From positions 105,288 to 169,287 of the forward strand of contig CAZBPC010000001.1 of the NCBI GenBank assembly GCA_964493715.1: DNA of 64,000 nt, read 5' to 3'. Position numbers and translations under genes: made by a program. Positions 1 to 64,000 of the stretch are shown piece after piece; within the stretch, counting starts at the first letter, position 1; the number at the start of each line of letters is the position of its first letter. The DNA is from an uncultured archaeon (GTDB lineage Archaea; Asgardarchaeota; Lokiarchaeia; Sigyniarchaeales; SOKP01). The notes beneath the pieces are model-generated. The model did no database searches. It had not been told where the DNA came from and was given only the letters and a program-made list of their open reading frames with translations.

Positions 1-1204
1 TAATACATACCTAGATCATGTTCTTTACCTCCAGCCACTATATATATCGATTATGGTTTCATTATCTGCCACTGTTGGTGCTATTAGTATGCCACTATGG
101 GGGATTATAAGTGATAATTCACGCACAAAATTCGGGCGACGTAGACCTTTTTTACTATTTGGGATAATAGCTGGTATTGGCATGATTTTATACAGCTTTG
201 CATATCCTTTATTTGGGAAAACGGAAACAGCTTTTATGTGGTGCCTAATCATAGATGTTGTAGTTATTGGAATTTCTTCTAACGCCTATCTAGTTGCGGA
301 GAGGGCTTTAATCCCCGACACAATTGAGGTTGAAAAAAGAGGTAGAGCAAATGGATTAATTAATTCTATAAGTTACATTGGTTTATTGATTGGAGTTGCA
401 TTTTTATTGCTGGGGAATGAATTATTTGGAATTCCAGATCCTCGAGATACTGTTCCTCCAATTGGTACAATTATTACACAAGATGGACATTTCATTCTTC
501 TCTCATTTGGAGGAAGTGTTTTTTTTATTGTTTCTATTGTTGGATTTTTCTTCATTAAGGAAAAACACGTTACAGATCTTCCTGTAAAAAAGAAATTTTT
601 CTCGGAATTGAAGGATATATTTAACATAAATGAAGTGAGAAAAGTAAAGGAATTTTACAAGATCCTCATAGCATTCGTTGTATTTCAATCCGGTATATCC
701 TCAGTAATGCCATATCTTTTTATCTTTATTTTTGCTCAAGGGCTTAGTACAATGGAATTGCTACTAGGAATAGCTATAGCATTTCCAATCGTTTTCATTG
801 CAACAATATACTTAGGTAAAATTGCAGATAAACATGGAAGAAAGAAGTATGTACCTTTATCCTTAATAATTGTCAGTATTGGATTCTTTATAATGCCATT
901 TGCGGGAATACTTGCCAGCAAGATCTTATTCATGATTTGCCTACCATTTGTTTTAGTTGGAGTATTAGCAATAGTTACACCTCTTAATGCATGGGCTCAA
1001 GATTTACTTCCCGAAGAAAAACGTGGAAAATTTACAGGTATCTTTAACATTGTTAACACACTTTCTCAAATCATCGGTTCGTTTGCAGGGGGGCTCATCT
1101 TTATGATATTTGGTCTTTCTTGGATATTCATCGCTGCACCAGTATTTTTCTTCCTTTCAATTCCGTTATTCTTAAAGGTAAAAGAAACAGTTAAAAAAGA
1201 ATAA
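1..1204 (+). CDS. MFS transporter (GPH/sugar-type), 5'-truncated by the window edge
   Basis: Many TM helices; MFS loop motifs GIISDNSRTKFGRRRPF and GKIADKHGRKK. The frame is open from position 2, so the real start is upstream of the window. Confidence 0.85.
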   Translation, partial: NTYLDHVLYLQPLYISIMVSLSATVGAISMPLWGIISDNSRTKFGRRRPFLLFGIIAGIGMILYSFAYPLFGKTETAFMWCLIIDVVVIGISSNAYLVAERALIPDTIEVEKRGRANGLINSISYIGLLIGVAFLLLGNELFGIPDPRDTVPPIGTIITQDGHFILLSFGGSVFFIVSIVGFFFIKEKHVTDLPVKKKFFSELKDIFNINEVRKVKEFYKILIAFVVFQSGISSVMPYLFIFIFAQGLSTMELLLGIAIAFPIVFIATIYLGKIADKHGRKKYVPLSLIIVSIGFFIMPFAGILASKILFMICLPFVLVGVLAIVTPLNAWAQDLLPEEKRGKFTGIFNIVNTLSQIIGSFAGGLIFMIFGLSWIFIAAPVFFFLSIPLFLKVKETVKKE

Positions 1205-1361
1205 AATCATTTTTTTATTTTTATTTTTGTATCTATTATCTGATGTAATCAATTGGTAAATTTAATAATATTAAAATTGTCATAATCCTAATAAGGAGGG
1301 ATTTTTTCTATAGAATATTTCAATAGCATTTAAATATTATATTCTAATAGTTGAAAATAGT

Positions 1362-2453
1362 ATGGCGAATACAATCAAAACAGCTTTAATCGGTATCGGT
1401 GATGTTGCAAGCGCTTTAGTACAAGGAATAGAAAATTACAAGAAAAATCCCGATAAAATCATAGGATTGTTACCTGAAATTAAACAGTATGTAGTGAGTG
1501 ATATTGAATTTGTTTTAGGTATAGATGTAAACGCTAATAAAGTAGGGCATGATCTAAGTGAAGCAATATTTTGTGAACCAAATTGCAATCTTGAATTTTA
1601 TAAACCAAATTTTTTGAATGCACCTATAATTAAGGGCCCCGTTCTGGATGGGTTAAACAGCAATATAAAAAAAATAATTCCTTTAGATGATAATCAAGTG
1701 TTTTCAGATATCGTGCATGAATTAAAAGAAAGGAACGTAGACGTTGTAGTGATTCTCCTTCCAACAGGGTGTCACGAAGCTGTCAAATATTATGCTAACG
1801 CCGCTTTAGAAGCAAATGCTTGTATTATCAATGGCATGCCCTCTTATGTCGCTAAAGATCCACAGATAGTAGCCAAATCGGAAAAATTGAAACGTTCAAT
1901 CATTGGAGATGATGTAAAATCTCAAATTGGAGCTACCATCATACACCGTTCATTAGCAAACCTTTTTCCCATGCGTGGAGCAATACTTGATAAAACAATT
2001 CAATTAGATTGGGGTGGTTCTTCGGATTTCTGCAATTTACTTACTCCAAAACCAGATGGTCAATTAATATATGAAGAAGGAAAACGACAATCAAAAACTG
2101 AGTCAGTTATTTCTAGACTACCAAATAGAGATGAGATAGAATGTCAAATTTCAGCAGTAGATTACATTCCTTTTTTAAAGAATCAAAAGGAAGCATATAT
2201 GAGATTAGAAGGGAGAATTTTTGGAGGTGCTCCTGTCAGGATTGATATTACAATGTTTGTAGAGGATGGAAATAATTCGGCTGGAATAATTGCTGACTGT
2301 ATTAGAGTTTCAAAAATAGCGAAAGATCGACAAGTAGGTGGTGTTTTACAATCTGCTTGTTCCTTTTTTAACAAACATCCCCCAGAGCAATTAGAGGATC
2401 AGGAAGCTAAGAAAAGATTAATTGAATTTTTACAAGGTGAGAGAGAAAGATAA
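1362..2453 (+). CDS. ino1: myo-inositol-1-phosphate synthase
   Basis: GIGDVASALVQG Rossmann start; IGDDVKSQIGATIIHR; QLDWGGSSDFCNL; DYIPFLKNQKEAY; VEDGNNSAG. These match the archaeal/actinobacterial MIPS motifs. Confidence 0.92.
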   Translation: MANTIKTALIGIGDVASALVQGIENYKKNPDKIIGLLPEIKQYVVSDIEFVLGIDVNANKVGHDLSEAIFCEPNCNLEFYKPNFLNAPIIKGPVLDGLNSNIKKIIPLDDNQVFSDIVHELKERNVDVVVILLPTGCHEAVKYYANAALEANACIINGMPSYVAKDPQIVAKSEKLKRSIIGDDVKSQIGATIIHRSLANLFPMRGAILDKTIQLDWGGSSDFCNLLTPKPDGQLIYEEGKRQSKTESVISRLPNRDEIECQISAVDYIPFLKNQKEAYMRLEGRIFGGAPVRIDITMFVEDGNNSAGIIADCIRVSKIAKDRQVGGVLQSACSFFNKHPPEQLEDQEAKKRLIEFLQGERER

Positions 2454-2468
2454 CCTAATTCTCTTCTA

Positions 2469-3383
2469 TTATTGACTTTTAACTTTTATTGTTCCCTTAA
2501 TAAACTGTTCTCTCAATGTAATTATATTGTAAATATGATCTGCTATCAAACTAACACTTTCAGGAATGCTTCGAAAACTGGGGAAATCATTAATATCAAC
2601 AATAAACGGACCATCCTTGGTATTTATAAAATCAACCCCATAAATTGTCATGCCTAATTTACGCCCAATTCTTATAAAATTCCTTTTCAAGTTTTCATCA
2701 ATCGAAGTTCTTATATGCACGAGTTCTAATGGAGATAAATTATCATCCTGCTGCAATCGATTATGTGAGGTAATTGAAACTATCCATTGTCCTATTACGT
2801 ATGCTTTATTCACAATATCATAGGCTCCGAGATATTCTTGCAAAAACAATTCACTCTCATCATGATTATTTATCAAAGCTGCGAGATCTTCTTTAGTCTT
2901 AGCTATTCCTATAATTCGTTCATTTTTAGGTAAATTCGGAATATTATGAGCGTCTAATTTGATAATAATTGCGTTTCCATTTTTTAATGTATGATTTGCT
3001 TTTTGGATTGTATTGTATGTCTTTGGAATGTTAACTTTCTTACAATTTTCTGCAATAAATTGAAATGTTGCATTCCTGCTTTCGCAAATTTTAACTGAAT
3101 CCAATGAATTTAGAATGGGTAGATTGGGGGATACTTGTTTTATGGTATCATAGACAAGTTTATTTTCTATTTGAGTTGTAAGTTTCACGATTAAAAAAAC
3201 AATGGGATACTTTTTCAAGCGTTTCTCAAAATATTTCGGATTAAAAGAATTCAATCCCGTTTTCATAAAATCGATCAGAGCAATATTATAGTTTTTGATT
3301 AAAAATGATTTGATATTTGCTAAGACCTCAATATCTCGATTGCAAATGGCCCCTATGTACACTTTTTTTAAATTATTTGCCAT
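2469..3383 (-). CDS. ATP-grasp protein, ITPK1-like inositol phosphate kinase candidate
   Basis: LQEY, KAYVIG, YGVDFI...IVDINDFPSF. DIN..P resembles ITPK1 (DINxFPG) more than RimK (EVN). Adjacent to ino1. Confidence 0.7.
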   Translation of the reverse strand: MANNLKKVYIGAICNRDIEVLANIKSFLIKNYNIALIDFMKTGLNSFNPKYFEKRLKKYPIVFLIVKLTTQIENKLVYDTIKQVSPNLPILNSLDSVKICESRNATFQFIAENCKKVNIPKTYNTIQKANHTLKNGNAIIIKLDAHNIPNLPKNERIIGIAKTKEDLAALINNHDESELFLQEYLGAYDIVNKAYVIGQWIVSITSHNRLQQDDNLSPLELVHIRTSIDENLKRNFIRIGRKLGMTIYGVDFINTKDGPFIVDINDFPSFRSIPESVSLIADHIYNIITLREQFIKGTIKVKSQ

Positions 3384-3633
3384 TTGAACAAAACCCTTAC
3401 AGTTTAAGTTTTATTATACTAAACATAGTATATAAATATACCTTAACGTTTTCTTTATGATTTCTTCAAGAAACCTTCCTTTTTAGAATAGTGTAAGTCT
3501 AACAAGATTTTGAGAAATGCTAATAAACCTTTTTTTTTATTTCACCTATATTTATTTAAATTCTAGGGATTTATTAATAAATAGAATTAAGAAAAAGCAA
3601 GGTATTAAATTATAAGAATTTGGGATTAATTTT

Positions 3634-4452
3634 TTGATAACGCTTGGATTAATTATTGATGAATATCATTTGGAAAAAAAGGCCTTAGAATTCATGAAAT
3701 ACATGCAAGATAAAGCTAAAATTAATCTCTATGTTGAAGAAAGATACTTACTTGACTTTTCAAATGTGAATTTTAAAGAAGATATATTTGTTGTTAAAGC
3801 AAAAGGGGATTTGGTTATAAATCTTGCGAAGCTAATAGATCGTGAAACCCACATTCCAATAATCAACTCACCGATGAGTATTTGGCTATGTTATAATAGA
3901 TTTCTAAATAGCACACTATTAAAGAAAATTGGTATCAGAGTTCCAGATTTTTCCTTGAATCCTATTGGAGTAGAACCTCCTTTTAAGAATTACATTGTTA
4001 AAAATATTCGAGATCAACGAAATTATGCCTTCACTCCTTTAATCAAAGAGGAAGAGGGATTAATTAATGTTCAAGATGAAAGAGCTTTAATAGAAGCTCA
4101 AGGAGGAAAAGAAAATTATCAATATTTATATTATCAACAATTCATAAAAAGTGAATGGGAATATAAAGTATATTGTATAGGAGAGGATCTTTTTTTCTAT
4201 AAACAAATCCCTGTTTTAATCAATCCAGATAAGATGAAATCGAGAAAAGAGATCAAAGAAATACCAGAACTAAGTGAGATAGCCTTCAAGGCACTAAAAG
4301 CTGTGGGTTTAAAAATTGCTTCCATAGATTTTCTTCAATCTGAAAATGGAGAATTTTACCTTACCGATATCAATTCCTCTCCAAATTTTGATTATATTCA
4401 GAATGGTGCCAAAAAAGTTGGTGATTACTTGATTAGAATGGCTAAAGTTTAA
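3634..4452 (+). CDS. ATP-grasp protein, ITPK1-like
   Basis: YQQFI..EYKVYCIGE and ASIDFL...YLTDINSSPNF. TTG start. Confidence 0.68.
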   Translation: MITLGLIIDEYHLEKKALEFMKYMQDKAKINLYVEERYLLDFSNVNFKEDIFVVKAKGDLVINLAKLIDRETHIPIINSPMSIWLCYNRFLNSTLLKKIGIRVPDFSLNPIGVEPPFKNYIVKNIRDQRNYAFTPLIKEEEGLINVQDERALIEAQGGKENYQYLYYQQFIKSEWEYKVYCIGEDLFFYKQIPVLINPDKMKSRKEIKEIPELSEIAFKALKAVGLKIASIDFLQSENGEFYLTDINSSPNFDYIQNGAKKVGDYLIRMAKV

Positions 4453-4471
4453 ATTATGAGGTAAATATAAT

Positions 4472-5248
4472 TTGAAGATCGGAATTTTATCGAAGCGTAA
4501 TAAAATGTTTACTGCTAAAATGAAGAAATATTTGGAATCAGAAGGTCATATTGTTGAATTATATACTTTAGAGAATTTAAACATAAATCAGTCTCTCCTA
4601 AAGAATGATTTTTACATACTGAAGTCTAAACACATGTTTTTCCTATATGCGGGTTATTTTTTAGATGGAAATAGGATCCCTGTAATACCAAATGTAAATC
4701 TTTCTTATAAACATAAAAATCGTATTGAAGCTCATTACTTGATAAAACAAGCAGGATTATTAGGACCAAATATTTATATGGGCATGAATGATATATTAAA
4801 AGCCAAATTAAAGAAACAAGATTATCCTTTCATTCAAAAACCATTAATGGGTTCTGGAAGTGCAGGTATTAAACTCATTTCAAGTTCCAAGGATTTAAAA
4901 TCCAAGGATGGTGGGGTTATTTATTTAGAAAAATTTATTCAAGGAATTCATTATCTTTCTTATTTCATAGGAGACAAAGTATGTGTCTTTGAAAAACTTC
5001 CCTTATCAAATGAACACTCACAAGTAAAAGCTATAGAGAAGACTCAAGATCTAATAGATATCACTTTACAATGGAAGAATTATTATAACATGCTGTTTGG
5101 TCATTTAGATATAGTAAGAGATGAAAAAACAAACAAATTGCATGTTGTAGATCCTGGACCCTTTCCTGAATTTTCTCATTGGGATTGCAGTGTAAATCCT
5201 GTAAAAGAGGTGTGTCAATTGATCTTAAACGAATATGCTAAGTTATAA
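4472..5248 (+). CDS. ATP-grasp protein (RimK/ITPK1-like)
   Basis: YPFIQKPLMGSGSAGI, LEKFI, FGHLDIV...VVDPGPFPEF. GAGGT SD before a TTG start. Confidence 0.65.
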   Translation: MKIGILSKRNKMFTAKMKKYLESEGHIVELYTLENLNINQSLLKNDFYILKSKHMFFLYAGYFLDGNRIPVIPNVNLSYKHKNRIEAHYLIKQAGLLGPNIYMGMNDILKAKLKKQDYPFIQKPLMGSGSAGIKLISSSKDLKSKDGGVIYLEKFIQGIHYLSYFIGDKVCVFEKLPLSNEHSQVKAIEKTQDLIDITLQWKNYYNMLFGHLDIVRDEKTNKLHVVDPGPFPEFSHWDCSVNPVKEVCQLILNEYAKL

Positions 5249-5287
5249 AGAATTAAATTAATAGTTAAAAGGATGTGGCTTGCTTAA

Positions 5288-6400
5288 TTATTCTCCTTTT
5301 TCTAACTCATCTTGTTCTTTTTCAAATTCTCCCACCTTCTGTTCAAGTGAGTCCATTGTTGTCGAAGGCAAGGGCATTTTTTCATAAATTTCAATAAATT
5401 TCACATTATTGATCTCATCTGCCATGTTTGACTGTAGATCCATAGCTAAACCAAATTTCACGTAAGTCAGATTTTGAAATAAAAACATCTTTGGAATATT
5501 AATTTCAAGATCTTTACTATTAGAGTCATAAGATAAGGTAAATTCAGATACATTTTCTTTGGGAATACCCTTAGAAATCATAAAGTATTCAATCTTATCA
5601 TTGAAATCCTCAATTAAATCAATTACTTCTACATTATAATCAATGCTTTGTCCTGCTAATGGATGATTATAGTCAACTACAACCTTCCCTTGATCTACTC
5701 TTATTACGGTACCGCGTTGTCCCGTTCCCTTTTTTACGAAATCTTGCCCATATTCGGGATTTTTTCCATCGTTTAATTTTCTGAACTTGTTAATTCCTAT
5801 ACGTTCAATTTTTTGTGGATCTCTTTTTCCAAATGCTTTAATTGGGGGAATTCTTACGGATTTTTTCTCAAAAAAATTTAATTTTTCCACAGTTTCAGTA
5901 AGACCTTCATTTAAAAAACCGGGTTTTCCAACAATAACAAATTCAGGTGTATAATAACCCTGCTTTGCTTTTTCCTCTTCATAGATTCCTGATTTCTTTG
6001 CATCATCTTCAGATGAAACTCGAAAAATCGTTCCTTTTTGAGTTTTCCCAGTAATTTTTACTAATACAAAATCCCCCTTCGCAACCTTTCTGCCTTCTAA
6101 TTTTTTACGCTTTGCTTCTAATTTCGCCATTTGTTCTTCAATTGCTTTTTTATCATCTATTTGATCCACTGAGGTGTCTAATTGAGACGGTTCATCATCA
6201 GTTCCTTCTTTACTAATGCTTTCGAGTAAATTTTTAGCGTTTTCTATATACTTTTCAGCAGAAGCTTTCCCGATTCCCTTTAATTCCGATAAAATTTCAA
6301 CATTCGAAGCTGCAAGTTTTTCTACTGAATCAATTCCAGCTTCTACGAGAACATCAGCTTTTTTACCTAAACCTTTTACGTCTTCTAACTTAACGCTCAT
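5288..6400 (-). CDS. FKBP-type peptidyl-prolyl isomerase (long archaeal SlyD type) with N-terminal helix-hairpin-helix domain
   Basis: KGDFVLVKITGK, IPPIKAFGKRD, VDYNHPLAGQSIDY. N-terminal VKGLG...LKGIGKASA HhH pair. Confidence 0.85.
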   Translation of the reverse strand: MSVKLEDVKGLGKKADVLVEAGIDSVEKLAASNVEILSELKGIGKASAEKYIENAKNLLESISKEGTDDEPSQLDTSVDQIDDKKAIEEQMAKLEAKRKKLEGRKVAKGDFVLVKITGKTQKGTIFRVSSEDDAKKSGIYEEEKAKQGYYTPEFVIVGKPGFLNEGLTETVEKLNFFEKKSVRIPPIKAFGKRDPQKIERIGINKFRKLNDGKNPEYGQDFVKKGTGQRGTVIRVDQGKVVVDYNHPLAGQSIDYNVEVIDLIEDFNDKIEYFMISKGIPKENVSEFTLSYDSNSKDLEINIPKMFLFQNLTYVKFGLAMDLQSNMADEINNVKFIEIYEKMPLPSTTMDSLEQKVGEFEKEQDELEKGE

Positions 6401-6514
6401 TACAACTCAAATCCTTATTCAAAAATACGCGATAAAATTAATAAATAGATGAACAATGAAGTGTTCGATTGTTTTTAGACTTTTCTAATTTAGAATTTTT
6501 AATAAAAACATTTT

Positions 6515-7624
6515 TCATGATACTGGTTTATAGAGAACATTCAAATCTTCAGCATAACGTCTAACTTCTAATAATTCTTGAGTAGTGGGTCTACGATTAA
6601 TTTCAGAATGTTTATAAGCCAAATATTCTGGCCTGTATTGACCCATAATGTTTACAACGCATTTCGGAATCTCTCTTGCTATATAATCTAATATTGGCTT
6701 CGAGCAGCATTCCACGTGATTAGGCATGACTAGGTGTCGAATTATTATTTCTCTACTTCCATAATCGTGAATTCGTTTTAAATTACGGGTTAGGATATCA
6801 TAATATTTTTCTACTCCCGAATATTTTTTAGCACATTCATTATTACCATATTTAAAATCAGGGAGCCAAAAATCAATGAAATCGATTATGAGAGCTAAAG
6901 ATTTCACGGTTAAATAAAAATTCGAATTCCATAGCTGAGTAATGTTGGATCGTTGAAAATTTAGGCTTCCGATTATCGTGTGAATATTTGGAATCGGATC
7001 ACCTCCTACATAGTTGATGTTTATCGCACCCTTGTTTACTAGATTCTCTGCTAAATTTGCTAAGTCTTCGACAGATACTCTCTTTGATACATCTTCAATT
7101 GATTTAGATTTCCATGATTGAGAGATATCATAATTTTGGCAAAAAACACACCCGAAATTGCATCCTTGAAAGAAAATCGTACCGCTTGGAATCAATGGTG
7201 CTTCTTCTCCCATGTGCAAAAAAGCAGATGAAACGAATGAATCTCTTGTAATTTGACAATAACCTTTCTCATTATTTAATCTATTAGCTTTGCATTGCCG
7301 TTCACAAAAGTTACAAGCCTCCAGATATCTCTCTGCAAGCGTTTCAGCTAATGTTAAGTAATTTTTTGGAAAAATTTGACGATCTTTTAAATTTTCAACA
7401 GGTTCTTTTAATAATTTGTTGAAGTCTACAGATAAGCTTTCTAAAATTTCCTCAAGTTCTTCAGTTGAACTATCGGTATTAAAATCGCATTGAACACTTT
7501 TCGCAATCAAGTAACGAGCAATTTCATTATTATCGATAATGCCACGATACCTTGAAAAACGTTGGAATATTTCTTGATATTTCCATACTTTTTCAGAATC
7601 AGATTTGAGTATCTTAAAAACCAT
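6515..7624 (-). CDS. Radical SAM protein, PflX family
   Basis: CNFCERQC; SGTIFFQGCNFGCVFCQNYDISQ (CxxxCxxC); LPDFKYGN; IIRHLVMPNH. Confidence 0.88.
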   Translation of the reverse strand: MVFKILKSDSEKVWKYQEIFQRFSRYRGIIDNNEIARYLIAKSVQCDFNTDSSTEELEEILESLSVDFNKLLKEPVENLKDRQIFPKNYLTLAETLAERYLEACNFCERQCKANRLNNEKGYCQITRDSFVSSAFLHMGEEAPLIPSGTIFFQGCNFGCVFCQNYDISQSWKSKSIEDVSKRVSVEDLANLAENLVNKGAININYVGGDPIPNIHTIIGSLNFQRSNITQLWNSNFYLTVKSLALIIDFIDFWLPDFKYGNNECAKKYSGVEKYYDILTRNLKRIHDYGSREIIIRHLVMPNHVECCSKPILDYIAREIPKCVVNIMGQYRPEYLAYKHSEINRRPTTQELLEVRRYAEDLNVLYKPVS

Positions 7625-7691
7625 AATTTATACTAATGTAATGTATGAAGGGATTTTTATAACAATTTTCTTTAAAAAAAGGGGAATTCAT

Positions 7692-8423
7692 TTAGGTCTC
7701 AAATGTCAACCAGCTAATTATATTTTGAAGAAACTTCAAATTATCTCCCGCATCAATCCCGAAATCAGAGTCTTCAAGTAAGAATTCAGAAGAACCAACT
7801 GTCACGCATCTTCCTGAAAAAAAGTCAGATACAGCACAAACAGGTACTGGTCCGATTACCCCGATCTCTCCATCTTCAGAATACTTAAATTCTGCTTTTT
7901 CAGAAGTCACAATGATATCCTCCACGTCTTCTTCAGAGATAGTAAAAAAAGTGCAGTTTGGTAGAACTACTTCAGTTATTCCACTGGTTATGGGATGATT
8001 ATAAAGTTCATTAGCTATTATATTACTTCGATTTACTAAGAAATGTGAACCAGATTCCTGAATAGCGCCATTCCAAAACCGTCTTACTCCTGTCATTTTA
8101 TATAAGACTCGAATTGACCCCTTTTTCATGGGAATGTCCATGTCTCCACCTTCGCCACTTGTTAATAAAAGTGCTCCACCTTCTCCTACGTACTTTTTTA
8201 TTGCTAGTAACTCATCTTGAGTGAATTTATCTGCTTTTCCCTCGGGAGTGTGTTGAACGTTTCCAATGAATAAGAGATCATAATCCTCAAGAGTTTCAAA
8301 ATCAATAGGTCCTTCATTCTTATCTATATAATCGATATCATAATCTTCCTCACCTAACGCGAACTCTGGCCACTCTTCCACTCGTTCTCGATGTGAAAGG
8401 TCGATTAAAATACTATCACTCAT
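7692..8423 (-). CDS. GldG/IFT52 (GIFT)/DUF4350-like glutamine-amidotransferase-fold protein
   Basis: ILIDLSHRE, YDLLFIG, FTQDELLAIKKYVGEGGALLL, HPITSGI, GDNLKFLQNIISWL. Confidence 0.6.
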   Translation of the reverse strand: MSDSILIDLSHRERVEEWPEFALGEEDYDIDYIDKNEGPIDFETLEDYDLLFIGNVQHTPEGKADKFTQDELLAIKKYVGEGGALLLTSGEGGDMDIPMKKGSIRVLYKMTGVRRFWNGAIQESGSHFLVNRSNIIANELYNHPITSGITEVVLPNCTFFTISEEDVEDIIVTSEKAEFKYSEDGEIGVIGPVPVCAVSDFFSGRCVTVGSSEFLLEDSDFGIDAGDNLKFLQNIISWLTFET

Positions 8424-8636
8424 TTTACTTGTACCCCACTTTGTTAAAAGTTTCGTTTAATTGAAGATATCTATAGTTTTAATAGTTGTCGATGCGATAT
8501 TCTAAACAATTTAAATATGTAATAAGTAATTTCTTTTTAAATTTTACGTTAAATCAATATTTCAAAATCTTTGCTTTTAAAGTTTCTTCTTGTGAATAAA
8601 CGTGATTGATAAAATAAGATGAAGAATTAATTTTTT

Positions 8637-9320
8637 TTATTCACTTATAGGAATGAATATTCTTTCCGCTGGACCATCCTTTTTGATGATAGCGATATCT
8701 ATTCCATTTCCAGACGCCATATCTCTAATAATTGACGATGATATAGCTTTAATAATGATTTCTTTCCCTTCTTCAATAGTTAAATCATCTTTATATTTTG
8801 CTTCTAACACTCCATATGAAAAGTTCTGCCCAGAACCCACAGCAACAAATTTATCGGGTAAAATGGATCCATAAGCGCCGATATCTAAAAGTACGGGTCC
8901 TTCTTCTTCAGTAACTCCGCCTAATATGAGTCCAACTTGATAGGGGTACATCTTGTTCTTATATAAGATATTCGATAAAATTTTACCCGCGCTTTTAACC
9001 TTAATTCTACTCTCTTTTTTGAGTTGATATAGCGTTGTTTCAGCTCGCAATACATCAATCAAGTACTGAGCATCAGCTACCCCCCCTGCTATGGTCATGT
9101 AGATATGTTCTTGGATTTTATGCAGTTTTTCGGAAGTTTTACTAGCTACAAAATAAGACATTGTAGCTCTTTTATCCGTACCTAAAATTACTGCATCCTT
9201 ACATACCAATCCAACAGTAGTTGTCCCCGTTTTAAATGACTGTGATTGAGGATTTGATTTTTCCAATCTCTCTTGAACTAATGAAGATTGAGAGGGTTCG
9301 ATTAAATCTTCCTTTCTCAT
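8637..9320 (-). CDS. psmB: 20S proteasome beta subunit
   Basis: Propeptide followed by KTG/TTTVG; DKRAT; AGGVADAQ; GSG; RDMASGNG. Confidence 0.95.
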   Translation of the reverse strand: MRKEDLIEPSQSSLVQERLEKSNPQSQSFKTGTTTVGLVCKDAVILGTDKRATMSYFVASKTSEKLHKIQEHIYMTIAGGVADAQYLIDVLRAETTLYQLKKESRIKVKSAGKILSNILYKNKMYPYQVGLILGGVTEEEGPVLLDIGAYGSILPDKFVAVGSGQNFSYGVLEAKYKDDLTIEEGKEIIIKAISSSIIRDMASGNGIDIAIIKKDGPAERIFIPISE

Positions 9321-9447
9321 AAGAAAAAGTAAAGAAATCTGATATTAATAATTTTTTATTGTATATTATAGATGATTTCTTAAAAAATTGGATAAAATTC
9401 TTGATTACTTGATTTCTAATAAAGTAAAAATTAATTAAAAAAGTAAA

Positions 9448-10605
9448 TTATTTTACTCTTTTTTGGACAACTACATGCTCACGGAGCGGTTTTGCGTGAG
9501 GAAATATCGTTTGCACAGCTTGTTCGTTATTTGCCCAGATTGTGGTGCCTTCAATGAAGGAGATTCCAGCAGCGACGACTATTGGTTTTCCCATGTTGTG
9601 AATGGAAGAGAACATTCCTTTACCTGCATGTTGTTTCGCAATCATTACAGTGTCCACATTGCAATGCGTTAATGTTTCTCCAAGCCAAAGTTGGTACAAA
9701 TTTGGAAGTGTCATTATTAGACCAGCAATCTTATCTGTTTCTTTTTCAAAAGCGACATGCACCCACGTCACCACTTTTTCTAGATCACAAGAATTATACG
9801 CTTCAAGGAATTCTGGAACATGAGTAATATTTCGAGGATCGATGAGTAATTCATAATATCCTGGAGGTATTTGAGCATAGTGATACATCATCTCATCAAA
9901 CCGAGACGATCCTCCCGGGGCGTCAGCTAAAATGGAATAAAATGAGTTTGCAGCGAGATCCAAAATTTCCTCCTTGCGACTAATTAATTCTTCAAGCATG
10001 AGATAACCCAAGCGATATTCAGGTCCAACAATATCCCCTTTTTCCCACGGTTTATCAATAACGTGAACGCAACTATATTTCGATTCTGATTCGTATCCTA
10101 GTTCATTGAGAAATTCCAAAATTCGGGATTCTGGATGGTTAAAATTCACGCCATTCAGCATTGGGGCATCAAACCCTTCAGTTTGTATTCCTATTCCCCC
10201 TACTAATTTAGGATAATTAATCGGACCGCGCAACCTTCGAAGTTTATGTTCCTTGGCAAACATTTCACACTGTTCCATGAGCACGGCACAAGTTTCTAAG
10301 TCATCAGCTAATAACCATCCGAAAGTGGTTGCCTTTCTAGAATATGATCGATAATCGGGATCGATTTGGCAGATAACGAAACCGGTGGGAATGTGCTCTT
10401 TTAATACGATGAACATGCTCGCACTATTTTCCGGAGAATCGAATTTTTCTTCATAATAATCTAAGATTTCCTGTATTATCCTTGGCTTTAATCGTTCATC
10501 GGGCACGTATAAAAGTAATTCTAAAGCTTGGTGAGCGAGTGAAAACAGTTGAAAAGTGTTGATTTCTAACACGCCAATATTTTGAGCTAAAATTATCATG
10601 TACAA
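9448..10605 (-). CDS. GNAT-fold acyltransferase (YghO-like, tandem GNAT)
   Basis: FGWL...LRGPIN...GF..P...FNHP....FL...GY; C-terminal KQHAGKG and TIWANN. Confidence 0.65.
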   Translation of the reverse strand: MYMIILAQNIGVLEINTFQLFSLAHQALELLLYVPDERLKPRIIQEILDYYEEKFDSPENSASMFIVLKEHIPTGFVICQIDPDYRSYSRKATTFGWLLADDLETCAVLMEQCEMFAKEHKLRRLRGPINYPKLVGGIGIQTEGFDAPMLNGVNFNHPESRILEFLNELGYESESKYSCVHVIDKPWEKGDIVGPEYRLGYLMLEELISRKEEILDLAANSFYSILADAPGGSSRFDEMMYHYAQIPPGYYELLIDPRNITHVPEFLEAYNSCDLEKVVTWVHVAFEKETDKIAGLIMTLPNLYQLWLGETLTHCNVDTVMIAKQHAGKGMFSSIHNMGKPIVVAAGISFIEGTTIWANNEQAVQTIFPHAKPLREHVVVQKRVK

Positions 10606-10620
10606 TCATATGCATGGATC

Positions 10621-10637
10621 TATTTAAACAAAAAAAA
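10621..10637 (-). promoter_or_regulatory. T-tract/TATA promoter of the GNAT gene
   Basis: TTTTTTTTGTTTAAATA on the minus strand; may double as terminator of the upstream gene. Confidence 0.5.
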
Positions 10638-10642
10638 TTGAT

Positions 10643-11584
10643 TTAATAAATAAGACTATTCCTTGTTGTCTTTTTCATTAGAAAAGCAAGTAAGACGGCA
10701 AAAAGTAAAATTCCAATTGATATCGCTTGTATTTCAATCGGCATGTAGAGAGAATTTCCTGGAGGAGGATCGTTACTTATTGGTGGATCAGAGTTATCTA
10801 GCGTGACAACAACAATGAGATTCAAGCATGTTTCTAAGTTATCGATTAAAACCTGAATTTTATGAATACCTGGATTAATGGTTTGAAAATGAAATGTTAG
10901 GAACAATTCATTCAAAGCTTGATCTTGATAAATGATAAAATGATTATCGACGGGATCGTCAATAAACATGTTTATAGCGGCTAAACTGTTAACTAGTGGA
11001 GTGATTAAGGCAATATTAATTGTATAGGAAAAGTTAGGATTAAGTGAAACGGAGACCTCACGTAACGATTCGCTTTGTGAGAAGCAAAAGCCATTCAAGG
11101 CAATTATTTCATCATCTTGATCAAAGAGATCCATAAAATTTACTGTTCTTTCAATTTTCAAGTGAAGATTCAAAGTGAACTGAGTAATAGCATCCATTGT
11201 AATATTATAAGCCCCTTCAGTAACCATGCCAAGCTGAATCTCTTTAGGTTGTTGATCTACCGTTCCTTGAAAAAGGTTGTAATGATTTCCACTTGGATCA
11301 GTCAATGTCATGTTTATCTCACATTGATGAGGAGTCACGACTTCAAGAGAGAAATCATACATCCAATCCTTTTCAAAAAGTAAATCTTGAAGGAAAATCT
11401 GATCATTTGGGCTAAATACAGTATGAGTAGAATCCCAAATTAACTCTTTACTTGAAGTATTCAGATTTAAATTTTTATTTAAAACGGATTGGAATTGAAT
11501 CTGACTCATTACCAATAATATTATGATACTGCTTATCAAGATATATTCCAAATGAATCTTCCTAATGCCGTGATATTTTTTCAT
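10643..11584 (-). CDS. Secreted/membrane-anchored beta-rich protein, paralogue of 42411-43454
   Basis: N-terminal signal/TM, C-terminal TM with basic tail, two internal repeats containing DP motifs, VTPHxC motif shared with the paralogue. Confidence 0.6.
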   Translation of the reverse strand: MKKYHGIRKIHLEYILISSIIILLVMSQIQFQSVLNKNLNLNTSSKELIWDSTHTVFSPNDQIFLQDLLFEKDWMYDFSLEVVTPHQCEINMTLTDPSGNHYNLFQGTVDQQPKEIQLGMVTEGAYNITMDAITQFTLNLHLKIERTVNFMDLFDQDDEIIALNGFCFSQSESLREVSVSLNPNFSYTINIALITPLVNSLAAINMFIDDPVDNHFIIYQDQALNELFLTFHFQTINPGIHKIQVLIDNLETCLNLIVVVTLDNSDPPISNDPPPGNSLYMPIEIQAISIGILLFAVLLAFLMKKTTRNSLIY

Positions 11585-11780
11585 ATGTTTCCCCTAATTT
11601 TTCCAATGTAAGTGAAAAAATGAGATTAAGCATAAGCTAATTAAATGGGTATAAATTTTAGCTTACTCCAAATTCCATTCGCTCTGAATTGCATGTTGTG
11701 TAAAACAGTCGCCGATAAAAAAGATCTAGACTGCCCTAATTTAATAATGTCTTTACACCCAAATTGTACAATAAAACAAT

Positions 11781-11796
11781 TGTTTATAAAAAAAAA
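11781..11796 (-). promoter_or_regulatory. T-tract/TATA promoter upstream of 11584 (long leader)
   Basis: TTTTTTTTTATAAACA on the minus strand, about 200 nt before the ATG. Confidence 0.4.
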
Positions 11797-12006
11797 TAGA
11801 ATGAATTATAATTCTAAGTTCTCTTCCTTAGGAAGATCAAGTTTTTTTATTACTTCTTCTATTTATATCATGCTAACGTTTTCATGATTCGCAATTTCTT
11901 GAATAGTCCTCCCTTTATCGAAATATTGCATTTTTAATCATTCTTTATCCTTATAGTGTGCTTTTTTTCTTCAAAAGTAATTTTATTTTTTAATATAAAA
12001 AGTAGT

Positions 12007-13239
12007 TTAGGCAACTTTCAACCCAACCATAGAAAAAAGTTCTTTCCCTTGGTCTAAGAGTTCAATTCGTTCGATTTCACCATCATAATAGTTAAATACC
12101 ACGCTATCATCATAGTATTGTTCATTCTCATCAAGTTGCCAGCAAGGTACGTACCCTCGTGCCCTGAAACCAAAATCATAGAGAATCTGTTGGTTTTGTG
12201 GCTCGTGTGCGGATGTAAAAATTTCACAATAACGAATGTCTTGCTCAACCATGCATTTCTTAAATTCTTCAATAAACACTTGAAACTCTTCTAATGAATC
12301 CATATGATATTTTACTTTTTCATAATTTTTCACTGAAGGCGTGTGTAGAAATGAGAAGTAAGATTTACTTCCTTGAAGAGTTAAACAGAAATGTTCATAA
12401 CCATGTTTATCTTTTGATACTTTTCTTTTTACTTTCGATCTTAATTCAGTGATTTTTTGTTGGTCTAATTCCAAGTGAGGAGATACCAATTGAAAAAATC
12501 CCAATTGGTACAAGTTGTCAGCAAACAAGAATGGTTCCAATGCATTTTCAATTAAAGCAGGTACCTTTTTTGTACGATAGTTATTTAGAGTTTGTTCATT
12601 AAATATTAAACCCATTACATCACTTTCCACTGATCCATAGAAGATATCCTTGTTAGGAAAAATCGCGACTGTATCAATCCCACATAGAGCTGTCATGTGC
12701 TGGAGTGCTGCATGGGCTGTTCTGTTTTCGCAATGCCACATTACCACCTCATCCTTGAACGTTGACCACATCCAGTAGTAAGAGCCCATGATGACTTTTA
12801 TGACATCTACCACACCATGAAATTGCTTGCGTAGCATAAATCCACCCATATAGCCTTTTTTTTCTTTGGGGTCGATAACACAGCGAAAACAACCTGCAGA
12901 ATATTCTCCAACTTTAAACAAGATGAAATGATGATTAGGGTCTTTAATAAGCTTTTTAATCACCTTTTCATCTTCCATTTCGCGGTATGGATACGAATTT
13001 TCGTAAACCTTTTTACATATATCTGCTAAATCCTTCGCGTCCTCTGTGCGTGCAAGTTTTAACACTGGACTAATCTTGGTACTTGCTTCTCGTCCTTCTA
13101 TCAAAAAATCGAGTTCCATTCCGTTCTCGATATCCAAATCAAGAATTCCTTCGAACGCTTCAAGGAAAGCTTCTATTGATTTTGGGTACAAGTATTCGCG
13201 CGGGATGATAGGACAGGTTAGTATTTCTTGGGTAATCAT
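12007..13239 (-). CDS. GNAT-fold protein
   Basis: LARTEDAKDLADICKKVYENSYPY; GGFMLRKQFHG; CENRTAH; second degenerate GNAT ending FGFRARGYVPCW. Confidence 0.55.
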   Translation of the reverse strand: MITQEILTCPIIPREYLYPKSIEAFLEAFEGILDLDIENGMELDFLIEGREASTKISPVLKLARTEDAKDLADICKKVYENSYPYREMEDEKVIKKLIKDPNHHFILFKVGEYSAGCFRCVIDPKEKKGYMGGFMLRKQFHGVVDVIKVIMGSYYWMWSTFKDEVVMWHCENRTAHAALQHMTALCGIDTVAIFPNKDIFYGSVESDVMGLIFNEQTLNNYRTKKVPALIENALEPFLFADNLYQLGFFQLVSPHLELDQQKITELRSKVKRKVSKDKHGYEHFCLTLQGSKSYFSFLHTPSVKNYEKVKYHMDSLEEFQVFIEEFKKCMVEQDIRYCEIFTSAHEPQNQQILYDFGFRARGYVPCWQLDENEQYYDDSVVFNYYDGEIERIELLDQGKELFSMVGLKVA

Positions 13240-13290
13240 GAGTCTTTATTTAATGTTATTAGACAATAATAACCATCCAATAAAACCTAT

Positions 13291-13358
13291 CTATATAAAG
13301 GAAAAATGACAAAATTGGCAATGATGTCATAAATTGTGATTTGTTTTTTTTTATATAG
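13291..13358. promoter_or_regulatory. Back-to-back T-tract/TATA promoters (GNAT and ThiF genes)
   Basis: Minus TTTTTCCTTTATATAG (13291-13306) and plus TTTTTTTTTATATAG (13344-13358) in a divergent spacer. Confidence 0.7.
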
Positions 13359-13382
13359 ATACGAATTGAATTATCAATTAGA

Positions 13383-14228
13383 ATGTTAGAATTAGAATCA
13401 AAATCGAAATGGTCTCAAGATTATTTGCATCAAGTTAGTCGTAACATAGGACACGTCACTCTGGAAGAACAAGAAACTCTTCGAAAAACTCCTATTGGCA
13501 TATTTGGAGTGGGGGGATTAGGAGGATTACTTTCTGAACAACTAGTTCGTACGGGTTGTGAACACTTAGTCATTTGTGACAGAGATAAATTCGAACCATC
13601 CAACTTGAACCGCCAAATTTGTAAAAATAAGCACATGGGGCACCAAAAAATCGATGTGGTTGCTGAACACTTGGAAAATATCAATTCCGACGTTCAGGTA
13701 GACAAATTCAATGCTGTTAATCTTCACACCATAGATAGCTTGCTTAAAGACGTGAAAATTGTGGCCTTGACATTGGACGATCCTATAGGTTCAATATTAA
13801 TTGCCCGCGAATGCAGAAAAAGGAATATTCCGATGGTAGAAACGTGGGGAATTCCCTACATCTGGTCTTTTTGGTTTACTCAACAAAGTATTGATTATGA
13901 AACTTGCTATGATCTTGATACTCATGACATGACCATCGAAGAACTATTCGTATCAGGGATGACTAGTTTCGGAGATTTATTTCCAAAACTAACCCAATTT
14001 CCTCGTATCGGCGAAATGTATGACCGATATCCTGGGATGTGGGAAAAAATGAAACGAGGAGAAGTTCCTTACCGCTCGTTTGCGCCCTTTATTGGAATAG
14101 CTGCGTCTTACTTATGTGCAGAAATAATTTTTGCAGGTATTCTTGGAGTGAAATCAATGAATTTGGCACCTAAAGTTGTCGGGTTCGATTACATGAGAAT
14201 GATTCCATTTCAATTTGAAATGGAATAA
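13383..14228 (+). CDS. ThiF/MoeB/E1-family adenylyltransferase
   Basis: SRNIG..EQETL, GVGGLG, DRDKFEPSNLNRQ, K..V; no obvious paired CxxC zinc sites. Confidence 0.85.
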   Translation: MLELESKSKWSQDYLHQVSRNIGHVTLEEQETLRKTPIGIFGVGGLGGLLSEQLVRTGCEHLVICDRDKFEPSNLNRQICKNKHMGHQKIDVVAEHLENINSDVQVDKFNAVNLHTIDSLLKDVKIVALTLDDPIGSILIARECRKRNIPMVETWGIPYIWSFWFTQQSIDYETCYDLDTHDMTIEELFVSGMTSFGDLFPKLTQFPRIGEMYDRYPGMWEKMKRGEVPYRSFAPFIGIAASYLCAEIIFAGILGVKSMNLAPKVVGFDYMRMIPFQFEME

Positions 14229-14258
14229 TCTTTTTTTTCTTTCTAAAATTTCTTGAAA

Positions 14259-15122
14259 TTAAGGAAACAGTTTTATAAGGAGGTTGCTTAATTGATGTTG
14301 TTCCCAACTATTCTTCGATGCCTTTTTTGCCATGTAATTAGTAAGTAATACTCTTGCTCCTTTGTATGCAATCTTTCTATCTCTATCATTAGATACTAGT
14401 GTATTCACTTTTTCTTTCACATGGAATTCCATTAGGAACTGAAGCACTCTAAAAAAAACATCGTACATAAGAAGTCTGTCATCCTCATAGATCTCTTTTC
14501 CATTGTGAACAGCATCGTTTCTTGCCTTGTTTAATAGGATCAAATCCTTCTCTAATTCGATGGGAAATTTTAATTCTTTTATCTTGTCTGGCATTGGTAG
14601 TGTATCATCTTTTTCAAATACTCTCTCGTGATATAGCTCGATATTACCGATTAACCGGATCAAGAATCGAAACTCGTCTTCAACTCCTTTTTTTTCTAAG
14701 TTAAGGTAATCAAACATTTTTAACCAAGAATCAATATTAATTACTTGTAATTCCTTTTTAACTATTTTTTCTATAGAATAGACAATATTATTATCCTCAA
14801 TATTACTTATTCCATTTTTTTCAATTACTATGGTTCCTTGCACTAACCCTTGGATTCTTCTGGCAATCAACTCGAGTAATTCTTCTCGTTCCTCAAATTT
14901 TTGTTCTAATTCTGATGCATGTAAATCCATTGTTTCACTTTTTGAATTATTATTTTCTTGTAGGTTCTTGATAAAGAAAGGAAACAATTCGATAATCTCA
15001 TCTAATATTATAGCACGCTGGTTTAATATAAGTTGCTTCATCTCTTTTGGGCTGATTTCATTTCGAGAAAATTGGATGATTTTTGTTTTGAGTAAATCAA
15101 GCTTATCGTGATCAAATATCAC
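14259..15122 (-). CDS. Hypothetical helical protein with HEPN-like RxxxxH motif
   Basis: LNKARNDAVHNG in an all-helical context. Confidence 0.45.
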   Translation of the reverse strand: MIFDHDKLDLLKTKIIQFSRNEISPKEMKQLILNQRAIILDEIIELFPFFIKNLQENNNSKSETMDLHASELEQKFEEREELLELIARRIQGLVQGTIVIEKNGISNIEDNNIVYSIEKIVKKELQVINIDSWLKMFDYLNLEKKGVEDEFRFLIRLIGNIELYHERVFEKDDTLPMPDKIKELKFPIELEKDLILLNKARNDAVHNGKEIYEDDRLLMYDVFFRVLQFLMEFHVKEKVNTLVSNDRDRKIAYKGARVLLTNYMAKKASKNSWEQHQLSNLLIKLFP

Positions 15123-15169
15123 TTTTTCTGCTAGTCCCTTAAGAATATCTATTGAATTTATGTTCGTTG

Positions 15170-18100
15170 TTATGCGTTCTCTCCTCCTTGTTGGATGCTG
15201 GTATACTCTTCTAATACCTGAGAGATCTTTTGGTGAGATTTCAATAATTCATGACATGCTTCTTTCTGGGTTTCAACAGAAATCGTAAGTGTTGATGGAT
15301 AAGCAAGATAATTAAATACGTCCTCTTCAGATAAAGGAAACCCATCCATTGTAACTAAACTTTTCAAGAAACTCTCTCTTGATTCAAAAACTCCGATTTC
15401 GGGGAGTTGTTCTATTCGAGCTTGAATGTTGGAAACATACATCTCGGATAGATCTTGAGCGATGATTAATGCATGTTCGAGATTTCCCTTGTTTAAATCC
15501 CTCTCTATTTGGAACAAGTTCCATTGCAAGATATCAATCAATTCGGAACGAATAATAGCTTTTACACTTTTTACGGGTAGTTTTTTTATCATTGATCCTT
15601 GAGTTGGGAGGAACTTAAAATCGGGAATGGATTCAGATTGCTGGTCCATTATTTCAAAATCGATGTTGGCAATTGTTTTCCTTCGTGTTTCATAATAATC
15701 TTCTAAGACTCTATCAAACTTTGGTGAGACTTGGTATGAAGAACGAACGGATTGACCACCACTGGCTTGAGCAGGGTGACTCTCTACCAAGTAACCCCTA
15801 TTGAAAAGGATATCTAAAATCTCATCCCTCATCTTATTCACTATTTTCCTATCTTGATTTATCAATGATAATTTGGAGTATAAAATATTCTTAAGTTCTT
15901 CTCGAATCTTGCTCTTATATAAATTACCTACCGTATGTACGGTTTTCAAACTTTCCAAGAAGGTAATGATTTCAGGGATCAGATGAGAATATTCCCCCAT
16001 ATCCTTTTCAAACACCGTTTTTTGTGCCCGTTCCAAGATCACTCTTTCAGCATTTTTCATATTAAATCCTTGGGCATCCATGTGAGTGATAATTTCCTTC
16101 CAATCGAGTGAGTCTAATTTCGCTAATTGACTCGAGTCAATTTTCACCGGAAATGGTTGATAAATATCAGTACGTTTCATTATCGCTTCAGGAGGACTCA
16201 TGGTCATTAAATAACGTGTTTGATACAACTCATTACGAGATTTACTATACATGCCCGTTCCATGCATTTCTTCAAGGTTTAACAAGTTTCTAAGAGTGGA
16301 TATGTCACGAGGATCGATCGCTTTAAATGCAATGTAATTATCAAGGATGGTGAGCACGTGTGGATGGAGATGATGTACTTGATCGGCAGAACAGATGAAG
16401 CCAAATCCTTTTTGCAATAATGGAGTCATGAACTTGGATATTTTCCCATATTTCATCGGTTTTTCAAGAAAGTAGACATCAAATATGAGATCCAGATGGG
16501 GAATAACTAAAAATTTGGGGATATACTGATCATTAAAGTTTAGATAATGAATAAATTTTGCCACCATCAACCATGTAAAAAAGACCTGTTTATTTAAATC
16601 CGATGATCCTGAGATATCTATGATTATGGTTTTATCCGTTTTTAAATACTCTAAAACTGATGAAACAAAATTACTCTCTTCATATTTACTAAACAAGTAT
16701 GTAGTATCTTCTGCTGAGAATTCTTCAAGAGTAGCAATGATTGATTCGACGCCGTTTCTTTTTTCGTGGTCTGGTAAATTTTTTACATGAGTTACAAGCG
16801 TGGAATAATCAACACTAGAGTCATCGTCTTTTTTAATTGAGGAGAGCTTCGAAAGTGAATTTTTAAACAATGTAACCGTTCCCTCATCTTTCTTAAAGCT
16901 CATTTCATATACATCTAACATCAAGTTCAAAAACTCGAGATTGTGGGCATCGTATGAGATCTCAGAATGGATGGGATCGATCGTAATGGTTCTCCCTAAT
17001 TTATAGTAAAGAATCGAATTTTCATGTTCCGTTCCCTTAAAAAGCCTGATCATTTTTGACCAATTGCCTGAATAATCAAAAACAATGGAATTTTGATTTT
17101 GCTTGATGAGTTCAGCAACTATAAGCATTGAAACTGTTTCCCTATTTTGAAATGTTCCATTCGTGATTAAAGAACGTTTAGCTTGAGCTTCTGTGAATCC
17201 AGCGTCAATTTCTCTACCTAAAAACTCAGTATTGATAGTAGTTCCGATATTTATATAACTTTCTAATTGTAATGGAGTATTAAATTCCGCAGCAATTTTA
17301 GTTTCAATTCCTTTCTTGAATTCATTAGCAATGGTGATGAAAGAAGTTAATGTGGTACCTTGTGTGATCATGTAAGGTAAGTAAGAACCTTTTAACTGAG
17401 TAAACCTGGTTTTGAGTGAACTCACGGTAAGGGCAGATTCCAAGTGATTTTTTTTGAGTGGTTTTATATTAAAAGTAGAATAATACGAATGGAATGAAGT
17501 TTTAAGGATTATCGCATTCTCCCGAAGCTGAGATTCAAGGTCTTGAAAATCAGCAGTAGAGACGTTTTTCACACGTTTATACACGTGAGTAGTATAAATT
17601 CCTACTGTTTTCCATATGCCGGCTCTTTGTATCATCCACTTGTCTTCTTCTCGCTTATCTCTTATCTTATTCATGTGATATTGTTTTTCTGATCGACTCA
17701 AGTATTTTTTTCCTAATTTATAGAATCGATAGTAAGAAATTGCGCCGGTAATTACCGTGGTTCCAAAGGATATTCCTTGAGACATGAGTGAGCCATAGAA
17801 TTTGCTATCATATGCATATACAGGTAATTTAACTTCATCCACGCTAAATGCTTTCAAACCTCCCAATAAATTATCTCCTATCTGGAAAAAAATCGTCTCA
17901 GGCGCTCGTGAAAAGCGATAGAAACGAATATCACTAAAAGGATTTATGGGAATGATCTCAGGAGAATTAAAATTCTTTTTTGAAAAAAGCTGAAACAAGG
18001 GTTCTTTCCACCAGCCCATGAGAATCAATCCTATCACTATACTAGATGATAAAATTGTCAGAATCCCATTTTTCCAAACCGCAGAAACCAATCCACCAAC

Positions 18101-18955
18101 AACTATTGCAGTGATTAAGGTCATTATTGTTTTGGAAATAATTTTCATCGTTATTTTGATGTTATTCTTTATAGGATTACTTGGAGGAATATCTTGTTTG
18201 AGAAATATGGTTCTCAAGGCTTGTACGGCTTCATTTTTCTGCAATAGAGTTATCTTGTAATGATGAAAGTTAGGGACAAAATCCGAATTGATAGTCAATG
18301 TTTTTGAGTGCAATGTTTCTAAGAATCGATTGAATCTATTTTTGGAAAAAATACCCTTAATCTCGTGAGATACTGCAAAATAGATAATAGTCCGAAATGG
18401 TGTCATTCTTGCCCCGTTTATCTCTTTTTTCAATGATGATATTTGCGTGGATGGGGTTAAGATGGGCTGTTGTATTACCTGGTAGGTAATGCTTTGAAAA
18501 CGAGTTGAAAGCACTCTGATAAATTGCGTGATATTAGCATTAACATTTTCAGGCAACACCTCTACCCGAAAAATTCGTATTCCCACTGTGAGCAAATCTT
18601 CTCGATTAGTAAAAAAGATGGAATTTTGATCCTTGTTCAATTGCCAGAATGATAAAGATTTAAAAGGATTAAACGGTTGAGTAAAAAAACTTCGAGTTGA
18701 AAATATTAAAATGAAGACTATCATGAAAAACACGCAAAGAGGAACGATTTTGAACAAGTCTGATGATAATAGATAACCATGTATTGCAATGACAGTGGTT
18801 AGTCCTAATAATACCCCTCGTTTAATCCGTACTGTATTTTGAGTAACATCTTTTTTAACGGGGCTTAAGGGCCAGATGTTAAGATACTTCTTGCTTTCAT
18901 TTTCGTCTTCTATTTGGATTATTTTTGGTTTTAAATATTCAGCGTAATTTACCAT
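15170..18955 (-). CDS. Membrane-anchored VirB4/HerA/FtsK-superfamily protein with degenerate Walker motifs
   Basis: SLITNGTFQNRET...IVFDYSGNW (Walker A position), TIIIDIS, FLVIPHLD (Walker B position), GFGFICSADQ...LDNYIAFK, MSPPEAIM. Two TM hairpins in the N-terminal half. Confidence 0.7.
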   Translation of the reverse strand: MVNYAEYLKPKIIQIEDENESKKYLNIWPLSPVKKDVTQNTVRIKRGVLLGLTTVIAIHGYLLSSDLFKIVPLCVFFMIVFILIFSTRSFFTQPFNPFKSLSFWQLNKDQNSIFFTNREDLLTVGIRIFRVEVLPENVNANITQFIRVLSTRFQSITYQVIQQPILTPSTQISSLKKEINGARMTPFRTIIYFAVSHEIKGIFSKNRFNRFLETLHSKTLTINSDFVPNFHHYKITLLQKNEAVQALRTIFLKQDIPPSNPIKNNIKITMKIISKTIMTLITAIVVGGLVSAVWKNGILTILSSSIVIGLILMGWWKEPLFQLFSKKNFNSPEIIPINPFSDIRFYRFSRAPETIFFQIGDNLLGGLKAFSVDEVKLPVYAYDSKFYGSLMSQGISFGTTVITGAISYYRFYKLGKKYLSRSEKQYHMNKIRDKREEDKWMIQRAGIWKTVGIYTTHVYKRVKNVSTADFQDLESQLRENAIILKTSFHSYYSTFNIKPLKKNHLESALTVSSLKTRFTQLKGSYLPYMITQGTTLTSFITIANEFKKGIETKIAAEFNTPLQLESYINIGTTINTEFLGREIDAGFTEAQAKRSLITNGTFQNRETVSMLIVAELIKQNQNSIVFDYSGNWSKMIRLFKGTEHENSILYYKLGRTITIDPIHSEISYDAHNLEFLNLMLDVYEMSFKKDEGTVTLFKNSLSKLSSIKKDDDSSVDYSTLVTHVKNLPDHEKRNGVESIIATLEEFSAEDTTYLFSKYEESNFVSSVLEYLKTDKTIIIDISGSSDLNKQVFFTWLMVAKFIHYLNFNDQYIPKFLVIPHLDLIFDVYFLEKPMKYGKISKFMTPLLQKGFGFICSADQVHHLHPHVLTILDNYIAFKAIDPRDISTLRNLLNLEEMHGTGMYSKSRNELYQTRYLMTMSPPEAIMKRTDIYQPFPVKIDSSQLAKLDSLDWKEIITHMDAQGFNMKNAERVILERAQKTVFEKDMGEYSHLIPEIITFLESLKTVHTVGNLYKSKIREELKNILYSKLSLINQDRKIVNKMRDEILDILFNRGYLVESHPAQASGGQSVRSSYQVSPKFDRVLEDYYETRRKTIANIDFEIMDQQSESIPDFKFLPTQGSMIKKLPVKSVKAIIRSELIDILQWNLFQIERDLNKGNLEHALIIAQDLSEMYVSNIQARIEQLPEIGVFESRESFLKSLVTMDGFPLSEEDVFNYLAYPSTLTISVETQKEACHELLKSHQKISQVLEEYTSIQQGGENA

Positions 18956-19810
18956 TTACCAATACCTCCATTTTTTCATGGCATTATAATATAGATATCC
19001 AAGTAACAGAATGCTAACTAAGAAGAAAATCATGAGCATTCCAACCGCTTCCAGCGAGTTCGGCATGATGATTGTTTCTGCAATCAATAAAGATTCGAAA
19101 ATTCCCAATAAGATGATGAATCCCAATATAACCAACCATCCGATTCCTTTTTTAGAAGCTACGTAATTCGGATTATCTTTCAATCTTCCTTGAACAGGTA
19201 TCTTGCGATTATCATTGCGATTAAGGGCGGACCTTATCTTCTTTAGCTGTAATGAAGTTTCTAATACGTCCCCATTCATTCCGTTCTGTAAATGAGAATG
19301 GAGTTCTCTTTCTCTTTTTTCAATCTCATCAATGAGGAGATCTCTCACCATTGAAGAAGAATCATTTGGAGTTTTTCTTGAAAATAAGTTAAAAGACCTA
19401 GTATTCGAATAATCTTGTCTTCTTAGCGTTCGGGTAAAGTTATTAAATTCTGGTATCCTTATCTTGCGAATATCATAATAAAGCGCGATAGCATCTTTTA
19501 AATGGTTTTTTGGTAGATTTCCATCTGATTTGAAAAAGAGCGTTTCAATGATTTTAACCCTATTGATCATATCAGCAGGGATTAGATTGATTCCTAAATG
19601 GACGATATAGCGATTTATTCGTTCCAAGAAATAATGGATAAACTCATCCTTTCTTGGATCTCTCCTACCAATTTCTAATTTAATACCTATCATATCCACA
19701 TGATTACTAATAAGTTGCAAAGTGGTAGCTGAAAGTTTAGCGTGATTACCACTCATTATACATCTTTCCACCAAAGTTTCAAATTTATTATCCATTAAAT
19801 TCATCATCAT
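18956..19810 (-). CDS. Hypothetical protein with two C-terminal TM helices
   Basis: 284-aa ORF overlapping the upstream gene by 4 nt and abutting the downstream gene. Confidence 0.7.
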   Translation of the reverse strand: MMMNLMDNKFETLVERCIMSGNHAKLSATTLQLISNHVDMIGIKLEIGRRDPRKDEFIHYFLERINRYIVHLGINLIPADMINRVKIIETLFFKSDGNLPKNHLKDAIALYYDIRKIRIPEFNNFTRTLRRQDYSNTRSFNLFSRKTPNDSSSMVRDLLIDEIEKRERELHSHLQNGMNGDVLETSLQLKKIRSALNRNDNRKIPVQGRLKDNPNYVASKKGIGWLVILGFIILLGIFESLLIAETIIMPNSLEAVGMLMIFFLVSILLLGYLYYNAMKKWRYW

Positions 19811-20607
19811 TGTTTTTTTAACCTCTTGCTATTCTTTCTTTGAGATTGAAATTGCTGGTATGCAATTTCGATTTTTTGGTCAACTCTACCTTCTCCTTTT
19901 AAAGGTGGCGTCTTGTGGGAACGCGTGATTAATTTTTTTTGTGAGATTAAAAAGGCATCTTCTTCCGCAATGAGTTGGTCCAAGTTAACAGATTCTTTAA
20001 CTGCTTGCATTTGAATCCTCTTCTTGGGAATTCTTGAGTGTTGTTCAAAGGTGGTGGCTACTTTATAACAAAAAAATGCGTATGGAAAAGTCAAGATAAA
20101 CCCCATACATTGAAAATAGTAGCCAATTCCGATTCCTTGATATACATAAATGGAAAAATCACCGTTTTCAACAACCATTCCTGGAAAAAATAACCCATTA
20201 GAGAAGAGGATCATAAAAGGAAATATAATTATCATAAGAATTGTCATAAAGGTAGTTGAGAGGAAGAAATAAGAATTGGATCTAGTTGTTTCCAAGTTAG
20301 ACACAGTTTCTGGGTTTCTAAATAAAGCGATTACTATCGAACCAACTAATAAAAAAACTTGGATAAAACTCATCATTGGTGATATCATGTAATTTTGAGG
20401 AATGTATTGATTTAACAAGCTGCTTTCAAGATGTTTGATAGTAGCCCAACCATTTAAGATTTCATAAGTGCTTTCCATGAGCTTTTGCCCGATATCATTC
20501 CGAACTTCCACGGAAAACCATTCTAAAAACAATGAAACGAACGTGAACAAGAGTCCAATGATAAAAAACAGCTTGAGCAAGTCAGCCGATTTTTCATAAA
20601 GTTTCAT
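19807..20607 (-). CDS. Four-TM membrane protein with basic C-terminal tail
   Basis: Four hydrophobic segments; first gene of a coupled three-gene operon; promoter motif about 21 nt upstream. Confidence 0.7.
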   Translation of the reverse strand: MKLYEKSADLLKLFFIIGLLFTFVSLFLEWFSVEVRNDIGQKLMESTYEILNGWATIKHLESSLLNQYIPQNYMISPMMSFIQVFLLVGSIVIALFRNPETVSNLETTRSNSYFFLSTTFMTILMIIIFPFMILFSNGLFFPGMVVENGDFSIYVYQGIGIGYYFQCMGFILTFPYAFFCYKVATTFEQHSRIPKKRIQMQAVKESVNLDQLIAEEDAFLISQKKLITRSHKTPPLKGEGRVDQKIEIAYQQFQSQRKNSKRLKKQ

Positions 20608-20628
20608 GCAAGAAGATACTTTTAGAGC

Positions 20629-20696
20629 TATTTAAAAAAAAAATCTCTTAGTGAATATATATTCGAGTTAATATCCTAGTTTTTTCTTTTTAAATT
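20629..20696. promoter_or_regulatory. Back-to-back T-tract/TATA promoters (membrane operon and candidate ncRNA)
   Basis: Minus T-run+TTTAAATA (20629-20643) 21 nt before the ATG; plus TTTTTTCTTTTTAAATT (20680-20696). Confidence 0.6.
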
Positions 20697-20769
20697 AACA
20701 ACTATAGATTTAAATATATAGCTGTAATGTATTGATCTTGAAAGACGTAAATGCAAAAATTATTAACTA

Positions 20770-20924
20770 TGATACGACCATCTGCCACCCTGGATTTTTG
20801 TCTTTTGGTAGTGCAATTACTGCACTTTAATTTCGCCCTCCAAGAGTCGTGATATACACGGAACTGGGGAATCCCCCTTTAATTCTTCAGCGAAAATACT
20901 TTTCGCAGGCAGATGGAAGTATCA
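20770..20924. ncRNA. Candidate structured non-coding RNA (or ssDNA structure)
   Basis: Closing helix TGATAC/GTATCA plus CCATCTGCC (20778-20786) / GGCAGATGG (20908-20916), enclosing five hairpins. GC-richer than its flanks. Confidence 0.6.
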
Positions 20925-21037
20925 CCTTTCATTCAAAAAATATTAAAAATAATAATTTTTGCACTTTTCTCCTAAAAGTACTGTCAAAATTATGCTTGAG
21001 TATATCATTCTAAAATAATTAACTAATGGTAAGTATT

Positions 21038-23218
21038 TTAGTCATCCAAAAACGACTGGTATTTAGAAAGAATGGCATTATTTTGATTCAAATCTTGCTC
21101 TCTTTCAAATTCAGTTTCTATGGACAAGGGTTTAGTTTCGAATGGTTCATGATTCCCTTGGTCATTTATCATGGTTACCTTCTCTTTTTTAGGTTCATAA
21201 ATTGATTTCTTACTTAAGAAAGCCGTGAAACTGTTTTTCTTTAATTTAACAGGTTTTTCTACCCTCCTATAAGTTACTTCGTACTCAATTTGAGTCATCC
21301 ATTCCTCAGAAAATTCCTCGCTTATGAGGATGAGGTCTTCCTTAGGAAGAACAAAGCGTTTCTCGTAATGGGGAGTCTTAAATTGAATTGTCATGTTGTT
21401 AGTTGCTTGAAAATAGCGATAGAAGACAAGTGCAATGGCCCCCAAATATATAAAAATCAACGCAAATCCTAATGATGTAAACAAGCGCACTAAATCTCCC
21501 ATTTGCATTGCCAAGAAAAGTGAAAACAAAGCTCCAAATCCTAAAAAGGGTAGGGAATAATTCTTCGCGTTTCTATAGAACGAATTTTTCATCTTAAGTT
21601 GTTTAATGAGCGCGTTTGAAGAGGAGCCTTGAGTTGTTAACAAAGTGTACTTATGCTCCAAATATTCTATTAACTCTTGTAGTTCCTCCAGTTCGATAAA
21701 ATGCATATTAGAAGAATATTGATAGGGAAATGGGATGGTTTTCTCAATGGATGAAACAGATTGATTGGTTATGAGTATCGGATCAATGATGATCTTGTAT
21801 TCAACGTCTCCTGATGTTATAAAAAGTGGTTTTTGCTTAATACCTCTCTGAACAAGGATCTCCAATCCAAGGTAATTTGATAATAAAGTGAAAAGAGTCC
21901 CTTCATTTGTAAAGCTTTCAAACATTGCATCAGAAACCTTCTTGAGCTGTCTTAAGTGAGCTTCTGGAATGGAATCTGGAACATATCTTAATGAGGAAGC
22001 TTCATTTGTGCTAAGATGCTTCAGGATTCTTTTTTCAGATACCATTAGGCAATTTCGAGAGAGGAAGTATTTTATAGGCATGAGTATTATTAAACGGGTG
22101 TTATTAGACACCGTAATGACCTTGCATCCCAAAAAGTCAATTCCCCGTCGAAATTCCCTCATATCTTGTCTATTTAAAGGTATCTCGTGAAATTGTCGAT
22201 CTTTTGCTATGCTTGAAATTTTTTGATAAAATTGATTCCTCTCAAATTTAGGTGCTGTTTCTTGTGATGAATTGCGATTTATTTTTGGTATTGATGCTCG
22301 AAAGGGTTCGGGTAATTTGATCAATGTATCTTCCATTTCAGGTTTACTTACAAGAGGTTCCATTTGCAACTTGTTCATATCAGCACCCTTCTTATCAAAA
22401 TTTACTCTTACACTAGAGCGAAAAACTTGATTTCGAAAGGGTTTTACCTCATCTTCTTCAATAAAGCAAGGTTTCTCTACTTCAAATTCTTCTTCAATTA
22501 CTTTCTCTTCATTAATTTTAGGAGGTTGTTCTTCTGATTCAACATCTGATGTTAAGGAATCATCCATCTTTTCTTCATTAAGCGAATTTGAAATCATTTC
22601 GCTCTCATTTCGTTCTTGATCTTTACTGGCATTAAACCATTCATTGAGGTTATTAATAATTACTTTACTTTTATGAGATCGTAACGTTAACCTTTCTTGA
22701 GGAAGGAGTCTTTTTGGTTCTGATGTGGAAAGGTCTTGGATATTGGGGATTGTTTCATATCCATTAGTGCATTCCTTTGCATTCGTTATTATCTTATTTG
22801 CGGTAGCGACCCCGATTCCGGGTATGCAAGCTATTTGATCAGATGTGGCCCTTGCTATCTCTTGAATGGTATTAAACCCGTTTGATTTCAATTTCAAGGC
22901 AAAATTCGGCCCGATCCCTTTCACACTCGTGAGATCTTCACATTTTTCTTGATTTACTTGAAAATTAATTTTGGATACTTGAAGCTGATTATCATGTAAA
23001 TTCCTGGACTGAGCAAGTTGGTCCAAAACTTCCTTAAATCTTGCAGTCCATTCTGCATTTTCTTGAATTTGAGCTTCATTTAATGCATTCTCAGCAAATT
23101 TCATCGCTTGCGCGATATGATTTTCATTGACTAACTCTTGCAGATTTTCAAATAAAAATGCGAGATCCCATTTTTTATCTACTTGAAGTGTTCCATTCAC
23201 GCTAACCATAATTTTCAA
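21038..23218 (-). CDS. Membrane-anchored helix-hairpin-helix DNA-binding protein
   Basis: DLTSVKGIGPNFALKL...IPGIGVATANKI tandem HhH, acidic linker, globular domain, two TM helices near the C-terminus. Confidence 0.7.
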   Translation of the reverse strand: MKIMVSVNGTLQVDKKWDLAFLFENLQELVNENHIAQAMKFAENALNEAQIQENAEWTARFKEVLDQLAQSRNLHDNQLQVSKINFQVNQEKCEDLTSVKGIGPNFALKLKSNGFNTIQEIARATSDQIACIPGIGVATANKIITNAKECTNGYETIPNIQDLSTSEPKRLLPQERLTLRSHKSKVIINNLNEWFNASKDQERNESEMISNSLNEEKMDDSLTSDVESEEQPPKINEEKVIEEEFEVEKPCFIEEDEVKPFRNQVFRSSVRVNFDKKGADMNKLQMEPLVSKPEMEDTLIKLPEPFRASIPKINRNSSQETAPKFERNQFYQKISSIAKDRQFHEIPLNRQDMREFRRGIDFLGCKVITVSNNTRLIILMPIKYFLSRNCLMVSEKRILKHLSTNEASSLRYVPDSIPEAHLRQLKKVSDAMFESFTNEGTLFTLLSNYLGLEILVQRGIKQKPLFITSGDVEYKIIIDPILITNQSVSSIEKTIPFPYQYSSNMHFIELEELQELIEYLEHKYTLLTTQGSSSNALIKQLKMKNSFYRNAKNYSLPFLGFGALFSLFLAMQMGDLVRLFTSLGFALIFIYLGAIALVFYRYFQATNNMTIQFKTPHYEKRFVLPKEDLILISEEFSEEWMTQIEYEVTYRRVEKPVKLKKNSFTAFLSKKSIYEPKKEKVTMINDQGNHEPFETKPLSIETEFEREQDLNQNNAILSKYQSFLDD

Positions 23219-23237
23219 GGATAATTAGTCACAGTCT

Positions 23238-23333
23238 TATTTAAAAAAAAAATTGAAAAAGAAAAAAGAGGGGAAGAAACCTCCATACTTTCAACTGCTT
23301 CTCTCTTTTTATCTAACAATTTTTCTTTATAAA
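23238..23333. promoter_or_regulatory. Back-to-back T-tract/TATA promoters (HhH-TM gene and Hel308-like gene)
   Basis: Minus T-run+TTTAAATA (23238-23252); plus TTTTTCTTTATAAA (23320-23333) 24 nt before the GTG. Confidence 0.7.
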
Positions 23334-23357
23334 ATGAGGAGGATATTAACTTCTAAC

Positions 23358-25871
23358 GTGTCACTAAAAAAATATGTCAACCTCCAAGAACCTTTATTAG
23401 ACGAACCACCAGAAATACTTAATTTCATAAAAGATGAGCGACTTCAACGGGTCCTTTTAGAACACCAAATTTTTACATTACGATCCATTCAGAAAGAAGC
23501 AATCGCGAAAGGATTATTTTTTCGAAAATCTTTCTTGGTTTGCGCTCCGAGCGGGAGTGGGAAGACTCTTATAGGCGAGTTATGTGCGGTTCACGCCATT
23601 TTCAATAATTTTGGTAAATCAATATATCTAGTACCTTTTAAGGCTTTAGCATCCGAAAAATATCTCTCATTCAAGCACGATTATGAGCGTTTCGGTATTC
23701 GCGTGGAACTGTCCATAGGAGACCAAGAACCTGAAGAAAAAGCTTTGGAAGATGCTGACCTAATCATTACCACCTATGAAAAAATGGATTCTATCCTCCG
23801 GAATTTTCACGACAAGCAATGGATTTCAGACATAACAACTATAGTGATTGATGAGATACATGTTATTGACGAGTCGGATAGGGGTCCTCGCTTGGAATCA
23901 CTTATCGTCAGACTCAACGAATTCTTGCATCAACCTCAAATCATAGGACTTTCTGCCACCATTGCAAACCCTGAGTTTTTCAATCAATGGCTTTCTTCAC
24001 TTGGCAACAAGATGATTTTAATCAAGTCGGACGTTCGACCAGTGCCGCTTCATTATCAGATTGAAATTTCCCGCAATAAGGATTCTACACTAAAAAAAAT
24101 CGTAAATGATACCTTATCTCAAAATGGTCAAGTATTGGTGTTTGTCAACAAAAGAAAGTTAACTCAAAACATTGCCCTCAATCTAAGAATGCTGGTAAAA
24201 GGTCATCTAAGTCCTGAAGAACTGAATGAATGCAAAAAAGCGGAAAGTAGCCTTTCATCGCTTCGAGGAGGCATTCTTGACTTGAGAAAGTCAATTAAGC
24301 ACGGTGTTGCATTCCATCATGCGGGCTTGCTTCACAAGGAGCGTAAAGTGGTAGAAGAAGCATTTCGAAAACACTTCCTTAAATTAATAATTTGTACTAC
24401 AACCTTGTCGGCGGGTATTAACCTTCCCGCTAGGGTTGTAGTTTTAAGAGATTTCAAGAAATATACCACTTCAGGGCATAACGTCAAGAATTTCGAAGAT
24501 CTCCACGAAAATGGAGATGGCTTTTCCTATTTCAAGCCATTTTCGGCCAATGAGGTATTTCAAATGTTGGGAAGAGCTGGTCGACCAGGTTTGGATTCAA
24601 TAGGACATGGGATCATCCTTGGATGTGATGTAAATGAGAGAGAATGGATTGAAGATCACTATTTTTCTGTAGATCCAACCGAAGAAATTGTCCCTAAATA
24701 TAATAATTTAGGTTCCGGGTTAAATACCATCCATACTCTCAAGGAGCAAGTTCTACTAAGAATTTACGAAGAAGAAAACATCTCGATGGAACAGTTAAAG
24801 AATTTCTTTAAGAAAACGTTCTTTTGGTTTTGTATTCAAGATAAAATGGGAGATGATGCCATCCCAATAGAGCAGTTATTAATGATCGAAGAAATATCTC
24901 CAAAAAACATTTTGAGATTACATTCCCAACCCGAAAAAATAAAAACCATCAGGAAGCGATCTTATCCCATAAAAATATCAAGATTCACCAAAGAGGGCAT
25001 TGGGGGATATGTGAAAACCGATTACGGGGTTCATAACGTCCAATTTGATCTTGATAGAGGAATTGAATGTTCTTGTGGATTTGAGAACGGAATGTCAGAT
25101 GGATATGCAACCACCAAGTTCTCATTTGAGTTTTGCGACCACGTACTTGCCTTTTTACTCTATATCTTTGAAATTCCCGACTCTAACTTTCAGAAACACG
25201 TGGAAGATGTTATACCCCAGTGTTTAAAGACCCAATACATATTGAATTACCTTTTTGAGAAGGGATTAATAATCAAAAATGAGAATGGTACCATAAAGTG
25301 CTCGCAATTTGGAAAATTAATTATACGTTTATACTTGTATCCCGTGTCAGGTGTATTAATTCGATCCAAGTTAGAAAATTTCGAGATATCTTCCTATCAA
25401 GATATGATAAAGAGCGCCTTTGATATTCTTCGCGCTGAAGCACGCGTTAGAGATTACCACTTGTTACAACCGCTACTCGAATGGACAGATGAGGAGCCCG
25501 TAGACAGCATCATCCAGAAGCACAATATCATGGCAGGTGACCTGTACAGCTTGAGAGATAATTTAGAGAGAATTATCACTTTCATGGGAATCATTGCCAT
25601 TCACTTGGCAGATACGGGAAGTGACCTTCAAGATAATTTAATTAGAGTAGCAGAAATGGCAGAAACATTAAAGATTAGAATCCATTATGGCGTGAGGGAA
25701 GAACTATTTGATCTTGTCATGCGTTTGGATAATGTTGCTCGAGTGAGAGGGCGTATTTTATTCGATGCTGGATACCATACTTCAAATCAAGTGAAAAAGG
25801 AGATACCCTCTGTTCTTCACAGAAAAACGGGAATAAGTCTAATAATATGTAAAAAATTATCAAGACTATAA
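23358..25871 (+). CDS. Ski2-like SF2 helicase (Hel308/Hjm-like) with inserted SWIM zinc finger
   Basis: APSGSGKT, DEIH, LSATI, HHAGL, TTTLSAGINLPA, QMLGRAGRP; insert ECSC...FCDH. Start moved to GTG 23358 because a promoter motif lies inside the longer ORF. Confidence 0.88.
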   Translation: MSLKKYVNLQEPLLDEPPEILNFIKDERLQRVLLEHQIFTLRSIQKEAIAKGLFFRKSFLVCAPSGSGKTLIGELCAVHAIFNNFGKSIYLVPFKALASEKYLSFKHDYERFGIRVELSIGDQEPEEKALEDADLIITTYEKMDSILRNFHDKQWISDITTIVIDEIHVIDESDRGPRLESLIVRLNEFLHQPQIIGLSATIANPEFFNQWLSSLGNKMILIKSDVRPVPLHYQIEISRNKDSTLKKIVNDTLSQNGQVLVFVNKRKLTQNIALNLRMLVKGHLSPEELNECKKAESSLSSLRGGILDLRKSIKHGVAFHHAGLLHKERKVVEEAFRKHFLKLIICTTTLSAGINLPARVVVLRDFKKYTTSGHNVKNFEDLHENGDGFSYFKPFSANEVFQMLGRAGRPGLDSIGHGIILGCDVNEREWIEDHYFSVDPTEEIVPKYNNLGSGLNTIHTLKEQVLLRIYEEENISMEQLKNFFKKTFFWFCIQDKMGDDAIPIEQLLMIEEISPKNILRLHSQPEKIKTIRKRSYPIKISRFTKEGIGGYVKTDYGVHNVQFDLDRGIECSCGFENGMSDGYATTKFSFEFCDHVLAFLLYIFEIPDSNFQKHVEDVIPQCLKTQYILNYLFEKGLIIKNENGTIKCSQFGKLIIRLYLYPVSGVLIRSKLENFEISSYQDMIKSAFDILRAEARVRDYHLLQPLLEWTDEEPVDSIIQKHNIMAGDLYSLRDNLERIITFMGIIAIHLADTGSDLQDNLIRVAEMAETLKIRIHYGVREELFDLVMRLDNVARVRGRILFDAGYHTSNQVKKEIPSVLHRKTGISLIICKKLSRL

Positions 25872-25880
25872 GGTGAGAAA

Positions 25881-26168
25881 GTGTCTTACGAAGCCGATGA
25901 TGATCCCTTGTTTGCTCCTAGAAAAAAACAAATAAAAATACGGGAATTTTTAGTCATAGAGAAAGAAGAAAAAGGAAATACTAATTATATCATAAAATCA
26001 TTTGGATCTTCTAAGGAAGAGGCATTGGATGCACTTTCATTTCTCAAGAACGCAATTAATTCATTTAACAAGTTATCCCCTTTACAAAAAATCGAATTTT
26101 GTAAAAGCCAACGAACATTAATTAAATTATATCTAAAACTATTAAACCAAAAAAATAATCATTTATAA
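25881..26168 (+). CDS. Hypothetical protein
   Basis: AGGTGA SD before GTG, directly after the helicase. Confidence 0.5.
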   Translation: MSYEADDDPLFAPRKKQIKIREFLVIEKEEKGNTNYIIKSFGSSKEEALDALSFLKNAINSFNKLSPLQKIEFCKSQRTLIKLYLKLLNQKNNHL

Positions 26169-26206
26169 TTATTTAACGGATGCCTTACATGGAATAATAG
26201 AATATT

Positions 26207-26467
26207 TTATTTTTTTTTTTTGAAAAAAGTTTGAATGAAAATATAATCACGACAGGCACTTTCAAACTCGATTCGTAATAAAGCCTTGAAAAGAGGATCC
26301 CGCTTGGATAGAGGCAAAGATCTTGAATCATCGTTACCCTTCCTAGATCTGTGGAGGAATTCAGAATGGGGGATAATGATTTTGGATAGATCCTTTTCCA
26401 GCGGGAGATCCTCTGCGTGCTCCGTATCCGATAAAATTTTTCGAAATTTTTTTCCGTGAGAACTCAT
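26207..26467 (-). CDS. Hypothetical protein
   Basis: 86-aa ORF with its own T-tract/TATA promoter about 20 nt upstream. Confidence 0.55.
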   Translation of the reverse strand: MSSHGKKFRKILSDTEHAEDLPLEKDLSKIIIPHSEFLHRSRKGNDDSRSLPLSKRDPLFKALLRIEFESACRDYIFIQTFFKKKK

Positions 26468-26487
26468 GAATATAAATCCTAATAGAT

Positions 26488-26507
26488 CTATATAAATAAC
26501 AAAAAAA
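26488..26507 (-). promoter_or_regulatory. T-tract/TATA promoter
   Basis: TTTTTTTGTTATTTATATAG, 20 nt before ATG 26467. Confidence 0.5.
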
Positions 26508-26525
26508 CAAAAAAAGAATTTTCAA

Positions 26526-27050
26526 TTAAGTACTTTTTAAAATATAATCTTCATTTCGGTTCATGAGATGTCCCTCTTTCAAAGCTCGCCTCATTAGGTT
26601 GGCAAATTCTGATTGAGGAATGTGTTTATTTTCTGCCATAATTTCAATGATATATTTTGGAAAAGTTTTATACATCTCAGAGAGTTCTCTTAACATTAAG
26701 ATAAACGAATTAAACATTTGCTCATCTTTATCTTCATTTTTTGATGGTAATATAGAAACATCACTCACATTACTCGAAGCAATCTTAAATCCTCCTTCTG
26801 AAACAAAATCAGGCTCTCCTTTCAGTTCTTGTCGACTAAATTCATGTTGTAAACGTTTTGTTCTATTTACCGCATTTGTCATTCCATTAACTAGCTCTGA
26901 TTTATTTAAGAGGCTCTCGACTTTATGAGAATGCCCACAACGTAAACATTTTTTTGTCTTTTGCGTTGTTTTTACATAACTAAACTGGTGACATTTATGG
27001 CATGCAAATATCAGGTATGGGGTCTCATCTCGCTTCCATTCTTCTTCCAT
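26526..27050 (-). CDS. Zn-ribbon (DUF1922-like) protein with possible C-terminal winged helix
   Basis: YLIFACHKC...KTKKCLRCG; GAGGTGA SD; coupled to the Hef-like gene. Confidence 0.65.
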   Translation of the reverse strand: MEEEWKRDETPYLIFACHKCHQFSYVKTTQKTKKCLRCGHSHKVESLLNKSELVNGMTNAVNRTKRLQHEFSRQELKGEPDFVSEGGFKIASSNVSDVSILPSKNEDKDEQMFNSFILMLRELSEMYKTFPKYIIEIMAENKHIPQSEFANLMRRALKEGHLMNRNEDYILKST

Positions 27051-27055
27051 TCATT

Positions 27056-29245
27056 TCACCTCGTTTTTTTATGAGGTGTATACAAATTTTTAATAATAAA
27101 TACTAATTCTTCGGGAACATCAATTGATATGGTTCGAAACCAGTTTTGATCCCCCCATTCGGAAATCCTCTGCTTGAGCAATCGCTTTTCCCCCTCAAAC
27201 TGTTCGGTGAAATCCTCGAAGTCAAATACGAATAAGACGAGTTTCCTTGCTTGTCGAAGCCGTATCAAATCCTTCTCTGATATGGACACGCTTTCTTTAA
27301 TAAACGTGCGAGGATCGATAATAAATAAAGAAATTTCAGAAAAAAGATCAATTCTCCTTCCAGTTTCCTGCAAACCAAGGATGATACCTTCTTTTTGTAA
27401 TTTTTTACGTAAACCAAATTTCCCCGGCACATCCTTGCTAATCAATATTTCTGGATCTGGAATTCTCAATGAGGTGCTGGATATAGGATGCTCAGGTTTC
27501 GAAGAAGAAAAATAAGATACCAAGGTTTCTTGGTTTGGAGATCGAGGTTTTGATGGTGGCAAATATTTAATTTTACTAGTCACCTTTTCAATTTTTTGTT
27601 TGAATTTTACTTCTTTCGTATCTCCCATATCATTTTCCTGATAATTAATTGGTCCTTTTTTATTAGTTTCCTCTGTAGACACCTTAAGATTATCATTCAT
27701 TTTTTGTATTTTATTGAGTGCAATTCTTAAGTAAATTTCATCATTAGTCTCCTTGGTATACAACAAGATGACCTTACCTTCTTTTTGACGAGCAGTTCGT
27801 CCCTTTCTTTGGATATACCTGATTTCTGATGCCACAATATCATAAAATACCACTATATCGCATTCAGCGATATCCAATCCTTCCTCCGCTACATTTGTAG
27901 CTACGAGAACATTAAATATGCCTTCCTTGAAGGACTTCAGAATCTCCAGTTGTCTTTTTTGACTCATTCCCTTATCTTTTTTTGACTTGGTCGCTTGCCC
28001 CACGAATCGAGTGGGCTTGATCATGGATTCTTTTTCCAAACGTGAAGTGATATTTTGGATAGAATCCCTCAATTTTACGAATACCAAGATTCTTGAATCG
28101 GGATTTTCATGTAATTGATCGATTAGTATCTTTTTTAAAACAATATATTTAGGATGGATCAAACCTTCTGGATATTCGGATTCATGATTTTTTAGTTCAA
28201 GATAAATTCGACGTATTCGGTTATCTCCTGCTAGATTCTGATTTGCCTTGCTACTGTTCTGCTTTCGGGCCTCTTTCATTAATTTTTCTAAATACGTGAG
28301 TAGGATATCGAGTCCTTGTTGTTCGATGAGTTCTAACATGTGATATAGAATGAGTCCTTGGGCATTAACTGAAATAACACCATAGACACTCTTATCCCCA
28401 GAGGACATCTGCTTGATTAATTCTGTATTGAGCCTTAACAGGTCTTTTCTTGTTATCTTTTTTACCAACGTTTCTCCTTTTTTTTCGATATGCCCCATTT
28501 GGGAGAGATATTGAAGTCGTTCTTCCACCAAGCGATTGATAACGATCAGAGCATCTTCCATTAATTCTGTCATATCCACTCCGATTTTAAATATATTCAT
28601 TGGTTGTAAGTAGTTTTTCACATCTTCATCCTTTCGGGTTCTCACGTGGACATTGTTTTTATCAATATGTAATAATTGACATAGTTCATTAATGCGTTCC
28701 TTGGAAGATCCCGGTGAAGCGGTAAGTGCTAATATGGTACCGTCGGGGTTTTGGTCTTGAAAGGTGTCTGCAATGAGTCCATAGGGATAATCGCCACTTG
28801 CGTGGTGTGCTTCATCAAAGATGATAAGGCAAGTGTTTTTGAGGTCATAATGTTTTGCAACTAAATCATTTCTTAGAGTTTGAGGGGTATAAAATAAGAT
28901 CTGATGTGCTTCAAATAATTTAGGTCTTTCTTCTGATGGATTTTTCCCAGTAAGCGTAATCATAGAATCATCGGGAATTGCGAGGAATTGAGCAAATGAT
29001 TCATGATGCTGATTAATTAAAGGACGTGTAGGTGCTAGAACAATAATTTTTGAATTTCTGGGATAGGATTGGAGTGTTTCTGCTACTACCAATAGTGATA
29101 TGATGGTTTTTCCCAGACCAGTAGGGATGACCACTAATGAGTTTCTATTTACACACTTTTTCGCAATTTCTACTTGGTATTCTCGAAATTGGATTTTATT
29201 TGTTTCAAGGAATCTAAAGGGACTCATTTCGGTCGCACGGGCCAT
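27056..29245 (-). CDS. hef: Hef/FANCM/Mph1-like SF2 helicase with degenerate C-terminal nuclease region
   Basis: REYQ, PTGLGKT, DEAHH, LTASPG, RFVGQ, GMSQKRQ, ATNVAEEGLDI, QRKGRTAR. Start set at ATG 29245 after an AGGAGG SD. Confidence 0.88.
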   Translation of the reverse strand: MARATEMSPFRFLETNKIQFREYQVEIAKKCVNRNSLVVIPTGLGKTIISLLVVAETLQSYPRNSKIIVLAPTRPLINQHHESFAQFLAIPDDSMITLTGKNPSEERPKLFEAHQILFYTPQTLRNDLVAKHYDLKNTCLIIFDEAHHASGDYPYGLIADTFQDQNPDGTILALTASPGSSKERINELCQLLHIDKNNVHVRTRKDEDVKNYLQPMNIFKIGVDMTELMEDALIVINRLVEERLQYLSQMGHIEKKGETLVKKITRKDLLRLNTELIKQMSSGDKSVYGVISVNAQGLILYHMLELIEQQGLDILLTYLEKLMKEARKQNSSKANQNLAGDNRIRRIYLELKNHESEYPEGLIHPKYIVLKKILIDQLHENPDSRILVFVKLRDSIQNITSRLEKESMIKPTRFVGQATKSKKDKGMSQKRQLEILKSFKEGIFNVLVATNVAEEGLDIAECDIVVFYDIVASEIRYIQRKGRTARQKEGKVILLYTKETNDEIYLRIALNKIQKMNDNLKVSTEETNKKGPINYQENDMGDTKEVKFKQKIEKVTSKIKYLPPSKPRSPNQETLVSYFSSSKPEHPISSTSLRIPDPEILISKDVPGKFGLRKKLQKEGIILGLQETGRRIDLFSEISLFIIDPRTFIKESVSISEKDLIRLRQARKLVLFVFDFEDFTEQFEGEKRLLKQRISEWGDQNWFRTISIDVPEELVFIIKNLYTPHKKTR

Positions 29246-29249
29246 TTTA

Positions 29250-29837
29250 TTATCCTCCTTTAATGTATATTTGATAGCCATCAATGTTAACGTGGGAAGG
29301 ATCACGGTTAGTTTTTTTAAACATAGCAATCTCAGTTCCTAATCTTATAGCTAAGGGTGAAGGGTATAGTAGAAAATTTTCCCCCGAGTTGAAAAAATAG
29401 GGATAGTTCTTGTATAAACGCACAATTTTCTTCGTGAGCTGAGAGTTAGCAATCTGAATATCAAAACCCTTTCCAATCTTCACTCCTTGGAAATAAAGAA
29501 CCATGTCACTTAAATCATTTGCTATTTCTTGAGAGATCCATACTTCCTTCCTCTCACCATGCCAAACTTGTTCATTTCTGGGCCAGATGGTTAAATAATT
29601 TTTGCCATTCATCCATCTTTTCTCTAGTTGATATCCCTTAAATGAATTTAAGAATAAATCTTGAAACTGTAAGATGAGTTCCATGATAGATTCTGTTTCT
29701 TCACTTGAGATGTCCCATTGAACGGCTAATTTGCTAAAATTAAACGATTTATTCGAATCTTTATCAAATTTCTTAAGATTTAAAATGAGATTCTTCAATC
29801 CTTGAAGAGTAGCCAAAAATTGTGTTCCTTTTTGCAT
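29250..29837 (-). CDS. Hypothetical protein, first gene of the hef operon
   Basis: 195-aa ORF, apparently leaderless behind the T-tract/TATA motif. Confidence 0.65.
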   Translation of the reverse strand: MQKGTQFLATLQGLKNLILNLKKFDKDSNKSFNFSKLAVQWDISSEETESIMELILQFQDLFLNSFKGYQLEKRWMNGKNYLTIWPRNEQVWHGERKEVWISQEIANDLSDMVLYFQGVKIGKGFDIQIANSQLTKKIVRLYKNYPYFFNSGENFLLYPSPLAIRLGTEIAMFKKTNRDPSHVNIDGYQIYIKGG

Positions 29838-29859
29838 TAAAGAATATCATCGTCGAAAT

Positions 29860-29874
29860 TATTTAAAAAAAAAA
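29860..29874 (-). promoter_or_regulatory. T-tract/TATA promoter of the hef operon
   Basis: T-run+TTTAAATA, then ATGATA, 22 nt before the ATG. Confidence 0.65.
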
Positions 29875-29932
29875 CTTTACTAAATAACACTTCGAAAAAG
29901 GCAATGACAATTATAAAAAAGTGAAAAAAATC

Positions 29933-32854
29933 TCATTTTTTGAATTTATATATCTTTTTATCTGCTTGCTTTCTTCCAGCCGTGTAGATGATTGTTCCCG
30001 GTACTGAAATGAATCCAATGATGAGACCTACTGCCCATAAAAATTCGCCTTCGGATAGATTGAATTCAGGTGGACTTGGATTCCCAGTTAAAGAAATTTG
30101 CGTTTCTCCCATTAATATCGATTCAGATGCATAACCATCATTTATGTAAATTAATATTCGGTATGAATCCGTATTAAGTGGCGTGTAAAGGAGTGAAAAT
30201 ATCGTATATGTCAAAAAATCCTTCTGAGTAAATTCAATGTTTTTAAAGAACACCTGATCCTTATATATCTCGATATAAGCATGACCTTCAAATAATGGAG
30301 TCTGCCCGGTGCCAAATTTTTGAGACGCGTTGATCGTAATCAATAAGGTCTTAGAAGTATTTGTCCATGACACGCTTTTTATTAATTCATAGTAGGTACT
30401 AATAAAGATCTCTTGAGTAGCTATCTTATCCAAACCTTCATATACAGAGATGTATCCTGAAGCTAAAGGATAACAGGAAGGATCCGCAGGAATGTAAATT
30501 GATTTTTCATAAGTTCCGTCTGGAAGTACATCTAACACACTTGAACCTGCGAATTCGGATTCAAATTTTACAGTGGCATAAGGTCCGAATTTTTCCAATA
30601 CCAGGTTACCTAATTCTACCGATAAATGACAGTATTCACCTAGTAGTATAGGTCCATCTTGAGTCGCATCTATTCGCACATCATCATTTCTTGCCATTTC
30701 AAATATCCATCCAAAAATACATGGCTCTATTTGTTCCCTCTCTGAAGTGAGAAAAAATTGGTTAAATTCGTTCGAATAAATCGACTGGATTAGAGATTGC
30801 GTTTGAGTTATGTTAAATTGAACGGAAAGGTCATATAAACTCGCAATTTTATAGCAATAATAGATATTTTTAATATTAGTATAATTGAGGTTCGCTTCTA
30901 CAAATTGCTGAACTTTTACATGGTTGAGATCCGGCTCTCCTAATGCATTTAGGATATATAATGCTTGATAGGTGTTTTCCAAGGCTTTTTCTAGAGTATT
31001 ATCGTGGAATGGCAATAAATAAATAAAATTAGCAGTTTCTACCAAGCTTCGAGAAATATGGGTAATTAGAGCATCTGCATCCATTAAAAGATCTCGTAAT
31101 GGACCTACATTCAACTCCTTGGTAAGAAGCTCTAAGGACCGAATAGCATTATAGGAGTTCTCGAATACTATAGTTTTTGCTTGCCTTTCGTCAGAAAATA
31201 TCATGTCTTGCACTGACATACAAAATCCCCCGAACAACTGAGATTTAGAGGGATTTAAGTATTGCGCGTTAGTGATCCCATGAATCACGGTACTCAAGTT
31301 TATATCGCTCTTTAGATCATCCATTTTAAATAGTATCTCTAACACGTTTAATGCATCGAGCATCCATTCTAGTGAAAAATAATTTCTCACTTCAGGAATG
31401 ATATTATAATCGCTAAATGTTATAAATTCTATAGGATGGGATCGAAACCATCCCCTAGTAATATCCATATCAGTACTTCCCAAGAATCCATAGCCATCCA
31501 CTGAATCGAAATACTTTATAGTAGCACTAATCCAATCGTATAATTGTTGTATCGGAAGTTCACTTAGACGGTTCATAACATCATAAGAACCTATCAATGA
31601 CTGTAATTGAGCTAATGATTGGTAGTCGTTAGTTAGAGGAGCATATCCTCCTTTTGATTTACAAAAGGAAATAAAAGATGCCACTTGAGCCTTTTCTAAT
31701 AGGCTAAGAGAATTAAGCTCACTCGTTCCTTCTAAAGATCGAACAATCTCAAAAGTATCAATGAGTTCATGATAAGGAACCGTGCTGGATGATACCCATC
31801 CTCCCAAGTGAGTTCTTCCGTCCAATATGAATGAGATTAATTGAGTTCTGTCAATTCCTGTAAATCCCATTATATCAGATAATTCCAATCCGATTGCACT
31901 AGCTACGATATTACTTTCATTGAGTGGATATGGAAATTGAGATACAGAGAAAAAATTCTTGTCTGAATCGTATAATGCTTCCAAATAACCATAAAAATCT
32001 TGTATGTCGATAGTTTGTTCCATTCCAAGCACTTCCAATGACTTTATTGCATAAAACGATGAACGTAAGTTAGGATCAAATGCATCAATAGAATTAAAGG
32101 ATATGTCCAGATCATTATAAAACCCCCCACTCCCGGCTTGTAATGAATTTAAGTACACTATCAGATCATCTATCACATTTTGATAGGGCGTCCAATCGCT
32201 CAATAACATATCTAAAGTGATGAGCGCATAGTAGGTATTATCGGCAGTTGATATTAAATATTTTGGCTCTAAATTCATGTCAAAGGGTCTTCCAATGAAC
32301 CCTGAAGTGATGGGATTATAACAGCTCCAGATAAAATCAATGAGTTTCTGGGAATCAATCGATCCTAATTGATATAGCATGTTCAGGGAAAGAAGTCCGT
32401 AGCAGGTGACTTCAAGCACGCTGGTCAAGGGATAAAATTTTTCCTCAAAATCGACATCCAAGTATCTATAAGTTGTATCATCAATGAAGCAAGAGTTCAA
32501 CGGCATGCAATGACTCATTATATATTGTCCAACTGCAACTTCATCCACTTGCGAAAGTTTTCCAAGAGCCCGTAATGTAGAAAGTGCTTGATATGTAGCT
32601 TGAAGGGTAGGTTGGTAATAACTTGAGAAGTAACCATTAGCATTATATTCAGCCGTCTTTTCGGTCAAAATATCCTCCAGAAATTCCATAGTAGCATCAG
32701 AAGTGAGAGGAGAGAACTCTTGCTGGTCAAATGAGGAATATTTACCCCGCCCAACTGATTGTTGCCCCGCTACATTGTAAAAGATTGAAAATAAGAGTGT
32801 ACAAATGGTACATATCAACAATAGACCCATGCTTACCTTCATGTATAATTTCAT
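29933..32854 (-). CDS. Surface-anchored prenyltransferase/squalene-cyclase-repeat (alpha/alpha toroid) protein
   Basis: Signal peptide; repeated GGF/GF...TYYA...L..L units; C-terminal beta region, TM helix and basic tail. Confidence 0.7.
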   Translation of the reverse strand: MKLYMKVSMGLLLICTICTLLFSIFYNVAGQQSVGRGKYSSFDQQEFSPLTSDATMEFLEDILTEKTAEYNANGYFSSYYQPTLQATYQALSTLRALGKLSQVDEVAVGQYIMSHCMPLNSCFIDDTTYRYLDVDFEEKFYPLTSVLEVTCYGLLSLNMLYQLGSIDSQKLIDFIWSCYNPITSGFIGRPFDMNLEPKYLISTADNTYYALITLDMLLSDWTPYQNVIDDLIVYLNSLQAGSGGFYNDLDISFNSIDAFDPNLRSSFYAIKSLEVLGMEQTIDIQDFYGYLEALYDSDKNFFSVSQFPYPLNESNIVASAIGLELSDIMGFTGIDRTQLISFILDGRTHLGGWVSSSTVPYHELIDTFEIVRSLEGTSELNSLSLLEKAQVASFISFCKSKGGYAPLTNDYQSLAQLQSLIGSYDVMNRLSELPIQQLYDWISATIKYFDSVDGYGFLGSTDMDITRGWFRSHPIEFITFSDYNIIPEVRNYFSLEWMLDALNVLEILFKMDDLKSDINLSTVIHGITNAQYLNPSKSQLFGGFCMSVQDMIFSDERQAKTIVFENSYNAIRSLELLTKELNVGPLRDLLMDADALITHISRSLVETANFIYLLPFHDNTLEKALENTYQALYILNALGEPDLNHVKVQQFVEANLNYTNIKNIYYCYKIASLYDLSVQFNITQTQSLIQSIYSNEFNQFFLTSEREQIEPCIFGWIFEMARNDDVRIDATQDGPILLGEYCHLSVELGNLVLEKFGPYATVKFESEFAGSSVLDVLPDGTYEKSIYIPADPSCYPLASGYISVYEGLDKIATQEIFISTYYELIKSVSWTNTSKTLLITINASQKFGTGQTPLFEGHAYIEIYKDQVFFKNIEFTQKDFLTYTIFSLLYTPLNTDSYRILIYINDGYASESILMGETQISLTGNPSPPEFNLSEGEFLWAVGLIIGFISVPGTIIYTAGRKQADKKIYKFKK

Positions 32855-32901
32855 TTTTGTAACCTAAAAATATTGCATTTAACCCTAACTGAATCTATAA
32901 G

Positions 32902-32917
32902 TATTTAAATAAAAAAA
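32902..32917 (-). promoter_or_regulatory. T-tract/TATA promoter
   Basis: TTTTTTTATTTAAATA upstream of 32854. Confidence 0.55.
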
Positions 32918-33083
32918 GAAAAAAACTCTCAACATTACTTAAATTAATGTTATCTAATCAGATTATGTTTAATCCTAATTTTGATAAGAAAAAGCGAAAA
33001 AATGGAAAACCCGATTGACACATGAAAAATAAGGTAAAAATAGAAAGAGTAAAAAATGTCAGTCTCCAATTGGAGACCAATCA

Positions 33084-34313
33084 TCATGGTCCTACCACCT
33101 GCAGGGGGGGACCTTTTGGATAATAGTAATTACGCACCTTGATGGTAATCTTCTCGCTACCCGGTGTTCCTAACGGAATGATCATTTTTGAACTGGAAAA
33201 CTCGTGTTCATAATCTATTGGTGATTTATTTAATAAAATAAATGATCCTAAATTGGTTCTAACAGCATGCAAGTAATATTCAAAGCTTTCATGAGGATTA
33301 AAGATTTTCTGAGCGGCCCCCAATTTAACCTCCATTAGCGATTGAACCAAGGGCATCTCCTCCTCTTGCTCAATTAACCCGAACTTGATCATGATTTTCC
33401 GGAGCAGTTCAGATGATTTCACCAAGCTTTTAAACCCTTCCACTCGCAAGTGATTGAACACATTCTGTTCCACTTGATGTTGAATGGTACTCATTTGTAT
33501 CCCAAGATGAGAGCAAATAGTATTTACTTTTAATCGTTTCTGCTTGTCACATAACGCAACAATGCTACAAACGACCCCAGCAATAACATCATCTTTCGTG
33601 CATTTAATAGTTTCCCAGAAAGTGTACATTATTCTTTTAGCGGTATCGTAAAACTCCATGTTCATTCCAAATTGTTCTGTTATCTGTAATATTTTTTGTA
33701 GAATGTAATTCTTCCGATCTCGCTTTTGGTAATACGGGATAAAGTTCTTCACTTGGAGCTTGAAGGCGTTAAATTCTTTCTTGGTTATTCGGGAAATCTC
33801 AAGGAGTTCTTGTTCATTAATCCCCTTGCAATTTAGCTTAAAATGAAGGTAAATGGTAATTGGTACCAACTTCTCCGGACTCCTGAATTTCGTTCCAGGT
33901 TGTAACACTTTTCTAATGGCACTAAATTGTTTGAAAATCGGTTGTAATTCAGATAATGGAAGGGCTAAACCTGATAAGATCCTCCTAATCTCTTTTTGAG
34001 CTTTAATCTTCACGTCTTCCTCACGATCTCGCTCTGAATCAAGTTTTTGCCATTTTTGCAATTGAACTGATTGAGCTTTGGTAACTCGTTCTTTATAAAA
34101 TCCTATTTGAGTTTTTCCACGAGGAGCGTTTTGAATTACGGCTTCATCATAAGGATGATGGTATTCAAAGACTAAACTTGAGAGAATTATTCCACAATTC
34201 GCACATACGTACCCTTCCCGGGTTTGTTTGATGTCCGTGGAATTGCACGCATCACAAGCGGAAATATCATTGTCTACTGAATACTCTTCTTGCTGCCATT
34301 TTTTTATTACCAT
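33084..34313 (-). CDS. Divergent TFB/TFIIB paralogue
   Basis: Zn ribbon CDAC...YVCANCG; cyclin repeat 1 (AQKEIRRILSGLALP...PITIYL); cyclin repeat 2 (FYDTAKRI...IAGVVCSIVAL); C-terminal extension. Confidence 0.8.
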   Translation of the reverse strand: MVIKKWQQEEYSVDNDISACDACNSTDIKQTREGYVCANCGIILSSLVFEYHHPYDEAVIQNAPRGKTQIGFYKERVTKAQSVQLQKWQKLDSERDREEDVKIKAQKEIRRILSGLALPLSELQPIFKQFSAIRKVLQPGTKFRSPEKLVPITIYLHFKLNCKGINEQELLEISRITKKEFNAFKLQVKNFIPYYQKRDRKNYILQKILQITEQFGMNMEFYDTAKRIMYTFWETIKCTKDDVIAGVVCSIVALCDKQKRLKVNTICSHLGIQMSTIQHQVEQNVFNHLRVEGFKSLVKSSELLRKIMIKFGLIEQEEEMPLVQSLMEVKLGAAQKIFNPHESFEYYLHAVRTNLGSFILLNKSPIDYEHEFSSSKMIIPLGTPGSEKITIKVRNYYYPKGPPLQVVGP

Positions 34314-35086
34314 TTAATAACCACTTATTTTAATATTTTTTAGTCGATCTAGTCGACCACAATTTTATATTGCATGAGTTTGATTTTTGAACCTTATCTT
34401 TCTCACTTTTTGTCACTCGGATCACTAATTCTAAAGGGATCATAATAAATTTTCATAAAAAATTGGAGAGATAGAAAACAAAAATATTAAAATTGTTTAA
34501 TAATCTTTATAATTAAGAAGAAGAGAGGAGAGATAGAAAAATCGAACTTGAAAATATATTTCACTGATTTCATTTCGTGGATCACCCCCAAAAATAACTC
34601 GTGAAGAAGTAGACGCACATCGATGTTATTTCTTAAATTGACTCCAATAATGAAAAAGAATAGCTTTCTCATTATCTATCTAAATGAGGAAACAGTTTAC
34701 TTTGGTTGATTATCACACATGCTCTCATTTTTTAATTTTGCTTCCTCAAATCCCTTTTCATGCGTGCTACTCTTTATTTTTAAGAACTTATTTAAACTCA
34801 ACTAAACTTTAAAAATTTGAGTTACTCCTTTTTAAGGTTATTATTATTTTATAATGTAATATAGATTGGAGATATGAATTTTCCATCAAGTCGATGTAGA
34901 ATTGCAAAAGTCAAAAAAATCATAGAGCAGTATCTTAATGCCCTAAAAAAAGGATCCTAAAATATTTTTCACATTATTAGGTGGATGTAAAATTCAGTAG
35001 TTATAAGACCCAAATTAATGGCGTGTTTTTTGTAAAATAAAATTTCCTAAAAAGTTTATAACTATTTAGCTTCTTTTGATTACACG

Positions 35087-35692
35087 GTGATTATATTAAT
35101 AATAAAAAATAGGAAACTTTCAGAAAAAGAGCTTTCACAAATTTTTAACGTGGTAAAACATCCATTGCGGAGAGGGATTCTTAAACTTTTATCTAATAGT
35201 CCACAATCTTATACAATGATTTTGAAAAGCCTTGAGATTCCTGAAAGCAGCATTTTAAACTATCATTTAAGAGAAATGGACGATTTATTGATTAACAAAG
35301 ATGATTGTGGAAAATACATATTAAACGAAATCGGAGAAATTTGTGTGCAACTTATACTTAGAGTCAAGGAAAAAGAGGATATTCATAGTATCAATAAACT
35401 TCAGTTAATGGTAGAAAAATTAAAATCAACATTATTTTGGATTCAAATAGTATTCTTACCACTTTTAGTTATTTTAGCATTAGAACTCTATATGCTAAAT
35501 ATTATTAATTTTGGATCTATTCTTGAAATTTTTACTTCAAGTGTGATTTTTAGTACAATATTTGGAACTAGTTTCATCATAATTAATAAAGAATTGGGCA
35601 TTACCTTAGAAAAGAAAGAGAAAATCGGAAATTATTCCATATTATTTACCGTTTGGATACTGGTTCAAACAATATTCACTCTTATATGGTAA
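35087..35692 (+). CDS. ArsR-like winged-helix protein fused to three TM helices
   Basis: KHPLRRGILKLL...SYTMILKSL...LNYHLREM...KYILNEIG, then a hydrophobic C-terminal half. Confidence 0.7.
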   Translation: MIILIIKNRKLSEKELSQIFNVVKHPLRRGILKLLSNSPQSYTMILKSLEIPESSILNYHLREMDDLLINKDDCGKYILNEIGEICVQLILRVKEKEDIHSINKLQLMVEKLKSTLFWIQIVFLPLLVILALELYMLNIINFGSILEIFTSSVIFSTIFGTSFIIINKELGITLEKKEKIGNYSILFTVWILVQTIFTLIW

Positions 35693-35721
35693 TTAGTTAT
35701 TTTTTAATTAAAGGGTTCCAA

Positions 35722-35750
35722 TTTTTTGTTTAAATAGAAATGCATGATAA
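35722..35750 (+). promoter_or_regulatory. T-tract/TATA promoter of the 45-aa ORF
   Basis: TTTTTTGTTTAAATAGAAATGCATGATA, nearly identical to 43871-43899. Confidence 0.65.
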
Positions 35751-35784
35751 TCCTCAATAGGAATTAATTTGAGGTATACATGAA

Positions 35785-35922
35785 ATGGAAGTTGAATTTG
35801 CAATATTAATTGAAGAAATGAGAAGTGAAGAACCTTTTGATTATGCTGCGTTTTTTGATTATTCTCGATTCTTACCTCCTGGAGAATTGAGTCTCTCAAA
35901 AGACAGTAATATCGTCTGGTAA
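35785..35922 (+). CDS. Small 45-aa protein missed by the ORF track (MEVEFAILIEEMRSEEPFDYAAFFDYSRFLPPGELSLSKDSNIVW)
   Basis: GAGGT SD at 35771, a T-tract/TTTAAATA promoter at 35722 and a T-run directly after the TAA stop. Confidence 0.55.
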   Translation: MEVEFAILIEEMRSEEPFDYAAFFDYSRFLPPGELSLSKDSNIVW

Positions 35923-35942
35923 TTTTTTTTTTAATATTCTAA

Positions 35943-35959
35943 TTTTTTTTATTTAAAAA
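35943..35959 (+). promoter_or_regulatory. T-tract/TATA promoter of the protease-RadB-like operon
   Basis: TTTTTTTTATTTAAAAA. Confidence 0.5.
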
Positions 35960-36011
35960 TAACGAGTGGCTTCTTCTTGCAGAATATAAATAAGAAAAAG
36001 TCAAAAAAAAA

Positions 36012-36770
36012 ATGTACTTATCGATAAGTATTTGGCTCTGGTTTCTCGGCATATGGGTAGTATCGCAAGCCACAAAATCGGTTCTGAGTCGTTCAAGGGG
36101 ATTAATTCGTGGTATTTTTAACATCCTCTTTTTTTTCGGAGTGTTTGTTCATGAATTCAGCCATCTGATGTTTTGTTTCATATTACGCGTCCCAACCAAC
36201 GGAATGAAATTTCAATTCTGGGATAGAAGAATCGGAATGGTAAATCCTGCAGGTTCCGTGGGTTTACCAGAATTCCCTCGGATGTCAATGATGCAAGCTT
36301 TAATGGTGGGTATTGCACCATTATTTGTATCCACTTTCTTATTCATGGGATGCTTAGATCTGATTTTCACGTTTGAAACAACTTTTGAAATTCAATTGTT
36401 CATAATTATTCTTGCGATTTCCATAATCTGTACAGCAGCTCCTTCTGGAGTAGATATCTCGAATATTCTTGACGCTGCAGCTGGAGATCCTCTTCAATCG
36501 TTCCTTCAATTTTTATATGCGGGTGCATCCTTAATGATCAGTATTTATATCGTGGATTTATCGGGCATTATATTGCCTTTAGAAGTGCTGTATTACATAT
36601 CATACTTTACGCTTACAATTATCATTTACTTATTAATTATCCTTATAGTTAGGATGATAAGAGCATCTTTTAGACGTGCATTTCCTACCGACAGTTATTC
36701 TTCACAGCAAGTACTGCGAAAGAGGCATAAACCTAAAAAACCACCAAAACATGAGGAGGGGAGTTGGTAA
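36012..36770 (+). CDS. Membrane zinc metalloprotease (M50-like/DUF3267)
   Basis: GVFVHEFSH (HExxH), VGIAPL, APSGVD, multiple TM helices. Confidence 0.75.
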   Translation: MYLSISIWLWFLGIWVVSQATKSVLSRSRGLIRGIFNILFFFGVFVHEFSHLMFCFILRVPTNGMKFQFWDRRIGMVNPAGSVGLPEFPRMSMMQALMVGIAPLFVSTFLFMGCLDLIFTFETTFEIQLFIIILAISIICTAAPSGVDISNILDAAAGDPLQSFLQFLYAGASLMISIYIVDLSGIILPLEVLYYISYFTLTIIIYLLIILIVRMIRASFRRAFPTDSYSSQQVLRKRHKPKKPPKHEEGSW

Positions 36771-37114
36771 ATATGAAAGGGATGTGTTTAATAGTTATTG
36801 GATTGGCTTTTTTTATGGTTTATCAAACCAATCCAATGGGAACACTCATTATTGCTGGAGTGATTCTCGCTGGCTATGCGTATATCAAATCTAGAAAGAA
36901 AGGCAGTTCAAGGAGAAAAGGGGTATTTTTTGGGAAGGGAGTGAGATCGATGCAAGAAAATTCTCCAATTAATGAAATCATGACAATGTTTTTAGTCCAG
37001 CAGATTTTGGATAAAAATCGTGAGAAACTATCATCTTCAGAATCTCAAGAAAAGGATCAAGAAATATTGGAATTGGAACAAAAGAAGCGAGAAATCCTGT
37101 CCCTATTGGAGTGA
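36764..37114 (+). CDS. Small membrane protein with coiled-coil tail
   Basis: Two N-terminal TM helices, basic patch, C-terminal coiled coil; overlaps the upstream gene. Confidence 0.6.
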   Translation: MVNMKGMCLIVIGLAFFMVYQTNPMGTLIIAGVILAGYAYIKSRKKGSSRRKGVFFGKGVRSMQENSPINEIMTMFLVQQILDKNREKLSSSESQEKDQEILELEQKKREILSLLE

Positions 37115-37122
37115 AATGAATA

Positions 37123-37827
37123 ATGATGAATGTATTATCCTTACTCGAAAATAATTTGAATGAGAGAGGTCAAATTATCTCCATTTCTGGTTCCTCAGGA
37201 ACGGGAAAAACGACTCTTGCGCTTCAAATTGTTGCGGAATCATTGACTGCTAAGGTTCCATTTGAAGAACAATGTTTGTGGATACAAGCAAGTGAAGGCT
37301 TTCCAAAAAAACGACTGGAATCAATGTTACGATCTGAACCCTCAACCCTGAATTTCTTGTTGAAAAACACGTTTATCGTGCCATCAAGGAATGTCTTTCA
37401 TGATTTTGATGAACAATCCAAATCGTTACGTGATATTCCTTTACAATATTTACCCCCTGAGATTAAATTTATAGTTATTGATAACATCTCTCATCATTTA
37501 AGATACCGAATAGCTGAAGTAAATGATTTTGCAGGTCGGTCTAAGATTATAAACAGATTTTTTGATGAGATCTTATTTCCTCTCATCATGTTTTGTAAGA
37601 GAACTCAGATTCATCTCATTTTGATTCATGAAGTATCACAAGATCCTGAAACCGGAAAAACTAGATCATTTTATCATAAATTATTCGACAGAATTCAAGA
37701 TATATCAATCACTTTAACTCGACCAGGTTATAGTAACTTGAGATCTCAGATGCAAGTCGAATTTGGTGAGGAGCAACTTATAAAATCTTATATATTGGAT
37801 GATATAGGATTAGTCCTAACTACTTAA
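37123..37827 (+). CDS. RadB/Rad51-paralogue-like RecA-fold ATPase
   Basis: GQIISISGSSGTGKTT, WIQASEGFPKKRL, IVIDNIS, LILIHEV; no N-terminal HhH domain. Confidence 0.78.
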   Translation: MMNVLSLLENNLNERGQIISISGSSGTGKTTLALQIVAESLTAKVPFEEQCLWIQASEGFPKKRLESMLRSEPSTLNFLLKNTFIVPSRNVFHDFDEQSKSLRDIPLQYLPPEIKFIVIDNISHHLRYRIAEVNDFAGRSKIINRFFDEILFPLIMFCKRTQIHLILIHEVSQDPETGKTRSFYHKLFDRIQDISITLTRPGYSNLRSQMQVEFGEEQLIKSYILDDIGLVLTT

Positions 37828-37919
37828 TTCTTCTCTTCGGAGACATAATTTTTCTAATTAACCCTTATTAAGTCCTTTTTAACTGCACTTAAAGGAAAAA
37901 AAAATTTCAAGGATCTATC

Positions 37920-37945
37920 TTTTTCTTTAAATATGCTGGATGATA
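37920..37945 (+). promoter_or_regulatory. T-tract/TATA promoter
   Basis: TTTTTCTTTAAATATGCTGGATGATA, TATA 22 nt before ATG 37956. Confidence 0.65.
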
Positions 37946-37955
37946 TTTATGTTAC

Positions 37956-38333
37956 ATGTCAAGCCATCATGATTCTGATACCAATGATACCAATTCGGTC
38001 GTGATATGTTCAGTGTGTCATTCAGAGATTATTGATCTAGTCGGAGTATATCAGTCACCAGTAAATTTTGCAGTCGTGTGTAAAAAATGTTTGACTCGAT
38101 TTACGCGCAATGACATCGAGATGATGATCGGTCTCTTTTTTTTATATGGAGGTTATTTTGGTAAATTAAAAAATAGAACTTTCTCGTTAAATAAAGTGCT
38201 TTCAAGCATGGATATGCCTATTAACAAGGAAGAAGTTGAAGAGATGAATCAAAGGCTAATGCATCAAGCGTTAATTCACGGGCTCAGGCCATTTGAATTC
38301 AACAAAAAACTTGCTCTTTATACTGGTTATTAG
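37956..38333 (+). CDS. Zinc-finger hypothetical protein
   Basis: CSVC...VCKKC; own T-tract/TATA promoter. Confidence 0.6.
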   Translation: MSSHHDSDTNDTNSVVICSVCHSEIIDLVGVYQSPVNFAVVCKKCLTRFTRNDIEMMIGLFFLYGGYFGKLKNRTFSLNKVLSSMDMPINKEEVEEMNQRLMHQALIHGLRPFEFNKKLALYTGY

Positions 38334-38377
38334 TGAATGATATAACTTTTTTGATATGAAATCAATATTTTATAGAA

Positions 38378-38391
38378 TTTTTTATTTAAAA
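38378..38391 (+). promoter_or_regulatory. T-tract/TATA promoter of radA
   Basis: TTTTTTATTTAAAA. Confidence 0.5.
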
Positions 38392-38455
38392 GCTTTTGAA
38401 TTAATTTCACCCTAAATTGAAATTTATAATAAAAATAGCATAAAAATGAAATATC

Positions 38456-39709
38456 ATGGCAGAATTGGATTTAGTAAAAAATATTAATGCCAGGCAGATC
38501 AAGCTCTTGCAAGAAAACGGTATCAGCAGCGCAGAAGCGTTGGCAATGTCCCCACACACCATAATAAGCGAAATCGATGGACTTGGGGAAAAGACGGCAA
38601 AAAAGCTCATTTGGAATGCTCGAAATGCATTAGGAATGAGCGAATTTATCACTGCTGAAGATATTGATGAGAACACCGAATACATCACGACCGGTTCAGC
38701 CGAATTGAACCGAATACTTGGAGGGGGTTTTCAAACTGGAAAACTTACCGAAGTTTACGGTCCCTTCAAATCTGGGAAAACTAATTTAGCTCACACGATT
38801 TCAGTTTCCGTCCAATTACCGAAAAATAAAGGAGGATTAGGAGCTAAAGTAGCATATATTGATACGGAGAATACTTTTTCTAAAGAGAAAATTAAACGGA
38901 TTGCCAAAAGATTCGGGGTGGATCCAAAAAAAGTACTTTCTGGCATCTTTCATGCTAGGATTTTTAGTTCTGATCATCAAGCTCAAATGATTAGTAAAGC
39001 TGAAACACTTTGCAAGACGCGCGGAGTTCGTCTCATCATTATGGATTCCCTAATGGCACTCATGCGGGCTGAATTCGTTGGAATTGGAATGCTCGCTAGG
39101 AGACAAAGCGTGCTTAATAATATGATCCACGCTCTTTCTAGAATTGCAGAAACTTACAATTGTGCTGTCCTACTCACTAACCAAGTTGCCACCAAAATGA
39201 TGGGTATGTTCTCAAGTGATGATGCAATCGGTGGAAACATCATAGCGCACGGGTGTCACTTCAGGGTAATGTTCAAAACCAAGGGATTCTCCTCCAATAA
39301 TTCATTAAAACGAAGAGCTATCATCGTGGATGCCCCAGATCTTGCACCAGAAGAAGTCGAATTTTACATTACAAGCGTGGGTATTGCTGATACAGAAAAC
39401 GCTGAATTACCCAAAGGAGATACGACCGGATTTGAAGTTCCTTCATTATACGAAGAGGTTGATGATGATGAAATCGAGACTTCTATCACCCCTGATACAC
39501 CTTCTGAAAGAGAGAGCGATGAAGAAAACCTTACATCTGTAAAGGGAATCGGAGCCGGTATGGCTGTTCAACTTAAGAAAGCAGGAATTAATTCGGTTAA
39601 CGAGTTAATATCTGCCCAACCGGAAGAAATCGCTTTAAAAGTGAGCGGTGCATCATTGAAAAAGGTTCAAGAATGGCAGGGCAATGCGAAGGGCATGGTC
39701 CAAATATAA
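38456..39709 (+). CDS. radA: RadA/Rad51 recombinase (divergent) with extra C-terminal HhH domain
   Basis: N-terminal HhH, FITA polymerisation motif, TTGS..L..ILGGG, GPFKSGKT, YIDTENTF, DSL, TNQV, IGGNIIAH; acidic linker then NLTSVKGIG. Confidence 0.9.
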   Translation: MAELDLVKNINARQIKLLQENGISSAEALAMSPHTIISEIDGLGEKTAKKLIWNARNALGMSEFITAEDIDENTEYITTGSAELNRILGGGFQTGKLTEVYGPFKSGKTNLAHTISVSVQLPKNKGGLGAKVAYIDTENTFSKEKIKRIAKRFGVDPKKVLSGIFHARIFSSDHQAQMISKAETLCKTRGVRLIIMDSLMALMRAEFVGIGMLARRQSVLNNMIHALSRIAETYNCAVLLTNQVATKMMGMFSSDDAIGGNIIAHGCHFRVMFKTKGFSSNNSLKRRAIIVDAPDLAPEEVEFYITSVGIADTENAELPKGDTTGFEVPSLYEEVDDDEIETSITPDTPSERESDEENLTSVKGIGAGMAVQLKKAGINSVNELISAQPEEIALKVSGASLKKVQEWQGNAKGMVQI

Positions 39710-39787
39710 ATCAAATTGCGTTTTTTTTAATATCTTTATTTTATTCCTGAAAAAAAGTATTAATAGCATATTAGTTTCTTTGTAGTT

Positions 39788-40600
39788 ATGAAAATTTGCC
39801 TGATTTTTTTCTCACCAACTAATAATACTGCTCAAATAGCAGATGTAATAAAAGAGGTATTAGTTGAGAGAAGTATTGGTGTGGATTTGCATGATATAAC
39901 ACCATATGCAGAAAGACAGAAAAAATTTGATCTTCAAGATTATGATGCTTTTTTTTTTGGATTCCCAATTCATGTTCAAAGAGTGCCATCTATTATTCGG
40001 GATTGGATTCATACCTTGAATGGAGGGGGAAAGTTTTGTTCAATATTTTTTACGTATGGAGGGGTAACTACTGGAATTGCTCATTATGATACAAAAAGAA
40101 GATTAGAAAGTCAAAATTTTCAAATTATTTCGACTGCAGAATTCTTAGGAAAACATACATTTAACCTTGGTGGTTGGAATTTAATGCCTGATAGACCAAA
40201 TGAAAAAGATTTCTCAGTTGCGAGAGTATATACTATTAAAACCCTTGAAAAAATTATTTCACACAATACTCAAATGATCGAATTCGAAGAACCTAAAATT
40301 ACTGAAAAACAACTCAACCGATTAGATAAAGTACCAAAGGGAGGCATGACACCACCTTCACGTAAGGGAAAGGCTTGTTGCATGTGTTTAAAATGCGAAA
40401 TAGAATGTCCAAATAATGCAATGGATGCTAATGCGGGAATTTCTAATGGAAAGAAATGCATTAGATGTTTGAGGTGTGTATTTATTTGCCCAGATAATGT
40501 TCTTGAGATTAACGATATGAGACCAGCATATTCCGTTATTGTTAATGCTGAAAATACCCCAGAAAAATTAGCGAAGAAAGAGAGTAAATACTATTTATGA
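39788..40600 (+). CDS. EFR1-family flavodoxin-ferredoxin fusion
   Basis: FFSPTNNT flavodoxin start; two CxxCxxCxxxCP motifs. Confidence 0.85.
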   Translation: MKICLIFFSPTNNTAQIADVIKEVLVERSIGVDLHDITPYAERQKKFDLQDYDAFFFGFPIHVQRVPSIIRDWIHTLNGGGKFCSIFFTYGGVTTGIAHYDTKRRLESQNFQIISTAEFLGKHTFNLGGWNLMPDRPNEKDFSVARVYTIKTLEKIISHNTQMIEFEEPKITEKQLNRLDKVPKGGMTPPSRKGKACCMCLKCEIECPNNAMDANAGISNGKKCIRCLRCVFICPDNVLEINDMRPAYSVIVNAENTPEKLAKKESKYYL

Positions 40601-40608
40601 GTAAATTA

Positions 40609-41106
40609 TTATTCTAAAGGATTTTTAATAAGGTAATTACTGACATACCTTAACAATTTTTTTTCAATAGCCCACTTTATTATCTTATTAGCTGTTTCAA
40701 AGCTGCACCATTTCCAATCAGTGTGTTCAGCAGGGTTCAATACTGGATCCTTAGGGCGATCTATACGAGCGATGAAATTATAAAATGTAATCTCTTTTAC
40801 TTCTTCTTGAAGATGAGGAGGAGATTGATCACCTTCATCTTCTTCATTTTCCGCATATAATTCTTGAGGTATATTTATCGGGAGAATAAGAGTAGGAATG
40901 TAACCTGTTTCTTCAAAAAGTTCTCTTTTTGCACACTCAAGAGGACTTTCTCCTTTCGGGTGATCAAGTGCCCCCATTGAATCTCCTACTGAACCAGTTA
41001 CGTAATGCTAATTATAACTCAAAGTAGCTCTTTTTATCATGAGAAACTCTAACTTATTCTCTTTGTACCTGATAGGATACACTCCTACCATCTCTTTCTT
41101 AACCAA
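40609..41106 (-). pseudogene. NUDIX hydrolase (NudB-like) interrupted by an in-frame TAG
   Basis: Nudix box GESPLECAKRELFEETG. The frame continues upstream as MVKKEMVGVYPIRYKENKLEFLMIKRATLSYN*HYVTGS, with TAG at 41008-41010 where Trp is expected. Confidence 0.7.
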
Positions 41107-41336
41107 ATTAATCACTTTAAATCATGTTTACGTAAAGATTTTTGTGTTTACATGGACCACCATACAAGATAGACTTTTATATATTTTAATTCCCACATTG
41201 ATTTAATGTCTTTTCATCTATTAAGGTAAAATTTTGATTACAATTCATAGTTTTATTTATATGATAGGAATTTTCATTGAAATAAGACTCTGAATTTACT
41301 TTTGTAATGAATTAAGTATGAATATCGATTGATTAG

Positions 41337-41427
41337 GTATTAATATTACATTAGTTTCTTTACTTTAATGAAAGTTTGCTTGATTTTTTTCTCACCAACT
41401 AAAAATACTGCTCAAATAGCAGATGTA
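41337..41427 (+). repeat. Diverged direct repeat of 39757-39847 (promoter plus first 20 codons of the EFR1 gene)
   Basis: ATGAAAGTTTGCTTGATTTTTTTCTCACCAACTAAAAATACTGCTCAAATAGCAGATGTA vs ATGAAAATTTGCCTGATTTTTTTCTCACCAACTAATAATACTGCTCAAATAGCAGATGTA. Confidence 0.9.
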
Positions 41428-41551
41428 TATTCTTTAATCTTAAATTGAAGGATATACATTTCTCAAAAGATTTATTAGCTTTAGTTACCCTATTAAGTTT
41501 GAAAAGACATCAACTCAATTATTATTTAAAAATAGAAGTGAAATAAAAAAT

Positions 41552-42310
41552 ATGGATAGCAAAAAAAGTTATGAATGGGTCATATTTGTATTTTCTTTCA
41601 TCGTGCTTGGTTTTACGTTAATTTACCCTGCCGTCTCGTATTCAGAACATGCAGGTTCCATTAATTTGTATCTTTCAGGTTATATCTCTTTCACAATTTA
41701 TGGGTATGGAACTGTATCGGGGTTTTTATTGGATCCAGAAATCCAGATTACCTCCGCGTTTGCAATGTTTACCATGATTTGTAGTTTGTTCACGTTGTTG
41801 ATATTATCATATTCTCTAAAACAAGATATAAGGAATTTTAAAAAATTAAATTTAAGATATTTCTTAATCATTAACGCCGCATTGTTATTAATTCCAACGA
41901 TCGTGTGGATCATTCAGTATAATCAAGCTACGAGCGTTCTACCTCAAGAAATAATCGATATGGGATATGAAAGTATTTGGGAGATACTTACTCCTTCTTT
42001 TGGATTAATCGGGGTTTTTATATGCTCGGGGATAATTTTTGGGGGGGTTGCATATATCCAACTTAACTATGTAAAAATACTTGAAAAACTCTTACCAACA
42101 AGGGAGGAAAAAAGAAGAGAATTAAACATGATAAGTCGAGATATTTTACGTGAATTGGACCGAATCAAGAAAGACGCTAAAGAACGTTATTTTGAAAATA
42201 AAATTGATTCAATTTTGTTGGAGATACTAACAAAGGAGGAATTGAGAAGATATTCTCACTTAAATCAGCGCTTAGATAAGCTCAATTCTATTTTAGAAGT
42301 AAAAAAATAA
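41552..42310 (+). CDS. Four-TM membrane protein with soluble C-terminal tail
   Basis: Four hydrophobic segments, then a charged helical tail. Confidence 0.65.
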   Translation: MDSKKSYEWVIFVFSFIVLGFTLIYPAVSYSEHAGSINLYLSGYISFTIYGYGTVSGFLLDPEIQITSAFAMFTMICSLFTLLILSYSLKQDIRNFKKLNLRYFLIINAALLLIPTIVWIIQYNQATSVLPQEIIDMGYESIWEILTPSFGLIGVFICSGIIFGGVAYIQLNYVKILEKLLPTREEKRRELNMISRDILRELDRIKKDAKERYFENKIDSILLEILTKEELRRYSHLNQRLDKLNSILEVKK

Positions 42311-42410
42311 CAAAATAATTTTTCGAGTTACGATATTAGAATTAGCCAAATAATTTAGAGATTAAACTGAAAAAGAAATTAGTTTTCTAAATGAGAAAAA
42401 AGAAAAAAAA

Positions 42411-43454
42411 TTAATCCATTTTGGATTGGTAATTTATTGCTTCTTTACGTTTCCGAAAAATCATCATAACTCCAATTACCAATATGACTCCCCCCAGACC
42501 CATTCCTGCCACCATCATAGTTTCTGGAGGGAGAAAAATTCTCGGGTTATCGGAAGGGGTCGTTCCATTGATGTCAGTAGGATCTTCACCCGATGCAATA
42601 ACTCCCTTATTTACCATTGCATACGCGACATTTATGTTTTCATGACCTACATCAACGTAAATTTCAATCCGTATTGAATAAGTTCCTCCTTGAGATGTGC
42701 CAAACAAAAATGAATTGATTTCTGACACCCCTGCTAACGAGTTGTTCAAGAAAACTGCATAAGGAAGGTCATTTGGATCAAACACCGTTAAATCAACACG
42801 ATCCACCGTGCTTAAATTCCCTTCTGCGGAGACGCGTCCTATGTAAAATTTATACGAGTAATCCGATTGTAAAGCAAATTGATGGATGATATAGGTCTGG
42901 TCAGCATTAAATCGTGTCACCTCGTACAATACAAAATTAATTGGATCCCATTCAGGAATTTTCTCTCTCAAGCATTCATACTCTTTCTCAATCTTGATGT
43001 GAATATTTACGTTAAAAATACTCTCTACTTCGAAAGAGAAAGTATGATTACCTTCCATAGCTGTTCCAAAGGGTATTTCCTGATAACTTAAATCGTATGG
43101 AACTTGCTGTAAGGTACCATCATACACGATAAAAAGTTTTTCGTCGGGATCATATATTCGAACCGTTATATTACATGAGTGGGGTGTGACCAAGCGAATC
43201 CAAGTGAAATAAGTGAAATCCTCCAAGAGAGGAGTGTCTGTAAAGTTTAATGGAGCTCCTCCAATCTCAAACGTGAAAACTTTATCCACGAGGATGTCCT
43301 CTTCAGCACTTAGATGAATTGAACTGGAAGGCTCCATTCTCGCCACATTTTTCCCAATAAAATCATGAGGAATAAAATTAGATGCCGTGATCATGATAAA
43401 AAACAATAATAAGGTTAAAATGAAGATGGTAATTGTATTAATCTTAATATCCAT
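42411..43454 (-). CDS. Secreted/membrane-anchored beta-rich protein, paralogue of 10643-11584
   Basis: Signal/TM, RLVTPHSCNITVRIYDP, second DP repeat, C-terminal TM. Confidence 0.65.
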   Translation of the reverse strand: MDIKINTITIFILTLLLFFIMITASNFIPHDFIGKNVARMEPSSSIHLSAEEDILVDKVFTFEIGGAPLNFTDTPLLEDFTYFTWIRLVTPHSCNITVRIYDPDEKLFIVYDGTLQQVPYDLSYQEIPFGTAMEGNHTFSFEVESIFNVNIHIKIEKEYECLREKIPEWDPINFVLYEVTRFNADQTYIIHQFALQSDYSYKFYIGRVSAEGNLSTVDRVDLTVFDPNDLPYAVFLNNSLAGVSEINSFLFGTSQGGTYSIRIEIYVDVGHENINVAYAMVNKGVIASGEDPTDINGTTPSDNPRIFLPPETMMVAGMGLGGVILVIGVMMIFRKRKEAINYQSKMD

Positions 43455-43761
43455 GCACCTCTAATTCTTCAAATTCCACGATGAGTTCGGCGGTAACGGG
43501 ACATTTGTCGTACTGAATGCAGGTAAAACAAGGCTGATCGCTCCAAAAATAGGCTTTCTGGTTCGGACGATCTACTATAAGTATTGGAATTCCAGATCGT
43601 GGACATAATAAAGCAGAATTGCTGAGATTCCCTCGTTTTGGTAATGCATAGGACAGCCCGCAATTATCGCATTTCACATATCGCTTATAATTCTTCGTTT
43701 TAAAAATCATCAAGGAACCATCACATTGAGGACAAGTTCCTATCTCGTCTAATTGTCTCAT
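43444..43761 (-). CDS. Topoisomerase-C4-type zinc-ribbon protein
   Basis: IGTCPQCDGSL...YVKCDNCGLSYALP, CPRSG, CFTC...C. Confidence 0.7.
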   Translation of the reverse strand: MRQLDEIGTCPQCDGSLMIFKTKNYKRYVKCDNCGLSYALPKRGNLSNSALLCPRSGIPILIVDRPNQKAYFWSDQPCFTCIQYDKCPVTAELIVEFEELEVHGY

Positions 43762-43826
43762 GTCATCAAAACCTTATCTCATAATTAAAAGATAAAGAGA
43801 TAGTTAAGAGAGTTTCTTGACATTTT

Positions 43827-43899
43827 TATTTAAAGAAAAAATGAAAAATTACTAAATCGGGACTCCACTCTTTTTTTTTTTAAAAAGAAATGCATGATA
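43827..43899. promoter_or_regulatory. Back-to-back T-tract/TATA promoters (Zn-ribbon operon and pilin-like gene)
   Basis: Minus TTTTTTCTTTAAATA (43827-43841); plus TTTTTTTTTTTAAAAAGAAATGCATGATA (43871-43899). Confidence 0.7.
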
Positions 43900-43910
43900 G
43901 TAATTTCATA

Positions 43911-44135
43911 ATGGTGATATTTGATTATCTTGATAATCTGGGATCTGGAATGGAATTTCTTCTTGCGTTAGGCTCCATATTGGGATTAATAGGAGTCGTG
44001 GTTGGGTTCATTGTCTTTGTTTGGGGTGGAGGTCGCTTGCGAAAGCACATGTTAGGTGTAATTGTTTTCTCGATCGCTTTATTAGCAGTCTGTGGAATAG
44101 AAACAGGTGTGAAATACTTCCATATCTTTCGCTAA
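43911..44135 (+). CDS. Small two-helix membrane protein (VirB2/CedA1 pilin-like architecture)
   Basis: 74 aa; two Gly-rich hydrophobic helices joined by a GGGRLRK loop. Start moved to ATG 43911, about 24 nt after the promoter motif. Confidence 0.6.
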   Translation: MVIFDYLDNLGSGMEFLLALGSILGLIGVVVGFIVFVWGGGRLRKHMLGVIVFSIALLAVCGIETGVKYFHIFR

Positions 44136-44266
44136 ATTGATTCCAATCATAAGTTAATAGTTTGATTAGTAAAAGTAGAGGTTATTATCTTTTTGAATGG
44201 AGAAATGATATTTTTTCTAATAAGCTTAAAAAGTGTATATTATAAATTAAAAGAAATCTAATTAAA

Positions 44267-44536
44267 TTAGCCCCAATCGCATCTATATCCAGTACCTCCT
44301 GAAGGCCACGTGAAAATAATTGCTTCCTCCTGACAAACATACCAACATGATGCACATTCCATGCATTTTTCTAAACTTTTTATCTTTGCTTTTTTTTCAA
44401 CCATTTCAAAGCAACCTGCAAGGCATACTTTTACACAGTTCATGCATCCTATGCATTTATTTTCATCGATTTTTATGAAATCTCCAGTTTTTTCAACCCA
44501 TTCCACACCTGGGAATTCTTTAAACGTTCTTACCAC
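44267..44536 (-). CDS. FixX-like 2x[4Fe-4S] ferredoxin
   Basis: CIGCMNCVKVC, CMECASCWYVC, WPSGGTG...WG. Confidence 0.85.
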   Translation of the reverse strand: MVRTFKEFPGVEWVEKTGDFIKIDENKCIGCMNCVKVCLAGCFEMVEKKAKIKSLEKCMECASCWYVCQEEAIIFTWPSGGTGYRCDWG

Positions 44537-44553
44537 TTAAAAGTCACCTCATT

Positions 44554-46215
44554 TTAGTTCTGAAAAACGATAGGATTTGCATTTTCGACAAATTTTAATA
44601 TTTTTTTACTCAATCGATTTAAAATAGGGTTAAATATCTTTAAAATAAAAAGATAAACGGGTTCAATAATCGGTAGAGCTTTTATCATAAAATTATTCAA
44701 AGAATTTGAAAATGGAACTAGTATAAAGGAAAATACTTTTCTTATTTTTTTTAGCGCTTTTAAAAAGGTATCTATTAATATCAAAAATCGCATGAATCTC
44801 CTTTCCATTTTTCTGAGCTTTTTAGAAGGTATTTTTTTGATTTTTTTTTCCCCAGGGTGATCATACGTCTCAAAGAGCCAATTTTGAAAATACCTAAAAA
44901 ACATCTTTATCCATTTAGTTATTATAGTTGGGTCCTTATAAACATAAGAAAGAAGAATTTTAAAGAAGGGAGTCATAAAATGGGTTAACGCCCCCAAACC
45001 CCACCCATTATGAATATATTCTTTCAGCTTTTTTAAATCGTGCTCTTCTTGTGCAATTCGTAAATTATACCTATTTTTTCCCGAAATTGACCATTGAATT
45101 ATTGGATGTTCTTTTATCTTTCGGTCATATTTCTCCAAAAATGATTTTGAAGTATCATTGACTTTTATTGCTTCAATTGCTATGTTAGCAGCTATTTCTG
45201 CAGAAAACCAAGCTGCAGGGACTCCATCACATAATTCTGTGCTTTCAAGTCCTGCTGCATCTCCAATCAATATCATACCATTTGTGTGATTAGCCATAAT
45301 ACGTAAGTTTTTGTTCAAACCAACATATATTTCAAATCCTGCCCACATCCTTGCCCTTAATTCAGCATGAGGAGCTACTAGAGTTTTCCACCAAGGTAAT
45401 TTTTCGGTAATGTTGCGATGGTATTCTTTAAAATAATTAGTCAAATTTGTGACCATATTGCCATTTTTCCTTAAGCACTGATCCTGCATAAAGTGAAGAG
45501 AATTTCGATAAGGCCAGACCATTAGACCGTTTCCATAACCAAGAGGAGGTGCTATCTTTTGTTCATCCCATCCCCAACACATTTTTACAGAATAACCAAA
45601 AATCTTATCAATAAATTCTTTTGGCATGATATAATCATAAACGTCTGCCAAGGAAATAGTCTCAGGCTTATATTTTTTTCTTATACCTGCTTTTATTGCT
45701 AACAGTCCTTTTGAACCTTCGGCATCAATGACAATTTTACACCGTATATACTCTCCTTCATCTGTTATTATTCCTCTAATATAATTATCCTCCTTAATTA
45801 CATCTATAGCTGTTGTAGATTTTTTCAATATCACACCTGCATCAATCGCTTTTTTAACTTCCCACTCGCAAAATGGCTTACAATATGTATTATACCCAAA
45901 AGCAATTACAGGGGAAAATGGTTTTGGAACTCTCAAAGAATCATCAATTTCAATATCTCCTTTCTCAATATCCTTTATGATATAATTAATAATTCCATCA
46001 GAAGGGCGTTCAAATGGGGGATTGCCATCTCTAATAAAATCTGGTCCAAACAGAAATCCATAAAATGGAATTGTTAATCCAGAAATTACCTTGTCTCCAA
46101 CGTTCTCAGATCTTTCAAGCAATAGCGTTTTCAATCCCTTTTCTGCACATATCTTAGCAGCAATAGGTCCGCCAAATCCCGCACCAACCACAATAACATC
46201 AAATTCTTCATCCAT
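44554..46215 (-). CDS. FixC/geranylgeranyl-reductase-family FAD oxidoreductase
   Basis: DVIVVGAGFGG, LLLER...GDK..SG, IDAEG, LIGDAAG; followed by a FixX-like gene. Confidence 0.8.
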   Translation of the reverse strand: MDEEFDVIVVGAGFGGPIAAKICAEKGLKTLLLERSENVGDKVISGLTIPFYGFLFGPDFIRDGNPPFERPSDGIINYIIKDIEKGDIEIDDSLRVPKPFSPVIAFGYNTYCKPFCEWEVKKAIDAGVILKKSTTAIDVIKEDNYIRGIITDEGEYIRCKIVIDAEGSKGLLAIKAGIRKKYKPETISLADVYDYIMPKEFIDKIFGYSVKMCWGWDEQKIAPPLGYGNGLMVWPYRNSLHFMQDQCLRKNGNMVTNLTNYFKEYHRNITEKLPWWKTLVAPHAELRARMWAGFEIYVGLNKNLRIMANHTNGMILIGDAAGLESTELCDGVPAAWFSAEIAANIAIEAIKVNDTSKSFLEKYDRKIKEHPIIQWSISGKNRYNLRIAQEEHDLKKLKEYIHNGWGLGALTHFMTPFFKILLSYVYKDPTIITKWIKMFFRYFQNWLFETYDHPGEKKIKKIPSKKLRKMERRFMRFLILIDTFLKALKKIRKVFSFILVPFSNSLNNFMIKALPIIEPVYLFILKIFNPILNRLSKKILKFVENANPIVFQN

Positions 46216-46410
46216 TTTATGACTCTTCCTAAATTCTCAATCCTTTATATATTAAAGATTCTGTTGAGTTAGATCATATTTTTTTATAGATTTATATTTG
46301 TTATTATTAGTAATAAAACTAATTCTATAATTTTACAATTACAAAATCATACTTCTCTATTTTTTTCATGCTTTATAGTAAATAAATTGGATTACAAAAA
46401 AAAGATTAAT

Positions 46411-46812
46411 TTAGTGGAATCCTGGAGAATTGGTTGGTTGGTAAACGGTCATTCCAAAAAGTACAAGAGTCCCACCCGTGAGAAACGCTCCCATATAAAG
46501 AAGTAGAAATCCCAAGACCATTCCTCCAACCCATATTTTATGACCTATAATTAGTTTTGCTCCCACGATTAGAAGAGTAAATCCCCCGACGGTTTGAAAT
46601 ATCTTTCCTAAATAATCAAAAACCAATCGAAATGAAGTCCCAATATAGTATTGCAAAGTAATTCCATAAAATGGCATGAAAACCAAGAGGAATAACACCA
46701 CTCCAATTACGAGGATTGTTATCCTGCTGGTTCTCCTCCGTCCATGATGACCGTCTCCATCATTAGCGTAATACGAATACTTATCATGCAAGTAATAATC
46801 TTCACGATCCAT
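46411..46812 (-). CDS. Small membrane protein
   Basis: Three hydrophobic segments. ATG 46812 follows an AGGTGA SD and a T-tract/TATA promoter. Confidence 0.6.
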   Translation of the reverse strand: MDREDYYLHDKYSYYANDGDGHHGRRRTSRITILVIGVVLFLLVFMPFYGITLQYYIGTSFRLVFDYLGKIFQTVGGFTLLIVGAKLIIGHKIWVGGMVLGFLLLYMGAFLTGGTLVLFGMTVYQPTNSPGFH

Positions 46813-46852
46813 GAAATAGTTCACCTTATTTCTCCTCAATTCTTAGTGTTTT

Positions 46853-46895
46853 AATTTAAAGAAAAAATGGTAAAGGTCATTTTGTTTTTTATATA
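46853..46895. promoter_or_regulatory. Back-to-back T-tract/TATA promoters (membrane gene and FEN1)
   Basis: Minus TTTTTTCTTTAAATT (46853-46867); plus TTTTGTTTTTTATATA (46880-46895). Confidence 0.65.
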
Positions 46896-46916
46896 TTTAT
46901 AGCCATGAATGTTATC

Positions 46917-48002
46917 ATGGGAATCAAACTTCGCGATTTAGTCACAAATATACCAATTGATGCATCTGAATTAGCAGGGAGTGTTATAGCAATTGATGCA
47001 CCAAATATTATTTCCAGTCTTTTCTCGTTTTCCCATAAAAATTCAGTTGATTCCAAATATTTTCTGGATGGCACTCAGCGTCCAATTTCTCACCTTTACG
47101 GTTTATTATATCGAGTGAATTTTTACTATTCCAAAATGATCCTTCCTATTTTTTGCTTCGATGGCATTGATTCAGAGCTCAAAAAAATTCGTACCAAGGA
47201 TCGGCTCAAGGATTTCTTGTTTACCGAAAGATGGTTCAAGCAACTATTAAAGGATGGTGATAAAAATCGAGCTCGAGAAATAGCGATGAGTTCAGAATAT
47301 CTTTGGCCCAATATTATTAAGGAATCAAAAGCCTTACTTGGAGCTTTAGGTGTCCCTTACATCGAATCTCCTGCATCTGCAGAATCGCAATGTGCTCAAT
47401 TGGTCAAGGACAACATAGCACGTTATTCGAACTCTCAAGATTATGATTCCCTTCTTTTTGGATGCCCTCGCGTGGTTCGAGATCTTTCTAAATCCTTACG
47501 CAGAAAAGAACACGGAAAGTGGACCTATACCAAAATACAACCCCAGCTCATTGAATTAAAGTCATTTTTAAAAACGTTGAATATATCTCAATTCCAATTA
47601 GTCGATATGGGGCTACTTATTGGTACTGATTATTTCCCAGGAATAAAAGAAATAGGACCTAAAAATGCGCTGAGATTGATAAAGCTCAAGGGTACAATTG
47701 AAAGGGTGATAGCAGTCGAGAGAAATAAATATGATTTTTCCAAATTGAGCACTGGAATTATAAAAGAAGTGCGGAAGATCTTTCTCTTTCCAGAAGTATT
47801 AATTAAGTATCCTGATTTTCATTGGAATATGCCCCATGAAGAAAGAATCCTTTCATTGTTATGTAGGGATCATCGATTAAATGAAGAAAGGGTCAGAAAC
47901 AATCTCGAAAAAACGATCACGCATTATAATGAAACGATCAAGCATTCTTGCTCTTACTTAAATGAGCCTCGCATAATACAGAAAAAATTGTTGGAATTTT
48001 GA
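46917..48002 (+). CDS. fen: Flap endonuclease 1
   Basis: MGI start, IAIDA, SHLYGL, FDG, AESQCA, SQDYDSLLFG, GTDYFPG..IGPK; C-terminal PIP-like QKKLLEF. Confidence 0.9.
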   Translation: MGIKLRDLVTNIPIDASELAGSVIAIDAPNIISSLFSFSHKNSVDSKYFLDGTQRPISHLYGLLYRVNFYYSKMILPIFCFDGIDSELKKIRTKDRLKDFLFTERWFKQLLKDGDKNRAREIAMSSEYLWPNIIKESKALLGALGVPYIESPASAESQCAQLVKDNIARYSNSQDYDSLLFGCPRVVRDLSKSLRRKEHGKWTYTKIQPQLIELKSFLKTLNISQFQLVDMGLLIGTDYFPGIKEIGPKNALRLIKLKGTIERVIAVERNKYDFSKLSTGIIKEVRKIFLFPEVLIKYPDFHWNMPHEERILSLLCRDHRLNEERVRNNLEKTITHYNETIKHSCSYLNEPRIIQKKLLEF

Positions 48003-48019
48003 TTTTTTTTCTTTAAAAA
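48003..48019 (+). promoter_or_regulatory. T-tract/TATA promoter of rpa (or FEN1 terminator)
   Basis: TTTTTTTTCTTTAAAAA directly after the FEN1 stop. Confidence 0.45.
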
Positions 48020-48057
48020 TAAAGAAATCATTTTCATCCAAAAATGTCTAACATATT

Positions 48058-48999
48058 GTGATTAAAGTGAGTTCTTTTAGCGATGAACTGTATCAAATCC
48101 TATTAAAAGAAGGACTTGAGGATGAAGAGATCGCAAAGGCAATAAGAAAGAAAAGTCAAGAATACGGAGGTTTTATGAGCCAAGAAGGAATGTTGTTTCT
48201 CATCGCTAAGGAACATGGCATTAACATACGTAACCCCGATTTAGATCCCGAAGTATATCATTTGGTTGAAGAAGAAATTGATTACGACGAATTTACCATC
48301 CCCGTTTCGTCAGTTAGAGAGGGAATGGCAAATATTGTTTTATTGGGGAAAGTAATTAAAAAGTTTACTATCAATGAATTCTCGCGAAACGATGGTTCGA
48401 TTGGAATGGTTGGATCTTTTATGCTACAAGACGAGAGCGGTGCAATCAAGGTGGTGGCATGGGATGATCACGTTAAAATGCTTCAATCTGAATATTTTAA
48501 TGACGGGGTCTTAGTGCGAATCATCGAAGGGTATTCTAAAATGGGAAGGAACGAAGAACTTGAAGTAAATCTGGGAAAGAGGGGAAAATTAATGCTTTCG
48601 CCCGAAGACGTCAGTTCCAAAGTAAAGAAACGTCTTGAAAATTTGGACTCATCAGAGAAAAAAGCTATAAAAAATGAAGTTAAAAATCACGTACCTTTAC
48701 GAATTCTGATGCAGAACGAAAAATTTATTCGCGTGGTGAAGGGTATCGTGAACGTGGAAGAATTCAAAGAAATCACGTTAAAATCGGGACAAGATTCGTT
48801 CCTCCTAAAACTCACCATCACGGATGAGGAAGATTATTCAGCTCAGATCATCATATGGGGCGATGATGCCATTAAATGCTTGAAGATGATAGAAGAAGGT
48901 GAATACTACTCGTTTCATGATTTGATGGTTAAAGAAAACTCCTATACAGGAGAAAAAGAGCTCTCTTTCACTAAAAAATCTTCATTAAAAGCAACATAA
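48058..48999 (+). CDS. rpa: Replication protein A / OB-fold ssDNA-binding protein
   Basis: GGFMSQEGMLFLIAKEHG N-domain; FSRNDGSIG.V....LQDESGAIKVVAWD OB fold; second OB fold. Confidence 0.85.
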   Translation: MIKVSSFSDELYQILLKEGLEDEEIAKAIRKKSQEYGGFMSQEGMLFLIAKEHGINIRNPDLDPEVYHLVEEEIDYDEFTIPVSSVREGMANIVLLGKVIKKFTINEFSRNDGSIGMVGSFMLQDESGAIKVVAWDDHVKMLQSEYFNDGVLVRIIEGYSKMGRNEELEVNLGKRGKLMLSPEDVSSKVKKRLENLDSSEKKAIKNEVKNHVPLRILMQNEKFIRVVKGIVNVEEFKEITLKSGQDSFLLKLTITDEEDYSAQIIIWGDDAIKCLKMIEEGEYYSFHDLMVKENSYTGEKELSFTKKSSLKAT

Positions 49000-49022
49000 C
49001 AATATCAAAAAATCTTATTTTC

Positions 49023-49037
49023 TTTTTTTTTTAAATA
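49023..49037 (+). promoter_or_regulatory. T-tract/TATA promoter of the roadblock-GTPase pair
   Basis: TTTTTTTTTTAAATA. Confidence 0.5.
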
Positions 49038-49088
49038 TCTTCCCATCGTAATAGTCATTAAAATATTTTTACAAGGAAAGAAAAACAC

Positions 49089-49622
49089 ATGACAAACTAT
49101 ACTCCGAAAGATCTATATGAAAATGAAATTACAAAAGTATTGGATAAAATGCGACACGATTATGGGATGCTCACCAGAAAGGGATTCATCCATGGAATGA
49201 TTGCCATTGACCAAGACGCTAAAATTATAGCCATCGACTCTCGATTTGATCGAAAACTCAATTATTGGGATCTAAGCTCGGTAGGTGCAGCCATGTATGG
49301 AGTTGCGCGCCAAGCCCAAGACTTTTTTGATGCTGCTGATTTAGTTAGAGGGTCGATCATCTTTAAGGATTTGCAACTCTACGTGCGTTCGGTTGGGGAT
49401 GTAATTTTGCCAAGGAAAGGTAAACGCGAGATTCTCATCATCCTATTGGTCGATAATGAAGTTAATATAGGTGTAATTATACTTCAAATGAATAAGTATG
49501 CCGAATTACTGCGAAAAACTATTGAGCAAAGCTCTAACACAGTTTCCCGATTGGAGATGACCGAAGTCGAGCTCAAGAAACACCTCATCAATCTCAAGAA
49601 GAAGGTATTTCAATCATCTTAA
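49089..49622 (+). CDS. Roadblock/LC7 (MglB-like) protein
   Basis: MIAIDQDAKII...LSSVGAAMYGVA...LLVDNEVNIGVI pattern; directly upstream of a small GTPase. Confidence 0.7.
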   Translation: MTNYTPKDLYENEITKVLDKMRHDYGMLTRKGFIHGMIAIDQDAKIIAIDSRFDRKLNYWDLSSVGAAMYGVARQAQDFFDAADLVRGSIIFKDLQLYVRSVGDVILPRKGKREILIILLVDNEVNIGVIILQMNKYAELLRKTIEQSSNTVSRLEMTEVELKKHLINLKKKVFQSS

Positions 49623-49645
49623 ATCCCTTGGAGGTGAAATAGAAG

Positions 49646-50305
49646 ATGAGCATTAAAACCGATAAGGAAAGAGATGTTGAGTTATCCGCAACTTCGGGGA
49701 CCAACAAGTTGGCTGATATCTTGCAATTCAAGATCGTGTATTGGGGACCTGGAGAATCAGGGAAAACAACTAATTACTTTAGGTTGAGGGAAAAGTTCGA
49801 TGGAGTGAAACTTAATGGCGGTTTATCCATTGAAACCACTGATGGGAGGACTTTATGGCAAGATTCTATTCGTTTATCATTCTACGTAGATATAGGGAAA
49901 ATCAAGTTTAATATCATAACCCAAATCGTCACGTGTACCGGTCAAGAACGGTTCCTTTCCACGAGGGAATATGTATTAGACGGAGCGGATGGCGTTATCT
50001 TTGTCGCCGATTCCAATCCTGGCATCATGGAAGAAAACAAGCGAAGTTTCAGGGAATTGGTGGCGTTTGCTAGTCCTAGGAAGATCCCCTTTTTACTTCA
50101 GTTAAATAAAAGGGATCTCCCGAATGCAGTTTCCATTAAAGAATTTAAGAAAGCAATGGGTCTTCCAGACTTCGACCGGTTCGAAGATGAAACACAAGTT
50201 GTATATCCTTGTGTTGCTCTAAATGGAGATAACGTTCGAGAGTGCTTTCAAGATCTGATGTATCAAATCATTTTTCGGTACTTCACGGCACTTGCAGAGC
50301 TTTAA
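49646..50305 (+). CDS. MglA-like small GTPase
   Basis: KIVYWGPGESGKTTN, TDGRTL, TCTGQ, VLDGADGVIFVADS, NKRD; GGAGGTGA SD. Confidence 0.85.
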   Translation: MSIKTDKERDVELSATSGTNKLADILQFKIVYWGPGESGKTTNYFRLREKFDGVKLNGGLSIETTDGRTLWQDSIRLSFYVDIGKIKFNIITQIVTCTGQERFLSTREYVLDGADGVIFVADSNPGIMEENKRSFRELVAFASPRKIPFLLQLNKRDLPNAVSIKEFKKAMGLPDFDRFEDETQVVYPCVALNGDNVRECFQDLMYQIIFRYFTALAEL

Positions 50306-50396
50306 TTATAATTATTATAGATCTTTAGACCATGAAAAAGAAATGATAGAAAAAACAATATTCACAATTAACGATTGGTTGGGATGATATAGCCTA

Positions 50397-51596
50397 ATGG
50401 ATGTGGGATATGACTTTTTGACACCTGAACTCATGCAAGCAATCTTTTTTCACCAAAAAAACTTGGTGATATATCCTTATTTAGATATCAAGCATTTGCG
50501 GGCATTAGAACTCTTTACTACTGGACACTCCCCCATTGAATTGGACTGTACGGCGTTAAATGACATTACAAGTATCTTGGAACATCAAGACGGTACCTAT
50601 TCTCAAAGCCCTCCATTTTTTTTCGTTTATAATGCCAGTAGTAACATTATTCAGTCTATCAAAAAAATGGAAAATGTGAGATACATCATCAATACCAATG
50701 AAAACGTGGAATCTCTTGCTAATGGAAGCCATTTATTATTTTATAACAAAAAAAGCAAGAAGTTTGTCAATCCTTCTATAGAAAATAATAGTGAGTTGGA
50801 GTTTGAAACCGAGCTTTTTCGCCAATCATATGGAGATCAAGAAATCTTACATGATTTACTCATGCGAATCAAGGGTATCGCAACCCGTATTTACAAGGAG
50901 TTTGTTGAGTCAACTGACTTTAAGCGTGTCCAAATCATCTTGGAAGAATACGAATCAGTTTTTGCCCGAAAATTTTGGTCGAGAATCCTTCAATTTACTC
51001 AAAACTTTTTTAAAATTGTTGTTCCTGAGGAATTAACCAAGTCTTTGATTAACTCTATTCCAAGGGTGATATCATCAAAATCAAATAATTCCCCTAGAGA
51101 TAATGAAACTGATTTCTCAAGAGAATATGAAGCTATCTTATCAACGGGTCGAAGCATTGCTCAAGCTTTTATTACTTTACTTCATGATTATAGGAGTGAA
51201 CATGTCAATCCAGCGAATTTGGAAATTGTTCAGCTCTATGATCCCAAGGAACTTTATAATTACTTACGGAATCATCACTGGAAGGATGGAATCTCAGCAG
51301 ATTTCATAGAACAATGGGTAGGATTTAAAGATGTATTAAACGATGAAGAAGTTGAATTATTTTTTGAATTATTCTCAAAGCTTAACATCTCTACTAACTG
51401 TTTAAAATTAAATGAAAAAAATAAAGAAATCACTCCAATTTACACTCAAGCTACTCCATCTACCGAAATTAAAAAGCAAGAACCCAGGTTAATTTCTTCT
51501 CCCGCGAAATACACACCACCTCCTTCAGTTAAGAATTTTAATAAATTTAGAGATTGGATTTTAGCCCAGTTAGAAGAGTTGGAACGAAAAAGTTGA
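50397..51596 (+). CDS. Hypothetical protein
   Basis: 399-aa ORF, no recognisable motif. Confidence 0.65.
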   Translation: MDVGYDFLTPELMQAIFFHQKNLVIYPYLDIKHLRALELFTTGHSPIELDCTALNDITSILEHQDGTYSQSPPFFFVYNASSNIIQSIKKMENVRYIINTNENVESLANGSHLLFYNKKSKKFVNPSIENNSELEFETELFRQSYGDQEILHDLLMRIKGIATRIYKEFVESTDFKRVQIILEEYESVFARKFWSRILQFTQNFFKIVVPEELTKSLINSIPRVISSKSNNSPRDNETDFSREYEAILSTGRSIAQAFITLLHDYRSEHVNPANLEIVQLYDPKELYNYLRNHHWKDGISADFIEQWVGFKDVLNDEEVELFFELFSKLNISTNCLKLNEKNKEITPIYTQATPSTEIKKQEPRLISSPAKYTPPPSVKNFNKFRDWILAQLEELERKS

Positions 51597-51626
51597 ATTA
51601 TGAAGAGAGAGAGATAAAATAAATTT

Positions 51627-52115
51627 TCAAGTATTTGTTGTTTCTTCCTTGACATATAGGATATTTTGTGGTGTTGATTTAAATTCATCAGTATTAGTAG
51701 GTTTTTTGATGAAGGTATTTAGATGTTCGATTTTTTCTGTAATGAGATGTTCTAATAACATTCGAAAAATCTCTCCTTGAGCAAACGTGAATGGCTTAGG
51801 ATAAGTCCCAATTTTCAAAAGATAAGGTAAAGATTGATTCTCCCTTGAATCAAATTCAATACTGGTCATCTCTTCCTTGTATTTATGCACAGATTTCCAT
51901 GAGGAAGGGCATTTTTTAAAAATTTCCTTGAGGGATATCATTTCTTCTAATGACAAGCGTATTGTCTTGCCTTCTCCTTGAGATATTTTTTCCCAAATAC
52001 CATCACGTTTTTTTCTTATACATGTTAAAAAGATAAATGGCTCATTTAGCTTCCTACTTCTTAGAATTAATCCTGTTGATTTACCGAAAAATGAATAATC
52101 ATGGGTTTCTACTAT
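51627..52115 (-). CDS. Hypothetical protein with a non-canonical or lost start codon
   Basis: The frame is open for 53 codons upstream of the TTG in the ORF track, back to ATA at 52115, with GGTGA just upstream. Confidence 0.5.
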   Translation of the reverse strand: MVETHDYSFFGKSTGLILRSRKLNEPFIFLTCIRKKRDGIWEKISQGEGKTIRLSLEEMISLKEIFKKCPSSWKSVHKYKEEMTSIEFDSRENQSLPYLLKIGTYPKPFTFAQGEIFRMLLEHLITEKIEHLNTFIKKPTNTDEFKSTPQNILYVKEETTNT

Positions 52116-52210
52116 AATTTATCACCATTAAAATATTTTAATTCCATGGATTTATGTTAATATGAATCAATATAAAGAAAAAGGTTACAGACTTCCGATT
52201 TATTCAATTA

Positions 52211-52630
52211 TTAATTAATTTTCCTTGATATTCTCGAGAGGGGATGTCCTTTAGCTTTCAATTCAAGTTCATTAAACCACCCAAAGGGAGGTCTCAAAAT
52301 CTCAAATTTTTCACTAAGCAAGTTTTCAATATCCTTTAGAGCGGATAAACCAAATTCAGGAGAACTAAGTTCTCCGAATAAGTGAGCAAACGATAGAAGA
52401 ACGATATTTGAAACTTTTAGTTGGGCGATGATTTTTTCTATCTCATTAATACATTTTTGAAGAATCTGGTTGTCATTTTCGTCCTGTTTCTCGATGCTAA
52501 TAAAGAATACAATAGAATTTTCAAGCGATCCTTCCTTATTTTTTTCAGTAAGATCTTCAAAAACTTTTGAGCGACTTCTTTTAGTTGTTTTATATCTGAA
52601 ATATTCACAATGAAAAGATAAAAATCGCAT
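52211..52630 (-). CDS. Free-standing archaeal threonyl-tRNA synthetase editing domain
   Basis: MRFLSFHC, IVFFISIE, FAHL, PFGW...LKAKGHPLSRISR. Confidence 0.85.
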   Translation of the reverse strand: MRFLSFHCEYFRYKTTKRSRSKVFEDLTEKNKEGSLENSIVFFISIEKQDENDNQILQKCINEIEKIIAQLKVSNIVLLSFAHLFGELSSPEFGLSALKDIENLLSEKFEILRPPFGWFNELELKAKGHPLSRISRKIN

Positions 52631-52864
52631 TATAATAAAAGAAAGAAGGAAAAAAATATAAATCATATTATAAAATACAATCTATCTCTTCGCTTGTTAA
52701 AGAAAATCATACTATCTTCATAATACAAAAAGAGAATAAGAGTAATACTAACCCCTATGAATTAATGGAAATTTAAAAGATCTTTACCACAGCTATATCT
52801 AACGGAATCATGACTTATTCTGATAGCAAGAAATTTAATATTATAATAATAATTCCATTCAATT

Positions 52865-53749
52865 ATGTCTCTTATTGAAAAACTCGGTTTCGATGTTAAT
52901 AAAGATAAGGTTGTGATTTTTCACATTGATGATATGGGATTTTCGCATTCTTCAAATGTTGGAGCATTCGAATGTCTGGATTATGGTCTTGCTAGTTGTG
53001 GATCAATTATTACTGTTGCTCCTTGGTTTTTAGAAGCAGCGTCAATTTACAAGAAAAATCCAAGATATGATATTGGAGTTCATTTAACTCTGACTTGTGA
53101 ATATGATCTTTATCGATGGCGTTCAATATCAAGTGTAGACTCTGCTACAGGATTATTAGATTCTGAAAAATCCTTATGGAGAACATCAGAAGAAGCTGTT
53201 GCAAATATAGCTCCAAAAGCTGCGGAAAATGAGATGCGTATGCAAATTCAAAGAGCTATTGATGCAGGAATCCAAATTACACATATTGATTCGCATATGG
53301 GAGCAGTAATGGACCCAAAATTCATTATGATATACCTAAAATTAGCTCGTGAATTTAAAGTTGCACCGTTTTTGCCAAGAGTTTCTGAGGAAGAGCTCCA
53401 TGCTATGGGGCTTGGTGATAAAGTTGATCTTTACATGAAATTGTTTACTAATTTAGAGAATAGCGGAGTACCACTTCTGGATCATCTTATAATTGATACG
53501 TTGGGTCCTCAATCGAATAAGATTAAATATTATTGTAAAAGATTTTCTCAAATAAAACCTGGATTGACTCATTTTCTATTTCATCCTGCAAAAATGAGCC
53601 CAGAATTGCAAGCTATTACTCCCGATTCCGCATCTTGGCGAAATAAGGATTACGAGGCTTTTACAAATCCCCGTTTAAAAGAATGTGCTGAAGAAAATGA
53701 CTTGCATATAATCGGTTATAAAGAGATCCGAGATTTAACCTATCCATAG
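52865..53749 (+). CDS. ChbG/YdjC-family carbohydrate deacetylase
   Basis: IFHIDDMG, GVHLTL, THIDSHMG, FHP. Confidence 0.88.
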   Translation: MSLIEKLGFDVNKDKVVIFHIDDMGFSHSSNVGAFECLDYGLASCGSIITVAPWFLEAASIYKKNPRYDIGVHLTLTCEYDLYRWRSISSVDSATGLLDSEKSLWRTSEEAVANIAPKAAENEMRMQIQRAIDAGIQITHIDSHMGAVMDPKFIMIYLKLAREFKVAPFLPRVSEEELHAMGLGDKVDLYMKLFTNLENSGVPLLDHLIIDTLGPQSNKIKYYCKRFSQIKPGLTHFLFHPAKMSPELQAITPDSASWRNKDYEAFTNPRLKECAEENDLHIIGYKEIRDLTYP

Positions 53750-54052
53750 ATATTTTTTTAATTCAATTCCGAATTCACTCTTAAATTCGATTCCTTCTTC
53801 TTTTAATAAATTTTTTTGATAAAAACGATCGTCATTTGAATTTAACGCAATTAAACCCTTCGAATTAATGACACGATGCCATGGTAAATCGTATTTCTTT
53901 GTAGAAGAATGCAGTATCCAAGATACTTGTCTAGCAGCTCTTGGATTTCCAGCAAACTTAGCAATCATTCCATAAGTCAAAACTTTCCCCTTAGGTATGC
54001 TTTTTATTATTTTAATGACTTCTTGAGTAAATTCACTAGGCATTTCTTTCAC
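53735..54052 (-). CDS. Alkyltransferase-like protein (ATL)
   Basis: IPKGKVLTYG.IA, ARQV, PWHRVIN (Trp in place of the MGMT Cys). Confidence 0.88.
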   Translation of the reverse strand: MKEMPSEFTQEVIKIIKSIPKGKVLTYGMIAKFAGNPRAARQVSWILHSSTKKYDLPWHRVINSKGLIALNSNDDRFYQKNLLKEEGIEFKSEFGIELKKYLWIG

Positions 54053-54067
54053 TACATCTAATTTTGA

Positions 54068-55267
54068 TTACATCATGCAACAGTATTTATATTTCTTTCC
54101 ACTTCCACACGGACAGGGTTCATTACGTCCAAACTTAATATTCATTATCGGAGCTACTTCTTTCACTTTTAATTCTTTTCTCAGTTCTTCTGCAAGTAAT
54201 TTGAAACGAGGATAAGAGTGTGCATAGAATTTTTTCCATCCTTGACACAACCAACTTAGAGATTTAGGCTTCCTTAATCGAAATTTCTGGCAATCACCAT
54301 TACATAATTGAACAAAAAGACAATTATTACAACTTTTATTCCAAACAGTTTTTTGCTTTCCAAATTCTAGATATGTGGGTGATTTTAAAATTTCATCCCA
54401 GGTACTCGTTTTTACATTGCCTAAAACAAGATCTTCCCTTACAAAAAAATCGCAAGGATATACGGAACCATCATAATCAACAACAAAGTATTGGCAACAA
54501 TTATTACCCATAGAGCAAACATTATATTTTCCATACACTAAATACTCAATTATTGAGTCAAAAAGTCTTATGGAAATTTTACGCGTATCTTCCTTTACCC
54601 ATTCATCAAAAAGTTCACATAAAAAATCCCCCCATTCCTTCCCTGATATTGAATAGGGTAAGGGTTTGTTAGTTTCTCCGAATTCAACACAAGGGATATA
54701 TTGATGAAAATAAAATCCATTACTTTTCAAGTAATTGTAAATTTCCCCTGCATTTTTTACAGTTTCATTATTTATTAGGCTTAGTATATTAAATTCAACG
54801 TTATATTTTTTTAGATTTTCTATTCCTCGCATAACAAGATAGTGAGTAGGAGTTTTTCCTATAGTCTTTCGGTATTTGTTGTGTAGGTACTCTGGACCAT
54901 CTAAACTTACTCCAACTAAAAATTTATATTTCCCAAAAAATTCTGCCATTTCTTCAGTAATTAATGTTCCATTAGTTTGAAGACCATTGCTAACTGTAGC
55001 TCCAGGGGGTGCATGTTTCTTCTGGAGTTCAATAACAGTTTTGAAAAAATCTAAACCCATTAGTGTGGGTTCTCCTCCTTGGAACCCGAAAGCATAGTTT
55101 AAATTTTGATTGGTTTGCATGTAGCTTGAAATTATCCTCTCTAAAACTTGAACAGACATTCTAGGTTTTGGTTTTTCCTCATCCAAGTGATCAATATAAA
55201 AACAATATTGACATCTTAAATTACAATCAGCTCCAGCGGGTTTTATAAGGAGTGAAAAAGAATCCAT
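54068..55267 (-). CDS. Anaerobic sulfatase maturase (radical SAM/SPASM) with SEC-C motif
   Basis: KPAGADCNLRCQYCFY, QGGEPTL, QTNG, YPCDF, GRNEPCPCGSGKKYKYCC. Confidence 0.9.
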   Translation of the reverse strand: MDSFSLLIKPAGADCNLRCQYCFYIDHLDEEKPKPRMSVQVLERIISSYMQTNQNLNYAFGFQGGEPTLMGLDFFKTVIELQKKHAPPGATVSNGLQTNGTLITEEMAEFFGKYKFLVGVSLDGPEYLHNKYRKTIGKTPTHYLVMRGIENLKKYNVEFNILSLINNETVKNAGEIYNYLKSNGFYFHQYIPCVEFGETNKPLPYSISGKEWGDFLCELFDEWVKEDTRKISIRLFDSIIEYLVYGKYNVCSMGNNCCQYFVVDYDGSVYPCDFFVREDLVLGNVKTSTWDEILKSPTYLEFGKQKTVWNKSCNNCLFVQLCNGDCQKFRLRKPKSLSWLCQGWKKFYAHSYPRFKLLAEELRKELKVKEVAPIMNIKFGRNEPCPCGSGKKYKYCCMM

Positions 55268-55269
55268 GA

Positions 55270-56400
55270 TTAATTAAATGTTTTTATCTTAATTAATTTT
55301 CCACCAGAACGAGCTGATTCGGAAGCGGCGATACCCGAGAGACAAAAATTTGCGCCGATTTTAGAATTTATTAAAGGTAATTTATTTGATTCAATTGCTG
55401 AAAGCCAATCATCTATTACTCTGATAGATGCACCAAAATATTGACCAGGAATATTTGGAATAATTTCTGATATTTTTGAATTATCAATTATCTGAGCTTT
55501 TCCCTTTCTGTGTCGCGTTTTTGTTATAATGTGTCCATCTGCTAAAAATAAACGGCCAGGTGCTCCCAATGTATAGCATTCGTATGTCCCAGTTCTTCCA
55601 ATAACTTGGATCATGAGGCGAGTGGGTTCTCTTGCAAAAACGTAGGCATTAGCACACTTAGCTATAGCCTCTGTCTCAGTTCTAAATAGTCCAACTTGAA
55701 ACGCTTTTGCTGGAGAGCAAATTGGTTTACCTCTGTATCCCCCGATATCATTAGCAAAGCTGGTGACCTCAATAAATGAAGCGGGTCTCTCGATTCCTGC
55801 TAAAGCTACTTGAGCAGGTCCTATGGAATGAGCATACATTAAGGGATCAAATAATTGATACCAAGAATCAACTCGAGTTTTTCCTTCATCTCCATAGCTC
55901 CCTTCCTTCCATCTATAAGTCACGTCATGGAGATATTCTGATTCAGAATAAACGGTAGGTCCAATTTTACCCGATGCAGAAAGGTATCCTGCATATAACA
56001 CTTCAGGAATAAAACAATAATTCTCTCCTAATTGATATTTTTTATTTGATTGCTCCTCAGTTTCAATAATCTTGATAACATCATTTTTATTTATAGCCAT
56101 AGGGACTTCTGAATAAACGTGTAATCCAGATTCTAGAGCAGCTATAGCTTGTTCAGCATGGAACTGGGGAGGACTGCAAATAATTACTGCTTTAAGCTCA
56201 GGAGTATCCAAGAGATCCTCAAAAGATTCTGCTGCTTTCACTTGATCTAATTTCTGAATATATTCACGAGCTTTAGGATCCGGATCAAATGCAGCAACTA
56301 GTTTGGTACGACCTATTAGTTTTGGAGATTTTAATTCAGCGATATGTTCCACCGCATTAAGACCATAACCAGCTAATCCATATCGCAATGCTTTCCCCAT
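55270..56400 (-). CDS. Gfo/Idh/MocA-family oxidoreductase
   Basis: GLAGYG, SPPQFHAEQA, HVYSEVP, ENY. Confidence 0.85.
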   Translation of the reverse strand: MGKALRYGLAGYGLNAVEHIAELKSPKLIGRTKLVAAFDPDPKAREYIQKLDQVKAAESFEDLLDTPELKAVIICSPPQFHAEQAIAALESGLHVYSEVPMAINKNDVIKIIETEEQSNKKYQLGENYCFIPEVLYAGYLSASGKIGPTVYSESEYLHDVTYRWKEGSYGDEGKTRVDSWYQLFDPLMYAHSIGPAQVALAGIERPASFIEVTSFANDIGGYRGKPICSPAKAFQVGLFRTETEAIAKCANAYVFAREPTRLMIQVIGRTGTYECYTLGAPGRLFLADGHIITKTRHRKGKAQIIDNSKISEIIPNIPGQYFGASIRVIDDWLSAIESNKLPLINSKIGANFCLSGIAASESARSGGKLIKIKTFN

Positions 56401-56486
56401 ATCTTATTTTAAGGATTGAAATTATTAATAGTTATACAATATTAAATGCAAGCAAAATATAATTAAAGCTAAATATTTCATATATC

Positions 56487-57812
56487 ATGGATAAAAAAAT
56501 TGTATTGATGGGAGCTGGGAGTGCATCGTTTGGTCCTGCCACGCTCATGGATATCAATTTAAGTGAAATACTCCCGGGTTCAACCATTGTTCTATGTGAT
56601 ATTGATAAAGAAAAACTGGAAATGGTGTACGAAGTTGTATCTTTGGATAATAAAAAAATAGGAAATAAATTTATCATAGAGCAAACGACGAAGAGAACAG
56701 AAGCATTAAAAGATGCAGATTTCGTAATTTGTGCAATAGAACACGGTGATAGATTCGAACACAGGTGGCAAGATAATACAATTCCGAGAAAATATGGTTC
56801 AACAGAAAGGATGGCAGAAAATGGGGGACCTGGAGGATTTTTTCATAGCGCTCGCCAAATACCCGAGATTGTTAGAATTGCAGAAGATGTAGTCAGATTA
56901 TCTCCCGATGCATATTTCATTAATTACTCAAATCCAATGTCTCGAATATGCCTAGCTCTTAAAAGGGCAGTTCCCAATTTGAAAGTTTTAGGATTATGCC
57001 ACCAAATCTCATTATTAACAAGAGAACATCTTTCAAAAATGATGAACCGCGACTTAAATGATCTTCAATTAGTAACTGGAGGATTAAATCATTTTGCATT
57101 TTTGCTTGGATTAAAAGAATTAAGTACAGGATTTGATTTATTACCAGAATTTAACTCTAAATGCATGGAATATTTTAAAGATAAGTGGCACCGATTTCAC
57201 TATGCAAATTTAACCTTTGAAATATACAAGCGATTTGGTTGGTTTCCATATGTTGGAGATAATCATATTTGTGAATACTTACAAATCGGTTCTCAATACA
57301 CAACAGCTCAAGACCTTACAGATTGGATTACAAGGATGCATCAAGGAAATATGGGAGGAAACGATCGCTTAAAGAGATATTACAAAAGACTCAAGCGAGG
57401 AAAATATCCCGAAAAAGGCATGTTCATGAAGGATTTCTCTGGAGAGAGAGCCATTCCCATAATTGAAGCGATTTTAGAAGATAAAAACTCCTATGAAGTA
57501 GCGGTAAACATTCCAAATGAGGGGATAATCGAAAATCTTCCACAGGATTTAGTGATAGAATGTTCAGCAATAGTAAATAAAGAGGGTCTACACGGTGTAA
57601 AACTAGGAAATATCCCTAAAAGTATTGCTGCGATACTAAGAATTGAAGCCTCCATTCAAGATTTATGTGTAGAAGCTATTTTAAAAGAATCAAAAGATCT
57701 TGCAATTGCTTGTTTGGCTATTGATGTTAATTGTGGTAGTTTTAAAATGGCAGATGCCATTTATGAGGAAATGAGTGAACTTCAAAAGAAATATCTGCCA
57801 ACCTTCAAATAA
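56487..57812 (+). CDS. GH4 glycoside hydrolase (MelA-like alpha-galactosidase)
   Basis: GAGSASF, ENGGPGG, NYSNP, GLCH, GLNH. Confidence 0.88.
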   Translation: MDKKIVLMGAGSASFGPATLMDINLSEILPGSTIVLCDIDKEKLEMVYEVVSLDNKKIGNKFIIEQTTKRTEALKDADFVICAIEHGDRFEHRWQDNTIPRKYGSTERMAENGGPGGFFHSARQIPEIVRIAEDVVRLSPDAYFINYSNPMSRICLALKRAVPNLKVLGLCHQISLLTREHLSKMMNRDLNDLQLVTGGLNHFAFLLGLKELSTGFDLLPEFNSKCMEYFKDKWHRFHYANLTFEIYKRFGWFPYVGDNHICEYLQIGSQYTTAQDLTDWITRMHQGNMGGNDRLKRYYKRLKRGKYPEKGMFMKDFSGERAIPIIEAILEDKNSYEVAVNIPNEGIIENLPQDLVIECSAIVNKEGLHGVKLGNIPKSIAAILRIEASIQDLCVEAILKESKDLAIACLAIDVNCGSFKMADAIYEEMSELQKKYLPTFK

Positions 57813-57822
57813 CATATTAATC

Positions 57823-59586
57823 TTAATCAAATAAACTCATGTTTAATGCACGTAAGTTATTTTGATTAATTTTGATTTCCTTACGATCATAAGTAAGTAA
57901 ACCGTTGAACTCACCCTCAACATCAGTAATTTGAGTATAAATTGCGGCACTTAATCCATTTTCTATTAATGTCTTGAGCTTTTTAATCAATCTTGCATAT
58001 CTCTTGGTTAATTTAGTAGAATCAGAAAAACTTCTATAGACAAACTTTTCAGATGTATTCCACATGTGATTTTCGACTTCTAAACCAAGACCTCCGAATT
58101 CCCCTACTACAAGAGCACGGGATTTAGCTTTATCAACATCTGGCATGAGTGGATTAGGATATCTATGTATATCATAGATATCACCAACTCCAAAATCATA
58201 CCATCCACTTGCAGAATCGATAAGACGTGAAGGATCTAACTTTTTTATCGTTTTAGTGACTCGTTCAGTGTCAAATTGACCCCACCCTTCGTTAAATGGA
58301 ACCCAAACAATTATTGAAGTAAAATTATACAAATTTCTGATCACTGCTTCAAGTTCTTTATAGTAATTTAATTTGTCTGGCTCCTCGCGTTTTGTCTGGT
58401 ATTCATTAATATTAATTGGTTGATTAGTAATATCTGTAACCCCTCCGTTTGGCATGTCTTGCCACACCAATATCCCTATTTTATCGCAATGATAGTACCA
58501 TCTTGCTGGTTCCACTTTGACATGCTTTCGAATCATGTTGAAACCAAGTTGCTTTGTAATTTGTATATCATGCTTTAGTGCGTCATCAGTTGGTGCCGTA
58601 TATATCCCATCAGGCCAATATCCTTGATCTAAAGTACCATATTGAAATAAAAATTTGTTATTTAGCTCAATCCGAAAGATTCCATCCAATCCTTTAGATA
58701 GTGTTATCTTTCTCATTCCAAAATAACTATCTATTTCATCAAGAATTGTATCGCTCCTCTTAATTCTAAGAAGGATTTGATAAAGATAGGGATTATGAGG
58801 ACTCCACAGATGTGGTGACTCAATGCTTATTCTAATTTTTTCATTGATCTTGCCTATATAGGAAGTTAATTCTTGAAATTTTTCGTCGTATATTACTATC
58901 TCTAGCTTATCATTATATTCAGGATTAACGACAATTGTTTCAATAGTTATTGATTCGTTATCAATGTCAGGTGTGAGGAAATAATTTTTTATATAAGTAT
59001 TAGGCACAGGTTCGAGCCAAACTGTTTGCCAAATGCCAGATACGGCAGTGTAAAATATAATTTTAGGTTTTAGCGATTGTTTTCCGTATTCTTGCTTGCC
59101 TTTATCAGTAGGATCCAAAACACTAATACTAATCTCATTTTTTCCATCATTCAAGCTATTTGAAATATCAAATTCAAATGGTGTATATCCTCCTTTATGT
59201 TCTCCTATTTTTTTTCCATTTATCCAGACATTAGTTTCCCAATCGACAGCTCCAAAGTGCAATAATACCTTTTTTCCTTTCCAATTATCAGGAAGGATGA
59301 AAGTTCGATGATACCACAATTTTTGATTAGGTTTCAATTTCTTTCCAATTCCAGACAATGCGGATTCAATAGGATAAGGAACTAAGATCCTCCCGTCATA
59401 ACATGTAACCTCTGTTGTATCTTTCGGAGAGATTTTATAATCCCAAAATCCATTTAAATTAAGCCATTCATCACGCTCTAATTGAGGACGTGGATATTCT
59501 GGAAGTGGTTGATTAGGATCAATATCATTAACCCATCGAGTTAATAATTGATCTTTGATAGGTTTCCATATTTCATCATTTTTCAT
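57823..59586 (-). CDS. GH2 glycoside hydrolase
   Basis: EYPRPQL, LHFGAVD, SGIWQTVWLE, LDQGYWPDG, RKHVK, FNEGWG, GEFGG. Confidence 0.9.
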   Translation of the reverse strand: MKNDEIWKPIKDQLLTRWVNDIDPNQPLPEYPRPQLERDEWLNLNGFWDYKISPKDTTEVTCYDGRILVPYPIESALSGIGKKLKPNQKLWYHRTFILPDNWKGKKVLLHFGAVDWETNVWINGKKIGEHKGGYTPFEFDISNSLNDGKNEISISVLDPTDKGKQEYGKQSLKPKIIFYTAVSGIWQTVWLEPVPNTYIKNYFLTPDIDNESITIETIVVNPEYNDKLEIVIYDEKFQELTSYIGKINEKIRISIESPHLWSPHNPYLYQILLRIKRSDTILDEIDSYFGMRKITLSKGLDGIFRIELNNKFLFQYGTLDQGYWPDGIYTAPTDDALKHDIQITKQLGFNMIRKHVKVEPARWYYHCDKIGILVWQDMPNGGVTDITNQPININEYQTKREEPDKLNYYKELEAVIRNLYNFTSIIVWVPFNEGWGQFDTERVTKTIKKLDPSRLIDSASGWYDFGVGDIYDIHRYPNPLMPDVDKAKSRALVVGEFGGLGLEVENHMWNTSEKFVYRSFSDSTKLTKRYARLIKKLKTLIENGLSAAIYTQITDVEGEFNGLLTYDRKEIKINQNNLRALNMSLFD

Positions 59587-59618
59587 TGTATACCTAAATG
59601 GAAAATGTAAAAAAAAAA

Positions 59619-61040
59619 TTACGAAATCGTTTCAATTGTCCAGATTTCGATTTTTTTTAGGTTTATTGAACCTCGCTTTGAAAAGATGGTAAAGCCATTT
59701 GACATGTTAGTTTTGGGAAATATTCTACTAGTAATGCAATCATGATAGTTAATGAATACTTCGATAACCGATCTATCAATGAAAATGTGAAAAATAAAGT
59801 CCTTGTTTGATTCTTGATGATTTAGCCTTCCATTTTCATTTCCAAGAGAAATTTTTGATTCGCGTGTATCAAATTCCAATTTTTCTCCAACATTTAGTTC
59901 ATCGAGAAAGAGACCAAAACCAAAAATCTCATTTCCGCTAAGATCCAACTGAGCAATAATCTCTAAAGACAATTCTGGATAATCTCCTAAGAAATATTGT
60001 GAACCTTCCGGTATTTGAAGATTTTCAAATGCTAAATGTGATTTCCTTAATTTTTGAAGTTCATTGGCAGGATTCATACTTAAATAATTATTAGAGTCAA
60101 AATTTAAAATACGAGGTAAGCTAAGGCATCCATTCCAGCCACCTGAACCCCCACCTTTAATCCAACCCCACGCTATTCTTCTATTTTTATCATCTAACAT
60201 TGTATTAACAGCATATAAACATTTACCATGATCAAAAATATTCCAAATACCCGGTAAAAACTTGAATTTTTCATATTTTCCAATACTATAGATCACTTTT
60301 TTAAAGGGAGATACTATTAATACATGGTCTTCTCCTAATGAAAACAAGTTAGGACATTCCCATCCCCTTCCTTGAGTCCGATTTCCTCTACATAAAATTC
60401 CTTTTAGGTGCCATTTAATTAAATCTGACGATTCATAGATCAATACAATTCCATGACTATTAGAGGGAGATTTATGTTCGTGTCCTCCCAATATCATGTA
60501 CCATTTGCCATTTTCTTTCCAGATATAAGGATCTCTCCAATCATGAATTTCGTACGGAGAATTATCTCTAGAAGTTAAAATGGGATTGTTCACAGACTTC
60601 TCCCACGTCCTCATTCCATCTCTACTAATCGCCATCCACTGTTCTGCATATTCATGTGGAGAGGTATTTTTGCTAGCACTTGTATAGATAATAGTTGGAA
60701 TTCCATTATTGATTACACAAGCACCCGACCAACATCCATCCTCTCCATTTTCGTGTGATGGTATTATTGCAATTGATAGATGTTCCCAATGAACAAGATC
60801 ACTACTTTTAGTATGACCCCAACACATTTCCCACCATTCTTTTTGTTTGAAATTATCTTTAAATGGATTGTGTTGATAAAATATGTGGTATTCTCCCTCA
60901 TAGAATATTAATCCGTTTGGATCATTCATCCAATAAGCAGGAGGTAAAAAGTGATATCTTGGTCGAAATGGACACCTTTTAGCTCTATCTATCCCTCTTT
61001 GCACATTCTCCATTGCAAGTCTAATATCCCTAATCATCAA
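59619..61040 (-). CDS. GH32 beta-fructofuranosidase
   Basis: WMNDPNG, WSG, RDP, WECP catalytic motifs. Confidence 0.92.
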   Translation of the reverse strand: MMIRDIRLAMENVQRGIDRAKRCPFRPRYHFLPPAYWMNDPNGLIFYEGEYHIFYQHNPFKDNFKQKEWWEMCWGHTKSSDLVHWEHLSIAIIPSHENGEDGCWSGACVINNGIPTIIYTSASKNTSPHEYAEQWMAISRDGMRTWEKSVNNPILTSRDNSPYEIHDWRDPYIWKENGKWYMILGGHEHKSPSNSHGIVLIYESSDLIKWHLKGILCRGNRTQGRGWECPNLFSLGEDHVLIVSPFKKVIYSIGKYEKFKFLPGIWNIFDHGKCLYAVNTMLDDKNRRIAWGWIKGGGSGGWNGCLSLPRILNFDSNNYLSMNPANELQKLRKSHLAFENLQIPEGSQYFLGDYPELSLEIIAQLDLSGNEIFGFGLFLDELNVGEKLEFDTRESKISLGNENGRLNHQESNKDFIFHIFIDRSVIEVFINYHDCITSRIFPKTNMSNGFTIFSKRGSINLKKIEIWTIETIS

Positions 61041-61147
61041 GTTGCTAAGTTTCCTATATGAATGTGATAATTAGTACCATTCTCAAGCTTTAATAAATTG
61101 TATCAGAAAAAAATATGAAAATAATAATTAAAAATTAAAAAATAAAA

Positions 61148-62128
61148 TTAGGGCGTAAAGTCGTCAAAAGCCCAATAATGCGCTTCTTCTTCTTGTATGA
61201 TATCTTCAAACAATTTTTTCGTTTTAATATCTCCCAGTTTTGTTGCTTCAGAGATAACTTTCCGATATAAAACAATAGCGTAGTTTTCTGCTTCTCTATC
61301 AAGTTTTATAAAATCATCGGCTGAATTTCCAATTTCAGGTAAAGGATCTACTGTAGCGATTGATTCTCTGTCAATTTCATAAATTCGTTCAGAGATTTTT
61401 TCCATGTGGTCCATTTCTTGAAGGAATGTTTCTTTTAGAACTCCCGATACGACGCTTGCCTTATTTTTTCCAGTAGCAACTTCTAAAGCATTCTTCTTGC
61501 GTTTCAATCTTTCTAAACCTTCAGCTTTCTCATGCTGAGTGGTATATTGAACAATAGCTGATATTTCACTTGCTAGAGCTTTATTGAGTAGGGCAACATA
61601 CTCATCTCCAAAGATAGATCTCCATGCAGAAGCAGGAGTCTCTCCTAAATCAGGTTCATTTTCCATCTCGACATAATCTTGAAATTTTAACAAATGTTCT
61701 TCTTCATCACTATATATCTTAGCAAATAATGACCATGTTTCACGATCACCGCTATTTTTAGCAGCTTCGATTAATTGACGATACAGATCCAAAGCCTCCT
61801 CTTCTGCTTTTAAATCTAATTCCGCAAATTCCCTCAATGAGTTTCCGATAATAACTTGATCCGGTTTAGTGGTTGCTTCTCCTCCTATTATGTAAATTCT
61901 TTCCATGATTTGCGCAAGGTGCTTCATTTCCTGTATAGCTAATTCCTTTAATATTTTCCCGAACTCGTCATACGTCGTAGTCTCAAGTAAGTAGTTTTCC
62001 TTAATCACTTTTCTCTTAAGTTTCTCCATTTTTGTGTGTTGTAGCATATATTGTGTTGAAACTTGAAGTTCACGGGCAACAGCTTTGTTTAATAATGCTA
62101 AATATTCATTTGTAGCTTTTATAATCAT
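61148..62128 (-). CDS. Tandem ferritin-like (bacterioferritin-type) domain protein
   Basis: Two repeats of LLNKA.A.E....QY..QH...EM.H...I.ERI...EE.H. Confidence 0.85.
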   Translation of the reverse strand: MIIKATNEYLALLNKAVARELQVSTQYMLQHTKMEKLKRKVIKENYLLETTTYDEFGKILKELAIQEMKHLAQIMERIYIIGGEATTKPDQVIIGNSLREFAELDLKAEEEALDLYRQLIEAAKNSGDRETWSLFAKIYSDEEEHLLKFQDYVEMENEPDLGETPASAWRSIFGDEYVALLNKALASEISAIVQYTTQHEKAEGLERLKRKKNALEVATGKNKASVVSGVLKETFLQEMDHMEKISERIYEIDRESIATVDPLPEIGNSADDFIKLDREAENYAIVLYRKVISEATKLGDIKTKKLFEDIIQEEEAHYWAFDDFTP

Positions 62129-62303
62129 TTTAGATTCATCTTCATAAATTTTAATTAAATGATGATTTTTACTATTAAAAAGTTTATTATAACAAATTAT
62201 AATTTAACTGCTCTACTACGTCTGTAAGAAGAGAATGTTATTAATGCGATTAGGGAAAACCGGTAGAAAATCATAAAAATATCAAAGAAAAAAACATAAA
62301 AGA

Positions 62304-63635
62304 TTATTTAAAATAACTATAATAAGAATACTTTTCTTTTATTTCATTAAAAATCTTATCTGCCATCTCAAAACTTCCAATGTTAGGATCTATGGCTAAT
62401 GCTGTAATAGCTTTCTCTTTTGATTTATTAAGAATTGCATCTACACATAAATCTTGAGCGGATGCTTCAATTCTTAGAGTTCCCGCAATATTTTTTGGTA
62501 GATTCCCCCATTTTACACCGTGTACTCCTTCTTTATTTATTATTCCAGGGCATTCAATCACTAAATCCTGTGGAAGATTTTCTATTATCCCATCATTTGG
62601 AATGTTTACCGCTACTTCATATCTATTTTCATCATTTAATATGGCTTCAATAATTGGAATCGCTCCTTCTCCCGATAAGAATCTCAACATTCCTTTTTTT
62701 GGATAATTCCCTTTTTTAAGTCTATTATAATATCTCAAAAGGCGCTTATATATCCCTTGACCGTATTTCTCCGTTCGATCAATCCAATCCAACATATCTT
62801 GCGTATTTGTAAATTCTTCACCAAATTGGAGATATTCTCCTAAATGATTATCTCCAACATAAGGGAAGAAACCAAACCGCTTATATACTTCAAGAGTTAA
62901 AGTAGAGAATTCAAACCTATCTTCATGTTCTTTGAAATAATTAAGTGCTTTTGTATTAAATTCTGGCATTAAATCTTTCCCAGTTTTAATTTCCTCAAGT
63001 CCCATTAAAAAACCGAAGTGATTTAACCCATATGGCTTTATTTTCATTTCATGTAGTTTTTTATTAAGTAAAATGGGTAAATGCAGATACATAGCATTAA
63101 TTTGATGGCATAATCCCACAAATTTTAAGATTTGAGTAGCGCGTTTAATTGCTAAACACACTCGAGACATTGGATTGGAAAAATTTATGAAAAATGCATC
63201 AGGGCATACTTTTTCTGCATCCTTGACGATATTAATTATATCTGGGATGATGCGGAAAGCGTGTAATGTACCTCCTGAACCACCACATTCACCTAAAATC
63301 TGAGTAGAGCCATATTTTCTGGGTATATCATAATCCTCTCTCCATAATTTCATTCTATCTCCAATTTCTATCGAACTTATGATAAAATTTGCATCTTTAA
63401 AAGCTTGAGTTCTATTTGTAGTATATTCTAAATTAAATTTATTGTTGATTAGCTCATTTTCTGCCTCTAAAAGTGCATTAATCGTCTTTAGTTTGTCGAT
63501 ATCGATATCATAAAGCACAATTGTTGACCCCTCAAGTTTAGTGCTATGATATATATCTGTAAACATTGATGGTCCAAATGAGGTGCTTCCTGCTCCAACT
63601 AACACTATTCTCTTTTCCAATTTTATCATCCTCAA
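62304..63635 (-). CDS. GH4 glycoside hydrolase, paralogue of 56487-57812
   Basis: GAGSTSF, NFSNP, GLCH, GLNH; long shared stretches such as YEVAVNIPN.GIIENLPQDLVIEC. Confidence 0.88.
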   Translation of the reverse strand: MRMIKLEKRIVLVGAGSTSFGPSMFTDIYHSTKLEGSTIVLYDIDIDKLKTINALLEAENELINNKFNLEYTTNRTQAFKDANFIISSIEIGDRMKLWREDYDIPRKYGSTQILGECGGSGGTLHAFRIIPDIINIVKDAEKVCPDAFFINFSNPMSRVCLAIKRATQILKFVGLCHQINAMYLHLPILLNKKLHEMKIKPYGLNHFGFLMGLEEIKTGKDLMPEFNTKALNYFKEHEDRFEFSTLTLEVYKRFGFFPYVGDNHLGEYLQFGEEFTNTQDMLDWIDRTEKYGQGIYKRLLRYYNRLKKGNYPKKGMLRFLSGEGAIPIIEAILNDENRYEVAVNIPNDGIIENLPQDLVIECPGIINKEGVHGVKWGNLPKNIAGTLRIEASAQDLCVDAILNKSKEKAITALAIDPNIGSFEMADKIFNEIKEKYSYYSYFK

Positions 63636-63832
63636 TTTGCCTGTTCAGAATGTTTAATCAAAAAGATTTATTAAATTAAAAATTAGTTAAATTTGTATAT
63701 TAAGAAACAGTGTCCTGGTAAAGAATATGGCAAAGATAAAAAAATTTAAATAATCAATCTCAAAAAGTCAAATTTTATATTCAATCCAATTCCAATTTAA
63801 TTTAGTATTAATTGATTCAAAGGGAATTTACA

Positions 63833-64000
63833 ATGAATAAGGAAGAGATATGTTTTTTACCAGCATTTGAAATGAAAGAAAAAATAGCATCTCAAGAGCT
63901 TTCTTCAATTGAAATAACTGAAGCTATTATAGAACGTATTGAAAAAATAAATCCTATTATCAATGCTTATTGTACAACTACATTCGATTTAGCTAGAAGT
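63833..64000 (+). CDS. Amidase-signature (GatA-like) protein, 3'-truncated by the window edge
   Basis: MNKEEICFLPAFEMKEKIASQELSSIEITEAIIERIEKINPIINAYCT is a typical amidase N-terminus. Confidence 0.75.
   Translation, partial: MNKEEICFLPAFEMKEKIASQELSSIEITEAIIERIEKINPIINAYCTTTFDLARS

What the first reader, a model, noticed from the sequence alone, without database searches (positions are those of the whole stretch)
10621..49037. Shared non-canonical promoter: T-tract in place of the purine-rich BRE, often with a downstream ATGATA
Seen: T5-11(n)TTTAAAWA or TTTATAWA occurs at 10621-, 11781-, 13291-, 13344+, 20629-, 20680+, 23238-, 23320+, 26488-, 29860-, 32902-, 35722+, 35943+, 37920+, 38378+, 43827-, 43871+, 46853-, 46880+, 48003+ and 49023+. 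Many sit 20-25 nt before a start codon, the spacing of leaderless transcripts. ATGATA follows 6-9 nt later at the 29860, 35722, 37920 and 43871 sites, and two sites share GAAATGCATGATA. Flanking genes have A-rich BREs instead (psmB AAAAAATTATTAAT, pflX GAAAATTGTTATAA, EFR1 GAAAAAAAGTATTAAT). The motif occurs on both strands of four divergent gene pairs, where a terminator cannot explain it. Inference: a sigma-factor-like regulon signature.
Basis: seen in the sequence. Interest (0 to 1): 0.86.

Follow-up and report, generated by a model that had tools for sequence, protein, structure and literature searches.

The report
Island-specific promoter with its own TFB
A 43-kb accessory gene island in a Lokiarchaeial genome starts nearly all its transcription units from one sharply defined promoter whose factor-recognition element is T-rich instead of A-rich, and the island carries its own divergent copy of the initiation factor TFB that may read it.

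Summary
T-tract + TTTAWAWA occurs at 18 distinct sites in the window, against about 2 in shuffles. All lie between 10621 and 49037, which holds 18 of the genome's 188 sites.

A matrix learned only from related genomes finds the same block. The consensus is A-TTTTT(T/C)C-TTTA(A/T)ATA, with a T/A initiator signal 21-22 nt after the box. Start codons follow at 21-23 nt (leaderless) or 45-56 nt.

The block is a discrete island of about 43 kb (about 9374-52210). It lies between genes that are adjacent in a relative, sits elsewhere in other species, can be multi-copy, and has raised GC3. Synteny and the motif upstream of the same genes are kept across five genera examined.

One conserved unit never has the motif (0 of 18 relatives): gene 33084-34313. 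It encodes a very divergent TFB/TFIIB homologue with a changed DNA-reading helix. Non-conserved cargo and flanking genes use ordinary A-rich BRE promoters.

Best reading: an orthogonal TFB-promoter pair, like a phage sigma factor. No RNA or binding data exist, and one relative's island fragment lacks the TFB gene. ATGATA is window-specific, not part of the motif.

The parts
9374..52210 (.). Accessory island (bounds approximate: left between 9373 and 9447, right between 51957 and 52210)
   Evidence: psmB (8637-9320) and the 52211-52666 gene are 112 nt apart in G104:C2 but 42.9 kb apart here. The flanking genes are 5-19 kb apart in 12 other genomes of the genus. Genes 9448-51596 are syntenic in 20 loci of relatives, and the window flanks are not found there. 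GC3 is 0.327 against 0.242.
33084..34313 (-). Divergent TFB/TFIIB homologue (P0001, 409 aa): Zn ribbon, two cyclin repeats, altered C-terminal HTH, about 100-aa tail. It is the only conserved first-gene of the island without the T-type promoter.
   Evidence: NF001658 E 1.9e-4. CxxC..CxxCG ribbon. The top 7 PDB profile hits are all TFIIB/TFB. Foldseek and VIA-align top hits are TFIIB/TFB, with 1d3u_B at Z 13.8, rmsd 4.0 over 192 residues. Motif upstream in 0 of 18 relatives.
10621..10636 (-). T-type promoter before 9448-10605 (in-frame ATG 10599, 21 nt after the box)
   Evidence: score 15.8; orthologues 4 of 4
11783..11796 (-). Weak T-type site, 198 nt before 10643-11584; target unclear
   Evidence: score 10.1
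13292..13306 (-). T-type promoter before 12007-13239
   Evidence: score 20.4; orthologues 4 of 4
13344..13357 (+). T-type promoter before the ThiF-family gene 13383-14228 (25 nt)
   Evidence: orthologues 2 of 2
20629..20643 (-). T-type promoter of the operon 20607-14259 (membrane proteins plus the 1261-aa HerA/VirB4-like protein); 21 nt to the ATG
   Evidence: 15.0; 4 of 7; fold
20680..20696 (+). T-type site with no annotated target (small ORFs only)
   Evidence: (12.7)
23238..23252 (-). T-type promoter before the HHH-domain membrane protein 21038-23218
   Evidence: (13.4)
23320..23333 (+). T-type promoter before the Hel308-like helicase (in-frame GTG 23358, 24 nt)
   Evidence: 13.1
26489..26512 (-). 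T-type promoter (4-nt spacer) before 26207-26467 (21 nt)
29860..29874 (-). T-type promoter of the operon 29837-26526 (195-aa protein, SF2 helicase, DUF1922 Zn ribbon); 22 nt
   Evidence: orthologues 11 of 12
32902..32917 (-). T-type promoter before the 973-aa prenyltransferase-toroid protein 29933-32854 (47 nt leader)
   Evidence: 15.2; 4 of 4
35722..35736 (+). T-type promoter; the likely target is a 45-aa ORF 35785-35922 with a GAGGT Shine-Dalgarno sequence (gap 48)
   Evidence: (16.5)
35944..35959 (+). T-type promoter of the operon 36012-37827 (5-TM HExxH protein, 116-aa protein, KaiC/RecA-like ATPase)
   Evidence: 13 of 13
37920..37933 (+). T-type promoter before 37956-38333 (22 nt, leaderless)
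   Evidence: 17.2; 13 of 13
38378..38392 (+). T-type promoter (box TTTAAAAG) before the accessory RadA paralogue 38456-39709
   Evidence: 13 of 14
43827..43841 (-). T-type promoter before the Zn-ribbon gene 43444-43761 and 42411-43454
   Evidence: 18.0; 12 of 12
43871..43886 (+). T-type promoter before 43890/43911-44135 (in-frame ATG 24 nt after the box)
   Evidence: 12.2; 12 of 12
46853..46868 (-). T-type promoter before 46411-46839
   Evidence: 15.0; 5 of 9
46876..46895 (+). T-type promoter before the XPG/FEN1-like nuclease (in-frame ATG 46917, 21 nt)
   Evidence: 11 of 13
48004..48019 (+). T-type promoter before the RPA-like OB-fold gene 48058-48999
   Evidence: 16.0; 4 of 6
49023..49037 (+). 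T-type promoter of the operon 49089-51596 (177-aa protein, Arf/Ras-like GTPase, 399-aa protein)
   Evidence: 13.5; 10 of 10
39749..39764 (+). Ordinary A-rich BRE + TATA before the non-conserved flavodoxin/Fer4 cargo gene 39788-40600 (23 nt)

Best explanation
The motif is the core promoter of a discrete accessory island of about 43 kb. Each conserved transcription unit starts from A-TTTTT(T/C)C immediately upstream of a TATA box TTTA(A/T)ATA. Transcription is inferred to begin at a T/A initiator 21-22 nt after the box. That gives either leaderless mRNAs or leaders of about 25-30 nt with a Shine-Dalgarno sequence.

The single host TBP is inferred to bind the unchanged TATA box. The T-rich element sits exactly where TFB reads the BRE. 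It is inferred to be read by the island's own very divergent TFB homologue (33084-34313), whose recognition helix differs from all eight host TFBs. That gene is itself expressed from an ordinary-looking promoter.

The result would be an orthogonal initiation-factor and promoter pair, as with a phage or ECF sigma factor. Once the island TFB is made, the whole island is switched on together. The island carries recombination and DNA-handling genes and a membrane module.

Shown: motif, enrichment, conservation, geometry, island boundaries, TFB homology.
Inferred: transcription start sites, which protein reads the T-element, co-regulation.
For: 1. Enrichment. 18 distinct sites against 2.18 +/- 1.89 in shuffles; 18 of 188 genome sites lie in 1% of the genome. 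A matrix built only from relatives puts 14 of 146 hits at score >=12 in the block (1.7 expected) and 9 of 50 at >=14 (0.58 expected). The block is the densest 42-kb window of the genome.

2. Promoter position. In the block 11 of 14 hits are intergenic, sense and within 150 nt of a start. Outside it 19 of 132 are, and 85 of 132 lie inside genes.

3. Unbiased 8-mer enrichment in 354 island upstream regions of relatives against 2760 background regions assembles the same motif (TTTTCTTT p 3.5e-54; TTTCCTTT 16-fold).

4. Conservation at orthologous positions, while the rest of the spacer has diverged. RadA 13 of 14, 36012 13 of 13, 37956 13 of 13, 43444 12 of 12, 43890 12 of 12, 29250 11 of 12, 49089 10 of 10. 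Operon-internal genes score 0 of 7 to 0 of 13.

5. Geometry. Of 264 sites in relatives, 222 have an ORF start within 12-129 nt, with 75 at 19-27 nt and 82 at 42-59 nt. The opposite direction gives 85 (3 and 10) and random positions 114 (13 and 14). T is 0.56 at +21 and A 0.75 at +22 in 279 sites; this signal is absent in 804 generic TATA-like boxes.

6. A different class from host promoters. T >=0.99 at -3 to -6, where canonical BREs are purine. The block has 0 of 23 A-type upstreams and 11 of 23 T-type. tRNA, psmB, radical-SAM and cargo genes show A-runs before the box.

7. The island TFB. Zn ribbon, two cyclin repeats and a collinear alignment with host TFBs. It has 0 of 18 T-type promoters upstream. 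It is present in every contiguous island examined but one, including minimal islands such as G098. The family occurs in 73 of 119 genomes of the order, with 71 of 99 in the family that has the islands. In five genomes of the two other families examined (f2, f4), which as families hold the factor in 1 of 14 and 0 of 4 genomes, the strict motif is at control level and unclustered.

8. There is a single TBP gene and the box consensus is unchanged.

9. Suggestive co-variation. Islands whose helix reads MSTIH(R/K) have C at -2 in 54 of 151 sites. Those reading MSTI(Q/N)x, including this window (same genus), have it in 30 of 200. These are my sums of the rows.
Against: - No transcript data: no RNA run was listed, so start sites and co-expression are inferred.
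- No test of DNA or TBP binding was possible.
- The TFB homology is remote. NF001658 scores 20.6 bits against a cut-off of 384. PDB profile E-values are 0.04-0.09. The model's mean pLDDT is 58.9, with 75-89 only in the core. The segment that aligns to the B-reader/linker of host TFBs is a gap, so the protein might not recruit polymerase in the usual way.
- Counter-example: in G083:C31 the homologues of 36012 and 29933 are 300 nt apart with no TFB gene between them. None was found in that genome (99% complete), yet T-type motifs are kept.
- The co-variation rests largely on one genus and one independent contrast, and the sites counted include some chance hits.
Confidence: 0.55

Rival explanations
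1. The promoter class is real, but the T-rich element is read by a host factor: one of the eight host TFB paralogues or a separate DNA-binding regulator. The island's TFB-like protein would then do something else, for example act as a co-activator like the truncated TFB3 of Sulfolobales, or as a decoy.
For: Eight further TFB paralogues are in the genome. G083:C31 keeps motifs without the island TFB gene. The B-reader/linker region is not alignable. Sulfolobus TFB3 activates a DNA-transfer regulon without binding DNA as a canonical TFB would (PMC6101594, passages read).
Against: Outside the island the T-type element shows no orientation bias or promoter placement, so a host factor would have almost no host targets. 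The island TFB keeps a full second cyclin repeat with an HTH whose invariant core (MST-I-x-x-Q-V) is conserved across genera. Its gene is the only conserved unit exempt from the motif, 0 of 18.
Confidence: 0.22
2. The T-tract is structural rather than factor-specific. It would be a poly(dA:dT) stretch that keeps archaeal histones off, or an oligo-T terminator/insulator placed before each unit, so that these are simply very strong constitutive promoters of foreign DNA.
For: Oligo-T runs are archaeal termination signals and poly(dA:dT) disfavours histone wrapping (established knowledge, recalled, no call). Several sites follow a co-directional upstream gene. The island is compositionally foreign.
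Against: The register with the box is fixed, and a conserved C sits at -1 (0.67) and C/T at -2. Five divergent pairs have the tract on both strands (13299-/13350+, 20636-/20687+, 23245-/23326+, 43834-/43879+, 46860-/46888+). The element is absent from host and cargo promoters in the same chromatin. It is conserved to the base across genera while the neighbouring spacer diverges.
Confidence: 0.12
3. Chance clustering of AT-rich words in an AT-rich genome.
For: The genome is 31% G+C. 85 of 132 matrix hits outside the block are chance matches inside genes.
Against: 0 of 100 shuffles reach the count. There is orientation and spacing specificity. The motif is conserved at orthologous positions in up to 13 of 13 relatives.
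Confidence: 0.01

Closest known systems
Canonical archaeal core promoter (BRE + TATA + initiator)
   Same: An 8-bp box TTTAWATA. An inferred start about 22 nt after it with a pyrimidine/purine initiator. An element abutting the box on its upstream side. The same box consensus is quoted for SIRV2 early promoters (PMC11065993, passages read).
   Different: The upstream element is pyrimidine: T >=0.99 at -3 to -6, C at -1/-2. The purine-rich BRE has G at -6 and A at -3, as quoted in PMC11065993. It is roughly the canonical GAAAA flipped in place.
Alternative TFB paralogue regulons (Sulfolobus TFB2 cell-cycle wave; TFB3 DNA-damage/Ced-Ups regulon; haloarchaeal TFBs)
   Same: A paralogous TFIIB-family factor is associated with a defined gene set. 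TFB3 controls DNA transfer and repair genes and co-evolves with the Ced system (PMC6101594, passages).
   Different: For TFB2 the BRE is reported as similar to TFB1's, with only the spacing differing (bioRxiv 10.64898/2026.09.06.749720, passages; its Fig. S5E was not seen). TFB3 is truncated and lacks the DNA-reading core. Here the factor is full-length with an altered helix, the element is wholly different, and factor and targets travel together in one island.
TFB homologues encoded by archaeal viruses and Asgard mobile elements
   Same: TFB genes are reported on rudiviruses, Asgard viruses (WyrdV1, JinchiV1, Baiyanviruses) and the enigmatic Asgard MGEs 10H_0 and 7H_42 (bioRxiv 10.1101/2021.07.29.453957 and PMC13700489, passages read).
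   Different: In the passages I read, no cognate promoter motif is described for those factors. This island has no capsid, integrase or PHROG hallmark. No relative of its TFB was found in the viral contig collection.
Phage-encoded or ECF sigma factors with their own promoter consensus
   Same: The logic is the same: an element brings its own promoter-specificity factor, and its genes carry a matching consensus that is very sharp and unlike host promoters.
   Different: The protein family and polymerase system are unrelated. This is analogy only (recalled knowledge).
Shared early-gene regulatory sequence of archaeal viruses (SIRV2 and others)
   Same: Near-identical core promoters are repeated before many otherwise unrelated genes of one element (PMC11065993).
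   Different: Those use the strongest host-type purine BRE. Here the BRE position is occupied by a different element.

Membership tests
Archaeal core promoter | A/T-rich 8-bp TATA box | tested here: met
   TTTA(A/T)A(T)A, with T/A >=0.98 at 5 of 8 positions in the matrix learned from relatives
Archaeal core promoter | Transcription start about 22-25 nt downstream of the box | tested here: inconclusive
   Indirect only. Start codons peak 21-23 nt after the box and a T/A signal sits at +21/+22. No RNA data.
Archaeal core promoter | Purine-rich BRE directly upstream of the box | tested here: not met
   T >=0.99 at -3 to -6, C 0.67 at -1; 0 of 23 block upstreams have an A-run type
TFB/TFIIB family (protein 33084-34313) | N-terminal Zn ribbon | tested here: met
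   CDAC...CANCG is conserved in 8 of 9 aligned sequences; the ninth was started too late by my ORF choice. Profile hit to the P. furiosus TFB ribbon 1pft, E 0.089.
TFB/TFIIB family (protein 33084-34313) | Two cyclin-fold repeats | tested here: met
   Foldseek top 12 are all TFIIB/TFB, E 1e-5. VIA-align Z 13.8-14.5 covering model 95-317; 1d3u_B 192 of 201 residues at rmsd 4.0. Caveat: helical folds reach Z of about 13 by arrangement alone.
TFB/TFIIB family (protein 33084-34313) | Score above the curated family cut-off | tested here: not met
   NF001658 20.6 bits against a cut-off of 384. No Pfam TFIIB hit at E <=0.01. It is a remote, unclassified branch.
TFB/TFIIB family (protein 33084-34313) | B-reader/B-linker between ribbon and core | tested here: inconclusive
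   The host TFB segment aligns to a gap; a different conserved segment (LEYHRPYD...) sits there
TFB/TFIIB family (protein 33084-34313) | Binds TBP-DNA and reads the element upstream of the box | not testable with these tools
   No protein-DNA tool. The HTH is present but changed: host VTEVT(I/L)R(N/S)RYKEL against island (I/V)(K/Q)MSTI(H/Q)xQVE.
Alternative-TFB regulon | Distinct target set marked by a distinct promoter feature | tested here: met
Alternative-TFB regulon | Factor occupancy and factor-dependent expression | not testable with these tools
   Needs ChIP, in vitro transcription or RNA data
Mobile genetic element | Different insertion sites, empty sites, variable copy number | tested here: met
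   Empty site in G104 and others. In G015 both flanks match G000 contig C25. There are 1-6 copies of the TFB marker per genome. GC3 is shifted.
Mobile genetic element | Integrase/transposase, att repeats or tRNA target | tested here: not met
   No such Pfam, NCBIfam or PHROG hit among the proteins scanned. No direct repeat >=10 nt at the ends. No tRNA in the window. About a dozen proteins remain unannotated.
Intrinsic oligo-T terminator | T-run after the 3' end of a co-directional gene, with no fixed register to a box | tested here: not met
   Five divergent pairs carry it on both strands. Register and the C at -1/-2 are fixed.
Conjugation / Ced-like DNA transfer module (island content) | Membrane-anchored HerA/VirB4/FtsK-type ATPase | tested here: inconclusive
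   Residues 520-1010 of the 1261-aa protein fold like HerA/VirB4: Foldseek E 1e-11, VirB4 4ag5 TMt 0.65, model pLDDT 71. Three TM-like segments are present. There is no GxxxxGK[ST] Walker A; the conserved FDYxGxWSK stands in its place.

The most novel reading that the evidence does not exclude
A family of relocatable islands in Lokiarchaeia runs a private, orthogonal transcription system. It has its own TFIIB-family factor and a rewired, pyrimidine BRE, and this system drives a self-contained DNA-transfer and recombination machine. The parts of that machine would be a membrane HerA/VirB4-like ATPase, a ComEA-like HHH membrane protein, RadA, RPA, an XPG/FEN1-like nuclease and two SF2 helicases.

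[quoted passage not shown] It would also be the first cognate promoter assigned to a mobile-element TFB.
Probability: 0.3. Interest if true: 0.85.

Novelty: new variant of a known kind. Interest (0 to 1): 0.7.

Why it matters
Archaeal TFB paralogues and virus-borne TFBs are known. In what I could read, a paralogue paired with a clearly different recognition element has not been described; for Sulfolobus TFB2 the BRE is reported as similar.

Here the cis code is unusually sharp and conserved across genera, and it is physically linked to a candidate reader. The hypothesis is therefore directly testable with three recombinant proteins and two promoter templates.

It would give:
- a natural orthogonal promoter-factor pair for Asgard and archaeal genetics;
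- a handle for finding the members and boundaries of these islands by sequence alone;
- a model for how TFIIB-family factors acquire new promoter specificities, a step that in eukaryotes accompanied the split into Pol I, II and III systems.

The island itself is also worth study in organisms for which no gene-transfer system is known. It carries accessory RadA, RPA, nuclease, helicases, a HerA/VirB4-like membrane protein and a small GTPase, is multi-copy, and sits at different sites.

Tried and rejected
- **General promoter of the genome:** rejected. Genome-wide upstream profiles show a Shine-Dalgarno signal but no T-type signal. Oriented 7-mers gave only SD words. Generic TTTAWAWA boxes have no upstream bias.
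- **Host DNA-repair regulon:** considered because of RadA, RPA, FEN1 and Hel308-like genes. The RadA here is an accessory paralogue (two canonical-type copies lie elsewhere, about 43% identical) and the block is an insertion, so I moved to the island reading.
- **ATGATA/ATGCAT as part of the motif:** rejected.
- **Further regulon members:** 19 promoter-placed hits outside the block. The eight scanned by Pfam are heterogeneous: radical SAM, HEAT repeat, C2H2 finger, five unknown. Two of them (C63:3270-6917, C147:2628-2999) have homologues beside islands in G008_C12 and G015_C255.
- **Virus:** no PHROG hit except one weak SieB-like match (10 proteins). No relative of the TFB in viral contigs.
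- **RNA families:** none in the window at gathering scores.
- **att sites and tRNA:** none. No terminal overlap of contigs G008:C12 and G015:C255.
- **Presence or absence of the TFB against motif clusters within the genus:** inconclusive. In 3 of the 5 'negative' genomes the motif clusters I fetched are island fragments on short contigs (G077, G080, G083). In G077 the gene would fall in an assembly gap.
- **RNA evidence:** no RNA holder was listed for window 35000-44999.
- **Complex prediction** (host TBP core with the island TFB core): 'no answer', score 0.00. This is not evidence either way.
- **PDB sequence searches** of the 1261-aa protein and its core alignment: nothing.
- **Literature searches** found no paper describing an Asgard promoter consensus or a T-rich BRE. 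That holds only for these searches of the held library.

Full report
**1. The observation**

The pattern TTTTT-N0-3-TTTAWAWA gives 29 overlapping matches, which are 18 distinct sites. 100 dinucleotide-preserving shuffles gave 2.18 +/- 1.89, and none reached 29. Every match lies between 10621 and 49037. Genome-wide there are 188 distinct sites, so about a tenth of them fall in 1% of the genome.

**2. It is not the general promoter**

Genome-wide upstream regions show a Shine-Dalgarno signal and no fixed box. tRNA genes, psmB, a radical-SAM gene and a flavodoxin-like gene have an A-run before a TATA-like box.

Outside the block:
- A-run + box is orientation-biased: 79 sense against 39 antisense of 2555 upstream regions, with a peak 20-29 nt before starts.
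- T-run + box is not: 53 against 56.

In the block, 11 of 23 upstream regions carry the T-type and 0 of 23 the A-type.

**3. The block is a discrete island**

Pfam finds, in the block:
- a ThiF-family protein
- an HHH-domain protein
- a Hel308-like helicase and a second SF2 helicase
- a prenyltransferase-toroid protein
- a KaiC/RecA-like ATPase
- RadA
- a Zn-ribbon protein
- an XPG/FEN1-like nuclease
- an RPA-like OB-fold protein
- an Arf/Ras-like GTPase

The RadA is an accessory paralogue: the genome has two further RadA-type genes about 43% identical to it, and the block type occurs only in part of the genus, sometimes split in two.

Genes 9448-51596 are syntenic in ten loci of eight genomes of the genus and in loci of four other genera (ten fetched; near-complete in four). 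The window's flanks are not found in those loci.

Evidence that the island moves:
- In G104, psmB and the homologue of 52211-52666 are 112 nt apart. Here they are 42.9 kb apart.
- In twelve genomes the two flank markers lie 5-19 kb apart on one contig.
- In G015 the island is flanked on both sides by genes matching another contig (C25) of this genome at 72-84%.
- GC3 of island genes is 0.327 against 0.242 for the rest (p 1.5e-13).
- Island proteins are 25-76% identical to those of G002, whereas six flank proteins are 61-80% identical.

No integrase, att repeat, tRNA, PHROG hallmark or viral-contig relative was found. The mechanism of relocation is therefore unknown.

**4. The motif, learned independently of the window**

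I compared 354 island upstream regions of relatives with 2760 background regions. The most enriched 8-mers are TTTTCTTT (106 against 88; p 3.5e-54), TTTTTCTT, TTTCTTTA, TTTCCTTT and TTTAAATA.

EM gives A-TTTTT(T/C)C-TTTA(A/T)A(T)A, with a site in about 47% of the called upstream regions. That run was seeded from the top words, so it is not fully blind.

Scanning this genome with that matrix:

| Score threshold | Genome hits | In block | Expected in block |
|---|---|---|---|
| >=12 | 146 | 14 | 1.7 |
| >=14 | 50 | 9 | 0.58 |
| >=16 | 16 | 5 | 0.18 |

No other 42-kb window comes close. Outside the block, 85 of 132 hits are inside genes and only 19 are promoter-placed. In the block, 11 of 14 are.

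**5. Conservation at orthologous positions**

| Position | Motif within 160 nt upstream, in relatives |
|---|---|
| 36012 | 13 of 13 |
| 37956 | 13 of 13 |
| RadA | 13 of 14 |
| 43444 | 12 of 12 |
| 43890 | 12 of 12 |
| 29250 | 11 of 12 |
| 46905 | 11 of 13 |
| 49089 | 10 of 10 |
| 9448, 12007, 29933 | 4 of 4 each |
| Operon-internal genes (26526, 27056, 36764, 37123, 42411, 49646) | 0 of 7 to 0 of 13 |

The rest of each spacer has diverged.

Genes that are not conserved between islands lack the motif. These are flavodoxin 39788, NUDIX 40609, 41552, and Fer4/FAD 44267-46215. Where readable, they have A-type promoters.

**6. Geometry**

| Test (n = 264 sites in relatives) | ORF >=50 aa starting within 12-129 nt | Gap 19-27 nt | Gap 42-59 nt |
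|---|---|---|---|
| Motif orientation | 222 | 75 | 82 |
| Opposite direction | 85 | 3 | 10 |
| Random positions | 114 | 13 | 14 |

Over 279 sites, T is 0.56 at +21 and A is 0.75 at +22 after the box, in leadered units as well. 804 generic boxes show nothing there.

This fits a start about 22 nt after the box, giving leaderless mRNAs or leaders of about 25-30 nt.

**7. The candidate reader**

Gene 33084-34313 is the only conserved first-gene without the motif: 0 of 18 relatives, and its upstream regions are A-rich. Its product:
- has a CxxC...CxxCG ribbon;
- gives a weak NCBIfam hit to TFIIB, E 1.9e-4;
- as a 9-sequence profile hits only TFIIB/TFB among its top seven PDB matches, for core and ribbon separately, at E 0.04-0.09;
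- folds into two cyclin repeats whose best structural matches are all TFIIB/TFB. Foldseek E 1e-5; VIA-align Z up to 14.5; P. woesei TFB in the TBP/BRE/TATA complex at Z 13.8 over 192 of 201 residues. The model's mean pLDDT is 58.9, with 75-89 in the core.

It aligns collinearly with the eight other TFB paralogues of the genome. Three differences stand out:
- the linker region is different;
- there is a tail of about 100 residues;
- where host TFBs have VTEVT(I/L)R(N/S)RYKEL, it has (I/V)(K/Q)MSTI(H/Q)xQVE.

There is one TBP gene.

The family is found in 73 of 119 genomes sampled from the order, at 1-6 copies. By family the counts are 71 of 99 in the family that has the islands, and 1 of 14, 0 of 1 and 0 of 4 in the others. 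In five genomes of those other families the strict motif is at control level and scattered. In the large protein collection, the best 120 of the 219 clusters were listed; most carry no name or are called hypothetical, and a few are labelled TFIIB-like by their sources.

Islands with helix MSTIH(R/K) have C at -2 in 54 of 151 sites. Those with MSTI(Q/N)x, including this window although it belongs to the same genus as the first group, have it in 30 of 200. These are my sums; two loci without a TFB gene in the fetched piece were left out. The result is suggestive only.

**8. Against the link**

- There are no RNA data.
- The complex prediction gave no verdict.
- The homology is remote.
- One island fragment, G083:C31, has the two neighbouring genes 300 nt apart with no TFB gene between them. 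None was found in that 99%-complete genome, and the motifs are still there.
- In G077 the gene would lie in an assembly gap. G080's fragment is an 8.6-kb contig.

**9. What the island may do (inference)**

Many products are membrane proteins. The 1261-aa protein has three TM-like segments and a core with the HerA/VirB4 fold, but no canonical Walker A. The HHH protein has two TM-like segments and a weak ComEA hit.

Together with RadA, RPA, the nuclease and the helicases, this resembles a DNA transfer-plus-recombination module. That invites comparison with the TFB3-controlled Ced/Ups system (PMC6101594). This is a lead, not a finding.

**10. Comparison and verdict**

- The box and geometry are canonical. 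The BRE position is not.
- TFB paralogue regulons and virus or MGE-borne TFBs are known. Shared promoter cores in archaeal viruses are also known.
- In the texts I could read, none couples a mobile-element TFB with a distinct recognition element.

I rate this a new variant of a known kind. My confidence is about 0.9 that it is a genuine island-specific promoter class. It is about 0.55 for the full statement that the island's own TFB reads it.

Noticed in passing
window 38456-39709; G008:C12, G008:C49, G015:C255, G016:C32: The island RadA is an accessory paralogue, about 43% identical to the genome's two other RadA-type genes. In one island subtype it is split into two adjacent ORFs (residues 1-261 and 261-415).
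   Followed up: partly
window 15170-18955 (-): A 1261-aa protein with three TM-like segments. Its residues 520-1010 fold like HerA/VirB4 ATPases, but the Walker A position reads FDYxGxWSK, conserved in 8 homologues. It may be an inactive or unusual DNA translocase.
   Followed up: partly
window 21038-23218 (-): A 726-aa protein with an HHH_5 DNA-binding domain near the N-terminus and two TM-like segments near residue 560-590. It has a weak NCBIfam ComEA hit (E 0.0011) and could be a membrane DNA receptor.
   Followed up: no
window 34330-34360 (-), upstream of the TFB-like gene: The inverted repeat GTCGA-N5-TCGAC lies between an AT-rich box and the Shine-Dalgarno sequence of the TFB-like gene. 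In four relatives (G002, G015, two loci of G008) a different conserved word (ACTGGTGATCTTAATT) sits about 60 nt upstream of the orthologue. These may be operators controlling the island's switch.
   Followed up: no
C-termini of the TFB-like family (alignment A1); window 29933-32854: Eight of nine family members end in ...(K/T)GPPxxC with a terminal or near-terminal Cys. The window's copy ends ...KGPPLQVVGP. The neighbouring conserved gene has a prenyltransferase alpha-alpha toroid domain. No link was tested.
   Followed up: no
G000 whole genome: Eight TFB paralogues besides the island one (two above the NCBIfam cut-off, six divergent) but a single TBP gene, which has a long acidic N-terminal tail.
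   Followed up: partly
G000 C63:3270-6917 and C147:2628-2999: Two of the best T-type hits outside the block precede genes whose homologues lie next to islands in G008:C12 and G015:C255. They may be satellite members or island fragments on small contigs.
   Followed up: partly
window 35785-35922 (+): An unannotated 45-aa ORF with a GAGGT Shine-Dalgarno sequence lies 48 nt after the otherwise orphan promoter at 35729+. The orphan site at 20689+ has only small ORFs downstream.
   Followed up: partly
window 10615-10600, 35740-35749, 43890-43899: Three window promoters share a palindromic ATGCAT core just after the box, and two share 13 nt (GAAATGCATGATA). This is absent from 264 sites in relatives. 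It may be a lineage-specific regulator site or a recent promoter duplication.
   Followed up: partly
window 36012-36770 (+): A five-TM protein with an HEFSH (HExxH) motif, the first gene of an operon with a KaiC/RecA-like ATPase. It may be an intramembrane metalloprotease. It is conserved in the 13 relatives' loci where a homologue with an alignable N-terminus was found.
   Followed up: no
G083:C31:8207-12119: An island variant in which the TFB-like gene is missing between its usual neighbours, although T-type motifs persist.
   Followed up: partly

Follow-up and report, generated by a model that had tools for sequence, protein, structure and literature searches.

A highly divergent TFB-like protein and T-run promoters in an accessory island of Lokiarchaeia-type Asgard archaea

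Archaeal TFB paralogues are widely suspected of acting in a sigma-like manner. To our knowledge, clear cases of a TFB paralogue with its own promoter element are scarce. In eukaryotes, the TFIIB-family factors have diversified into forms specific for Pol I, II and III, and the host lineage studied here belongs to the archaea that are closest to eukaryotes. TFB3 of the Sulfolobales is known as a short TFB form in which the DNA-binding core, i.e. the cyclin core and the HTH, is missing. This TFB paralogue is reported to activate a DNA-damage regulon that includes the Ups pili and the Ced DNA import (PMC6101594, PMC6101591). TFB2 of Sulfolobus acidocaldarius has been linked to a cell-cycle regulon, and a preprint describes its TATA and BRE motifs as resembling those of TFB1 with a different spacing (bioRxiv 10.64898/2026.09.06.749720). 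Asgard viruses and MGEs encode accessory TFB homologues which are reported as likely to redirect host transcription (10.1101/2021.07.29.453957, PMC13700489).

Here, we describe a TFB-like gene at 33084..34313 on the minus strand of the window, i.e. of the whole stretch of 64,000 nt that was analysed, and an island of about 42 kb (9448..51596) that shares T-run promoters. A description of such a TFB-like/T-run island system was not found in the published literature, and the accessory island of duplicated recombination genes, previously undescribed, is defined by this analysis. Since the sequence itself shows the promoter element, the altered helix that would read it and the putative regulon, and since all three are conserved across genera, they provide a clean, directly testable case. 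If the TFB-like factor does drive the T-run promoters, Lokiarchaeia-type Asgard archaea would have an orthogonal transcription channel resembling that of a sigma factor.

A divergent TFIIB-family protein with an altered HTH

The ORF at 33084-34313(-), taken from the ORF list with the stop codon inside these coordinates, encodes a protein of 409 aa with 219 relatives at E<=1e-3. An earlier note on this DNA had read a Zn ribbon and two cyclin repeats from it, and both were confirmed. The Zn ribbon comprises residues 18-45 (34179..34262, minus strand). Its cysteine pairs C20-x2-C23 and C37-x2-C40 were invariant in an alignment of 30 relatives, and the model showed strands at 28-31, 34-37 and 43-45. 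The ribbon aligned with the canonical one and matched the profile of the TFIIB ribbon 1pft (E 0.033); the match to Pfam Zn_Ribbon_TF was weak (E 0.15). The first cyclin repeat (residues ~100-198; 33720..34016, minus strand) was modelled with a pLDDT of 89-96 and matched the TFIIB core cyclin 1 profile (E 0.0017). The second repeat (residues ~199-290; 33444..33719, minus strand; pLDDT 87-98) was assigned by structural alignment to TFB/TFIIB cores. The blocks of the entire modelled cyclin core, residues ~100-310, had a pLDDT of 87-98.

When the core was compared with known structures (VIA), it superimposed on the P. woesei TFB core 1d3u_B with Z 17.3 and an rmsd of 2.8 A over 198/201 residues at 14% identity. 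The best 39 matches were all TFIIB, TFB, Brf1 or Brf2, and the Brf1/Brf2 cores (Z 12.5-15.3) ranked below the archaeal TFB. With Foldseek, the first 38 matches listed were all of the TFIIB family (E 9.9e-7). Alignment by hhalign against the seven canonical TFBs of the same genome extended from the ribbon to the HTH (257 columns, probability 96.9%, E 1.8e-10). In the TFB phylogeny that had been called for, a long, fully supported branch (100/100) parts the protein from all seven canonical paralogues.

The segment between the ribbon and the core (residues 46-99; 34017..34178, minus strand) is B-reader/B-linker-like, as judged from family invariants and from its alignment to canonical motifs. P54, Y55, T68, G71, E75 and R76 are conserved in the family, HRPY corresponds to the canonical WRAF and G-x-TQIG to GLSTxI, both being family-conserved, and the segment has a low pLDDT in the structure model. 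The B-reader had been called divergent, which it is, yet it is recognisably retained in these two motifs. A C-terminal extension of ~90 aa had also been claimed and was located at residues 318-409 (~92 aa; 33087..33362, minus strand), outside all TFIIB structural alignments. It ends in a conserved K-G-P-P with P402 and P403 at least 90% conserved, and the model contains low-confidence strands at 323-329, 348-353 and 356-361. A search of the Protein Atlas with the tail residues 311-409 gave no usable match.

The protein had no match to Pfam PF00382 (TFIIB) at E<=1 and reached 20.6 bits with the NCBIfam TFIIB model PRK00423, below its cut-off of 384. The genome has two proteins that match PF00382 weakly (C70, C108), and both were rejected as TFBs, one being a response regulator and the other acetyltransferase-like. 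A protein that fails all curated TFIIB thresholds and bears 92 additional residues at its C-terminus, with KGPP conserved at their end, might no longer initiate transcription. It could be a decoy for TBP or the polymerase, or a cyclin-fold protein that engages another partner through the tail. We regard this as very improbable, since ribbon, linker-like segment, cyclin repeats and HTH follow one another as in TFB, and the family strongly conserves the HTH, the ribbon and the motifs of the linker-like segment. We conclude that the ORF encodes a full-length, highly divergent TFIIB-family protein.

The HTH at the end of the second repeat (residues 262-287; 33453..33530, minus strand) was analysed with the model and by column comparison. 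Helices were modelled at 263-270 and 274-287, so the HTH fold is present. The string KVNTICSHLGIQMSTIQHQ (residues 262-280) aligns to the canonical R-T-Q-x-x-I-x-x-x-x-x-V-T-E-V-T-I/L-R-x-R, and its recognition helix is substituted to M274 S275 T276 I277 Q278 H279 Q280. The columns that are invariant across the seven canonical TFBs of the genome are Q277, T287, E288, T290, R292 and R294. In the TFB-like protein, five of these six are replaced (N265, Q/K273, M274, Q278 and Q280) and the Thr alone is kept. M274 and Q280 show no variation in the 30-row family alignment and reach 90% conservation or more in the alignment of 118 rows. The canonical BRE-reading residues T-E-V-T-I/L-R-x-R are not present in this HTH. 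The altered C-terminal HTH that had been noted at the outset is thus borne out, with family-conserved residues in the place of the canonical invariant ones.

T-run promoters and a proposed mechanism

The lead genes of the island are preceded by the motif TTTTTT-N-TTTA(A/T)ATA, in which six T's occupy the BRE position and adjoin the TATA in a fixed register. The canonical promoters of the host genome are A-rich, and the tRNA genes, inspected by eye, have A-rich BREs. A PWM was trained on 10 island sites; like the regular expression, it derives from the 64,000-nt window. On the minus strand, the element precedes the gene 9448-10605 (10620..10637, PWM 20.1), the 5-gene membrane operon that begins with 19807-20607 (20628..20645, PWM 20.1), the HhH gene 21038-23218 (23237..23254, PWM 19.8; orthologues 16.4 and 13.4) and the operon of 29250-29837 and the Hef-like helicase (29859..29876, PWM 19.1). 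It is also found on this strand before the 973-aa gene, which immediately follows the TFB-like gene (32901..32918, PWM 19.7), the Zn-ribbon gene 43444-43761 (43826..43843, PWM 22.1) and 46411-46839 (46852..46869, PWM 19.3).

On the plus strand, the operon of 36012-36770 and the RadB-like gene has the element at 35943..35960 (PWM 17.6; orthologues 10.4-19.2), and a further site lies 274 nt before 36012-36770 (35720..35737, PWM 19.2). The other plus-strand promoters precede 37956-38333 (37917..37934, PWM 15.2; orthologues 10.9-21.0), the RPA-like gene 48058-48999 (48003..48020, PWM 19.2) and the operon of 49089-49622 and the GTPase (49021..49038, PWM 19.6; orthologues 9.6-20.2). A site at 43870..43887 (plus strand, PWM 19.7) points in the opposite direction, with no called ORF within 3 kb.

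The pattern T6-N-TTTAWAW occurs upstream in gene orientation in 11/35 island genes versus 12/3163 genes elsewhere, and beyond the island neither orientation is preferred (12 vs 17). A-rich versions are biased two-fold in orientation across the genome and hardly occur within the island (0-1 of 35). Similarly, an upstream PWM score of at least 14 was found for 11/35 genes in the island and 27/3070 elsewhere. At a score of at least 18 the genome has 21 matches (reversed control 11), 11 of them inside the island. In the host genome, the T-run element is practically private to the island of the TFB-like gene.

A genome-wide T-run regulon was considered and rejected, since the motif does not exceed the control level once the island is left out, and its 13 carrier genes elsewhere are a heterogeneous set (M20 peptidase, ThiF, HEAT, VTT, radical SAM, CoA ligase, MscS and six without a Pfam match). 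Terminators of the upstream genes were also rejected as an explanation of the T-runs, since several lie in divergent intergenic regions and keep a fixed register with the TATA. When all upstream regions were pooled, their k-mer and position profiles gave no signal beyond a Shine-Dalgarno bump.

The region upstream of the TFB-like gene (34314..35086, minus strand) is without a T-run promoter, as the earlier note had stated; the best PWM score is -7.5. It contains a TATA-like element followed by a GTGATC box (~34411-34436, minus strand), and a similar TATA with a GTGATC-type box was seen by eye upstream of the orthologues in other genomes. When the gene's own promoter was scored with the PWM in nine genomes, the T-run motif was absent from eight.

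These features suggest a mechanism in which TBP, of which the host genome has a single copy (C13:41760-42449), would bind the TTTA(A/T)ATA boxes of the island and the TFB-like factor would dock on the TBP-DNA complex with its cyclin core, as canonical TFB does. The HTH of the second repeat, with Met, Ser, Thr and Gln where canonical TFB has Glu, Val, Thr and Arg, would then read the six-T element at the BRE position. The retained ribbon and the B-reader/linker-like segment would recruit the RNA polymerase, and the whole island might be switched on as one unit, as happens to the genes under an alternative sigma factor in bacteria. The TFB-like gene itself, under an ordinary promoter, would stand at the top of the cascade. 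By analogy with TFB3 of the Sulfolobales, the inducing signal could be DNA damage or DNA exchange. Among sequencing runs, none with RNA was found for positions 29000-38500 of the window. The predicted complex of the TBP core (residues 36-229) and the TFB-like core (95-315) had an ipSAE of 0.01 in both runs (mark 0.32), which is evidence neither way.

The island and its distribution across genomes

The extent and contents of the island were taken from tblastn synteny in five other genomes, from domain calls and from the housekeeping flanks. The island includes the 5-gene membrane operon with a VirB4-like protein, the HhH protein, Hel308-like and Hef-like helicases, a DUF1922 protein, which is a Zn protein, and the 973-aa surface protein of the alpha-toroid type. 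It further contains the TFB-like gene, RadB-like, RadA-type, FEN1-like and RPA-like genes, a small GTPase and a Zn-ribbon protein of 105 aa with 63-70% identity across genera. Since RadA lies inside, we considered the island as part of the core chromosome. This was rejected, since three relatives that are 98-99% complete have no island-type RadA and keep only copies of ~42%. The island is an accessory set of spare genes for DNA recombination, helicases and membrane proteins that occurs in one Lokiarchaeia-type Asgard family.

Within the genus the island is accessory, and some genomes have as many as 3-4 copies of it. The same-genus copies of the TFB-like protein have only 38-49% identity to that of the window, and the island holds second copies of RadA, FEN1, RPA and Hef-type genes. 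This would be compatible with a mobile element or its descendant, whose own TFB redirects the host RNA polymerase, and Asgard viruses and MGEs encode TFB homologues according to two reports (PMC13700489, 10.1101/2021.07.29.453957). The mechanism would overlap with the sigma-like reading, while origin and purpose would differ. A mobile origin is improbable in our view, since the borders have neither an integrase nor a tRNA, housekeeping genes flank the island, and the gene order is conserved across two families. When the IMG/VR viral contigs were scanned with the family alignment, 39 pattern matches were obtained and 0 were confirmed by tblastn. In PHROGs, nine of 10 island proteins had no match and the tenth had a weak, SieB-like one (E 1.7e-4).

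In other genera, the T-run motif, as scored by the PWM, is retained before the orthologues of the lead genes and is absent before the operon-internal genes; seven orthologues of the 973-aa gene score 13.0-19.5. This is support independent of the training of the PWM on island sites. In 40 kb around the homologues, sites with a PWM of at least 14 were counted against the control. The hits were 10/0 in G170, 19/3 in G203, 12/3 in G227, 8/2 in G274, 8/2 in G261, 7/3 in G249, 8/7 in G149 and 3/2 in G189. Sites with the exact pattern lie near the TFB-like gene in 9/30 cases in G203 and, within 25 kb of three copies, in 11/35 cases in G170.

The motif-to-control ratio was 1.76 (3220/1834) in the gene-bearing family, 0.90 (154/172) in the sister family and 0.68 (54/79) in three other families, a co-occurrence that amounts to one or two evolutionary events and not to many. 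In those genomes of the family that are without the TFB-like gene, the motif excess was lower but present (1.39 vs 1.87). The sister family has a distant TFB-like relative with a different helix (ITASTVY) and a syntenic island. It also has a variant T-run motif, of which 3/3 genomic matches lie within 12 kb of this relative.

The note had proposed to test whether this TFB clade co-occurs with T-tract promoters. The two co-occur across genera and, in the variant form, in the sister family. In 15/98 assemblies that are positive for the 1261-aa island marker, however, the TFB-like gene was not found. Seven of the 15 (93-99% complete) were tested again with every candidate scored, and 7/7 were negative. 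Conversely, 13 assemblies have the TFB-like gene without the marker. Assembly gaps may be the cause of the missing gene in some cases but probably not in all. In one of these genomes, G238 (99% complete), where the TFB-like gene is missing, a contig of 19.5 kb carries the island in compact form, with eight PWM matches of at least 13 (control 1), four of them at least 18. In this island, the 973-aa gene abuts a membrane gene with no TFB-like gene between them. It has diverged so far from the island of G257 that only Hel308 aligned between the two (68% nucleotide identity). Retention of the motif and the gene set without this TFB had been named as evidence against the proposal, and G238, with its gene set and four strong T-run promoters, goes part of the way.

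The island-bearing genomes without the gene are in keeping with a different reader of the T-run, in which case the TFB-like protein could be a passenger of the island or a co-activator that does not itself recognise the T-run. The T-run in the place of a purine-rich BRE would then make the promoter weak by design and dependent on an activator. Possible readers are another DNA-binding protein of the island, for which the conserved 105-aa Zn-ribbon, the DUF1922 Zn protein and the HhH protein are candidates, a canonical TFB, or a poly(dA:dT) structure that excludes histones. The TFB-like protein could assist as TFB3 does in the Sulfolobales, where two papers give the precedent of a TFB paralogue activating a DNA-damage regulon (PMC6101594, PMC6101591). 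We consider this unlikely, though less so than a mobile origin. The T-run stands in a fixed register just upstream of the TATA, where TFB contacts DNA, the family-conserved substitutions fall exactly on the canonical recognition-helix columns, and the sister family differs in both helix and motif.

Taken together, the sigma-like reading, with the TFB-like factor driving the T-run promoters of the island, is the best explanation, and we give it an even chance of being correct. It is unproven, and the island assemblies without the gene and the T-run promoters of G238 speak against it. The inference in the note that the altered helix reads the T-rich element, which would make this protein the master regulator, has partial support, from comparative genomics. 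The fuller proposal is more tentative and falls somewhat short of an even chance. In it, a TFB paralogue with a changed helix (Arg/Glu to Gln/Met/Ser) reads poly-T at the BRE position as an orthogonal sigma-like channel and switches on the island as one unit, and the helix has evolved together with its element in the two sister families. With recombination genes and a VirB4-like membrane machine, the island may serve a DNA-exchange or repair programme and was possibly subject to horizontal exchange.

Comparison with known systems

Like canonical archaeal TFB (P. woesei TFBc-TBP-BRE/TATA, PDB 1D3U, 1AIS), the TFB-like protein has, in this order, a Zn ribbon, a linker-like segment, two cyclin repeats and a C-terminal HTH. 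It differs by its low identity of 14%, the ~92-aa tail, the five of six replaced invariant HTH residues and its link to T-run instead of A-rich promoters. Factors of the Brf1/Brf2/Rrn7 type combine a TFIIB-like N-terminal half with a C-terminal extension that has its own partner-binding blocks. The extension of the TFB-like protein (318-409) has no detectable similarity and a low model confidence.

With the TFBs of Asgard viruses and MGEs, the gene shares that it is an accessory TFB copy in Asgard archaea. It differs in lying in a chromosomal island with housekeeping flanks and had no relative in IMG/VR. The likeness to bacterial alternative sigma factors is a functional analogy only, in that an initiation factor with an altered helix for DNA reading would be dedicated to a regulon with a private promoter element. 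No family membership is claimed, and the mechanism of the TFB-like protein is the one we infer above.

TFB3 of the Sulfolobales resembles the TFB-like protein as a TFB paralogue that is tied to genes of the DNA-repair and DNA-exchange type. The counterpart gene set of the island consists of RadA, RadB, Hel308, Hef, FEN1 and RPA-type genes and the membrane operon with the VirB4-like protein. In contrast to TFB3, the TFB-like protein is not truncated, and its core and HTH are both complete. The two come from different phyla and are not orthologous as far as tested. TFB2 of Sulfolobus acidocaldarius is likewise a TFB paralogue of full length for which a promoter set of its own has been proposed. 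Compared with what the preprint cited above describes, the TFB-like system has an inverted composition at the BRE position, and its putative regulon is one physical island.

A divergent TFIIB-family protein with an altered helix

The open reading frame at 33084-34313 on the minus strand encodes a protein of 409 amino acids, here called TFB-like. Pfam gave no TFIIB match for it (Zn_Ribbon_TF at best, E 0.15), the NCBIfam TFIIB model PRK00423 scored 20.6 bits, below its cut-off of 384, and a PDB search with the single sequence found no match. A profile of 30 family sequences matched the TFIIB core (E 0.0017) and the TFIIB ribbon 1pft (E 0.033). [quoted passage not shown] An AlphaFold2 model was built with 118 relatives and had a mean pLDDT of 77.8, with block means of 87-98 at residues 101-310. 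Its best structural match was 1d3u_B, the P. woesei TFB core in the TBP/BRE/TATA complex (Z 17.3, rmsd 2.8 A, 198 of 201 residues, 14% identity). In the structure search the first 39 rows held TFIIB, TFB, Brf1 or Brf2 only, and Foldseek was concordant. We conclude that the gene product is a TFIIB-family protein although the curated models miss it; the divergent TFB paralogue with zinc ribbon and cyclin core described in the earlier note was thus recovered by profile and by fold.

The earlier note had also described a rewritten HTH helix. The HTH columns Q277, T287, E288, T290, R292 and R294 are invariant across the canonical TFBs and read N, K/Q, M, T, Q and Q in the TFB-like family, so that five of the six are substituted and the threonine alone is kept. 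In the numbering of the TFB-like protein, M274 and Q280 were invariant in a 30-row family alignment, and M274, S275, T276 and Q280 were at least 90% conserved in one of 118 rows. Since the replacement residues are conserved, the helix has been swapped for another conserved sequence and has not decayed. The B-reader is divergent as proposed, but the segment between ribbon and core can still be aligned, with HRPY opposite WRAF and G-x-TQIG opposite GLSTxI. The C-terminal extension of about 90 residues was borne out: residues 318-409 lie outside every TFIIB alignment, were modelled with low quality and end in a conserved KGPP. A similarity search with this tail gave no match.

Among 5.8 billion proteins, 219 relatives were found at E<=1e-3, with named source organisms of the Loki/Promethearchaeota type and a few labelled Hodarchaeota or Hermodarchaeota; at 50% identity the family falls into 354 representative clusters. 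A search of 398 genomes from the phylum, with four candidates scored per genome, found it in 95 of the 132 genomes of the window's GTDB family and in the window's genome. The sister family gave weak partial matches only (2 of 14 genomes), and no further family gave any. The phylogeny, rooted at the midpoint for drawing only, placed 21 family members in one group (support 97/92), with two sister-family relatives of about 411-419 residues as its sister (100/100) and all seven canonical TFBs beyond a long branch.

Close orthologues (82% and 78% identity) were found at just 2 of 23 other loci (L013-L036), 22 of which belong to the window's own genus; the other proteins were 38-49% identical to that of the window. 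One genome (G249) carries three full-length copies and three islands. Deeply diverged island types inside one genus suggest exchange or ancient polymorphism.

The island and its T-run promoters

The gene lies in an island at 9448-51596, whose gene set was defined by domain searches. It comprises a five-gene membrane operon that includes a 1261-aa protein, an HhH protein, a Hel308-like helicase, a DUF1922 protein, a Hef-like helicase (568 bits, cut-off 610), a 973-aa alpha-alpha-toroid surface protein, a RadB-like ATPase, a 105-aa Zn-ribbon protein, a FEN1-like nuclease, an RPA-like OB protein and a small GTPase operon. RadA at 38456-39709 on the plus strand (318 bits, over the equivalog cut-off of 259) has an extra C-terminal HhH domain at residues 357-407. 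Further copies of RadA (42% identity), FEN1 (35%), RPA (30%) and the Hef-type helicase (43%) occur elsewhere in the genome; its two other RadA-like genes (C109 and C5, 42% identity) are the copies kept by island-less relatives. Housekeeping genes flank the island, with a proteasome subunit at one border and a threonyl-tRNA editing domain at the other, and no integrase domain was found in these flanking genes.

Upstream of window genes, the motif TTTTTT-N-TTTA(A/T)ATA places six T at the BRE position. A regular expression found 207 sites in the 3.68-Mb genome versus 135 in its reversed sequence as control; 13 of the 207 lie at 10.6-49.0 kb of the window. With an 18-nt matrix (PWM) trained on 10 of the window's sites, 21 genome matches scored at least 18 (control 11), and 11 of these fell in the same interval. 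Elsewhere in the genome the motif is at background level, and 13 genes outside the island that carry it share no common theme. In gene orientation, T6-N-TTTAWAW precedes 11 of 35 island genes versus 12 of 3163 others. The opposite orientation was found at 17 non-island genes, so there is no orientation preference outside the island. A6, A5 and A4 versions precede 0, 1 and 1 island genes and 20, 42 and 64 others, for which the opposite orientation gave 9, 18 and 29, so that gene orientation is preferred two-fold. By eye, an A-run and TATA stand upstream of several of the 16 tRNA genes found by aragorn. At the BRE position, ordinary promoters of this genome are therefore A-rich and those of the island T-rich.

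These 16 tRNA genes, none of them in the window, are all that aragorn found in a genome rated 100% complete; intron-containing or split tRNAs were probably missed. For the Hel308-like frame at 23253-25871 (plus strand), the TTG start as listed abuts an A-run, the neighbouring T-run promoter in reverse, and the true start probably lies further downstream.

The region upstream of the TFB-like gene scored -7.5, in agreement with the earlier claim that it lacks the motif. In eight other genomes the scores were 0.3, -4.7, 0.6, 14.0, 0.5, -1.8, 1.0 and 3.9. Many TFB-like genes at L013-L036 have a TATA-like box and, after it, a conserved box of the ACTGGTGATCTTCAT / ACTCCCCATCTTC type about 60-110 nt ahead of the start codon, which could be an operator or initiator controlling the factor itself; the window version (34411-34436, minus strand) is weaker, TAGTGATCCGAG. 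A near-perfect palindrome, GTCGA-CTAGA-TCGAC (34342-34358, minus strand), lies 30-45 nt upstream of the start codon and is partly retained in the two closest orthologues. The divergent neighbour at 35087-35692 (plus strand) fuses an ArsR/DUF7347-type HTH to a membrane segment and had no counterpart among eight other islands compared.

Co-occurrence of gene, island and motif

In G203, G227, G170 and G149 the homologue lies amid the same gene set, as does a second-type copy in G249; these genomes represent three other genera and the window's own. PWM matches of at least 14 in their 40-kb regions, against control, were 19/3, 12/3, 10/0, 8/7 and 7/3, respectively; three further genomes (G274, G261 and G189) gave 8/2, 8/2 and 3/2. 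The motif is retained upstream of orthologues of operon-leading genes, and operon-internal genes score low. Upstream of the 973-aa gene, directly downstream of the TFB-like gene, the score was 19.7 in the window and 16.5, 19.1, 14.1, 13.0, 18.2, 19.5 and 15.6 for seven orthologues, against a baseline, in the window's genome, of 0.88% of non-island genes scoring at least 14. Exact-pattern sites lay near the TFB-like gene in 9 of 30 cases in G203, and within 25 kb of three TFB-like copies in 11 of 35 in G170. The motif-to-control count was 3220/1834 (1.76) in the gene-bearing family; the sister family gave 154/172 and three further families 54/79. Gene, island and T-run promoter show a strong association, and it is conserved.

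The island is accessory: three relatives, 98-99% complete, are without the island-type RadA, and G174 has none of three island markers tested. The co-occurrence that the earlier note proposed to test held across genera, but 15 assemblies carry the 1261-aa marker without the gene. In 133 genomes, both were present in 83, the marker only in 15, the gene only in 13 and neither in 22, where the 15 and 13 assume that 15 unitemised marker-negative genomes are those missing from the positive list. A second search of seven of the 15, with all candidates scored, left all seven negative, at 93-99% completeness. In the 99% complete G238, a 19.5-kb contig carries a compact island with intact T-run promoters (PWM scores 22.1, 20.0, 19.7 and 18.6), where the 973-aa gene and the membrane gene stand directly back to back. 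This corresponds in part to what the earlier note named as refuting its reading, genomes that lack the factor and keep motif and gene set. The absence in G234 says nothing because the neighbouring gene lies 294 nt from a contig end. Either the assemblies miss the TFB-like gene in some cases, or the T-run is usable without it. The most economical explanation would be that the altered helix reads the T-run, with one substantive counter-observation against it.

In G181, which is island-positive and without the gene, a 44-residue match to the family N-terminus with two stop codons (C56:8230-8361) may be the remnant of a lost copy.

The sister family and known TFB paralogues

The sister-family relatives in G143 and G138 (411 and 419 aa) keep TQIG...ER and have the helix ITASTVY or VSASTVY. 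Around the G143 gene, a syntenic island holds Hel308, RadA (63% identity), FEN1, the Zn-ribbon protein, the GTPase pair, Hef and a counterpart of the 1261-aa protein. By eye, the promoters of that island carry the variant motif T-run-G-Y-TTTTATAA; the 4.3-Mb genome contains the exact pattern three times (control 1), in each case no more than 12 kb from the gene. Thus helix and element both differ between the two families, which in this single comparison would fit co-evolution.

Single-TBP-like-repeat frames of about 417-432 aa occur in relatives (G239:C1:24050, G257:C48:1694, G260:C100:5691, G200:C1:19172, G220:C14:50754 and G165:C99:1413), with none in the window's genome at E<=1.

A full-text literature search found no description of the TFB-like family or the island. 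Among other paralogues, TFB3 is linked to the DNA-damage response (PMC6101594, PMC6101591), and TFB2, in the cell cycle, is reported to use a similar BRE with a different spacing (bioRxiv 10.64898/2026.09.06.749720). Asgard viruses and mobile genetic elements encode TFB homologues (10.1101/2021.07.29.453957, PMC13700489).
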